Part shown: piece after piece, positions 1 through 64,000 of the stretch
How the letters are laid out: each line of letters opens with the position of its first letter
How positions within the stretch are numbered: position 1 is the stretch's first letter
Assembly: GCA_965202585.1 (NCBI GenBank)
Contig: OZ241828.1
Span: forward strand, 66,030,001-66,094,000
Length of the DNA: 64,000 bases
Source: Thalia democratica
Taxonomy: Eukaryota
Direction: 5' to 3'
Position numbers and translations under genes: made by a program
The notes under the pieces: model-generated
Databases searched by the model: none
What the model saw: the letters and a program-made list of their open reading frames with translations, nothing else
What the model was told of the DNA's origin: nothing

Positions 1-3000
1 TATATATAATTTTTGATTATTCATAAAATTAATTTAGATAGGAAAATATTTTAAATAATATCTAAGAAATCTCACAGTAAAAAGACATTAATAAAAAATA
101 AAAATTTGTAAAGCAAGTTTAATGATAAACAATATTTTGCATGCATATAGATATTTTAATCTTCGCTCTTACTTTACGTTATAAGCGTTGGAATTTGGTA
201 CTACCTAACTTCTTATTACTTGAAGTAAATATTCCTAAGTTTTAGAAAAGTATATAAAATTACTTCAAATCTACAGCTAACCATAAAATAAACAATTTTT
301 TAATTTGTCATTAACAATTTTTAAAGAAAACCATACATTTTAATTGAAAATTAAGTAGAAACAATTACTTAATTTTCAATTAAAATGTATGGTTTTCTTA
401 AAAAATATTAACATCAAAAAAACAAAAAAAAAGCTAAAAAAATAGAATAAGTTCTAATTTTACAAACTATAAGCAAAAAGTTTAAAAAGTATTACATGTT
501 TGTACACTATTAACTTTTAGGTATTTTGGATTTTAAAATTTAACGCCTTATAAAATAGTTCATAAAATTAAATTCAAAAAATAAGGTCTATATAGTAAAT
601 TAAATTAAATTTATATACTTTTTATCTATTTATCTTTTTTAATTAGAAAAATGTATTGACGACCATTAATATTTTTAAAATGTATTAGAACAGTTATTCT
701 ATGGTTTTCTTTACAGTAAAGACATAAAAAAAATCAAATGTTTAAATAGAAAAATAAAAGAAAAGTTGTCAAGTTTATACTAGAAAATATAATTGGTAAA
801 AGAATACCTGTATAAAATACTATTGAATGATGTCTATTGAAATAACCATTTTAACCTAACTAAGTTATTACTTAAATACCAACTTAATAGTGCACCCTTT
901 TTATCGGTCTTACTTTTATATCGGTAAAAAAATATATAAATATGAATATCTTTCATAATAAAAATTGTTGATTTTGAAAATATTTTAATATTTTTTTGCT
1001 TTGTGCCTTAGTGTTTTTTACAGTATAAACACTAGTTATTAAAATAAAAACAAAAATTAAGTCATTAGTCAAAGTAGCTAAACTCTAAAACACAAATAAG
1101 TTTCATAGATACTTGTTTTTACAGATAAACCTTTGAAACCTTTTAAACAATTATTTTGTCATCAGCAAATTACTAGCAGCTGCTAAACAAAAACTCAAAT
1201 AAACTTTCAAATAATTTTTTAATTACTTATTGTTATCTTGCCAAAATAAAAACTTCTCTAAAGAAGATTGCATTAGTGTTCTTCACAAACTTTTTTTGTT
1301 TAATTTTTTTTCCAAATTGATTTTTAATTATTTTTTTTGAAGTTTTAGTTTTGTAACCAACCTTGATAACTATTATAATTTTTAATTTTTATCTGAATTT
1401 AGTTCTTTTTGAATAAAATATTTAAAATCTATTATTGTAAAAACAGTTTATAAAATTAATAGTTTCAACTAGTTAAAAAAAAAATTAATACAAAAGTATC
1501 TTCATTTTCTTACTTAAGTTTTAATACTTTTTCTACACAGTTGTATAACCTTAACTTAAATTTTTTAGTATATAGTCTAACTTTTAAGTAAAAGTTATAG
1601 TAATAAAAAGTAGTTGAAGAAATAGTAATTATATAAAGTTTAAGTTGATATATAAACGATGCAAAATTTAAGTAGTGATAATTTTTAAATAAATTTTTAT
1701 GGTTTAACAACAGTGAAAAAGTTTGAAAACAGTTGAGTTCTAAAAACGACAGTTTAGATAGACTTTAAAACAAATTTTTTGTTTGTTACAACCTTACTAG
1801 GTTTAAAAGAACTTTAAACCAGATCAAAAACGAACTTTTTTATAAAAGTCTTATATGTCGAAAAAACAGACGGCTACACTAAATATTGTAAATATAATTT
1901 ACGACTTTTAGCATCACTAAGTGTTACACAAAAGTTCATTTAATACTAAAAACAATAAGAGAAATTTTGAAGTTCTAGGATGTAAAAAAAAAACAAGGAT
2001 AAAACAAACGAAAAAGTAGAAAACATTAGATTATATTTTAAATTAAAACTTTTAAACAAAGTAAATAAAAATCTTTAATAGTTTGTAAAAAGCAACTTAT
2101 GTATGAAATTTTAAGTGGTTTTTTGAAAAGTTTTTAAGTTTTTGTTCATAAGCTAAAATTTTTAAAAGCTGCCAATAAAATACTTATAGTTGTAAAATTC
2201 ATATTAAAAGTGTGGCATCTTAAATTTGAAAACTCTTGTAGTCAAAGAAATTTATTTTGTGGTACTGAGATTTACTAATATATATATAGTATTATTTTTA
2301 TTAAAAACTAAGCATTTAAAATAACTTAAAAGAGAATATATTAACAACTTGTGTAATTATCTGTGTTAGACAAATAATAGAAATTGATTTTATAAAAGTT
2401 TAGGATAGAAAAAAACATCAAACTTAAAAGCTATAATCTAGATTCATAATCTAAAATCGTAAAATTTTATAAAATACAATGATTGAAATATGGTTCAGCT
2501 AGTAGAAGTTAAGTGCTGTGTTTTATTTTTTACTTATTAACAAACAAAACGAGTGATAAATTATCTTTTCAAGTATACGCGGGTTTCAATCGGTCAACCC
2601 TGAAGAAACAAACTGTAATTTAAAAAAGTCAATCATAAACATAAACTTAAAAAGCAAATGTATAGGAGGTTTTTTAAGCATGTTTTGTACTTTTGGTTTG
2701 TCAAATTGTATTAAAATAATGTTAATTTTAATAAATTAACTACGATTCTATTTATTTTTATAATAATTTTGTTTGCCACTACTATAAATTAAGAAATACG
2801 TTTTTTTAATAAAAACGGAACTATAACTATATAATAAAACATATGAAATTAAAGATTATGTATTTACCTTATAAATTTAGATGTACATAGCAATTAAAAA
2901 TAGGGTTTTATTAAAATGAACTACCTTAGTCTTTTACTACGATCATTTCATATAATATTAGTTATACAATTTTAAACTTTTAGTTTAAATTTTTCAATAA

Positions 3001-4384
3001 AGTCTAATAAATACTTTCTATATCGTTTGAAATAATCGACCACGACATTAATATAGTGACATTACAATTTTTTTCTAAAATTGCTTTAACAAAAATCTTA
3101 AAGAATTTTGTTGTTTAATTTGAATAATAAATTTTTGTAGAAGAAAAATTAGCACTTCAAAAATAGTTTCATCTCAGTTTTTAAAAGGTTAAATTCTTAA
3201 AAAAAAATTGTTAGCAAAAAGTATGTAAATTTAATGAAAACTTTGAGTGTTAAAAAAAGAATCAAATTTTCAAAGGACACTATATAAATATTATAATGTA
3301 AAAGATAATTAAATTATAAGAGTACATTAGATTAAACCAAAATTTATGCTACCACATTCATAAATGTAGAGGCACATCCCTGGTAGAGAAATATCCTGTG
3401 AAAAAATAAAAAAAGCTTAAATTAGTATTAGTAAAAATACTATCTTAATAAAGAATATGAGCTTTATAAATAGCTATAAGTGTTTAACTAATAGCTAAAC
3501 ATATATTTTTAACAGGAATGTAAGATTAAGATTAAGCTGTATTTATATATAGAACTATCTTTTTGGAACCTTATAAGAAAGTAATGAGTCTTGATTATAA
3601 TACTATTAAATTGCACTATAAGCTTTCAACAACTCAGGTAAAAACAATGTAGTAGGTTTGTAAAGTTCAAAATAACCATAATACTAAATAAAGTCAACTT
3701 CGGTTAAATTCAAAATATTTTATTCTATCAGTTATACGTTTCAGTCAGGGTTGTTCCTCTTAGAGTCATAAAAAATGTGCTGAGTTACCTTAAACTATCC
3801 TTGAGTTTTTTTTTCAAATCCTTGAAAAAAAATTAAACAAAATCAATAAAGATCAGGTTGATAAAAAAAAACTGGTAATAAAATACAAAAAGTGTAAGCT
3901 TAATTAACTTAATTTTATTATAAATGTGGAAAAAAACTTTCAACTAAACTATAACTAATTCTCTGCAAATCAATTTTTTATTGCTTTTTATACTTCAATA
4001 AATTGAATAAAATAAATTTTGATTTAAAAGAAAAAATACAAATTTTTTAAACTTGTTTGTAAAATTTATAAATATGAACATCAGGACCGAAAACAAAGTA
4101 GTTTTGTCTCACAGAGACAAAATAATATTAAGGAACTGCAAGCGTAATTGTCTGTTTAGTAGCTAATTTTCATTATTTATTTAATAAGTTTCAAAAAAAT
4201 AGGCATTTATGAAAATCAATTTGAAAAACGCTGGTATAAACACTGAAAGATAATTGAAACTTATTAAATAAAATATTGTTAAGGTTTTCATCTCAAGAAC
4301 TTTAGATAGTATTGAGATAATTGGTAATAATAATTTATTTTTTCCAGATAAAAGTATATAAATATTTGATAAAAAGAAAGAGCA

Positions 4385-5242
4385 ATGGAAAATATTTACA
4401 ACTATTTGAACATTAATGAAAGTAAGTCATTAAATTCGTTCAGTTACATCATCAATGAAATTTTTTATTATTTACTAAATAAAAAACTAGTTATATTCTT
4501 TCCCACTACTTAACTATATAAACGATGCATATTGTAACACGACAAGTTTTAAATAACAAATCATGTAATTTTTTTTTCATTAGTTATATTCAAACAAATA
4601 GTTAAATTCTTTTTTCATTAAACAGGACCTGTAAAAATGACCAGCTCATCTAATTTAATTGACGTTAAAAGTTCTTCAAGCAACCAAGCATCTCAACATA
4701 GGTTGCAGCAGAAAAGCTTTTCAAACACCATGCATACTGAAGATAATACTAGTTTGTATCAAATGAGTTTAAACTCCTATCAACCAGGTATAGTTAACGT
4801 TTTGTAATTTATGTACAAATTTAATTTGATTTTTTCCAAGTTGTTAAATGTTAAATACTACACACTATATATAAGCATACATAACATACCTAAAGGCAAT
4901 ATGACCAGTTCCTATGTACAAAATAAGTAATCGTCAAGTATTTAGTAAAATTTTTAATAGTTAAGTTATTGACAAATTTTAATAAAACTGTGTCTTATAA
5001 CACAGTTCCAGAAGGAATGACTAACTCACCTAACTTGATTGACGTTGAAAGTTCTACAAGCTACCAAACATCTCAACATATGTTGCAGCAGAAAAGCAGT
5101 TCAAATTACATGTCTGATAACTTTGATTGTTATGCTGCATTAGATGAACTGAAAATGTCAGAGCAAGAATTCATGTCACATAAACATTCTGCTGATCATA
5201 ATACAAGTGTGCATCAGATGTATTCAAACTTTTGTCAGTTAG
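4385..5242 (+). CDS. Spliced Ser/Gln/Asn-rich protein of unknown function, partial model join(4385..4421,4626..4787,5006..5242); 3' continuation unresolved
   Basis: ATG 4385 opens MENIYNYLNINE and ends at a perfect phase-1 donor GTAAGT (4422). Exons 4626-4787 (162 nt) and 5006-5242 (237 nt) have ACAG acceptors, GTAT donors, phase 1-1, and are open in the joined frame. They are paralogous: MTSSSNLIDVKSSSSNQASQHRLQQKS vs MTNSPNLIDVESSTSYQTSQHMLQQKS. Confidence 0.6.
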
Positions 5243-5775
5243 GTATATAGTTGTTTTTATATTAAACGGCTAGATTTTTCGTTTTTAAAAATTATTTACG
5301 ACATAAAAATTTTAATTAAGAACAGTAAAATGCTATTAACATTTTTTAGACATTTTTAGTTAATTAAAATTCGGTTTTTATTTACATATAAATTTTAAAT
5401 ACTCTTCAAATTAAAAAATAATTTTAAGTTCTTAAATGTTAAAAAAAGGAATTTTATTGCAAAGTATAAAGATAATCTACTTATAATTAGTTTAATTTAT
5501 AAAAATTACTTTTGTTTTTGCAATATTAGTACTGTGCACACGATGCTAAAACTTCTAAAACGATGCTAAAGCTTCTCTTAAAACACAACAAATTTTGAAG
5601 CATTTTATAGTCAATTAACTGTTGTTTTCGTTAATTTTAGTTGTTTGATTAGTTAGAAGGTAGATCGATTTTTGTACTGAATATTTGTAATGTACAATAT
5701 TACGTCATATTGTTTTTTGTTTTTTTGCATAACTTTTGTATCTTTGTTTAGTACAGTGCTTTATTTTGAATTTAA

Positions 5776-5832
5776 CTGGCTGATGATCAAAGCTTTATGA
5801 AAAATTAAAGCTTTGTGAAACATATGTTCCAG
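5776..5832 (+). ncRNA. Degenerate type-I hammerhead ribozyme motif
   Basis: Stem I CTGG(5776-79)/CCAG(5829-32); core CTGATGA 5780-86; stem II CAAAGCTTT/AAAGCTTTG; GAAA 5817-20; palindromic stem III ACATATGT; cleavage triplet GUU. The stem II closing pair is U/U instead of the canonical G-C. Confidence 0.55.
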
Positions 5833-5918
5833 AATTTTTAAAATCGCCATTTGAATAAATTATTTAAAAGCCCTTCAAGTTGGCTCAGTTGAAAGTGTTT
5901 AAGTTTAAACATTAACCT

Positions 5919-5923
<5 letters not shown>

Positions 5924-5951
<28 letters not shown>
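5924..5951. repeat. (TA)n microsatellite
   Basis: Uninterrupted TA dinucleotide run. Confidence 0.95.
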
Positions 5952-5959
<8 letters not shown>

Positions 5960-6396
5960 TATAACATCCAACAACAAAAAAATTACCAACAGAATATTTT
6001 AATTAATTTTTTTTCCTAATCAAGCTACGGATAACTTTGAGAATTAGACCTTAATCTAAATTAAAACTAACACAAAATATGCTCCACAGTCTAAAGATTT
6101 AAATTTTAACAATTATAATTTCGAGCTATTTTGAGTCAATTTGTCTAAAACTCAAACAAAGTTGAATTTTTAATGCTCGATATATATTCTTTTTCAAAAT
6201 TATAGTATTCAAGATAGTCTTCATTCATTTGAACATCTGAAATGGTATCATGTTATTATAATTTAAATTTATTTTTACTAACTATAATTATGTTGCTGTT
6301 AATTATTCCTTTTTTATGATCGTTTTCTTAGTTTAAAGTCACTTTTTTAACTTATACAACAGAAATTTAGATAGAAGCGTAGAAAAAACAACGGAT

Positions 6397-7263
6397 ATGA
6401 ACAATCAGAGTAAAATCAAAAATTACAAGGTGAGCTAAAAATATTTTACATGACAAATGTTTATAAAGTTTAATAAAACAAAAATTAATTGATGTTATTT
6501 TAATTATATTTAGAAGACTTAAAAGTATTACTTTTTTCACTTAATTTTTAATTAAAACTATTATATTTCAAAAAAAAATAGTTAAAAATTTTGTTAGTCT
6601 TAAACACTGATTAATTCAAAATAAAAGCATTTCACTTCATAATTTAAAAACCGGTAATTAATACTGATAATACTTTAAACAACTTAAATAGTTTATATAA
6701 ATTTGTGAAACTTTTTTAATTGTTTATTTCAATATCAGGAGTTCAACGTAAAGTTAAAAGAAGAACTTGATACACATTACGAGAATTGGCAGAAAATAAT
6801 AGACAACAGAGTTGTTAATTTAAATTCGTGGTATGATTTCGTTGAAACTGCAGAAGCGAATAAGGCATATCTTGAAAATGAAATTCAAAAGACCCGTAGA
6901 AACCTTATCATAGAAAAACATTTGTGTGGAAAAAACTTAAGACTTTTGGAGAATCAACTTGATCAGTTTCAAGTTGAATTAAACAAAAGTTTTGACAATT
7001 ATTGCGACAGTATTTTTTAACAAGCAATTCCAATAAGAGTGCCCGGTATAGAGTTTTATGACTCAAATGAAAAACATGAACAAAGTTTGAGTTTTCAAAG
7101 AATTGAGCAGTTCGAAAAACTTAAAGTTGACGAGTCAGTTGTTGGTGATCAGTGTGTGGTATGTAAAGAAGACATTGAAATTGGTAGAAATATGATGCGT
7201 CTCGACTGTGGTGGTCCAGACATTTTCTGTCAAGTTTGTACAATTTATCAATTTTTACGTTAA
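6397..7263 (+). pseudogene. RING family copy 1, join(6397..6429,6739..7263); nonsense codon and truncated RING
   Basis: First exon MNNQSKIKNYK|GTGAG, acceptor ATCAG at 6738, phase 0. In-frame TAA at 7018-7020 where copy 2 has CAA. RING reads C..C...CGGPDIFCQVC and then loses homology: the His ligand and the last CxxC are missing. Confidence 0.85.
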
Positions 7264-7498
7264 TATAGTTTATACGTAATTGAAAAGATTCAAAAGTATT
7301 ATTTTTTAACTTAATTTGATAAAAGCAGTATGTTTTATTGAAAAATTACAAAAGTTTAAAATATTATTTTATAAAACGATGATAATTGCAAAATGAAAGC
7401 CGTTCACTATAAATTTTGATAAAACGGTAATTTAAAACTGATAAACAACTTAAAAGTTTTATATAAATGTGTAAAACGTTTTTTTTTTTTTTTTTCAG

Positions 7499-8056
7499 GA
7501 GTTCAACGTGAAGTTAAAAGAAAAACTTGATACCCAATATGAGAAATGGCAGGAAATAATTGACAACAGAGTTGTTAATTTAAATTCGTGGTATGAATTC
7601 CATGAAACTGCAGAAGCAAATAAGGAAATTTTTGAAAATGAAATTCAAAAGACCCGTAGAAAGCTTAAAATAGAAGAAAATTTGTGTAGAAAAAGTTTAA
7701 GACTTTTGAAGAATGAACTTGAACAGTTTCAAGTTGAATTAAACGAAAATTTTTACAACTATTGCGACAGTATTTTTCAACAAGCAATTGTAATAAGAGT
7801 GCCTGAAATGGACTTAAATGACTCAAATGAAAACCAACAAAAAGGTCTGAGTTTTCAAAGAGTTTAGCAATTCGAACAACTTAAAGCTGACGAGTCATTT
7901 GTTGGTGATAAGTGTGTGATATGTCAAGGAGACATTGAAATCGGTAGAAATATGGTGCGTCTCGACTGCGATGGTCAGCACACTTTTTGTCGAGTTTGTG
8001 TTGAAGGATGGTTTGCTAACCATAACACATGCCCAATTTGTAGGCATAAGTTCTAA
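7499..8056 (+). pseudogene. RING family copy 2: duplicated terminal exon with one in-frame TAG just before an otherwise intact RING
   Basis: Poly-T/CAG acceptor at 7498. Frame open to TAG 7865-7867 (CAG in paralogues), then open to CVIC...CDGQHTFCRVC...CPICRHKF-TAA at 8056. The upstream ~230 nt resemble the 3' half of the copy-1 intron; no first exon of its own was found. Confidence 0.85.
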
Positions 8057-11000
8057 AAACTTCCTTATCTCATAACAGTTATTCGATAATATTATTATTA
8101 ATAAAACTTCTCAAATTATACTAGTTGCTTTCATTGTTGTTTGTTTTAATATTTATATTTAGTAAAGTTTTTACGTAATTTCAAGACGATTAGTTTAAAA
8201 GCTTTTTTTTTAAATCTAGTTTAACTAGATTTTGAAACTTCACAACTGTAATAGGTAGGTTAGAAAACTTAACTTAAAATAGCCTTTGCAGTTTCAGAAT
8301 AATTTATTTCATTTATGTTTTTTTTCTATTAATTATATCAAATATGCCTCATACTTATAATGAACATACCTATTTCCCAAATATTAGAAAGGTACTTACT
8401 AATTAATTAAGAGTAGGGAGTTATGTACCGAAAAAACATTTATTTCTTTAAATATTCTATCAACAGGTTTTTAATATTTTTACTTTAATATTCTCTTATT
8501 AATTTATTTTCAGAAATATCTTTGTTGTACATATACGCTGAAATAAAATGTTCAATGATTTACAAAACAAACTAAATAGTTTTTAAAGTAAATTACTAGT
8601 CATTGCCACATTCTTGATAAAAGGTTTTATTAATTTACATTCTTCCCGTTCGCTGATATTATACTCCGACTGACTGAAGTTGCCAAAAAAGTTGCGTTAT
8701 CACTGTTTTATAAATATTTGTTTAGAATAAAAAGTTTTATTTTTCATTAGCAATGCATAGAAATAGACAAAAAGTAAATGAATTTCGTCAAAAAAGTGTG
8801 TTCTCCCATAAAAAGTTCTCGTAGCTTGATTTTATGTATAACTAAAAAAAAAACGATATCGTTGCAGTACGGTAGTTGAGGCTTTAAATAAAATTTTTTA
8901 TTAACTATTCAAAACTTACTCTACTTAAAACTAAATAATTTTTTACACTATAAACTGAAAATCTGATATATATCAGGCTATAAATTACCAATTGGGTCAA
9001 CCTTTAAGTTGTTTTAAAACTACTAGATAAATTTAAACTCTACTGAAAAATTATAACTTTGTAAAACTATCCCATTTTCTTGTTAAAGTTGTTTTATATT
9101 CAGCTTTCAAAATTAAAATAAAAGATCATACAAACTATCGAAACAAATAAAAATTTAAAAAGTTATTGTTAGTTTTTAGATTTAGTATTAGTTTCTAAAA
9201 ACATCTAGTATTGTTTATTGAACGATATTAGAAGCATTCAAGAAGTTTAGTCTATATATAAAATCAATAAAATAAAAAAAAGAGATAATTACACAAAAAG
9301 CTTTTATATACAGTGTAATCAAATCCTTGTTTAATAACATAAAAATGTAAATACTGTTTAAGCATAAAACTTAAAAGAATAAAAAAAAAAAAGTGAACAT
9401 TTTTAAACTTAAATATTCAAACTTAAACATTGAATATAACTTTATTTATAACACAAAATAAATAATACTATTAGCTTACATGAAAATACTTGAAATATAG
9501 GTCACAACTTGGTAACAAGCTAAAATGTTTTGAAATAATTAAGCTAAACAGATGTTATTTTATAAAAACACCCAATATAGACGGCAGAAAAACATTTGTG
9601 GCTATTTATTTTAAAGTATATAAAACTGAAATCTAAAAAAAAATAAACGAGTGGAAAGTAAGGCTTGAATGAATAGCTGCAATTACTATTTTTTTAAGAA
9701 TGAATTGGCTGCTACGCAAGTACGTAGCTAGCTCAAAAAATTTAAGATTGCTAATTTTAAACATCTGAAATTTCGCGTGATAACGTATTGGCAGGAACAT
9801 ATTAATTTAAACTACCTCTAATGTTATTGAGCTTAATATGATAATATGCAATTATGCAAACACTTCAAAAATGGAATGTAAAAGTATGGGTTATAATTGT
9901 ATACAAGGCAATTTATTTAACTCCACACCCCTTATAACCCTTTATGTATTGCCACCTGTGTAAACCCATAAAACTTTCAATGAAAATAAGTATAAGAAAA
10001 TCACAATTTAAATCGAAAACATTTATATTGTTTTGAAAATCAAACATTTGTTGTAGTCAATAGATACAACATTGAATTATGCAAAATTTGTAACATAAAT
10101 TTATATGATTTTGAATTTTGAAGAAAAAGCTACAGCTTCCATTAGAATCAATTTTGCAATGTATATTTTTGACGAATTAAATCTCCAATGCGCTAATGTA
10201 TACAGTTAAATGTTTTTAACTCGTTTAGTTTTTACGACACTAAAAGAGCTACGTTGTACATATATGTCAAAATTATATCTTAGGAGTGCATAACTTATTA
10301 TAAATGAATACTAAAAGCTAAGAAATCTGAGTCTTTTCAAGCTGAAATAAAAACAAGTTTTTTCGCACATAAGTATACGTTCCGTAAGTGAGCCACTTCG
10401 ACAAAATTTGAAAAAAAGTTATTGTAAGATAAAATTAAGCTTGAATTTTTAACGTAAATTTAGATTTTAGCTTTGAACTAATTTAATATTTTTCATGTCA
10501 CTAGAAAAGATAGGATATTAGGTAAGCACTTATACTTTCACCCTCATATTGGATATTGCTTGATAGTTAAAGTTCTCCACTTTTTTCACTTTTGTGAAGC
10601 ATGTTAAAGATAAAAGTAATGATTTTTAAAGTTTACTTTTTGTAAAATTAACATTAATGTATAATAAAGATATAATAAATATGTTTGTCATTAACCTGCA
10701 AAAGGGTTTCCCATAAGTAAAACTTGATTTTTTTTGTTTTTTTTTCCCGACTAATATTAAGCTAACAATAAGCTTTAAATCTTGAAATAGAAAAAAAAAA
10801 AAAAAGCAATCTAGAACTAGCTAGAATTTTAAAATATTACTTTTAAAAAATAATCTGTGCTATTAAAAGCAACTTTGTTTAAGTTTCAAAATAAGCTGTA
10901 AGAGAACTTAAGAAATGTATATCTTTAATATAGTCTTAGTCTAAAATTTATTAACAAGAAAAACTGTTGTTCATTTAAATTTAACACTTGATAAGGTAAG

Positions 11001-13824
11001 ATATTTATCTAAAACAAGAATAATATTAAAATTATATAATCTGTTTTAGTTAATTATACTTTTAATTACAATTTCTCATCTTAATCTATGCATACATAGT
11101 CTGATTTTTAGTCTTAAATTAAGAAGTGAGTTTTACATGATAAACTTGAGTTGTTAAATAGTGTTATACTGTAATAAGCCTTTTTGAATTCTAAAGGTTT
11201 TTTATAAGTAACAGAGAGGGGGTCTTATTTTTTTAAAGTTAGCTTTATTTATAGATGTTTATCTCTACCAGAATTTTATTGACTAATCTTTTTAAAAAGC
11301 TTATTTTTAAGATTCAAAAAGTGCAAGTGTACTCTATTTGGTTGAATATCTTATAGAACAAAACTGCTAAAAATTGAGCGCTGAAAAACTAAAAGAGTAG
11401 AGTAAATGTAAGTTTTGTAAAATAGGACCTACGAAAATAGAATAATGAAAACGGCCTATTTAGAAGTTGAGTAATTTTTTTCTTAGTTACTTAGTTCATG
11501 TAACACTACCTTGATTTCAACACAATTAATAAACTCAGGGTAACTAAGGGCACATTAATTTTTGAAATTTAAGGAAAACACAGGCTAGTTTAAAGTTATT
11601 TTTTTAAAGTCAGAATGACTAAATTTTTATGATATATAATTCTATCTACTTGGAAATATCAGTGAAATTATAAGATTTTGAAAAATATAGTAGGACTTAA
11701 GACAGTTTGAAAGACCTTCTTAGGACTTTTTTGATACTTAAGAGTCGCAATCCTGAAAAAATCTGTAAGCTGATTATCAATTAAAATACTGTTTTAATAA
11801 AAAAAGTTGGTTTGTAACTAAAACAGAAAATACTTTTAATAATAAATTAATTTTATTTTTTTAGAAGTTTCACTTAATCAGACTTCAGAAACGCATTTAA
11901 ACATTTTTTAAAAACAAAAGTAAAGTAAGAAAAAATGTTTGTTTTATGTTTCATATTTGAGCATTGCAAAGGAAAAAATATTTACACACATAAATATCAT
12001 AGTATAAAGCCTACTTTTATTAGATCATGTTTAACTAAACTTTTAAAATGAGAACAAGTGAAATAATTTAAATGATATAAAACCTCTTTTGTATATAAAT
12101 TATTTTTTACAAGTAAATTATTTAGTTTTATTAAGTAACATTAAAATAAAAAAACTTTAACATCTAGTTTAAGATTGTTCATACCTTTAATTTTTTTTAT
12201 TTAGCCTTTTCAATTAAAATCAGTTTGCAAATTAGCATGAATTTTGCTTCTTAAGCATGCTCTTAAATGTCTCGACTTTGTATAAGATACAAAATATCTT
12301 ATTATTTAATTTCTGTTACAGCTTAATATAAAGCAGGGTTTCTAGAACTTCATAGTTGCCATCTTAGACAAAAATGAATCGCCCCTAACCATTTTTCAAA
12401 TATTAAAAGTAACTAATTTCATTTGTACAATATATATTAATGCCCTGATAGTTTAAATTTCTCACTTTTGTTGAAAGTTAGTTAAGTACTAAAATTAAAC
12501 CATTGAGTTATAATGTTTACAACTTTTTAGTTCAACATTTATATTTAGAAAATTATAGCAATTGTTGCAATTATAAACCTTAGCAAGAGTAAAAAAAAAA
12601 AACTAGTTATAGTAATATAGAGTAGTAACTTTTGTTTAACTAGCCTTAGAAAAGTGTTTAGCTGTTTGTTGTAAACTTCTTCCAAATTATGTATGCTACT
12701 TGTATACTTTATTTATTGATTTGATTTCTTAGTATGTAATTTTATTTTGATTTTATTGTTATAAAGTATACTCATGAAAGATTTAAATGTTGTGTAAAGG
12801 TTTTGACCACATTGGAAGTATTTTCTATAGTATGATGCTTTTCATATATTTAATAGTTTATATAAATAGTTTATTAGTTTAGTCTATTCTTTATATAAAA
12901 TATAATCAATTATAGTCATGCCTAATTTTTAAGTATTAAGTAACATCAATCTTAGTTAGGTTTCAGTTGTTATTTATTTATAATTGTTAATAGTATGGGT
13001 GTAAAATGTTACTACTTAATTTGATAAACAAAATTTCATTCCGTCATTTATGGTGGATTTAATCTGTAAAAATTACCATATAATTGTTTACTATTAAAAA
13101 CTATGTTATAATTGAGCTAAAAGTATAGTGTTTTAAAATATTTTAGGATGAATAATGTATATTATATGTTTTGACTTTTGAAAACAATACACAGAGATCT
13201 CTACTTCTAGAGGAAAGTTAATATAGCTTATTCCTTCAAGACTTCAATTAGTAAAATAAGTTTAGATCAAAGAGCTCTTCAGTGCTAAAATCTTTTAAAT
13301 TAAAGGTTGAATGTAAGTACGGACGAGGTCTTTGCCCGAAATTTAATTTATTTATTAACCTCTTCGAGGTAAAAATAATCTAAAATATATATACACGAAA
13401 TGTTTATTTCTTTTTTCTTTCAAAAGCCGTTGCTAGACTCTGTTTTTCAACGCAAATTGCTTTATTCTTTTTTGAATATCTTCTAATATTCACTACTTAA
13501 AATATTATATTTTTTTTAACTAACAACGTGTACCTGATTATTTCTAATTATATAACAACTTTTATGTCGCTATGTAGTGAAAATAAAATATTTTTGGTTT
13601 ACGTCTCCATCATCTGATTTTTTTTTTAAATTCCGGTTGTTTTAAATATATAGTTTTTCTAAATTTAGAAATATCTATTTCAGTTAGAAAAAACAAATGA
13701 CTGAAATAAACACTACCTAAAATGTTTATAAATATTTAAAAAAAGTATTGTTACAAACTTTGTTTAAAGGACTTAATTTCAATAACAGAAACTTAAACAT
13801 TATTATACTAAAAATACAGAAGAT

Positions 13825-14765
13825 ATGCCTCCTCTGAGTACACTCGAAATCTATAAGGTTAGTGAAAATAAAATACGAAGCAGGATTTTGATAAAAAACT
13901 AGCAAAATATTAAAAGTTAAATATTTTTTACAAGACTAGTAGTTATTTTACAAAAAATAATCAGTTTATTTATTTATTTAAACAGTTATTGCAATACTAA
14001 AATACGTAAACTGTGCTTCTAAATAACGTTAAACAAAATTTCTACGAGTGTAAGTATCTTAATTTGACAAACATATGTATACAAGTTAGTTTTTTACTAA
14101 TCAAATAAATTACAAATAAAACAGTGTACTACTTATTTTTTAAACTTATTTTTCTTAGTTTGATTATTTAAAGCTATCAAATTATAATTAAATTGATTTT
14201 TTAAATGCAGAACAACAACATGACGTTGAAAAGAAATCTTGATAACCAGTGCAAAGAATGGCAGCGAAAAATTATTAGCAGGGACATCAGAACAGGAGAT
14301 CTTGCAACTTCTCACACACATAAAGCAAAACTTGATAACAGAATCCAAGTACACCGAAGGTGTTTAGAGTCTGCAGTACTGAATGCAAGCGAACTAGAAA
14401 ATGAAAAACAGGAGCTTAAACTGTTAATTGCAGAGCTTGAAAAGTTTAAAGTACGACTCGATGTTGAGCATGAACTTTTTCATGACAGCTATCGTATAAG
14501 AATGATTCGACAGGCTATTGACGATTCTGTTACAGATGATAAGGATCAACAAGGATTGACTCTTCAAAGGGTGCAGCAATTTCAAAAATTTCAAGCTAAT
14601 GAGTCTCATGTTGGTAATCAGTGCGTGATATGTATCGGAGAAATTGAAATTGGTAGAAGTATGATGCGTCTCGACTGCGATGGTCAGCATACTTTCTGTC
14701 AACTTTGTATTGAAGGATGGTTTGCTGACCACAACACATGCCCAATATGTAGGCATAAGTTTTAG
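13825..14765 (+). CDS. RING family copy 3, intact, join(13825..13857,14211..14765), 195 aa; putative E3 ubiquitin ligase
   Basis: First exon MPPLSTLEIYK|GTTAGT, acceptor TGCAG at 14210, phase 0, 353-nt intron. C-terminal CVIC-x14-C-DGQ-H-TF-C-QL-C-x10-CPIC. AATAAA at ~14808. Confidence 0.88.
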
Positions 14766-17700
14766 ATAACTGTTTTTGTTCGACATCTCTACTATTGATC
14801 GGTTTATTAATAAAGTTAAAAAGTAAAACGTCTTCTTTATATTGAAACTGCTTTTTTTATAGTCACATAGTAAATGATAATTAGTTAATTCAAAGAGCAT
14901 GTAGTACAAATACTGTAAAAGTTTGAATAACTTACATTTACTGTATTTTAAAGTACAAAAGTTTCAAAGTGCTGTCATATTTTTTCGCTAGATTAATAAC
15001 TATTTTTCTTTGAAACTAAAACATAAAAATGATGTTTTTTTTACAACTCGATCCTACTTAGAAATTATAGTTCAGTATATCCGAAAGTTAATGAAAGCCG
15101 ACTTATATTTAAGAGGACAAGTTAAATAAATCTCTCATTATTTAAAATTCTTATACATACTTAAATGTTTTAAGAACGTTAATAACCAATAAAAAACTAT
15201 TCAGACTAAGAAAAAAATGTTTATTAGTAGAAGAATAGATTACTATGTATGCCTTTTAACTGTAAATGTTAATTGTCAATGTTAATTTAAATTAAAAACT
15301 TGCCTTTTTAATACCTTAAAGTATACTAAACAAGTAATGTAGGTATAAGGCTTATACCTACTATCTACCGGTACAACAAACATTAATCTTATGTAAATTA
15401 ATATGAATAATAAAAAAATAAAATCATTTAGTTAATAATTTCTTAATTAAGTTAAAAAAGTATGTTGATTTTTACATGTGTTTGCATAAATTCAAGGTCA
15501 AGTGTTATCAAATTACAGGGTTGCAGTACATTACCATGAGCTAAACAAAATATTTTGGAAGTTTTAAATGTCTTAAGTTAAATTAAGTTAACTTTGGTCG
15601 ATACCAGGTATTATGATTTATGTTTTTAGCTCTGGATGACAAATTAAGTTAAGTTTTTTTTATATAAAAAACAGACTTTTTAAAGGTTTAAAGAAATATC
15701 AGGTTTTTTTCAATATTTTAAACAAAATTTAGTTAGATAATTCCATTGATCGTTGTTTTGAAAGCAATTTCGTTGAAAAACTTGATTTTACATGTTTAAA
15801 CGACTTAAGAGATAAAAATATATTAACTTTTTTTTAAAACTTTTTTAAAAATAGACTCTTAAAGTTGTTTTTCCTTGTAAAATTAAAAAAAAATTTTTCA
15901 GCTTCAGGAAATGTTGTTATTTTAATAGAAACAACTAGTAAAAACAAGAAAAAAAAACATAGAAAATACTTATGACTATAGAACTTTTTTTAAATACCAA
16001 ATATAAAGTTTAAAAATAGTTAATTTTAAAATGTCGAGAAAATAATTTTTTAGTATAACAGTCTATTTGCATCACCCGTAAAAAACCTGTTGACCTTTAT
16101 AATTTTGATTGCTTATATCTCAAAACTTCCTTAAACTTTTAAAAACTAAATAAAAAGCAGTTTAGTTGTTTATATAAAAGTTGACAACTTAATTTTTAAA
16201 AAGTGTTTTGACCCCTTCCTAATTATCGATATACTTTTTCTTCCCATATTTCTTCTTAAAAGCCAACACTTCCCACTTTGCGAAAACCTGTTGTAAGGTG
16301 GTCAAGTTCTGAAAATTAATAAAAAAATTCTAGTTTATACACCTAATTTAATAGTTTAAATTTAAATACTATTTTTTCAAAAGTTTAACAAATTGTGTAT
16401 TTGATTACTTAAAAATTATTAGCAGGTGTATAATTTATGATCGGACGATGCCTTATTGAACGTATTTTAGATTTTTTAATGCAACGTCTTTTTAGAAGTA
16501 GCACAGGCTACATGTATCTAGTCTAAAAACGCTACTATTAAGCATGACATGTTTGTTATTATATAAAAAAAATTAAATAACTTTATAGTATGGAGACAGC
16601 TTAAAATATAAACTTCTATTTTTTAATTTGCTTATTTTTCACTGTACATAAAATAATTTGATTGCTGTTAACAGTTCAAAAAATTAAACAATTTTTAAAT
16701 GATTTTAGTTTACTAAAAACTATCAGTTTAAAATAAATTGTTATATAAATGTATACTAACAGAATTACTACTAGATCTACAAACAATTTATTTTTGTCAT
16801 TTAGTTCAATGTTCAGACCACAAACCTTCGTCCTGATTACGATATATCAGTCAGTCATATTTCATTTAAAAGCACGGCATATATGCAATAATATTTTAAA
16901 GCAGGAATTCAACACGGTAATGCGAATCATTTATAACAATCTAGCATTTAAAAATGAATAAACTTATGTTCAGTGATTTTATTTTAGACAGCTGTTATTT
17001 ACACAACAATTTAAATACTTTATCTAAAGAGTATACGTTACATTTAGCTTTTTTAACTACGACTGATTTAATTGATTACTTACTGATAAAATACAGTTTC
17101 AAATATAAAAAAAAATTACATGTAATTTTGATAAATAAATAAAGCTAATGAATAATCAAAAATACTTAATGATGTTTAGTAATTTTATATTAGTTCTTAT
17201 TATTATACGCGCTTTAAAAATACTTACAACCCTAATATTTTTGTAATGGTAACTTAATTGATACAGATTGAACACAGTACAGTTATTAAAGCTTAAGTAA
17301 TATTAAAAAGAAAAAATTATTAAAACCAATACGACATTTAGTGAAATATCCAATAAAACTTAAGTTTTGAAAAAAAGTCAAACAAGCTATTAATACCCTG
17401 AAAAAATTAACCTGGCAAGCGTTGGTCTGTGACCAATTCAATTGTATCCTATATATTAAGAATTATTTTAATTTGCTTTTTGTACATTCTGTATAAGTGA
17501 ATTTAGGTACAGATCATTGTTGAACTACACTTTTTAACTTAATTGACTTAATATTTGTTTTGAAATTCTACATTTGAAACCGTGAAAAAATCTATACTTC
17601 TCCACAAAAAAAATATCAGTTTTTTATCTAATACAAAGTTATCAGTACGTTTTCTTTAATTTATCTGAACAATCTTACTTATATACATAACAATTAAATC

Positions 17701-20700
17701 TAGAACTTATTTGAAACTCAGCACTATACCTTAATAAAAAAAAGTAGTTTTAACACCCTAAAATAGTTAAGTTGGTTTAGATCGGTACCGCCCCCTGGGG
17801 CGATCTTAGTAAATTTGCGGGGGAGGGGTAATGATTGGTAATGGGGCGAAATGGGACGCTTTTAAATTTTTTAAACATACTATAGATACTCTTGAGTTGC
17901 AGATGAAGAACAAAAAAAACTAAAACAAAAGAATCAAACTAATTAGTATACTTACAATTCTATTAGGTTTATGTTAATTTTAATTTAAAAGTGCTGTAAA
18001 AACTTAGTTATGTATTAAAAAACTTTTTGAAATTAGAGTTCTAAACTTATAACAGTTTAAAAAATTGACTGAATTAACAGTTCAGTTTACAATTAGAAAT
18101 ACCTTAAAAAGTTAATATTTCATATAAAACTTTGCTTATGTCATAAACTTGATTATTGTATCTTTGTTGCGAGGCTGAGCTAAGATATAGTTGTACGTTT
18201 TCAAAAATTTAATTTTTTAAACAGTTAAACTGCTTAGAAAAATTATTAACTGCAAATTTTTGAACGTTAAAAATAATAATTAATACCAAGCTATTTGTAA
18301 AACCGCTAAGATTAAACAAATCTGTTAATTTCATCACACTGGTACAAAATCGCTATTTTTTAAGATTTAAAAACTACGCTTGTTTGGTGTTTGCATTTTG
18401 AATACTTAATATCAAGTTTTGTAGTAGAGAAACATCATCAGTTTAACTTAACTTATAAAAGGAAACTTTTGTCTGAAACCAGGTAAATGAATTTGTTATA
18501 TGAACTTTGTCCTAGCTAACAATATTTTTATTTTTCAATTTTTACAACTATATATTGTATAACTTTACTTACCATTGTAAAATTAATTTTCTTATTTGTA
18601 ATACTGGTAGAATAAATTTTGAAAAAAATTGTTTAGTTTACACAAGATTGTACAACTTAATTTAATGATTAATAACTTATATAAAAATTTATATTTTATT
18701 GAATACTTTTACAGTTCTGCTGTACTTTCATTATTTAAAAAATTATTTTCTAAAAATATCTTCTTTAATAGCAAAAATATTTGTTTTTTTAGGTTATAAC
18801 TGGAAAAAGAATAAAAAATAAAGGTAATTAAAAATAAAATAAAACCTATTTTTGATTGTGAAATGAGTTTTATATACAAGGTAGGTTGGAAACATAATTA
18901 TTTTTATATAATAATTAAATTTTATTAATTTTTGTCATTTTAAGTATATTATAACATTTTACTAAAGTTTAAATTCAGTTTTAAATTTCATTTAATGTAT
19001 ATATATATTTATAAATCAATGTACCCAAAAAACCTAGAAACCTGGAATTTGACAATTTAGGCTTGGAATTAAAAAAAAACCTGGATTTTGAGAAATTTTG
19101 AAAAAATAAAACCTTCAACTTTAAACAAAAATAACTGTATAAAACATGGAAAACATGGAATTTGTAACAATACTTACATTTTAAGTAGTTGAATTTTTAT
19201 TTGACAAATATATATATCATAAAGATAAAAAAAAATTGTCATCATCAATAATTGTTTTAATAAAAACCACATGTAAAGTAGCTTTACAATATCTTTTCAA
19301 TGTTTTTATTGTATTTAACACAGTTTCTTACCATAAACTTAAATTTAAACTATAAATAGACCCAAAAATGTGTAGTTTTAAAAATGTGGAGGAAAATTTT
19401 GAAAACTTACAAACAATGTGCTAAAAAATTGGCAATCATGATATATTTTAATTTGTAACAGTGTTTAATTTAACTAATTTTTTAAGAAAAAAATTTCACT
19501 ACCGTCTAGCAGGGTTGCTGCAAACCCTGGAACCCAAGTTTAGTTCAGTTGTTATAAAAAACATTTAAGTATAAATTTAAATTCTTATATTTTTAGAAAG
19601 CTTTAGTTTTAAACTAAGTTTACTAAAATTTAGAGTATATGTATATAAAAGTTTATTTGTTGCAATTAAATATAAAATCTGTATAAGAAAACTAATAAAC
19701 GCATTATTTTTCTTTTTTTACAGTTTGCTTAGATGTGCTTATCAATAACCAAGTTTAAGTAATTATAGAAAAACCATATACAATTTAAACTCAGGTTTGT
19801 AAAAAAACCTGGAATGCTGGAAAAACTAGAAAAAACTTAGAATTTGACAACCCATGCTATATAAAAAGGAAAATCCTGGAAATAAAAAAAAAAAACTAGT
19901 ATTTTAACCAAAACAAAATCACCTTTCAATGTCTTGGTTAAGAAGTTGAAATTAAATGTTATTGTATGTTTTCAAATATAATTAAAGCTTTTTAAAACTT
20001 TAAACAAATTCTAACACCAAAATTAAAATAGCTAAGTAAAAGACACCAGGGATTTCTCTTCAAAAAAAAGCAGAATTTCAAAAGCTATAAATTTACATTA
20101 GCTTACTTTGTACAAGTAACTTAGTTTTCTTGACTTTATTATTTAAAACAAAAATTTCTAATTACAAATTTGGTTTTTAAAATATGACCTTCATTTTTAA
20201 TTAAATTTGCATTTTCAATGTCAACTTTTAGCATGTTATGGGTTTGCAACACAATCAGGTTACTTGGAAGAAATTTGGAATATTTTTTAAGTTTTGAAAT
20301 TCTCAGGACTAATCAAATTAACTCATGTTTACTCAGGGTTTAATTTTTTATTTAATACAGAATAACTTAGAAATATTTAATTTTTTTTATTTAAATCTGG
20401 ATTTTTTAAGGTTTTATTGGCCTCAGCTAATTTTTCTTATATCTTAAATGATATCTATAAAATTAAATTTCAATGTTTTATTGTTTTGAAACCAATTTTG
20501 TTGTAGAACTGGTAACATATTTATGCATTCTATGAAACAAAACATTTTTAAAGTCTTTTATCTCAAAGTTTTAAAATATTGACCATTATAAGTCTATCTC
20601 CTCCTTAAAGTTAAGAAAAGCTTACATTAGATGTTAAGAAAATGAAATTTTGAATATTAAAAACAGCTTAAAGAAAAACAAAATATCAACAGTTCAATAA

Positions 20701-21479
20701 ATTGTGCTTAATTAAAAAAAAATAGTCAAATTTTTTTTTCTTATTAAATTATGGAAAAATAAATGAAATTTGTCTTTACTAGTTTCTCTAAATGCTATTT
20801 GTCTCTAAAAGTTTTTTAGAAACTAAAAAAACGAGACTTAGAAATTTTTAAACAATTGATTAAAAGCTGAATATTAAGACAGATTATTATAGTAGTATGT
20901 TTGGTCCTCACGTAAAGAACTTATTGAACTGATAATTTGTGATTGCTTATCTATCAAAATGTATTTTAGGTTATTTGAATGGTACAATAAACTGGCAAAA
21001 TAGTTGTTTATGTGAAAATGTTCAAAAAAAAAAATTACTGTTCCTAAGAAATTATCAACTTAGTTTTTCCCCATACTAATTGTTTATTCCTGATAGCAAA
21101 CCTTTTTAGCTTTATAAAGCCCTGTTGTAAAGTTATCTATTTCTAGAGATAAACTAAAGATTTCTTATGTCTTCATCAGATTTTATGATTTACATTTAGC
21201 AATCAGGATTTTAAAATATACTTAAATGTACAATTAAGCACTAAGTACTTATTTTCAGATGTAAAATTTCAATTGGACAATGCTTTTTTAAGTTGTTTAT
21301 GTTTTATTTTATTTTTACTTCCTTTCCTGTTTAAGATTATCACAGACCTTAACAAAACAGTTGAAATACGCCTCTATTAGAAACAACAAAGTAATTTTAT
21401 TAAAAAAAAAAGAAAATGCTACTATACGTTTATAATTAAAGTGTTTTATAAATAAATTTTGTTTGTAAGGTTATAATTC

Positions 21480-23290
21480 TTAAACTAAAAAAAACTTTGT
21501 TTTTCAATCTACTTAAGTTCTAACTAGAGAAAAAGATAAAAAATTATTTCAGTTAAAAAAAAAAAAATTTCTGAAAAAAGCTTTATAATTTTAGTAGAGT
21601 AAAAGTTTCACTATTTTTAAATATAAGTCTATATTTGTGTTGAGTTTTGTCATTGAATAAAAATACTAAAGTGTCCTTATTTTTTATAAATGTTCAAATA
21701 AATAGTTTATATGAATTTTTAAACTCCTTTAACATATTAATATTTTGTTGCTAACAGTGTTTAAACTACCAATAAACAATGTTGCCACAAAAAAAAAACC
21801 TGGAATTTTGGAAATAAAAATAAAACCTGAATAAAATCATAATTTTGAACAAAAATTACTAAAAAACCTTAATTTTTAAACAATTTGAAATTTTAACTAG
21901 CAAAATTTTGGCTTGACAAAAAAATATAATACAGATGAATTTTGTTTGTCATAATAAAAATGTTGTTCATTAAAAAACACAATTAAAACTGCTGTACAGT
22001 ATCTTTTCAATGTTTTATACTCACACAGTTGTTTACTAAACTTAACTTTTAACTGAAAATAGGCCAAAAAACTAGCACTTTCAAAAACTTGGAAGAAATT
22101 CATAAAACCTGGAAGTAATTTCTCAAAAACTAGTGGCAACCCTGATAATCTAAAGTCTTAGGTTATGTACTATTAAATCAGTTGTAATTAAAATATAGAA
22201 TTCGAGAAAAGCTTGGAAATAAATGCAGGTCGATCTGTGGCAACCCTGGTTAAAGGTTTTTTTTAACAAAAATTTACATTTTTTCTTCATAAAATAAAAA
22301 AATCAAAAGTTTAATCAAGTTTTTAAAGAAAAAATATAATAAAATATTATTTTTTATTCTAAAATGTTTAGTTTACTTAAGATTAAAATAGAATTTACTA
22401 TAAATTATAATAATTGTTAAAATAAGCTTATTTATTGCAATTTTGTAACAATTTTCTATTTTAATAATAACTATTAGACACATTGTTAATTTCTTAAGTC
22501 TGCTTAGATGTGCTTATTAATAACTAAGTTTTAGTAATATAGAATAACCAGAGAGAGTTAGACTTAGGGTTGCCAAAAAACCTGAAATCCTAAAAAACTC
22601 GAAAAAAACTAGAAATTTTTGGCATCTTATGCTAAAATAATCTAAAAAAGCCTAGAACTTAAAAAATTGTAAATAAATTTAAATTTAAACAAAAATCATT
22701 AGAAAAATTGGAATTTTGAAAAAAATTCAAATGTGATTCAGTGAAATTCTGATTAGACACAAAAAAATTATTTAGAGAACCTTTTTTTCATCATAACTTT
22801 TTATTGTAAAACACATTTAAAGTAGCTTCAAATATATTTTCAACTTTGTTATTCTGTTTAAGACAGTTATTTTTTCTTAAGAGTTGTTTTATACTTGAAA
22901 TTGACCCTAAAACTCGACGTTTAAAAACCTTTAAAAAAATTAAAAAACCCAGAAGATATTCTTTCAAACATTTAGCAATTTTAAATGAAATCAAGGGTTT
23001 AGCAACATAAAATTAATTACAAAACTTGTTTTTGAGATAAAGCACATGAAAAGTTTTTGGTTAAGTAGTATTTCATTCAAACAAAGTATTTTTTGATGTC
23101 ATGGTAAAGTGGTTGAAATGAAATGTTTTTTTTTGTTACCAATCATAATTTAAGCCTTTAAAACTCTTAACCAAGTTAAACAACAAAATATATATAATAA
23201 AACAACAGATACGCAGTATTCTGCTTTAATATAAGCAGAACTTAAAAATTGTTGCTTCTTTTAAAATAAAATTTATTTATTAACACAAAA
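21480..23290 (+). repeat. Dispersed composite repeat with MITE-like modules bounded by GTTGCCA/TGGCAAC; homologous to ~47000-48530, partial copies at ~19000-20030 and ~25300-25670
   Basis: Ordered shared blocks, e.g. aacaatgttgcca, cgatctgtggcaacc, atgtgctta...agaataacca, ttttgatgtc, ttttgttaccaatca, attctgcttta. Boundaries approximate. Confidence 0.6.
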
Positions 23291-26200
23291 TACTTAATGT
23301 GCAAATTAGTTCCTAAAAGTTCAAATTTTGTTTCAAACCATTCAAATTTTGTTTCATAAAAGTAAAGCACTGGTAGTTTATACTTTTTTCTTTTGAAAAC
23401 TACTTTGAAAGCTTTTTCTGTACTAAAAAAAATTTAATGATATATAATGTTTAATATAATTATATAGCTGAAAATAAAGACTTAAATTAAACATTTTTTT
23501 TTTCATAAAGATATAAAACATTAGTCGTCAAGGTGTACACTGGTGCACACAAGAATTTCTTTTGGGGTACACAAAACTTATTTTGGTTCACATAAAATTT
23601 TCAGGTCACGTAAAAAAAAATATATAGTTTATTATTTTTATGCAATTAAATTTATTAATATGCTATTTACTACCCTGACCAGACATGGTGAAAAGCGCCA
23701 CCTTTGAATAAAAGTAAAACAAATACTATTGAAATCCCCGGCAGTAGGATTTTTTAATCTAAAGGATAAATAATTTTTTACAAAATAGTTATATAGCTAT
23801 TTTTTATCTTAAAACTGTTTTTTTTATTCTGAAGATATAAAATTATTTTCACAAAAATATTTTAAATTTCATTATTAAAACCTTTGATTTATATTAAAAC
23901 CACAAATTTATACTTTGTAGTTATTTATTTTTAAAAATTAGGCCTACTATTTTTGTATTTTACAACTTTCATTTGTGGACAAAGCATGTACAACACAAAA
24001 CTCTCTAAATAAACTTCACAAAAAATATTATAAATAAGATATTAAAGTGTTTCTCTAAGAATGTTGTTTGTTTGATTTATTAACAAGCATGTCAGAAAAT
24101 TTAAGTTTTTGTATTTTAAAGAACTTATGTATTTAATTTTTTAATATAATGATGCAAAAAATTAATCAATAAAAATTAAATTTAAATAAAATATAAAGTT
24201 GCAATGAAAATTATTTTACACTGTAAAAACTGTTTTATTCTTTTTCAAAACTTTGAGCTAAAAATCACTGAAGAGGAATTTAATTTAAGTTAATAGAAGT
24301 TGTTAATAATAAAAAAATAAGATAATAGGTAAAAATAATATTGAAAACTGTTTACATTTTATAAAAAAGGGTTTAAAGTAATAGAGTACATTGTAAAATA
24401 AAACTTATTCTTATTTAACATAATAGTAAATTCATTACATCAAAAGTAATATAAATTAGTTTTTTATTAAATTTGATAAATTGTAATGTAAAAGAAAATG
24501 AATTAGCTATGGTTTCTTACTTTAGCTTCCTAGTTACTTTAGTGATAATACAGCTGTAACTAATTATTTCCGAATTTTACTATGCCTGGCCCTGACAACT
24601 CATTTTTCATCCTCTTTATTTGACCATTTTGTTAAAAAATGACCATTTTCGTACCTTCATAAACTTTAAGTATAAATAAACTTAATATTGTAAGAAGTGT
24701 TCCCTAGCAAATCTTAAAAAAAGATTTATCTCACGAAAATCCTTAAAAACTAACATGTGGTTAATATTTAATTTAGTTTTATATTTTTAAAATTTTATTG
24801 TTTAAGTTTTTTTCTACAATATAAATTCCTAGTACATTATCATAATTAAATTTAAAATATTATCAAGTAAATGATTAACATTTTGTTGTAAAAACTAATT
24901 TTAATGACTTCAAACAAGTACTGCTCTACAATTTTAAAATCAGATAGGTAATAATATTATCAGAGTTTTGTATACTCAGGTCTTAAGATAACTCAATCTA
25001 GTTTTAAGATTTTTAGGTTTGCCACACACTCAGAATATTCATAGTAGATCAAAATTTTTTATAATTATCAAAACGACTTAGGCCAATTTAATTATTCATT
25101 AAAGTATCAGTACAGCTGTGTATATTTTTTTAATCTCTCAGTAACTTTTTTTCTAGATATTATTCATATATAAGATTTAATTGTTCCAAGTTTAACTTTT
25201 TGATACAACAGTAATTATTTTTCTAAAACTGCATTTTTTTATTTTTATAATTAAGTTAAATATATTTGCTACTTTTAGAGTAGCCAAAAACACCAAAAAA
25301 TTGTAAATTTAGGATTAAAAATAGAATTCGAAAAATTTTGAAATGCCCTCTAGTTTCAAACGAAATCACTAAAAAAAAATTGGGAGTTTTAAAGAATTTT
25401 TAGTTATGAAGTAACAAAACTCCCAAGTTGACACAAAAAATATGTAATATGTATATATATTTTTAAATTATAATAAAATATTATTCGAAAACACATTTAA
25501 AGTATCATAAAAGTATCTTTTCAATGCTGTTATACTGGTGGAATCAGTTTTTTACCTTAAACTTTATTTCTTCGTAAAAATAGACCAAAAACATGTACTT
25601 TTGAAAACCTGGAAAAAATTCAGATAACCTTAAAAACTTTTAAAAGATCTCTGGCAACCTTGTAATTTGTTAAAAAAACTGTGAAAACATTTTCAAATCT
25701 CCAGATGACTTAAAACAGCGCAAGGTCACTTAGAATAGTTTTTCTGACTCAAAAACAAAGAAAAAACAAACCTTATGTTTCAAAAATTCAGACTTATTTT
25801 AGTTTTATTTAGACATTCTTAGATATATATACTAAGTGTTTTGCTTATTTAATTTATTATATTTTTTATTACTTCATTTTTTATATAGCAGAAAATTATC
25901 AAATAAACGTTTTTACAGAGTTCTTTGATAATTAATGACACACATATGTTCCAAAAGTTTACGAAAATTTTTCAAATGACTTGAACGCCTGACTAATTAT
26001 TAGGACACAAAAAATCTCTGCTAAGAAAAAAAGTTATGGAGTAGTATGTGAAGCAGCTAATTTTTATAAATAAGAGGTAAATTTATCTTAATAAAATTTA
26101 AAAGTAGTAATTTATTGTCAAAAGTTGTATTTTGTATTTAAGGCAAGCTTGGCGTAATTCAGTATAATTTTCAGTACCCAGGATAGCTTTTTAAGAGTTG

Positions 26201-26332
26201 TAACTGTATAGTTCTATCTATTTTGTAATAACAAATGTAAATTGTTTTTTAACTAGTGAAAACACATACACTACATAGATATTTATTTTTGAAATGGTGT
26301 TAACCAAGTTTAAAGCTCTATCTAATACTTAC

Positions 26333-26395
26333 AGGTCAAAGTAATTTTTGGCCAGGGGTGTAGCGTGGAGAGGGAAACTGACGCCTGCGTGACAC
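26333..26395 (-). other. Orphan 63-nt candidate exon on the minus strand
   Basis: Minus strand: long polypyrimidine acceptor ttttttttcttctttcctgtttttag, GC-rich body, perfect GTAAGT donor, length divisible by 3. Open in two phases (CHAGVSFPLHATPLAKNYFD or VTQASVSLSTLHPWPKITLT). Confidence 0.45.
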
Positions 26396-29330
26396 CTAAA
26401 AACAGGAAAGAAGAAAAAAAATAATGTTCTTTCTTTATCCTTTAAATATTTAGTTTCCCTACTGCTTAATTTGTTTGGTTTCCAACTATGTTTATGTAGT
26501 GTTAGAAAAGTTGAACGAATTTTTTGAATACTAAATATACTGATTCGGTGCGTAAACATCATTCTGTACCGGCTTTGATAAAAATCTCGATAACTTATTT
26601 TTTGAAACTCATAAACTTAAAAAGAATTGGCCTCAAAAAGAACACAGCTATTGTAGTGCACCGCAGAGGTATAACAGCTTGATTGACTCTTTCACAAAAA
26701 AAACCTGCTGACATTTTGTAAACAAACCCTTTAGCAAAACCTATCTTACGATGATCATAGTTCGAAAATAAACATATCTTCATAAAAAAAGTAATAAGTA
26801 TTATTGACTAGTAATTAAATAAAAATAAACTAATTATTAGCATAAAAAGTTCACAAAATAAATAATATAGTAATAATAAAATTTAATGAACAACACATTA
26901 AAAAACAAAAAAACAACGAACAATATTTTTATTTTTTGTAATAATAAATAAAAAAAAACAGTAAATATAATGTTGATCTCACTATACAAAAACACTAATC
27001 TCAGTAAACTTAAAACTTGTAGTAAAAGTAGTTTCTTGATGCTTATAGTAACAAATAAAATAATTAAAAAAATGTAATTTTATCATCCGGTACAGCTAAA
27101 AAATTGAAAGAGTTTGGTCTGCTTTTTTATTTCAGTTATGTTTTTAGATATATTACCTTAGATTGTCTACCTTTAAAACTTAGTTTATTTTTATTTTATG
27201 TTTTTGTTTATTAAAAACAAAGTAAAGTTTAATAATTTTATTGGTTGCTAGAGAACCAAATCATTAGTAAGTTTGAACTAAATTAAAGTTTTTTTTAATA
27301 ACTAAAAAAGCAGTTGGTAATTAAATCCATTATTACAGAAAACGGTTACTGAATTATGTTAAAAATATGTCTGTATAATTAAAGAAAAAAGTTAAGTAAT
27401 AGTTAGATTTTATACAACTTGTAGAAAACATGTTTTTTATTTTTAATCAAGTAGTTTATAATTGAAACAATAATATATTTCAAACTATGTTATTACCTTC
27501 AGAATTTTATTTGTAAAAGTTTGACTTCTATAAACTGTTTTTGTTTTAAAATTTCAAATAAACTTGTTAAAAAAAAAACCTATACCTTTTAAGAAATTTT
27601 GAAAAAAAAAAAATTTTGTTAATTTGTTTTTTATAAACTTGTGTTGTTTCAGATTTTTAAAAAATTAGTTACATCTTATTAAACAATTAAGGTTCTCAGG
27701 ACACTCAGGATAAGTTAAAGTGTTTAAACATTTAAATATGACTCAAAACAGCTCAGGATAACTACGGATATTTCAAAGTTTTCTTTTCACTCAGGCTGAA
27801 TCAGGATATTTTTTTTGTATAAAAAAATCAGCATAGTATTAGAACTTTCAAAACTTCGGTACAGTTTGCTGTTAGGATTTGAAAGAGATTTAGTTGAGTC
27901 AGTTGAAATTATTATTGTTTTATGCCCAATTTTGTTAAAGAACTCAATCAAAAAAAATATCCATTTAAAGGTCTATTAAACTTCACAATGACTTAGAACT
28001 GCTTAAGGTCACTTAAGACTATTCTTAACTACCTTAGAACACTTATTTATTAAAAAGTGCCAACCTGATATCTTCAATTTAAATTGTTTTTTAGTTTTGT
28101 TTTAAAAAAGTAAATTTCAGTTTATAGACAATAAATAAAAGTTATCTTGGTTATCATTTAGATTTTTAATAAAAGAAGTTCGTTAAGTGAAACATTGTTT
28201 AATTTATACTATTCTTCTACAAATTTTTACATATCTTTAGTTTAACAAAGCTAAAAAAATATACGTATCCAAATAAAAAAAAGGCTCTTAAAACTAGATT
28301 TTTTTAAATATCTTCTAAATAAAAGTTTAAATTTTTCACCTTTGAACGTTATTTTTTTGGTAAAAAGGTGTATAGTTTTTTTGTAAAATTTCTTAACTTT
28401 TAAAGGTTGTTTGACAAATATAAGTTTACAAATTGTGAACTATCATATATATTTTGACTTACGTGTATTGAACGCTAAATCTGACGAAATTTGATTTGAT
28501 TTTTAGTTTCAAAAATTTATTTTTATTCTAGATTAAAATTTTTACATAAAACAAATACTTCACCATTTATTTTCTTGTTTTGCAATTATTGAACTATCAA
28601 ATAGATTTTGTTATATTTGTTATTTGCACCTATTCAAAGCAAAGTCTGACTAAACTTTGCATTTGTTTTCTTATTTGTATCAAGAATTGTTTTGATTTTT
28701 GAAAAATTAAATTACATATTTTACAGAAATATTTTTGCCACTAGGTGTAATTACCTGTAGTTTGATTTAAAAATTTCTTTCTCAGCTTGATTAAACTTTA
28801 TTTGTAATTTTACTATTTATTCTAAAGAATGTTTAGCTGTTTTAAACAATTTTTTCATATAAGATATTATTATTTTCAGTAAAGTTTTCCTAGTTACTAA
28901 CAAAATATTTTAGTTCAATATAAGAGTTATTGTTTATTAATATTTAACTTAAAATCAATTTTATGTGAGTTAATTATATTTGTGTAATTACAGAAAACTA
29001 TTATCAAATAATAATTTAGAAAAATTAGCTATACTTGTTGAAATATGCTAAACTTTTAAATGAATTAGTATTTTTTAAAACAGTAACTACAATTTTTTAT
29101 AAAATTAAGTTATTTTAACTTTATTACTTAAAATACGGCTTTTATATAGCTTATAACGAAATTTTTTTAGTTAGGGGAATTTTTTGATATCAGTAAATTT
29201 CGTGCATCTCCTAACAAAAATATTACGCTACGGTACTGGTAATTACTGTTAATTGCAAAATCTTATTTAAATAGTTTTTAATATCTTTTCTGTAATATGT
29301 TATTCTATTTAAATTGATTTCAAGTTTAAT

Positions 29331-29427
29331 GTCCTGGACAAGACGTTAAAAGGTATCCGTGGTGTGCGACTTGATAACCGGAAGGTTTTTTCGTTCACCA
29401 GGTCCTACGACCAAATATTTTGAGCGT
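29331..29427 (+). repeat. Solo copy of the inverted-repeat arm of the 33873-34147 element
   Basis: gtcctggaca...aaaaggtatccgt...ccaggtc...gaccaaatattttgagcgt closely matches 33873-33968. Confidence 0.8.
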
Positions 29428-32400
29428 AATTCAAAAATAAAGAAGTTTAAATGTTTTATCAGTATTCCAACACACTTTAAATGGTTTAAATCTTCTCAGA
29501 AATGCTGAGGTTGACTTAAGTTTGTTGAAAATTTTCTTTTAAAACTCATGCTAAGTAGATTGTTTTTCTTAAATTTAAATCTTTTTGTTGAATACATATT
29601 ATTTTTATTTCGTAGAAAAATATTTTTTCACTCTATGTTAAAAATTTCTGTTTTTACAATGATATTTTTAACTATGGGTAACTTGTTGACCTAAACACTT
29701 TTAGTTTATAGCTTTAAAAAAAAATATCCAGTATGATGTGACTAAATTTAGTAATTGAGAAAGTTTTATTCAATCAAAAACATCATTGCCACACATTTAA
29801 GGCTAACGCATGAAACTTTGAAGTTTTTAGATATATTTTTTCAAACTCAAACTGATAAGAACTTTTGTAAAATGCATGCTTGTTAAACATTTTTCTTAGA
29901 TTTGAAACTATTTTTTTAATTAATCTTTTTTTTGTATATAAATTATATTTTAGTTTTATTAAGTTATTTTAGTTTTTGCTGCAAATATATAATTTTAGTT
30001 GTTTTTTTTTTCAATATTTTCTTCAAGTTTTGGTTCTTATTATTATTAGAAAATATTGTTTTTCACTTTAAAGAATATTAACCCTGGTATAAGTAAAACT
30101 TAATTATGGTTTAGTTGCAAAATGTTTTAATGACTTATTTAAAATTTTTTCATCTTATGTTTTAGAATTAGTAAGTGTTGTTTAGTAGGAATAAAAACAT
30201 GTAGTAACCAGTGGCGGTGCACAATATTTTTTTAATCCCTAACTTAAGAATTATGTTGTAAGCAATAAAAAAATATTTTTTTAATTAATATAATTTCACT
30301 AACTATATAATATAAAACAAATTGACATTACTGATCTATAAGGTACTAATATATTACAATTTTTAATCATTTAAAAGTAAAAAGTAATTATCAGAACTAC
30401 TAGTACTTGCACAACTTAAACTTACTAAATTTTTGCTTCTAATTACAGCAAACTTTATATATATAGAAAAAAATATATTTAATAAAACGAAAATATCTGT
30501 TCTATTAACTATAAAATATCAATCTCCTTAAAATACAATACAACAGTAATGACAGTACCTCATTGCACATTATATATATTAGACAAAAACATTTTTGAGT
30601 GAAAGAAAATAAAATGTTATAAATAGAACACATTGTTTACTCATTTAATGTAGGTTATATAATAATGTTAGAAAGCAAAATTGAATTCTAACAAAGTTAA
30701 AGCAAGATAAACTTAGCAACTTCCATATTTTAAATTTTAATTAAACACAAAACAAAAGTTGAGCCACTCTTAAATCAAAGGACTGTCCTGAGTTATTTAA
30801 AAACTGTGCTGAGTCATCATGATCATTTTAAATTCCTTTAATGAAGTATTTTTATTTCTTAAAAACTAACAATAACTGAGCTACTTAACAAAGTTTGTAG
30901 TAAAACAACTAGGAATGCAGTTTAATTAACTAGATCTCACTCATATCTATATAACAAGATTTCCTGAAAACTTTTAAAACTTTTAAGATTATTCTGACTC
31001 ATTTTTATAAAAAAAACAAAGCTAGTTTGATTTAGCTTAGGTTAAAAAAAACTTTTAATGTTTTGAGTTATCTTTAGCTGTACTAAGTCATAATAAAACT
31101 TCAAAAACTTCATAATATCCAGAGTTACTTTAAATATGTGGAGTTGTAACAAGTTTACCAAATGATCTGATACAAAACAAAATGCTTAAAAGATGAGTTT
31201 TTAAAATAAAATTTTTACTGAATTATTTGAAAATGAACAAAAATTTTTTTTTTTCTTTACATAAATATCAATTTATTGAAAATTTTTTGGGAAAAGCAGT
31301 TTTCAAATGTTACAAACAGTTTGTAGAAAGCAGATAATTTAAAGATTATAAATTTATGTTAAAATTATATAAGTTTAATTCAAAATTATCAATTTTTTGA
31401 TTAAATAAAACCTTTTAACTTATTCATGATTTGACATGACAAATTTTAAAATAGTTTGCTAAAAAAACTGATGAATTTTTAAGCTCTGATGGTTGTAAGA
31501 ATTACAATCTTTGATTTGTTTATCATATAAGTAAATAAGAAACAACTTTTACTATAATTTAAGTTTACTGAAATTTAAATAAAACTTTTTGGTAATGAGG
31601 TATATACTGTAATCACAGTATAAATTGTTAACTAAGTTTTTGTTTTATTTTAATTATTACTACCTTATTTATTTATATATTTTTAAATTTTGCAAAATTA
31701 ATTTTATTATTGGTACTACTCTTTTTTATTATTAGTTTATTTGTACTTTATTAGTAGTTTTTTTATTTAACTCTGTTTATCCTTGAATATTTATCATTAT
31801 AGAATAGGTTTAGCTTAATAGTTCTTTAAAAAATATTCTATAACTATTATACTACTAGGGTGCACTACAAAAGCTGCGCACTTTTTGAATTTTAATTCTC
31901 ATGAAGGTTATGATTTAAATAAAATTTTCATATTAAGTTTTTCATTAAATTCGGTACGTTATGATGTTGGCGCACCGAATTTGTATATTTTGTATTCGAA
32001 TAATTTGTTTAAATTTTCGAACACTACGTAAACATAGTGTACTAAAACAAGCAGAGGAATTAAAAAACTATAGCATAAAGATAATCCATTTTTTATTTTA
32101 GGTAGCACACATGAGTTAGTGTCCCTTTTCACGCTACGTTTATGATAGTTTTCTATCATGTGTAAAATTAAGTATTTTGTTTAATTATACAAAACCAGGG
32201 TAAATCTTAAACTTTTGAATAAACTTTTTTTTTGTTTTTTTAACTAGAAAGATATTTTTAACTAAATTTAAAGCACAACTCTTTATAACTATTCAAATTA
32301 AAAATAGGCAAAAAAAATACAGTAATTTTTTAAACGAACTTCATAAAATACAAAAGAACTTTAAACATTTTTAATGATTTAAATTTGTTTTGGACAGTTG

Positions 32401-33872
32401 GTGATTAAAAGTTTTACAGTAACCTTTTCTTTGGAAATTTATTTGATTAAACTTCAATCTACAGATAAAAGATTTCTGTACCACGCGTTGATCGAAATTT
32501 GTGGCGATGTTTACCTTAAGCGTTTTCACCTTCCTCGAGTAAGACGAACATGGCTCTGTCTGCTTAAGGAAAAAAACCGATTCACTACTTTCCATGTGCA
32601 GAGTGGCAGTTTGTACTTTCATTCCACAGCCACTTGAGAGGCTCTCACGCAAAAAAACAATAGTACGCTGACAAGCCTAACTTTGAACAATATCCTCACT
32701 ATTTCCTCAGTCAAACAAATTTAATACAATTTTGTGGGTAAGCAGCTTACTGTAATCAAGCACAAAACCAATTAAAACCGAAACAAAGAATTTCATTGTA
32801 TTTCAAAATGGTCCCTTTTTTTCTTTTTTAGATGATACAATGTGTTTTTAACACGTATCACCAAAAGACAAGTTTTTCGAAAAAAGAATGACATCATAAC
32901 AAATTATGACTATTATACTATTAACAGGTAGCCCGAAGGTCATTAAGAAGTTTTTTTGGTGCAAAAAAAAACGTTTTTATTTTTATTTTGTTTCTCGTAG
33001 GAAGAAAGAAAATACTAAAATATTTTAGAAATTGTTACAAAAGAATCTGTAATTGCAATGTTTCAACAGCATATTTAGAAATCAATCTTATTAGTCATTT
33101 GCCAACAACAAAAGCATTGTATACTATTTAAAGTCAATTAGTTCATGTAAACTTTGTTATGAGCTCGAAAACAATATGCAGTAAACAACTTTGATATAGC
33201 CTCCTATTGCATTACATGCACCTGAAAAATCGATTAAAATTTAGCAGTTATATTCAACGAAAAAATATATGTAAAATTTAAAAAATAATAGTTTTAAGTT
33301 TGAAGATGTAAAAAATGTTGTTTGAAAGTACTGAACTTTCCTTAACATAAACCACAGACTTTTTTTAATTAGTGAAAGAGTTTTTGAATGTAAATTATTA
33401 AAACATGCTGGCTTAAAGTACTGAACTTTCTTTGACATTAAGAAAAACGTTTTCAAAAGCAGTAAAACATTTGAGTAGATTGTAATTAGTACAGCGCTTT
33501 AACGGACGTTTTTACAAGTTTGAAACATCATTTCAGAAACACCTTATTTAAAATTAAAGCTTGTTTAAAGTTGTGAACGTCTATTTAAAGTTTCAGCAAG
33601 ATGTAATTCAAATAACTTCAAGATCTGTTTTTAAAATATATAATAAGTGATCACTACTAAACTTAAACAATTAAGCAAAGTGTTAATTGTAGAAGCTAAG
33701 TTTGTAAGATGTTACAGTTTGGAAAGTATAAGTTTGAATACACACAAACTAGTTTTGAAAGTATGAAAGATGTTCAATACATTTAGCTATAATTAAGCAG
33801 TGTAGTAGCAAAAAAGAAAGCAGCTCCTAAGTTTTAATAAACAGCATATCAATTAAGAAAAATTGATTTACT

Positions 33873-34147
33873 GTCCTGGACAAAACGATAAAAGGTATCC
33901 GTCGTGTGCAACTCGATAACCAAAAGATTTTACGTGCTCCAGGTCTTAGGACCAAATATTTTGAGCGTTGAAATGTTAACTTTTTTGTCGTTAATTTTGT
34001 GATGCCTTGTCAACAGTGTAAATTTAATTAGGTTTTTTGAACGATAATAAAAGCGCTCAAAAAGTTTTGTCTAAGGACCTAGTGTACAAAGGAACTTTCG
34101 ACTATCGAGTCGTACACCACATGCTTATAAAGTTTCTAACGAGATAC
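33873..34147. mobile_element. MITE/foldback-like element with ~95-bp imperfect inverted arms
   Basis: The reverse complement of ~34054-34147 (gtggtgtacgactcgatagtcgaaag...aggtccttagacaaaactttttgagcg) aligns to 33873-33968; spacer ~85 bp. No clear target-site duplication. Confidence 0.65.
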
Positions 34148-34794
34148 TACACATAATTTTTTTTATTATTTAAATATTTAATTATTTTAAATTAAAACCA
34201 TCAATTATACGAAATGAAAAACAATAAAACTAAAATGAAAAACTATTTTAGTAACATAAGAAATTAAAATGTCTTTCAATTAACTTTTAAAATGAGACAA
34301 ACAATACTAATAGCAAGTATGTTGCACCAAATCAACCAAAAAAACCATTACCATTGTTGACCGACTTTGGTTATTGTGCTTGATCCGATCCGTTAGGACC
34401 CGGGTTCATAACGTTAGTGTAATTAAATCTGCTGGCGTTCATACTTGTTTCTTAGTGTCGCACATTACTTTTACAGCAGTCCGAGTCTCCTTGCTGCCCA
34501 AGTGAAATTTCTCTTTAATCCTTACATTTAACTGAGGGCGCGCCAAGTTTATTGTGACACATTTTTTAACACAATCTAACTTCTTAAATTCAGCCATCCA
34601 GCGGATATCTCATCATCTAGTTGAAAGCTAAAATACGAATAGTTCTCATTTCCTAGCAACAACACGTGGCTCAATCGTCATTGCCACCACTTAGGAACTC
34701 TCTAAAGGTTTTACAGTTCCATTAATCCGAGCAAAACTGATCTTTTAAATTGTCTCTCTCATTCCATGTCACCAATGATTCAAGCAACTTGTAG

Positions 34795-37700
34795 CGTTTA
34801 CTACAGTGCGTTCCGTCGCTGCCTAAAATTACTTGTATGTTCTCCTTTGATTTATCTTTAGCACTCATAATAAGATCCTAGTTAGTCACAACGCTGATTA
34901 AAAACTTTGTTAATTAAAATTTAAAATTGCTAGACTTGTGAACAACGCCTATTTTGTTTAACAACTACGTTTATTTAAAAACTACTTTATGTTAATTATG
35001 CTTAAGTTAATTAAGCTTAGATAGTTTTAAGAGCTGCTTGTACTAAACTAAAACCTTGTTAATATGTCAAACAAAAGCTTATGATATTCAAACTTATGTA
35101 AAATCAAGAGATGTTTACAAAACTACCAAATTCTTTTAAATATACAATAACGAACAGTACGAGAATCATAATAAAGCTACAAAAATAATACAAAAAGAAA
35201 CTCTCAAAATGAAAACAGAAGTTCTTTCTCGAATAGGCTGCATTAAAACTTAGTGTCGTTTCTCCACAACGATTCAAGAAGTAAACATAATGGATAAAAA
35301 ACTGATTAAATACGACTCTCTAAGGCTAACTGCAGAAAAGTATTATATATTCACAGATTTACTCTACTTAGCATTTTTAATTGAAAAACAGTTTGCAAAT
35401 AAGTATGAATCTTAATTCTTAAGCACGCTTTTAAAAGTTTTATTTCTGTATAAAATTCTAACTATTTTACAATTTGAATTTTGTTACAGTTTAATGTAAG
35501 GCAGGGTTTTAAAATTTTCATAAAAGGTCAACTCGGACAAAAATGAAAAAAAAACGAACCTAACCTTCTTTTAGATATTAAAACTAACCATTCATATTTG
35601 GTACAAATAACATTATATACTAATTATTAACTTTTTCTTAAAACATTTTGAAAGTTTGTTCAGTACTCAAATTGAAATGATGATTTGAAATGTTTATACC
35701 TTGTCCGTTCAAGATCAACATTTTGAAATTTTAATAACTTTTTTTAAAATATAGCTCAACAACAAATTATTAAAATTATTAATAAGTTGTTTAGTACTTT
35801 ACCTTCAGAGCTTAGGATAACGTTGAGCTTTAAATTTTTTAGATAAATAAAAACTAAAATAACACACTCCTATAAACATCTTAGTTGAAATATATTTTTT
35901 TTAACAAATTTGATTTTCTTTGTTATAATCTCAAAAGCACTTATATTAGACAGTTCAAAGTTGAACACTTATTAAAACTTCAATTTTGAATTTTAAGATT
36001 CAAAAGTAGTGTTTAGTTCATTATAACTATTAAAAGGTATAGTGTAATTGTAATTGACCGAAATATTTACAATCTATTAAATATTTTGTAGTCAATTATA
36101 ATTATCATAGGATCTTTTTATAATTTTGAATAATTTAGTCAACATTTTATGATTTTTAAATGTAGAAAAATCATTTTTTAAAATTTAGTAAGATTTTTAT
36201 TTTTGATAATATTATCATTTAAGTTAAATTTAAATTCAAAATTTAAATAGACTTTTTAAATACTTCAGTAAAACTTGTTTTGATAACATTTTATTATTTT
36301 AATAATTAACTTTTATTTATATTTTGTGGATACTTACTCAAATAAGCGGTTTTTACCTCATAATTTTATTTCTTGTACTTCTAAACTTTTATCATGTGCT
36401 TATTAATTTTTACTTTTTTTGTTTTCAAGCGTTTTTTTTAAGGTAAAGAAACTTTTGTTTAATTACTCTTATTATAAATATTTGTTTTGTTATTAAAAAT
36501 TGCTATTTAATCAGATATAAAAAGTTTTTAGATTTGTTAATGTCAATAAAAAAAGTTTGTTACAATATCTAAATCTTTATAAAAAATTTAACTTATAAAA
36601 ATAAGTTTTGTTTCAGTATTTATTTTAGCTAGTTCACTATTTTTATTATCATGGATTGTAAAAAAGAAAAATATCACAAAAATAAGCTGAAAGTTTTTCA
36701 AAACAAATTAAATAAATAAGTGTTTTTTTTTAGTAAATCAATTTTTTTTTACAGCTTACTAGACTAAAGCATAAAAAACAAATATGGAAAATCTGTTTAT
36801 CAAGCACTACATGGTTAGCTTTAAAATTTTCACATATTATGTTTGTATATAAAATAACTAAAAGTAAATCTATAGAAGAAATTTATACGTTGATATATTT
36901 TGCTTTCATTGTAAGCTTGAAAAATATTGTATTTTTCCTTAGTTTATAATCCTAACAATACGCTTTTTAACAACTTATGTTATAGACATATTTTTTTTAA
37001 AAATATACTAAATACGCGAAATGAATGTATTTTATTACTTATATTAATAAAAATGTAATTAAAACTGATAAACACTTTAAGCTTTTTTTTATTTAACTTA
37101 AAAGTTAAATTAAATTAAGTATATTTTATTATCAGAAGTTCATCATGAATTCTAAAGAAGAACTTGAGCACCAATACGAGTTATGGCAGTATACGATTGA
37201 CAGTAGGCTGGTTAATAAAAAATCGTGGTATAAAATCTTGGACTTTGCTGAAGCAAATAGGAAAAACCTTGAAAGAAAAATTCAAAAAGTTATTAGTGAT
37301 CTTAGCCTTGAAAAAAATGTGCATAAAGAAATTTTGAAAACATTAGAGGAACAACTTTATCAATCTAAAGTTGAACTAAACAAAAACTTTGACAATTTTT
37401 ATAATCAGGTTCTTCAACAGTTCTTTGAAATTGTGCCAAGTATAAGGAATATGCTATTTTCACCCGAAATACCCATTTATGACTCCTATTTTGAACAACA
37501 ACGAGGTCTGGCTATTCAGAGAATTCAGCAATTCGAAAGATTTCAAGCTGACGAGACATATGTTGGTGATCAGTGTGCGATATGCATGGAAGACATTGGA
37601 ATCGGTAGAAATATGATGCGTGTTGATTGTGATGGTCAGCATAATTTCTGTCAAGTTTGTGTTGAACGATGGTTTGCTAACCATAACACATGCCCAATTT

Positions 37701-40361
37701 GTAGGCATAAGTTCTAAAAACTTTTATTTTTTTACAAAACTGATCGTAAATTTTGATAAATAAAGCTTTTAAAGTTAGACTTGTTGCTTTTTCTATAATA
37801 AATTATTAATATTTTTATATCGTTAAATTTACTAATTAGTTTTAAAAACTGTCTAGTTTGCAAAGAATTTTTTGAAACCTAGTTCAACTTAATTTTCTTC
37901 ACCTTAAAATGTACCGGATTAATAATCTATATTTAAAAGTATTTTTACACTTAGCAAAAATTTCATTATATACTCTCTTTTACTTTTTTGAGTATATTTA
38001 TTAAAAAATGATTCATACTTGTTGTAAGCATCAAGTCGAATATTAGATTAAGTACTTTATATTTAAATGTTTTCACACTAGTTATAAAACATTTAAACAC
38101 ATAATATTTTACGAAATATCTTTATTGTACAATTAAGCTTACATTAAGTATGCTCTAAAATTAAATAATTCACTGCGCAAAAGTTTTTTAACTTAAAGTA
38201 CGTTAGTTTATCTTAAAAAATTCAATGCATTAAACATATTTAAGTTAGAGTTAATTTATTACCAAATAGGTCATCATCTTAACGCGCTATAACATTAAGC
38301 AGAGTTTTTCAGCCTAATTGTAATTCATTGAAATAAATAATATTTTTTATTATCTTTCTACATGTAAATACCTACTTACTTTACTTTCTAGCAAGCTCAT
38401 TTATTTTAAGCATTTACGTCAATTATTTTTATCAAGATTGTTGGTTTATCTCAGTTACTTTTAATTGTGATAAATCTTAATTTCTAGTTTTTAGCTTTCA
38501 GGTCAAGGTTTCTTAATAATAGCTTTTTATTAAATTCAAAAAGTATTCGCGTCAACATTTTACGTTTTTTTAAATTCAAAAAAATATAAAGTATAAAACA
38601 AGCATACTTTATAAACAGTTCATAGAATTGGTAGAAAAACACAAACTTTGTCAATAAAAAGTAAATTGAATCCTATAGGGTTTTCATTAAATAAAAAAAA
38701 CAACATCTTTGTCTTACGGCAGTTAAAACTTCTAAAAAAGCTTATTTTGAATTACTACTAATAATTAATTCTAGTAAAAATTAATCTTCTTTTTGCAAAC
38801 TAAACACTAACTAGTTTACATAAAGTTAGTCTAATAAGTTAGATTATGTTTATAATATAAAAACATTTATTTACTTCAAAAACTGACAGATAAATAGAAA
38901 GTGCACTTAAAACTTCACATTTTTATCAACTTATATTGTGAAGATTTTAGGTTTCCTTCAAAAAAAGTAACATTAATGAAGCATAAAAAAAAAGAGTAAT
39001 GTTACTTAAGAAAGGTTTAAATGATCGAACTTAAATCCATTGCTTAAATTAGTATTTGACGATTCATATAAATGTACTAAAAATTAGTACAACTAGATGA
39101 AAAATATGTTGGTTGGTTGTTATATTTTGCTTTATTTGTAGAAAGTATGTGTGTTAATTAAGTTTTGTAGATGCTGCTAAAAAAAAAATAATTAGAGTTT
39201 CGAGAAAAAAATAGTTTCATTTATTTTGTTAAAACTTGTACAACACTAGTTTTGAAATAATAAAAAAAGAAAACGATGAAAAGAAAACAAAATCAGGTAA
39301 AATATTACAGCTATATTTAGTGAAATTTTCAATACACTATTAAAAACCCCCTTTTATCATAAAATAAACAATAAATAACAAATTTCTTTACAAACCCCAG
39401 AATGCATAGAGTTATTATACAAATTTCCGTATATGGCACCTAAGTATTTTTTTATAATCTTCAAAACAAATAAAATATTATCAAAAGTGAGTGACATGTT
39501 CTCATAACCAACAAGCCTAAATTTAAAGTTAGCAACTCTTGCCTTTGCTGTTTTACTAAATATTTCCACTTTTTATCTAGAATCGCAAAAATATCAAACT
39601 TTTAAATTTCTAATTTAGACTGACATTTTTAGGTGTTAGTTTATAGTGATTGATTATTAAAATTTCTTCTACAAAAGTGTTTTAAATCCTGTAGGGTTCT
39701 CGCTATCTGTGTTCATATAGCAATTAATAAAAAATAGTAAGTTTTACTTACAGTAACTTTTAGTTCCAAACAGTAAGTTGTTATTAATTACTTAAAAATC
39801 ATTCTACTTATAGCTAAAGTTCTTTGTTTTACACAAACAATACAGAATTTATAAAAGTACGGCTAATTTTATTAATAACATAAATCTAATAAATAGATCT
39901 TAAACAACAGTTTTTTATCTCCCATTATGATCTTTAGATAATTTTTAAAAACAAAGTTTCTCCGTCCATTTTAAATAAAGTGATATTTATTCCATTTAGT
40001 TTTTCAAGTTAATTTTGTAATATCTGGATCTGAGATATTTTTAATGTTTATTTAAACAAGTAAATATCTGTTTAAAAAAATTTTCATTAGTTATAACGTT
40101 TTCAATAAGTAATACTTTGACGACTTGTTCTTTGATATAAAAACAATTAAACTAATAGATTAACTAAAAATCATACTAATAATAATTTGTGGAGTTATGT
40201 AGTTTAAAAATAACTATATCGTACTTAAACCTCACTAAAAAGATACAATAATCATAATACTTATGCATAGTTTTAGATGAGGCTTAAACATAAACACAAT
40301 TTTTTGTTGTAGTTCAAAGTACTAATTTATCATTTCTAAATTCTGTTGACTAATAACTATT
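34795..40361 (+). repeat. Unit A of a ~5.85 kb direct tandem segmental duplication containing RING copy 4
   Basis: Continuous colinear similarity with 40635-46229; anchor offsets 5840 (34801/40641), 5855 (37136/42991), 5870 (40261/46131). Confidence 0.95.
36784..37717 (+). CDS. RING family copy 4, intact, join(36784..36813,37136..37717), 203 aa; putative E3 ubiquitin ligase
   Basis: First exon MENLFIKHYM|GTTAGC, acceptor ATCAG at 37135, phase 0, 322-nt intron. RING CAIC-x14-C-DGQ-H-NF-C-QV-C-x10-CPIC. AATAAA at ~37759. Confidence 0.9.
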
Positions 40362-40634
40362 GACGGATCTATATATAACAGTTCTATTCTATCGCTTACT
40401 TCCGTGTTGGTTACTGTTTCTCTACTTTTACCAGACACCATAAAGTTTTCGTGATCCACACCCGCCTCGCGGTCGGGTGTGGGATCCGGGTCACCATATT
40501 GTCGGCTCTATCGACCGGCTTGCTCTGATTGACCGGTTTGGTCCACGTGCAAAGAGTGAGGATCAACGGCTGGGTTTGTCACTGCCTCGCTCGTCGATGC
40601 CGTGAGTCTTTTTTGGATACCCTGCTCTTTTTAC

Positions 40635-43600
40635 CGTTTACTACAGTGCGTTCCGCCGCTGCCTAAAATTACTTGTATGTTCTCCTTTGATTTATATTTA
40701 GCACTCATAATAAGATCTTAGTTAGTCACAACGCTGATTAAAAGCTTTGTTAATTAAATTTCAAAATTGCTAGATTTGTGAACAACGCCTATTTTGTTTA
40801 ACAACTACGTTTATTTAAAAATTACTTTATGTTAAATTTGCTTAATTTAATTAAGTTTTGGTAGTTTTAAGAGCTGCTTGTACTAAACTAAAACCTTGTT
40901 CATATGTCATAACAAAAGTTTATGATATTCAAACTTATGTAAAATCAAGAGATGTTTACAAAACTACCAAATTGTTTTAAATATACTAAAACGAACACTA
41001 CGAGAAACAGTATAAAGCTACAAAAATAATACAAAAAGAAACTTTCAAAATGAAAACAGAATGTGCTTTTCCGAGTGGCTGCAAACTGAGTGTCGTTTCG
41101 CCACAAAGATTCAAGAAGTAAACAAAATGGATAAAGCAACTGATTAATATAACGACTCACTAAGGCTAACCGCAGCAGAGTATTATATATTTACACATTT
41201 ACTCCATTTAGCATTTTTAATTGAAAAACAGATTGCAAATTAGCATGAATTTTAATTCTTAAGCAAGCTTTTAAAAGTTCTATTTCTGTATAAAATTCTA
41301 ATTATTTTACAATTTGAATTTTGTTACAGTTTAATGTAAGGCAGGGTTTTAAAATTTTCATAGTGGTCAACTCGGACAAAAATTGAAAAAAAAAACGAAC
41401 CTAACCTTCTTTTAGATATTACAACTAACCATTCATATTTTGTACAAATAACATTATATACTAGTTATTAACTTTTTTTTAAACCATCTTGAAATTTTTT
41501 CAGTACTAAAATTAAACTGATGATTTAAAATATTTGTACCTTGCCCGTTTAAGATAAAAATTTTACTAACTGTTTTTAAAATATAGCTCAACAACAGTTT
41601 ATAAAAATTATTAAAATTATTATTAAATTGTTTAGTACTTTACCTTCAGAGCTTAGGATAACATTGAGCTTTAATTTTTAAAAATAAATAAAAATTAAAA
41701 TAACACAATTCTATAAACATCTTAGTTGAAATATATTTATTTTAACAAATTTGATTTTCTCTGCTACATAAGAGTCTTTATTATAATCTCAAAAGCACTT
41801 ATATTAGACGGTTCAAAGTTGAATACTTATTAAAACCTCAATTTTGAATTTTAAGTTTTAAAAGTAGTGTTTAGTTCATTATAACTATTGAAAGGTATAG
41901 TGTAATTGTAATCGACCGAAATATTTACAATCTATTAAATATTTTGTAGTCAATTATAAGTATTATAGGATTTTTTTATAATTTTACATAAATTAGTCTA
42001 CAATTTATGATTATTAAATGAAGATAAATAATTTTTTAAAATTTAGTAAGATTTTTATTTTTAATAATATTATCATTTAAGCTAAATTTAAATTCAAAAT
42101 ATAAATAGACTTTTTAAATACTTTAGTAAAATTTGTTTTGATAACATTTTATTATTTTAATAATTAACTTTTGTTTATATTTTGTGGATACTTATTCAAA
42201 TAAGCGGTTTTTATCTCATAATATTATTTCTTGTACTTCTAAACATTAGTTTTTACTTTTTTTTTGTTTTTAAGCGTTTTTTTTAAGATAAGGAAACTTA
42301 TGGTTTATTATTCTTATTATAAATTTTTGTTTTGTTATTAAAAATTGCTATTAAATCAGATATAAAAAGTTTTTAGATTTGTTAATGTCAATAAAAAAGT
42401 TTGTTACAATCTTTAAATCTTTATAAAAAGTTTAACTTATAAAAATAAGTTTTGTTTCAGTATTTATTTTAGCTAGTTCACTATTTTTATTATCATGGAT
42501 TTAAAAAGTGAAATATATCACAATAATAAGCTGAAAATTTATCAAAACAAATTGAATAATGTTAGTGTTTTTGTTTAGTAAATCAATTTTTTTTAACAGC
42601 TTACTAGACTAAAGCATAAAAAACAAATATGGAAAATCTGTTCACCAAACACTACATGGTTAGTTTTAAATTTTTCTCATACTAAGTTTGTAAACAAAAT
42701 AATTAAAAATAAAGTCTATATAAGAAATTTATAAGTTGATATATTTTTGCTTTCATTGTAAACTTGAAATGTATTGTACTTTTCCTTAGTTAATAGTCCA
42801 AGCAATACGCTTTTAAACAACATATAATATAGACATATTTTTGATAAATACACTTAATACATGCAAAATGAATGTATTTTATTACTTAAATTAATAAAAG
42901 TGTAATTAAAACTTATAAATACTTTAAGCATCTCAAATTTTTTTTATTTAACTTGAAAGTTAAATTAAATTAAGTATATTTTATTATCAGAAGTTCATCG
43001 TGAATTCTAAAGAAGAACTTGAGCACCAATACGAGTTATGGCAGTATACGATTGACGGTAGAATGGTAAATAAAAAATCGTGGTATAAAATCTTGGACTT
43101 TGCTGAAGCAAATAGGAAAAACCTTGAAAGAAAAATTCAAAAAGTTATTAGTGATCTTAGCCTAGAAAAAAATGTGCATAAAGAAATTTTGAAAACATTA
43201 GAGGAACAACTTTATCAATTTAAAGTTGAACTGAACAAAAACTTTGACAATTTTTATAATCAGGTTCTTCAACAGTTCTTTGAAATTGTGCCAAGTATAA
43301 GGAATATGATATTATCACCCGAAATACCCATTAACTACTACGATTTTAAACAACATCGAGGTCTGACTATTCAGAGAATTCAGCAGTTCGAAAAATTTCA
43401 AGCTGACGAGACATATGTTGGTGATCAGTGTGCGATATGCATGGAAGACATTGGAATTGGTAGAAATATGATGCGTCTTAATTGTGATGGTCAGCACTAT
43501 TTCTGTCAAGTTTGTACTGAAAAATGGTTTGCTAACATGAGTACATGCCCCATTTGTAGGCACAAGTTTTAAAAACTTTTATTTATTTACAAAACTGATC

Positions 43601-46229
43601 GTATATTCTTATAAATTAAGCTTTTAAAGTTAGACTTGTTGCTTTTTCTATTATAAATTAATAATATTTTTATATCGTTAAATTTACTAATTAGTTTTAA
43701 AAACTGTCTAGTTTGCAGAGCCTTTTTTGAAACCTAGTTTAGCTTATTTTTCTACACCTTAAAGTATACTGGATTAATAATCTAAATTTAAAAGTATTTT
43801 TACAATTAGCAAAAATTTCATTATATACTCTATTTTATTTTTTGACTCTATTTAATAAATTTGTTTCATACTAGTTGTAAACATCTAGCCGAATATTAGA
43901 TTAAGTACTCTATATACAAATGTTTTCACACTAGTTATAAAATATTTAATTACATAATACTTCACGAAATATCTTTATTGTACAATTTAGCTTACATTAA
44001 GTATGCCCGAAAAAATAAAAAACTGACTGCGCAAAAGTTTTTTATCTAAAAGTACGTTAGTTTATTTCAAAAATCTAACAATGCATCAAACATACTTAAG
44101 TTAGAGTTAATTTATTACCAAATAGGTCATCATCTTAACGCGCTGTAACATTAAGCAGAGTTTTTCTGCCTAATTGTAATTCATTAAAATATTTTTTTTT
44201 ATTATCTTTCTACATGTAAATACCTACTTACTTTACTTTCTAGCTAGCTCATTTATTTTAAGCATTTACGTCAATTATTTTTACCAAGATTGTTGGTTTA
44301 TCTCAGTTACTTTTAACTGTGATAAATCCTAATTTCTAGTTTTTAGCTTTCAGGTCAAAGTTTCTTAATAATAGCTTTTTTTTTAATTCAAAAAGTAATC
44401 GCGTCAACTTTTCACGTTTTTTTTAATTCAATAAAATATAAAGTATAAAATAAGCATACTTTTTAAACAGTACACAGGGGTTAGTAAAAAACACAAACTT
44501 TGTCAATAAAAAGTAAATTGAATCCTGTAGGATTTTCATTAAATGAAAAACAACATCTTTGTCTTACGGCAATTAAAACTTCTAAAAAAGCTTATTTTGA
44601 ATTAATACTAATAATTAATTCTAGTTAAAATTAATCTTCTTTTTGCAAACTAAACACTAACTAGTTTACATAAAGTTAGTCTACTAAGTTAGATTATGTT
44701 TATAATATAAAAACATTTATTTATTTCAAAAACTGACAGATAAATAGAAAGTGCACTTAAAACTTCACATTTTTATCAACCTATATTGTGAAAATTTTAG
44801 GTTTCCTTCAATAAGAATAACATTAATGATTCTAAGAAAAAGAGTAACGTTACTTAAAAAAGGTTTAAATGATCGAACGTAAATCCATTGCTTAAATTAG
44901 TACTTGACGATTCATTTAAATGTATTAAAAATTAGCACAACTAGATGAAAAATATGTTGGTTGGTTTTTAGATTTTGCTTTATTTGTAGAAAGTAGTGTG
45001 TTAATTTAGTTTTGTAGATGCTGCTAAGAAAAAAAAAAAATTAAGTTTCGAGTAAAAAATAGTTTCATTTATTTTGTTAAAACTTATACAACACTAGTTT
45101 TGAAATAATAAAAAAAAAACGATGAAAACAAAACATCAGGTTAAAATTTACAGCTACATTGAGTGTAGTTTTCAATACACTATTTTAAATCCCCCTTTCC
45201 TTCATAAAATAAACAATAAATAACCAATTTCTTACTTACCCCAGAATGCATAGTGTTATTATATAAGTTTCCGTAAATGACACATAAGTATTTTTTTTTT
45301 TAAATCTTAAAAACAATTCAAATATTATCAAAAAAGAGTGACATGTTCTCAGAACCAACAAGCTAAAATTTAAAGTTAGCAGCTCTTGCCTTTGCTGCTT
45401 TACTAAATATTTCCACTTTTTAACTAGAATCGCAAAAAAGTGCAATATCAAACTTTTAAATTTCTACTTTAGACTGACATTTTTTCGTGTTAGCTTATAG
45501 TAATTGATTATTAAAAATGAATTTCGTCTACAAAAGTGTTATAAATCCTGTAGGGTTCTCCTCTGTTTTCATAAAGAAGTTGAAAAAAAAACCGTATATT
45601 TTACTTACAGTAACTTTTAGTTCCAAAAAGTAAGTTGTTATTAATTACTTAAAAACCATTCTACTAATAACTAGAGTTCTTTTTTTTACACAAAACAATA
45701 CAGAAGTTATAAAAAGTACGGCTAATTTCATTAATAACACAAATCTAATAAAAAAACCATAATTAACAGTTTCTTATCTCCCACAATGATCTTTAGATAA
45801 TTGTTAAAAACAAAGTTGCTCCGTCCATTTTAAATAAAAGGATATTTATTCCATTTAGTTTTTCAAGTTAATTTTGTAATATCTGGATCTGAGATATTTT
45901 TAATGTTTATCAAACAAACAAATATCTTTTAAAAATTTTTTTCACTACTTATAACCTTTTGAATAATTAATACTTTGACGATTTGTTGTTTTGATATAAA
46001 AAAGTTAAACTAATAAATTAACTAAAAATTATACTAATAGTATTTTGTGGAGTTATGAACTACTTGACAAATATTTCAAAGAACTATATTTCATTTCAAC
46101 CTCACTAAAAAGATACAATAATCATAATACTTATGCATAGTTTTAAATGAAGCTTAAACATAAACAGATTTTTTTAAAATTGTAGATCAAAATACTAAAT
46201 AATCATTTCTAAAATCTATAATAACTATT
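40635..46229 (+). repeat. Unit B of the ~5.85 kb tandem segmental duplication containing RING copy 5
   Basis: Colinear with 34795-40361 across intergenic, intronic and coding sequence. Confidence 0.95.
42629..43572 (+). CDS. RING family copy 5, intact, join(42629..42658,42991..43572), 203 aa; putative E3 ubiquitin ligase
   Basis: First exon MENLFTKHYM|GTTAGT, acceptor ATCAG at 42990, phase 0, 332-nt intron. The GTG at 43000 is an internal Val in this model. All eight RING ligands present. Confidence 0.9.
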
Positions 46230-46999
46230 AAACTTTAAAATTAAAATGCTTTTAAATACACAACAAAGATTTTATAGCGCTTTTAAATTAAAAATAAAAC
46301 AAACCTACTAAAACTGTAAGTGTATTAACTTAGTTTGATTTTATTGTTTTAATTTGTTGTTTTAAAAGTATAAATTTTAAACGTGTTTTTTCAGATAAAA
46401 TTTATCAAGTGCCTGCATTTTCAAAAATAACACTTTTTTAAAATTTGAATAAATATTAAATCTTTTTAGAAGAATATCGAAATTTAAGGTTTGATAATAA
46501 AATTAAACAACAAAACATATGTTAAACCTCTAAGATTATTACAAATTTGTTTCTGATAATTTTTTTACTCTGCTATTTTGTCAATTGCATTGTTTTTAAA
46601 TTTAAAAAGTACTGCGAATTGGTATTTGATTCAATACTTATTATCAAGTTTCGACTAAAAAAATCATCACTTCAATTTAAATATAAAAAGATGAACTTAA
46701 GTTTGAAACCAGTATAGTGATCTAACTATATGAGCTTTGTTTTAGCTAACAACATCACGTTTTATTTTACACTCTTGAATATAATCTAACTTTATTTGCT
46801 TTCGTAATATTTTATTATAAGCATACTTTATTTAGAAGAAAATAATTTTGAAACTAAAAATTATAAACTAAAAATATTTATTTATATAAGTATTTATAAT
46901 TTATTATCAACTGTATAAGTACCATTGTGCTTTTATTATTAAAAATATTGACTATAAAAAGTAATGTTTTTTTTTTAAAGAAATAATTCTGCATTAATT

Positions 47000-48530
47000 A
47001 AAAAATATTTGTTTTTTTTATCTACTAAGTTCTAACTGAATAAAGAAAAAAACAGTTTACGTGGTCTAAAAGTAAAAAAAAATCTTTTTTAATCCTGAAA
47101 AAAGTTTTAAAATTTTAGTAGAGCAGAAGCTTGACTATTTAAAAATATAAGACTAATGACTATAATACTAGTGCTTAATGTTAACAATTTAAGGAAAATA
47201 CAGTAGTTTTCTTAATTCTTTTAAGTCGGGATGATTAATTATTTTAAAATGTATACCTATCTATGGTAAAAGTGTTTAAATTTAGTAACTTTTTAAGGCA
47301 AAATTTCACTACATATAAACAATGTTGCCATAAAACCTGATATCCTGGAAAAACTTGGAGTTTGAAAATCTAGGCTAAAAACTTGAAAAAATCTGGACTT
47401 TTAAACAACTTTTGAAATTAAAAAAAAAATTATGTATTCACACGAAATATTTGTAATGTAGATAATAACTTTCGTCATCATCACCAAACCTTAAAGAAAC
47501 ACATTAAAAGTAACTTTTAGTATCTGTTCAATGTTGTTATACTACTTTTAACAGTTTATAACTTAATCTTAGCTTTAAATTAAAATTAGACCCAAAGTTT
47601 TTTACTTAAAAAAACCAAGAAAAAATTCTAAAATCTGGAAGAAGTTTCTCAAAAACAAGTTGCAACTTTGATAGTTTCAATTATTTGGTTATCTATTTTT
47701 TAATCGTTTTTACTTAAAACTAGTAGAAGAAAACTCAAAAAAACTCAAGAAATTTTTACAAATCGATCTGTGGCAACCTTGTTTAGTGGTTTTTTTTTTT
47801 ACAAAAATTAACATTATAACTTAATGATATCAAAATGTATAAAGTTTAATTCAGTTGTTAAAAAAAGAATATTTTGATAAAATTTTAATTTATTATCTTA
47901 TATTTTTAGTTAACTTTAGTTTAAAACAAACTTAATAAAAATTGTAGTAATTGTTGTATATAAGCTAATTTTTTTTGGAGATTTGAAGAATAAAGTACTT
48001 TTTTAAATGTAAACTAGTGGATGCATTAATTATTTTCTACAGTCTACTTAAATGTGCTTATTTTTCACTAATTTTCAGTAAATACAGAATAACCATAGAC
48101 AATAAGACTTAAAGTTGCCAAAAAAACTTGCAATCCTGAAAACAAATAGGAAAAACTCAAACTTCGACAATTTGTGCTAAAGAAAACACGAAAAGTTTGG
48201 AAATTCGCTTTAAAAAATTAAGCAAAAATCACTTTAAAACCTTAAACTATATTTAGTTTTCTCATTTAAAGTATTGAAATTTTTATTTATCACAAAACAT
48301 CTATCATTTATTTATTTATTTTCATTGTATTTTTGATGTCTTGGTCAAGTAGTTCAATTTAAACGATATTTTTTGTTACCAATCAAGCTTAAAGCTTTAA
48401 AAAATAAAAACAAAGTAAACAAAAAAGAAAATATTAAAATAAAAAACATACAGGATTCTGCTTTAAATAAGCAAAATTTATAAAGCTATGGCTCTTTAAT
48501 AGATAAAGTGTTTATTTACATAAGTTGTTT
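47000..48530 (+). repeat. Second copy of the composite repeat at 21480-23290
   Basis: Same ordered blocks as 21480-23290, visibly diverged. Boundaries approximate. Confidence 0.6.
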
Positions 48531-48689
48531 TTTTTTTAATTAAGTTTAGTTTGCTTTAAATAAGTTTATAAAAATAAAATCGTCAGTTTTATTTACATTT
48601 ACATCTTTAATATAAATTTTAAGCAAGTTCTCAGTGGCCACTCAGAATGTTTTTGAAGTTTTCAAAATCTCAGAATAGACCAAGTAAAC

Positions 48690-49710
48690 TCAGGTTTAAT
48701 TAAATAAGAATATGCAGTTGAAACGAAAATGTTGTAAACAAACTTTGTTCGTTTGAGTAATGTTTAAAAAAAATCTACAGCAAGATTATAGGTTAAAAAG
48801 CAAATTAATGTTTTCAGAATAACTTGATAAAACATTTCATCAATTAGAAATGTAAGGTTGAGTTTACAATAGTTTAACATTCTAAGAACAAACAGAAACT
48901 TTATTGGCTGCATATTTTATTAGGAAGTAAGTAATGCTTTAAACTTATACTTTTTCTACTAATTATATAAAACAAAATCTGTTATTTAAAAATTTTTTTA
49001 TTAGTTTTAGTTTTTTATTACTGTTTTTGCAAAAATTGCTGTTTTAAAGGCTGAACAATTTTTGCTGTTCTACAGACTTAACATTTGGTGATATTGATAT
49101 TAATTTAAAATAAAATAAACTTAACTAAAAAACAAAATTTATTTTAATCTTTTTTCAAACTTGTAAAAACGTATAAGTTACTCAACAAGGTATTAAATTG
49201 AAAATATCGTGACCAATAGATTTTGACATTTATACACTCAAACATATTTGCACACAAAGTATTTATTTTGAAAGTTAAGGAGAAACGTTTTTTGTTCAGA
49301 AAAATTTAAATGTTAATTTCTTTTTTTCACAAGAAACATATAGATATTATTTTACAATATTAATGATAAAAAAACTAATTCAGTGGCAAGCGATTTAAAC
49401 TAAATATTTGAAACTATTTGTTTTTTTTTCGCAAAAAATGACGTTTACACAAATATTTAGTTTTTATACGAACAAAAATTTTTTCAATTAGTTTTAAATT
49501 ATAACGATGTTAATTAATCGCTAATAGCTTGTTAAATGTTGCTTACCAGATTTATAGTTAGCAATTATATAACTATTTTTTTGTTTTAAAAAAATAATAG
49601 TTGTTAACCAACAAAATTTTTGTTTCGCAGCTAATGTGGGTCTGTAAACACAAAGAAATTTCTAAATATTGAGAGTGTATTTTTATTTAATTCAGTATAA
49701 AAAAGCTAGT
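48690..49710 (+). repeat. Old duplicated or dispersed sequence matching ~55980-56160 and ~57490-57960
   Basis: aagaatatgca.gt.gaaacg...cagcaaga.tataggttaaaaag...aacatttcat.aattagaa is shared with 55980-56150; tcaaacatatt...ttttacaatatt...gcagctaatgt...gagag.gtatttttatt is shared with 57490-57960. Confidence 0.65.
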
Positions 49711-49755
49711 ATTATATTTCAATTTATTACGGCTTCATGTTATAACGGCTAAAGT

Positions 49756-49920
49756 ATTCGGATTCGGATACGAATTGGGCTGGGTCGAAATTTCAAAATT
49801 TTTATTCAAAAGGTTCGGGTTCGGATTTAAGGATACGAATTTGGCCGAATCCTCGTTTAAAAATAAGACTCGAATACAGACCCGGCCGAATCAAAAACAT
49901 TTGGATTCAGTAGGTCACTA
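49756..49920. mobile_element. Probable hAT-type MITE remnant
   Basis: GC-enriched patch with TTCGG motifs on the left, CCGAAT motifs on the right, ending ggattcagtaggtcacta. Resembles subterminal repeats of non-autonomous hAT elements; left end not recognisable. Confidence 0.4.
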
Positions 49921-50782
49921 CTATTAGTATAATATGTAATGTATAATTTAGTGCTTAAAGACAGTATTTATATTATCAATTAGCAATTGAAAATAATTTA
50001 TAAATGTACATTTAATTTTGTAGTATGGTAGTTAGAGTCTTAGCTATGTTTAGTTTAAATACTTAAACATTGTGGATTTTGTTATATTGGCAGAACTTAT
50101 GAGTAGATAAAGTCTCCTCTGATTATAAAAGTTTTGAAATTAGAGCTTTGTTGTTCTGTTAGTATTTAGATTATTTGATAATCTTTAATTTATAATCAAT
50201 ATTTTCACATATTTTAATTTACTAAATGTACATAGAGAAGTTAAGTTGAAGAGCTATCAAGCTCGTTTTGCATATATTCTTTGCTAAGCAAATATTTTAT
50301 TTTCGTTTCATCAATAAACGTCTTTTATTTTAAAAAATGTAAAATGTTAAAAAAAATTGAGATGATTACATTACAACTAAATTTTAAAGTAAAAAAATTA
50401 CTTTTTTGTTGATACATTTTATGAATTAAAACATTAATATATTGAAAAAAGTTCTGTAAATAAAACTTAATTGGATACTATAAAATATTATGTACCTGTT
50501 TTTATCTAGTTTAATACTAGAAAATGAACGAGAGTTTATACTGGTTTTATTAATTAATGTTATATCTATTCTAAAATTTTATGGATAAATAGTATAATTT
50601 AAACGTTTTATAGTAAAGTACTAATGCATTAAAGCTGTTTATTTCTTTCATTGCTTTTTTTAATAACACAATACTTGGCTGAAAATTTACCAAAATATTT
50701 AATAAATTTATGTTAGCAAAATTTAATTTTACATAGATTTTACATTAAATAAATAAACCAAAATTCTGTGGATTCAACAGAT

Positions 50783-51727
50783 ATGCAGCAGAGTAGAACT
50801 GATTATTACAAGGTTAGCTACAAATGTTACACATGATATATTTATAAAAAAAAATACACAGAGTAAAACAATTGATAATCGTTTTTACTCTGATATGTTT
50901 TTGCGTACACTGTATAGCTTCAAAAGTACTAATTTTTTCACCTCAGCTTTTTAACACAAACAATATGTTTTTAAACAATTTATAAAAAAATTTATCAAAA
51001 AATTAAAATTTTTATCAAAATAAAAGCTTGATAAATGAAAAACGATTATATTTACTACTTATATTGAAAAAATATATATAATTTATTAATACCTCAAAAA
51101 AGTTAAAAGTTTCAAGAAGTTATTTAGTGTTTTTTTTTTTATTAAGAGGTAAACCTGGGGTTGAAAGAAAAACTTGAGCACCAATAAAAGTCATTGCAGT
51201 ATATAATTGGCAATAGAGTGGTAAATAAAAAATCATGGTATAAAATTTTGGACTTTGCTGAAGCAAATAGGAAAAACCTTGAAACAAAAATTCAAAAAGT
51301 TCTAATGGATCTTAGCCTAGAAAAAAATGTGTATGAAGAAATTTTGAAAACTTTAAAGGAAAAACTTTATCAATTTAAAGTTGAACTGAGCAAAACCTTA
51401 GACAATTTTTATGATCAGTTTCTTCAACAGTTCTATAAAATTGTGCCAAGTATAAGGAATATGCTATTTTCACCCGTAATACCAATTAATGACTCCTATT
51501 TTGAACAACAACGAGGTCTGAATATTCAGAGAATTCAGCAATTCGAAAGATTTCAAGCTGACGAGACATATGTTGGTGATCAGTGTGCGATATGCATGGA
51601 AGACGTTGGAATTAGTAGAAATATGATAGGTTTTGATTTTGATGGTCAGCACAATTTCTGTCAAGTTTGTGTTGAAAAATGGTTCGCTAAAATGAATACA
51701 TGCCCCATTTGTAGGCACAAGTTTTAA
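50783..51727 (+). pseudogene. RING family copy 6, join(50783..50812,~51149..51727); disabled
   Basis: First exon MQQSRTDYYK|GTTAGC. In-frame TAA at 51185-51187 (TAC in copies 4/5), conserved Trp changed to Leu, third RING Cys changed to Phe (FDFDGQH). The 3' flank matches copies 4/5 up to ~51892. Confidence 0.85.
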
Positions 51728-51892
51728 AAACTTTTATTTCTTCACTAAACTGATCGTTAAATTTGTTAGTAAAAAAGCTTTTGAAGTTAAATTTGTTGCT
51801 TTTTCTATTATAAATTAAAAATATTTTATATCGTGAAATTTACTAATTAGTTCTAAAAACTGTCTAGTTTGCAAAGCTTTTTTTGAAACCTA

Positions 51893-53082
51893 ATCCTTAC
51901 CCTTAATGAAACGTTATCCGCATTTATAAAACAAATTCCTAACATAATAAATCAACGCCTAATAAACGATCAAGCACAGAAGAAAATTTTCTAAAGACTA
52001 AAGATGAATATGAAAAAATAATGAAAAAATGCGGATACGACAACAAACTTAAACTTGAAAAACCTGAGCAACAACCTAATAATGAAAAACACAAAAGAAA
52101 AAGAAATGTAATCTGGTACAATCCTCCTTTTAGCAATTCTGTAAAAACTAATATTGGAAGAAAATTTATAAATCTAGTCAAAAAACACTTCAATAAACAA
52201 AATCCGCTAACAAAAATTTTCAACAAACATAATATGCGAATAAGTTATTCGTGTATGGCTAATTTAGAGAATATCATTGAGGCACACAACTAAAAAATAT
52301 TAAATCAAAACTCAGGAATTCAAAGTCAATGTGGCTGTGCTGGTAGCTGTAAATATAATTTGAAAGGGGGTAATTGCCGTAAGAACATCGTCTATAAGGC
52401 CACAGTTAACTCTGGCGTTGAGACGAGGTGCTATGTCGGCTTGTGCTCGACTCAATTTAGATTCAGGCATGCCAATCATAAAAAATCTTTTAAAGTCTGT
52501 ATATATGATAATGACACTGAACTTTCGAAGTATGTTTGTGGCTTAAAGCGCAGCGGCATTGACTTCGAAATATGCTGGGAAGTTATAAAAAGAGCACAGC
52601 CTATAGCCGACGGCAATAGCCCAATATTTAGACTGTGTTTAAAAGAAGCATCAGCCGTTGTATATGCACTGAAAGACAGATGCCTAAACAAAAGAAGCGA
52701 GTTTGTATCGTCTTGTAGACATATAAAAAAGTCGCTTTTAAAGTTTAACAAGTTTTAATTTCATCTTAAAACAACCCAAAATTCAATTTGCATCTTAATT
52801 TTATCTTTATCTCTTTCAGTTATCTGTCGTAATATATAGTTACTCACTGAATTTATATGAATTTTTGCTAGTTTATTGTCGATTGGTAAATTAATTTTTG
52901 CACAAGCCGTTTTGCATGATTTTTGATAGTTTCAAAATTACGTCATAATCTATTTATGCAAAATTTTTTAACTTTCATTATTGATTTTGTTTTGTGCTTT
53001 ATTTTAAACTTTTTTTGAAGCTGATGAGTGAATAGTCACGAAACTCGAGTCCTTTGAGTTTTGCATCTTTAAATAAACCTTT
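51893..53082 (+). mobile_element. 5'-truncated Penelope-like retroelement: RT C-terminus, Cys-rich linker (Neptune-like), GIY-YIG endonuclease and 3' region; decayed
   Basis: ORFs 52021-52293 and 52360-52758 are in one frame split by a TAA. Motifs IWYNPPFS..VKTNIG, ISYSCM.N...HN, CGC...C, IVY...YVG, NHKKSF, TELSKY, LCLKE, LNKRSE..SSCRH match the typical PLE C-terminus. Followed by a hammerhead, AATAAA (53072) and (TA)n. Confidence 0.9.
53015..53058 (+). ncRNA. Type-I hammerhead ribozyme of the Penelope-like element
   Basis: Intact core CTGATGA 53021-27; stem II GTGA-atag-TCAC with a G-C closing pair; GAAA 53040-43; palindromic stem III ACTCGAGT; GUC cleavage site after C53051; stem I TTGAAG/CTTTGA with two G-U pairs. 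Confidence 0.85.
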
Positions 53083-53102
53083 TATATATATATATATATA
53101 TA
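53083..53102. repeat. (TA)n microsatellite at the PLE 3' junction
   Basis: Uninterrupted TA run. Confidence 0.95.
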
Positions 53103-54304
53103 TGTTAATGGGTTTTTTGTAGTTTTGGTAAATAATGATCGACAAATTTAATTAGATTTAAATATTTACTAAATTATATAATAAACAACAGCTTTATACA
53201 GCTATTTTGTTTATGAGATATTTTAACTCATATATTGTTCAGTAAAAATTTAGTTTATTAGACATATTTTACAAAAATTTAGAATTCAAAAGCTTCATAA
53301 ATAATATAACGTAGCAAAAATGAAGGTTTTTGTTCAGTAATTTAATTTAGAAGAAATTCGCTGATTTTAGTTTTATTATTTATTTAAGAAATTGTGAATT
53401 TAAAAAAAAATACTAATTGCTTTTACAAGATATATTACAAGTATGTAATACAAAGGTTTATTAGAACAATGATTTTAACTGCTTGTGTGCGTGGCTTTAT
53501 TTTACCTTAATTTAATATTTATTTAGGTTTAATTTTGCTAAAAAAGTATCTTTAGTAATGAATGCAGATATTTTATGTTTTGCTTTTTCTTGTTTAGTGC
53601 TATATTTTAGTCTGGTTAATTAATTTCGTATTTTTTTTGTATAGCAAAGTCTAACTCTACAGCCAAGTTTAGTATTTTACTTTAAATTTGTCTTGGTTAC
53701 TATTTTCCATTTTATTTTATATTGTCTGTTGTTGTATTCAAAATTCAAGTTCTATTGTACATGGGATCTACGGAAAACAGTGTTAAAAAAAAATACAAAA
53801 ATTACAAATCTTCTTTCACAAAATTAACCTAAGACATGCAACAAAATTTGGGTTTAAAAATGTTTCCATACTTTGTAAAATTTTTAATAGCAATTACTAA
53901 AACTTTTTCTAAATGCACAAATTCTGAATCCGATAACAAAACTAAAATCATCGTACTTAAAACGAAAATCACCGCACGAAAATCTTGATTATTTTTACGT
54001 CAAATAATTTTATAATTTTTAAGTTCTAATTCCGTGAAAAGTTTGATTTATTAACTTAAGCTTATATAAGGATTATTGAGATAGTTATATCTCATGTACG
54101 AAACAGCTGTATTAAACTGTTGTTTATTACATAGTTAAACATATAAATACGTATACAAATCGACTGAAAACTAATTGTCCTGCACTTGAATTTGTTTCTA
54201 GATTTAGACGATATTAACACAAACGTATAACTTTTATTAATAAAAGAAACTATTTTAACCTAAGAAAAATAAAATAGTTTAAAAGGACATAATAAAAACA
54301 ACAG

Positions 54305-54857
54305 GACATTAACATGACGTTGAAAAAGGATCTGGAAAACTTATACCAAAAATGGCATCAAGTTATTGATACCGAAAATTTTTACTTTAATGGGGTAAAC
54401 AACACTATTTATAGAGTGAAAGATAATTTTGAAGCAAAAATCAAAAATTATCGAGAAAGCTTAAAGGATGAAACAAAGGTTAACCATATTGCAAGTGTAA
54501 AGCAGGAACTCGACCTGCTTAGTTGATGAACTCCAATAATTTTTGGATTAATTAGAAGCAGAATTTGAATACTTTAGAGAAGAAGCTAGAAATTAATATC
54601 GTTGTTTATTCATCCAGGTCTTAGAAGTCACTAGACAACAACGAAATCTAACACCCGAAAGATTACAGCAATTTGAAACACCTGAAGCTGACGAGTCATT
54701 TGTTGGTGATGAGTGTGCGACATGCATGAGAGACATTGAAATTGGTAGAAATATGACCCGTCTCGACTGCGATGGTAAGCATACCTTCTGTCAAGTTTGT
54801 TTCGAAGAATGGTTTACTGACCACAACACATGCCCATTATGTAGGCATAAGCTTTAG
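54305..54857 (+). pseudogene. RING family copy 7, terminal exon only recognised; frameshift and three stops
   Basis: ACAG acceptor at 54304, then DINMTLKKDL. +1 frameshift near 54524; TAA at 54537, 54549 and 54594. RING still readable: CATC...CDGKHTFCQVC...CPLCRHKL-TAG. Confidence 0.88.
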
Positions 54858-55449
54858 ATAATTGCCTTGGTTTAACATTTTGCTCGTTAAAACTGTTAAT
54901 TAATAAATACTTTGAAATTAAATTTTTTGTGTATTTTTTTTTTAAATACTTTAATTACAAGGTAAAAATTAAAAATAAAAACTAATAAACTCTGAATATA
55001 ATCTAGAAAATAGAAGTTTAAAAAAATGTTAAATATTTTAATTTTATTATCTCATTTAAATGTTTAATTAGTTTATGGCTGAATTAAGTTGTATCCTTCT
55101 CTAAAAACTCAATTATAACTAGTTAACAGACGAGACTAAATACGAGTTAGATAACTTTAGAAGTAAAAACATTAACGCAGACTTCTATAAAAAACACGAG
55201 TAACTTTTTTTCTTTTAACTAATTATTCTTTTTTTAGGCAAAATACTTTTCAGTTCTAAGTTTAATCATTTTTTAATGATTTACAGTAGTTTATTTGATA
55301 TTTAATATAAATCAAAACAACTCTACGAAAAAAAAAAGATTTAAGTTACATATTTATAACTTGCTCAACTTAACTTTTAAGGGTTATAGCATTTTACACA
55401 AATTTATACAAATTAATATAGATAGGTTTATTATCATGTCTCACCACTT

Positions 55450-55861
55450 CGAACCCGATCATTTTTAACTCGATATAATCCGATCATTTCTAAACCGCCG
55501 GTTTAGTTATGGTCTACTATCAATGTTACCCCTTACCCTTCGTCAGTAAGCATTTCTTTCTGTCAGTTGGGTGAACCACGGTTGAAGATTGTAGCGGTGA
55601 CTTAAACAAGTCAACCTTGCAAATTAGACCCTTCGTTCAAAACAGACCAGCTCCCATTTTTTCCAGTAGACAACAGGAAGAACCGGTCAAGTCCTCGACC
55701 TGAGTCGTGTAGTAGAAACTAAGTACTATTGTCAAGAGTATTAAGTGATAGAATCAAAGTCAAAAAATAAAAATGTACAATTTTTCAATGACCTGATTAG
55801 AAATAATTGAGTTGGATGTGATCAGGTTAGAAATTATTGCGGGTTATATATGATCGGTTCG
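55450..55861. mobile_element. Possible MITE with degenerate terminal inverted repeats
   Basis: Left cgaacccgatcatttttaactcgatataat vs reverse complement of the right end cgaaccgatcatatataacccgcaataat; interior is GC-richer than the flanks. Confidence 0.4.
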
Positions 55862-58549
55862 TATAAACAAACATATTAACTAAGATAAAAATTTCATCTT
55901 CAAAAACTATTTAGAGTATATTTGGCTACTTAAAATAACTAAACACTAATTTTATTTGCATAAAAAGAGAAGTCTAGTTGAACAAGAATATGCAAGTGAA
56001 ACGATAACATTGTTGTTCGTTCGAGTAATATTGGAAAATATCAACAGCAAGAATATAGGTTAAAAAGACAAATTAATGTTTCCAAAATAACTTGATTTAA
56101 CATTTCATTAATTAGAAGTGTACGATTTAGTTAGCAATAGTTTAACATATTAACAGTCTTTAAACTTTTATTTTTAATATAATTGTTTAGAAATTTTCGT
56201 AAAACTAGCTAAACAGTAAAATTTTATTTATTAATCACCACAACAACCTTAGTTAACATACGAGGAAAAAAAAAAAAAAACTTAAGGTTTTTGTAAACAT
56301 TTTTGACCATAAAAAAATTTTTAGTATTTTTCAAACATTTTTATAAATAGACTTAACATGTTTGATATTCAACAACTTTGGTAGAAAATTTTAAAATAAG
56401 TGAGCAGTAGGCTTATTTTTCAACTTACTTTAGGTTTTATTCTATTCTACTTCATCAAATTATATTACATCAAACTTCAGAAATTTATAATGTATCGTCG
56501 CAAAATGATACAAAAAACAAAAATAATAATTAAAATTTTTGCTATAGCAAAACAAAAGTTTATCAACTGTTTTTTTTTTAACTTTTTAAAATTTTATAAG
56601 CTTATAGTCAGAATTTGTGCGTAACTTCTTTTAGGGTATGGTAATTTAAGAGAACAGAAAAATTAAAACCAAAAGTATGAACTACGGACATTTCTAGTGT
56701 TCCAGTGAATATATTAGATAGAATTTTTCTAAATACAAAAATAAAATTTTTAATAGTTCTTAAGCAAAGCTTTTAAAACACTTATTGATCTAAGCTTTAA
56801 CAAACAGGATTTTTTTGATTACCTTTTTTTATGCTTAAAACCTATAATTTGTTTACTAGCTTATATATTAATAAAAGTCTATAAGTTACAATTTTTTTTA
56901 TTAATTTTATTTATTTATCATTAAATTTTGTAAAAGTTGCTACAAATAACCTTTAAGAGTTTTAGTTTAAAAAAATTTATGTTTTTAGTATTTCATAGAA
57001 ACAAAAAGTAGTATACCACGTATTAATTTTAGTTAAATGTTATATAAATTTTTTTTAAATATTGAAGTAGCTGAATCTAACTTAAAATAATAAGAAGCTT
57101 AACGAATTAAACCCTTTACAAGGTTTGAACTTTTTGTATTTACTTATATTTTTAAATCACGTTCACATATAAAAATGTTTTAATATTTTAAAGTAATAAA
57201 ACTACAAAGTTTGTACTTTAAGGTGGTGTTATAACTATTTATCCCTCGTTTTCTTTTAATATTTAGTTTAACTCTGTTCATTAAAAAGTTTATTTTGAAT
57301 TTAGGGAACTGTTTTTTATAATTCAACTCATGTTAAATTTCAAAGTACAAAGTTTTAAAGTTTAAACACTTTTATCTGTACTACAGTATTTTATACTTTG
57401 TTATGTTAATTTTATATAAAAATAAACTAAACTTAACTTAAAAATCGTAATTCACTTTAATTTTTTTTTTGCGTTTTATATTTTTGTACAAAGATTTTAT
57501 TATTATACATTCAAACATATTCGCAAACAAAATGTTTATTTTAAAAGTTTAAGTAAAAATGTTTTATACTCACAAAATTTTGAATTATAATATTTTTTAT
57601 CATAAGATAGATGTAGATATAATTTTACAATATTATTGATAAAACAAGTAATTAAGTATCAGGCGATATAAATAAAATATTTGTAATTTTTGTTTTTCGT
57701 AGAAAATTACGTTTAGTTTCTATAAAACCAACAAGCTTTTTCAGTTAGTGATAAACTAAAGAGAGATTAAACCAAAAACTTGTTAAATACAACTTACCTG
57801 ATTTATAGTTAGCATTTGTAAAACTATTTTAGTTGCTTTTTTTAAATGACAGTTGTTAAATAATATAATTTATATTTAGCAGCTAATGTTGATCTATAAA
57901 TGCAATCAAATTTTTAAATTTTGAGAGAGTATTTTTATTTTTAACAGAATATAAAAAGACACTCAGCGCAAAAATCCAGATATACTTTACGATATTTTTA
58001 TCAGTGAATAGGTAGCAATAAACAAATAAAAAAATTTACTTATATAGTAACAGTAGTTTTCATCATAAACAAATACTAATACATACAAAGTTAACTCCAC
58101 AAAACTTTTTTAAATACTAATTACTAGAGCTTCTTAAATAATACAAATAAACATCAATTAAGTAAATAAAGTAACAATATAGTCAAATTATTTTTGTCTA
58201 CAAAGAGTAAGTTTTCTATTTCAAATACATTTAGCTTCCAATTTGATTAAGACAAAAACTTTCCATTAACTTAGTCATCTTATGTATTTTTTCAAATTTA
58301 AATTTTCAGCGAAACAATGAAGTATACTTTAATTCAGTAAAAAATATTAAAAATTGTGCATGTACACAGTAACAGTTCAAACTACGATCACTGCTGCCAG
58401 TTAAGCGATCACACTCATCTACAAACAATTTCTCACATATTAGCTTGAAATCGCCCTAGGCAAATTTGAATAAAACTCACCGTTCGGCAACTTTATATTC
58501 ATTACGTGGCTCTGCTAGCTGGTGATAAGTTGCTTTGTGTGAATTATAC

Positions 58550-61500
58550 ATGATGGGAAATTTAGTTAATTTCGTTGCTTTGTTGGTAGCTGTTGCGTTA
58601 ATTCAAGTTAGTTTGTTTTAAATAGTTAACTTATAGAATAATAAAAGTTTTGCAGCATGACTTGATAGTAATTACTTTAGTTAGACAATAAATTAAATTT
58701 TGTTTTAAAACTAGGTAAACCTTATTTTCATTGAATTGTTTGTTTTGGCTGTTATGGATGACTAAAATAAACTTTTATTTATCCAGAAAAGTATGTTTAA
58801 CTTCATTTTATTCTAGGAGTTTTAAATAATTTTTTTTACCTATGTGATTGTAAACTTTTAAGTCTTTCTTATATAATTCAAAATAAAAACTAACAAATTT
58901 AACATAGGCTAGTAATGATATTTAGACTTGTTAAATTTAGAAGTTTTGTCTAATAAAACTAAGATAAATAGCTATTAAAATTTGTATTATACTTAGAAAT
59001 GAGTAGATATTAATTTATCTGGGTACTAGATAACTTTAACTAACATAACAAAACAATTATTTTAGTTACTAGCTTTCTTTAACTGATAAAATAAGTGCAT
59101 AAAATTTTGTACAGTAAAGTTCTAAAATCTAAAATAAAGTTGATAATTTATATTATGCTAATTAAACTTTCAATGTATGGTACAACCTTTTATCTTAAAC
59201 TTGTATTCATATACTGCTTTTTTTAAATATCTTTAACAACATTAAACAATCAAATATAAGTGTCATAGAAATTACTAAATATAATTTTTTATTTAATTTT
59301 GTTAGATAATGGACCACAAGGTACTCTAAACCATTTTTATCATTGAAAAGTAAAACAAGTTTATTCATAGTTTTAGTTTTAAAAAATTAGGTACAACAGT
59401 TTAAACTCAAACTTTTGTTTTTGTTTAACATCACGAACGGTCTTGTAAAACAATTAAAAAACATATATAGACTTTTTAGCTAGTTTGTCTCAAAGTATAA
59501 TTTCAAGTGTTATTAGTAACAGCACAGAAACGTTTGCTACTAAACTTTACATTATCACATAAATCTTCTGTATTTAATATTAGCGAAAAATAAAAATAAT
59601 TAGTCTGTTTAAAATTAACAACACAATTTAAATAAATTATATAAAGATAAAAGTTTTTGAAAAGCTAATCATTTTAAATTAAGTATAAACTAGTTTGCTA
59701 ACATCAATTAAAAGCATTTTTTTAGATTTTGAAAGTTTTGACTAGAAATAAACATTATTATAGCAGAGAGATATAAACATTATAAGAAGATGAATTATAG
59801 TACTTTATTTTTAAACTTTCTAAAAAAATCCTATAAACTGTGTCTAGAGAAAATTGCACGTGTTTTTATCTTTTCAAAAAAGAGATCCAATTATAAAAAA
59901 GTTAACCAATTTAAGTGTAAAATCAAGCAATAAAGAAACACCTCCTAATAAAATTAAACTACTTTTTATTGAAACAATCTAATCACTTTAATAGCACGGA
60001 CATGCAAAAGATCAGAAGAAGAAGTTTAAAAGCCAGACCATGAATCCGGTGAACATCACTGAATACGGATTGTTAGACGAAGATGTGGGAATCGTGGAGA
60101 TCAACAGAAAGAGCTTCAAGAAGTTGATAAATCCCAGCCATGATGCGTGGATAGTTGTTGTGTACAAGCATGGACTCGAAGTGTTAGTTATTCGCTTATG
60201 TAAATTTAAAACAATATTTTTTTTAATCTGCATTGCTAACTATGTTATGCCTCATACTTTTGATTTACATATTTTTCTGTTGTAAAAAGACTCGAAGCGT
60301 GGGTCATTAGTTTTAACATTATTATAAGTATTGCTAAATTTGTTTTTTATAAGTGTTTTAAAGTTTTAAATTGAACTGAAACTATTGCATTTTGATTAAA
60401 ATGCTATGTAAATTGTTCAAACAGTTTGTTAGAGAACTATTAATGAGTTTTTATTTTAAAGAAAATTTGAAAAAAATTACAAATAAAAATTTTTTTACCG
60501 TTTAGTTTTGTAGTGAACTTGTTTTGAACTTGAAATGTGGTTTTTTGCGGTAACTAATATGATTTTATGTGTATTTGCGGCTTGTAATAGTATGAGAGAT
60601 AGATTAGAGTTTTAATATTTAATGTAGTTAGAGCGCATTGAAGTACTGCGAATTTTTTGTTAGTAATAGTAGCATCGTTGTTTTTTGTCTGTACAAATTG
60701 TGTTTGTTAGTGAAAAAAAAGTTTAGTTTGTAATAACTTGTTAAAACAATTAAAACTTCTTTATTAAAGTTAGTTCTGAAATTCGCCCTTAAAAACATTA
60801 GGTAAACATTTAATAAACAAAGTTTCAAGAATATTTTCTAAGTAATGATAAAAATTATTAATATTTTATTCATTTTGCTTAAAAGTATTGTTCAACACTA
60901 AACAAAACAATTATCTTTGTTTTATAGTTGGTACAAAGATTTTTTTTACTAGTTTATTAATTTTTTACAGCATGAAAATATACAAACTTAGCTAATCAAA
61001 ATACTATTTACTTTTTGTAGTATTTAAACAGCTTTACTTACAATTAATTATGTAATAGCAATTAGCTTTCACAGTAAATGGAAAGAACACGCAAAAAGAG
61101 TTAAGGGAGGAGTTTTTTATGGAATGATCAATTTTGAAACTGAACAAGAGTTAATTGCAGAATGGGTAAGTATAAGTATTAAAATAAACACATAATTTTT
61201 TAAGTATCATTTATTTTTAACGACTTTATAAAGAATATTAATGTTTTTATAAAACCATGTTTAACTAAGCTACTTGAATAAATGAAATCAGTTTTCAATA
61301 CTGCTATATTTGTTTATAACATTATGACAGGCATTATCTTAATAATTAAAATGATAACAACTTATCAACTAAAGCATTTATTTACCTTCTCCAATTAGAC
61401 ACTTTTTTCCAACCAAATCCACCCAACAGGACGCAGACCTGCACACAGACAGCGTCGGCCACGGCGTCGCTTTCGTGTTCAACCACGGATCGAAAACTTC

Positions 61501-63470
61501 CGCCAAATCCAAACAGTTCTACCCGAAACGAACGAGGAAACCCATCGAAGCGGAACGGATGGCGGCAGGGAGCTTCAAGGACCATTTTGAGAAGCTGAAC
61601 TTCAGAGGGGGACCGGAGAAGTTCAACGAGTGGATACTGAAGGCTTACTACAAATCTAATCCTAGCAAGTTGGTTTTAATCTTCTATTAATTAAAGCTAG
61701 TATTAGTAAAACTATAAATTATCAATAAAAGTTTATCACCTTAATGGTTGTTTAATAAACTATCAACTAAAAGTTTAAGGCTTACTACACGTCTTCCTTA
61801 GGAAGTTGGTTTTGAGTAAATAGTAACTGTCCTAACTCGTTAAATTTGATATTCGTTAGTTATTAGAAAATAATTAGTAAAAGTTGTTAAGTTTTTAGTT
61901 GAAACTATAAAGATGAGTTGATACTGAAGACTAACAACAAGTCTTTACCAATTCAATTAAACTTTATTTATATTATTTGATACAAATGTTTGAGGTTATC
62001 ATAACGAGTTGTTACAAATTTATAAGAAAAAATGCGTCTTACAATGTTTTTTTCTGTAAAACTTCTAAAAGGTCCTTTTAGTTTTTACTATAGTTCTTAT
62101 CTAATTGTATGGTTTTTAAACATTAGTACAAGTGTTCACCTAGTAAGTCTATCCAATTAAACAAAAATCATCAGTTTAATGGATACTATAAGTCTTAGCC
62201 TATAAAGTCTGTTACATTAAAACTTCTACTGTTAATTTTAATACTTTAAGGTTTCCATAAGAAGGTCGTACGAACAAAAGCAATTAAAACAAATCGTTAT
62301 AATATCTATATTGGTTGACTTCCTAAAAAATATTTGTTAGTTAACACTGTAAAATAACAGTGAATATTTTTAGTTAATGCAATTAGCGATAGATGGTAAT
62401 TAAACTATTATTAATACGAAGTAAACAAAAGAGTTTAGTTATATCAATTAATATATTATATTACCTTTTGTATATAAACTGCAGTAAAAATTTAAATAAA
62501 ATTAAAACTATATTTAGTAAAAAATTAAATTATCTGAACAATTACACTATATGTTTTCGAATTTAAAGATTTTTAGAATTATTTATTTAGACTTATTTTG
62601 GTTTTTGGTTTGTGTGACATCGTTTGCATACTTATGGAGCATAAACACTTCATATATTAATAAATATTCTTTCAATTACAAAATTTAAAACATAATACAA
62701 GAAATTTAGTTGACGTCATAAAAGCTATCAAAATCTACACAAAAAATTCACAGATTTATAATTAGTTTTGTATAAAAAACTCTCTTACTAAGCAGTTTCT
62801 ATATAATTTATTACCGATTATTTATTAACTTATTCGTAGTTTTACAAGAATAGAATATTCGTTAGTCCTTTCATTGAAAATATTAAGTTAAAACTTTAAT
62901 ACAATAATAACTAATAAGCTTATTATTAGAAACAAGTTCATAGGTGCAGTTTGTTTTACTTTTTACTTGTGAGTTGTTTCTATATAAATTAATGCTCAAT
63001 ATTTGTCTATTTCAGATTTCTACATTGACATTGTAAGCCAAGTATCACAGTTTTCATATCATATCTGTAATATAGTTGAAATTTTCCACTACTAGGGTTT
63101 AACGTTGTAAAAATAGTTATTCGCCATTAGCAAAATCTCTACCTGTCAGGTTTCTAGTCATATGTTTGTAAAAGTCGCAAGAAGTAAAAGTTTTTTTGAA
63201 GACTTAACATTTTGTCAAATTTTCATTTTAGAACTAAATAATTACAAACTTTTTAACTAAATCAAAAATATTTTTTTAGTTACAAGTTAGTTGTAAACAT
63301 GTTTCTGTTTGTAAATACTTAAAAACTTAAATTTCACAGGTTTCCAGTAATATGCGTGGTCGACGAGTCACAAGGGGGAATCCCCTTAACACTTCGCGCC
63401 ATTTCATTTTACTTCGATTCGCACTTTGCGTTCAGCATTATCGACAAAAACCATCTGCATCACGTGCAAG
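58550..63470 (+). CDS. Secretory-pathway protein with tandem thioredoxin-like folds and no CxxC; 5' part join(58550..58606,59995..60182,61075..61165,61430..61668,63340..63470), continuing beyond the last exon found
   Basis: All four junctions are AG/GT with matching phases (0,2,0,2) and no stops. Signal peptide MMGNLVNFVALLVAVALIQ|HGHA. TRX-like start VEINRKSFKKLINPSHDAWIVVVY...KWKEHAKRVKG..YGMIN. A second domain, KFPVICVVDESQGGIPLTLRAISFYFDSHFAFSII, resembles from memory the redox-inactive TRX-like domains of DNAJC16/PDI-type proteins. Exons are much more GC-rich than introns. Confidence 0.78.
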
Positions 63471-64000
63471 GTATGCTGATGGAAATGCCAATACCTAAGG
63501 TTTGTTTGTTTTTGTTTGTTTTAATAAAGTGTATCTAAGTATTAGAGTTATTAGTTTTTGATTGTTTTGATAGGTTTTTAATCATTGTTAATAACTTAAC
63601 TTACATTTTAAGGATTTAATTTTTTTTTAACTAATTGCTACTTTTCTGTGTTGTTACTTCTATTTTTTCTGTTTATTTAACTTGTACTAATTAGTGAACT
63701 ACTTTGATTACTAAATCTACACTTCAACAGTTTCAAACCCAACCTTATTTAAATTTAACCTCTTTTTATTTTGTAGCTTTTTTTCTGTTTTCCTTCTATA
63801 AACTGATTTTCAATTTTAATACCTATGTTTTAGATTTTATTTTCTGTTTAAGTTGAAAGTGATTTGCTTTTAACAAAATCTCAACCTAATCTTTTGTTAA
63901 ATATTCACTGTATCTACGCATTTACTAGATATTAAATAACTTTAATACTTTTGTTTAATGTCAGTAAAATTTGTATAAGTAAATATTTATTTAAATTTAT

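Follow-up and report, generated by a model that had tools for sequence, protein, structure and literature searches.

The intact members of a seven-copy gene array in Thalia democratica are probably compact two-exon genes that encode soluble ubiquitin ligases of the RING type, each some 200 amino acids long, in which a constrained RING is predicted to be joined to a faster-evolving helical module. The array lies within C4:66,030,001-66,094,000 of the 802-Mb assembly; this whole stretch of 64,000 nucleotides, with a G+C content of 20-29%, is referred to here as the window. Salps matter ecologically, and few studies have dealt with their gene content.

The array and its two-exon genes

A tblastn search of the window with the intact open reading frames recovered exactly seven copies, all on the plus strand and none besides, as the first-pass annotation had described. 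Reading of the frames likewise agrees with its count of three intact copies (c3, c4 and c5) and four broken ones, each disabled by different lesions. The array had been taken to start at nucleotide 6397, which belongs to c1 exon 1. The parts of the genes, and the duplication units that contain two of them, are as follows.

6397..6429, plus strand: c1 exon 1, MNNQSKIKNYK with donor GTGAGC, a frame translation whose length, phase and NYK end agree with those of exon 1 in over 19 paralogs
6739..7263, plus strand: c1 exon 2, pseudogene; TAA at 7018, and TAA at 7261 truncating the RING past the sixth ligand, with the ligand His gone
7499..8056, plus strand: c2 exon 2, pseudogene; TAG at 7865; no exon 1 of its own
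13825..13857, plus strand: c3 exon 1, MPPLSTLEIYK with donor GTTAGT
14211..14765, plus strand: c3 exon 2, intact; 184 amino acids plus stop, AATAAA at 14809, omega 0.32 against paralog L054
36784..36813, plus strand: c4 exon 1, MENLFIKHYM with donor GTTAGC
37136..37717, plus strand: c4 exon 2, intact; 193 amino acids plus stop, AATAAA at 37759
42629..42658, plus strand: c5 exon 1, MENLFTKHYM with donor GTTAGT
42991..43572, plus strand: c5 exon 2, intact; GTG at 43000 encodes an internal Val and is no lost start
50783..50812, plus strand: c6 exon 1, MQQSRTDYYK with donor GTTAGC
51146..51727, plus strand: c6 exon 2, pseudogene; TAA at 51185, Trp17 changed to Leu, third zinc Cys changed to Phe, branch omega 1.44
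53836..53874, plus strand: c7 candidate degenerate exon 1, uncertain, with the weak donor GTAAAA
54305..54857, plus strand: c7 exon 2, pseudogene; frameshift near 54517, TAA at 54537, 54549 and 54594, Gly of the GL motif gone, RING ligands retained
34789..46229, no strand: two tandem 5.6-kb duplication units (34789-40361 and 40629-46229) with c4 and c5, 89.8% identical

A 0.77-kb tandem unit (6508-7239 and 7279-7999) gave rise to c2; it starts downstream of c1 exon 1, which is why c2 lacks a first exon. The acceptor of c6 is AAG/G, a variant found in other paralogs too, and the poly(A) signal of c5 is weakened. A Penelope-like open reading frame adjoins c6 (52021-52758). Rfam gave no match in the window at gathering scores.

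To judge from the sequence, each gene is made up of two exons, the first being 10-13 codons long, opening with ATG and ending in phase 0. In a DNA alignment of the seven copies, a pyrimidine tract with CAG is conserved 9 nt 5' of the supposed ATG of the long frame, and AATAAA is conserved about 45 nt past the stop codon. Paralogs have M, V, L, I or K at the supposed start position, and conservation as coding sequence extends to the three codons 5' of it, so that this "ATG" is an internal hydrophobic residue. Mini-exons of 10-11 codons, opening with ATG and ending in phase 0, were located in c1, c3, c4, c5 and c6 some 320-350 nt before the acceptor, all with strong donors (GTTAGT, GTTAGC or GTGAGC). 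The same element, typically M..Q..L.NYK/GTTAGT, recurs in over 19 divergent paralogs and also in a Tara contig of another species; in the paralogs it has 10-13 codons, ends in (N/D)YK/GTTAGT and lies 200-420 nt upstream. Loss of the c5 start codon (ATG to GTG) was considered and is ruled out by the upstream exon. Exon 1, donor and acceptor are all retained in c3, c4 and c5. The exon 1 peptides are short and hydrophilic, with no signal peptide. A pyrimidine tract with ACAG, found 30-45 nt 5' of the exon 1 ATG in c1, c3, c4 and c5, may be a spliced-leader acceptor.

A JGI contig (L072) encodes a 743 amino acid protein (P0086) in which a GH1 glycosidase frame is fused to an arm, as we call the helical module, and a RING. 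In the Thalia genome the GH1 sequence is spread over five or more exons (C4:78.473-78.479 Mb), and since these are joined in L072, the contig resembles a spliced transcript. L072 is similar to two genomic paralogs, L028 and L029 (87.7%), from the acceptor CAG predicted for exon 2 onwards. This suggests that in a close relative, belonging to a subfamily and an organism other than those of c3, c4 and c5, exon 2 is transcribed and its acceptor used. Contigs from four sequencing runs were DNA-like across the whole 5 kb. The two-exon model bears on annotation: calls based on open reading frames begin at the wrong Met or at GTG, and misjudge intact copies.

The RING and the helical arm

All searches and models used exon 2 or parts of it. 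The only domain in the protein to exceed its Pfam threshold was the RING (zf-RING_2, PF13639; 46.9 bits, cut-off 27.3), and the structural model contains no transmembrane segment, in line with the earlier remark that no transmembrane segment or further domain was recognised. The zinc ligands are spaced C-x2-C-x14-C-x3-H-x2-C-x2-C-x10-C-x2-C. In an alignment of 51 sequences all eight (C147, C150, C165, H169, C172, C175, C186 and C189) are invariant. The same is true of W179 and P187, while I149 and R190, the latter at the linchpin position, are at least 90% conserved. Residues L125, F133 and F136 ahead of the RING are conserved in the same alignment, so the conservation claimed for the RING and the preceding GL..QR.QQF segment holds. 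This segment was modelled as a helix and strand (127-137) at high pLDDT. An alignment of the family profile with RLIM spans 77 residues, including an acidic run and the GLT..QI..L motif, and this comparison identifies the segment as the GLT..QI..L extension already known from RLIM/Arkadia/RNF38-type RINGs.

The RING model matched the E2-bound RING of RNF12 with a Foldseek TM-score of 0.88 at 1.2 Å and superposes on RNF12-Ube2d2 complexes; it also superposes on the RINGs of RMR1, RNF13, RNF38 and RNF165. The fourth and fifth ligands of RLIM, Arkadia and RNF38 are both His (C3H2C3, or RING-H2), and this pair was not found here. The fifth ligand is the invariant C172, and three residues separate the third and fourth ligands, which makes the domain a C3HC4 variant within an otherwise RING-H2 group. 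The first-pass annotation had read it as an E3-type RING, and in sequence and model every feature expected of an active E3 appears to be present, namely the ligands, the Ile, Trp and Pro residues, the linchpin Arg and the fold.

The N-terminal part is predicted to be an amphipathic three-helix bundle without a hydrophobic segment. An AlphaFold2 model of c4 exon 2, built with 51 family sequences, reached a pLDDT of 83 (82.6 for the arm modelled alone) and placed helices at 2-22, 31-57 and 64-107, an up-down-up bundle of about 107 amino acids. These are followed by a disordered stretch (109-121), a short helix and strand, and the RING. The linker between arm and RING is short, disordered and often acidic. 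Only L10, W17 and L81 are near-invariant in the arm, and they are kept across all subfamilies. The claim that the arms share little stands in part: those of c3 and c4 are 24% identical and near-invariant residues are few, but the arms of c1 and c2 are about 42% identical to those of c4-c6.

No known conserved family was matched when the N-terminal region was run through profile and Foldseek searches. Foldseek with the arm returned generic bundles only (best E-value 0.22), and VIA-align gave a flat list of unrelated bundles with a best Z of about 12, under the tool's own bar for helical bundles. A PDB profile search of the arm yielded compositional matches only, and the ESM Atlas yielded no usable match. 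Spectrin repeat, Habc, BAG and GAT produced no arm match above the Pfam cut-off and no standout fold match. A profile of 40 arms matched 49 proteins among 1.84 billion. Those of relevance come from marine metagenomes, are short and unnamed, and carry a C-terminal RING; the few that bear names are unrelated coiled-coil proteins. This bears out the suggestion that the family is lineage-restricted and unnamed.

Family size, history and selection

The first-pass annotation had treated the array as a seven-gene family, which proved too small. A degenerate DNA pattern for CDGQHxFC gave 297 matches across the 802-Mb genome, compared with 2 for its reversed control, and a protein search gave 1540 first-look candidates. 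All 150 candidates that were scored had E<1e-26, about 120 of them with stop-free frames of at least 157 amino acids. By these signatures the family comprises at least about 300 loci, far beyond the seven genes, with copies spread over many chromosomes. In DNA runs from related samples the summed contig depth of the RING bin was 25-50x that of the flanks. Outside the genome, relatives were found only in marine metagenome contigs (Tara Oceans).

In a tree of 56 family members, c4, c5 and c6 cluster with copies of contig C1274 and of C4:62.93-62.94 Mb, and c1 and c2 form the sister group of this clade. A Tara contig (L031) is nested in the larger clade that holds c1/c2 and c4-c6. Copy c3 clusters with L054 (C4:62.907 Mb) and L019, and c7 stands alone. 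On this tree the seven copies represent three or four old subfamilies and not one local radiation. A second array is located 3.1 Mb away, at C4:62.90-62.94 Mb, with the order c1'-c2'-c3'-c4' and three c4-like copies. Because it repeats the gene order, and because the odd truncation of the c1 RING recurs there in L016 (C4:62.8995 Mb), the array as a whole has been duplicated en bloc. The birth-and-death pattern noticed earlier is thus upheld, with tandem and segmental duplication and frequent pseudogenisation.

Could the copies be cargo or by-products of mobile elements, their number reflecting transposition and not a function in the host? The genome is rich in repeats, copies lie on many chromosomes and a Penelope-like frame sits beside c6. 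Against this, the tandem arrays carry unit-length duplications (5.6 kb and 0.77 kb), the array at 62.90-62.94 Mb is an en-bloc duplicate with identical gene order, and the gene is accompanied by neither terminal repeats nor a transposase. The spliced two-exon structure and a RING omega of 0.27 also point to selection of the host type, and we consider a mobile-element origin highly improbable.

Selection was estimated by domain with our own GY94/F3x4 likelihood code, which replaced NG86, whose results were unclear. Pooled over 16 independent paralog pairs, omega was 0.69 for the arm (95% CI 0.62-0.77) and 0.27 for the GL segment and RING together (0.22-0.33); both are below 1 (p=2e-5 and p=1e-22, respectively) and they differ from each other (p=3e-9). 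Since both values are below 1, neutral decay in all copies is rejected. The proposal of a varied arm fares less simply: the arm is indeed the faster-evolving of the two parts, yet selection on it is on average purifying.

Between c3 and its relatives L054 and L019, RING omega was 0.10-0.28 and significant. The flanks of c3 and L054 were dropped as a neutral yardstick, being uneven (86% identity in the 5' flank, 95% in the 3' flank). For the nine intact copies of the c4 clade, the youngest one, which holds c4, c5 and their relatives, omega was 0.64 overall, not significantly below 1 (p=0.066); by part it was 0.33-0.41 in the RING (p about 0.015) and about 0.9 in the arm, where there are few changes of any kind. 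The branch leading to the c6 pseudogene had an omega of 1.44, and pseudogene pairs were not significantly below 1. In the c4 clade model M2a fitted better than M1a (LRT 16.4, p=3e-4), with candidate sites 4 and 25 in the arm and 116, 117, 126 and 178 in the linker, pre-RING segment and RING helix. As gene conversion among tandem copies can yield such a signal, we treat it as a lead.

These estimates bear on whether the intact copies might be silent relics, recent duplicates that have so far escaped stop codons. Such a reading would fit the overall c4-clade omega and the weakened poly(A) signal of c5. It is at odds with the significant RING omega of c3 against L054 and L019, with the pooled rejection of omega=1 in arm and RING, and with the retention of exon 1 and both splice sites in c3, c4 and c5. 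Moreover, exon 2 of c3 and L054 differs by no indels, against 42 gapped positions in the 353-nt intron. We judge the relic reading improbable.

More weight is due to the possibility that the bundle is a mere scaffold or self-association module, its divergence being drift under weak constraint and the copies largely redundant or decaying. The arm omega is below 1 without positive selection focused on the arm, four of the six M2a sites in the c4 clade fall outside it, its fold is a generic bundle and four of the seven array copies are dead. Yet hundreds of frames remain open despite about 75% divergence of the arm, at a base composition where a random frame of 190 codons would be open with a probability of 2e-8, the core of L10, W17 and L81 is kept in all subfamilies, and old subfamilies persist between species, as the nesting of the Tara contig indicates. 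We hold drift of a scaffold to be possible but rather unlikely.

Comparison with known ligases and significance

The closest systems are RLIM/RNF12, RNF6, Arkadia/RNF111, ARK2C/RNF165 and RNF38/44, which share with the present family a C-terminal RING, the GLT..I..L segment ahead of it and often an acidic run before that. The E2-contacting Ile, Trp and Pro, the linchpin Arg and, as the structural match indicates, the fold are also common to both. The family differs from this group in the Cys at the fifth zinc ligand, in place of His, and in the spacing of three between the third and fourth ligands (CDGQH). RLIM-type proteins have long disordered N-terminal regions, whereas those described here have about 200 amino acids with a folded three-helix bundle; the former exist as one or two paralogs, the latter as hundreds.

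Plant ATL RING-H2 proteins, too, are small RING ligases that form a large family, and their RING follows a GL(D) motif; the RINGs of EL5 and RMR1 were among our RING matches. ATL proteins carry a transmembrane helix at the N terminus and their RING is a true RING-H2, two traits that are absent here. Grape phylloxera reportedly has a very large lineage-specific expansion of small secretory RING effectors in an AT-rich invertebrate genome; these are said to have signal peptides and to be released into the host. The signal-free peptides of exon 1 set the present family apart from them. In mode of evolution the family recalls the vertebrate TRIM expansions (primate TRIM reservoir, PMC3228819), which are also fast-turnover tandem clusters of RING E3s with a constant RING and helical and variable parts. 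TRIMs combine an N-terminal RING with a B-box and a long antiparallel coiled coil, and usually also with a PRY-SPRY; unlike this RBCC plan, the present proteins have a C-terminal RING and no match to B-box or SPRY. No description of the family was found in the literature, where broader searches gave only such analogues (TRIMs and the phylloxera RING effectors), and the salp and tunicate genome papers that we compared make no mention of the RING.

Under the model that we favour, exon 1 would supply the start codon and 10-13 residues, and exon 2 the three-helix bundle, the linker and the C-terminal RING with its GL..QRI..F segment. The RING would recruit a UbcH5-like E2~Ub, and the bundle may select partners or substrates, or self-associate. 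Tandem and segmental duplication enlarge the family and pseudogenisation reduces it, and turnover of the arm over hundreds of paralogs could diversify what is ubiquitinated. Choice of substrates by the arm, and conflict as the driver of the expansion, are hypotheses; defence, self-recognition or genomic conflict may lie behind the size of the family.

A bolder extension, which we put forward with considerable doubt, is that thaliaceans possess a germline repertoire of hundreds of single-chain E3s derived from one portable 3' exon that encodes an arm and an RLIM-like RING. The arms would then be diversified intracellular recognition modules directed, for example, against viruses, mobile elements or non-self, and splicing could let other genes take up the exon, as the GH1-RING contig would exemplify. 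A ligase family of at least 300 members would rank among the largest gene families in the Thalia genome, and its combination of a constant catalytic module with a fast-evolving helical one would make it a natural candidate for a conflict-driven system.

Sequences flanking the RING gene copies

In the three intact copies (c3, c4 and c5) and in the pseudogene c1, a pyrimidine tract followed by ACAG lies 30-45 nt 5' of the ATG of exon 1, the mini-exon that opens these two-exon genes, in the following regions.

Window 6350-6396: pyrimidine tract and ACAG, c1
Window 13780-13824: pyrimidine tract and ACAG, c3
Window 36740-36783: pyrimidine tract and ACAG, c4
Window 42585-42628: pyrimidine tract and ACAG, c5

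This element is a candidate acceptor for a spliced leader or a 5'-UTR intron. At position 37145, the first base of the ATG formerly read as the start of c4, contigs from organism A with c4-like sequence carry G rather than A, which is consistent with an internal Met/Val position; these contigs may derive from a paralog.

Two ORFs adjoin the pseudogene c6.

Window 52021-52758, + strand: two ORFs adjoining c6

One of them contains VIWYNPPFS and gave weak, methyltransferase-like Pfam matches (E=0.002), below the cut-off. Several dispersed repeats of 150-1200 nt, with 68-75% identity, are located between the RING genes at 17914-26677 and 46082-49704, exemplified by the pair 21457-22596 and 46967-48142. 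Rfam, using gathering scores, detected no RNA families in the whole window.

Family clusters elsewhere in the genome

The unplaced contig C1274 (G000:C1274:1-24000) holds five c4-like copies spaced at ~5.8 kb, one of which is 97% identical to c5 and another 95% identical to c4. It may correspond to the c4-c6 stretch of the window, either as an alternative haplotype or as a copy-number variant. A dense cluster of ~40 family members of the 170-aa type occupies G000:C4:21280000-21730000 and consists of two inverted arms, on the - strand at 21.28-21.51 Mb and on the + strand at 21.59-21.73 Mb.

A GH1-RING fusion

A contig from JGI sample 3300019144 (L072:1-2440, protein P0086), the source of which is a close relative, encodes a GH1 glycosidase with a signal peptide fused to exon 2 of a RING family member; protein P0115 comes from its sister contig. 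L072 is without introns and is apparently a transcript, and the corresponding GH1 exons are split in the T. democratica genome (C4:78.473-78.479 Mb). The GH1/exon 2 junction coincides exactly with the predicted exon 2 acceptor. The fusion could have arisen by exon capture, or by read-through splicing within a RING cluster.
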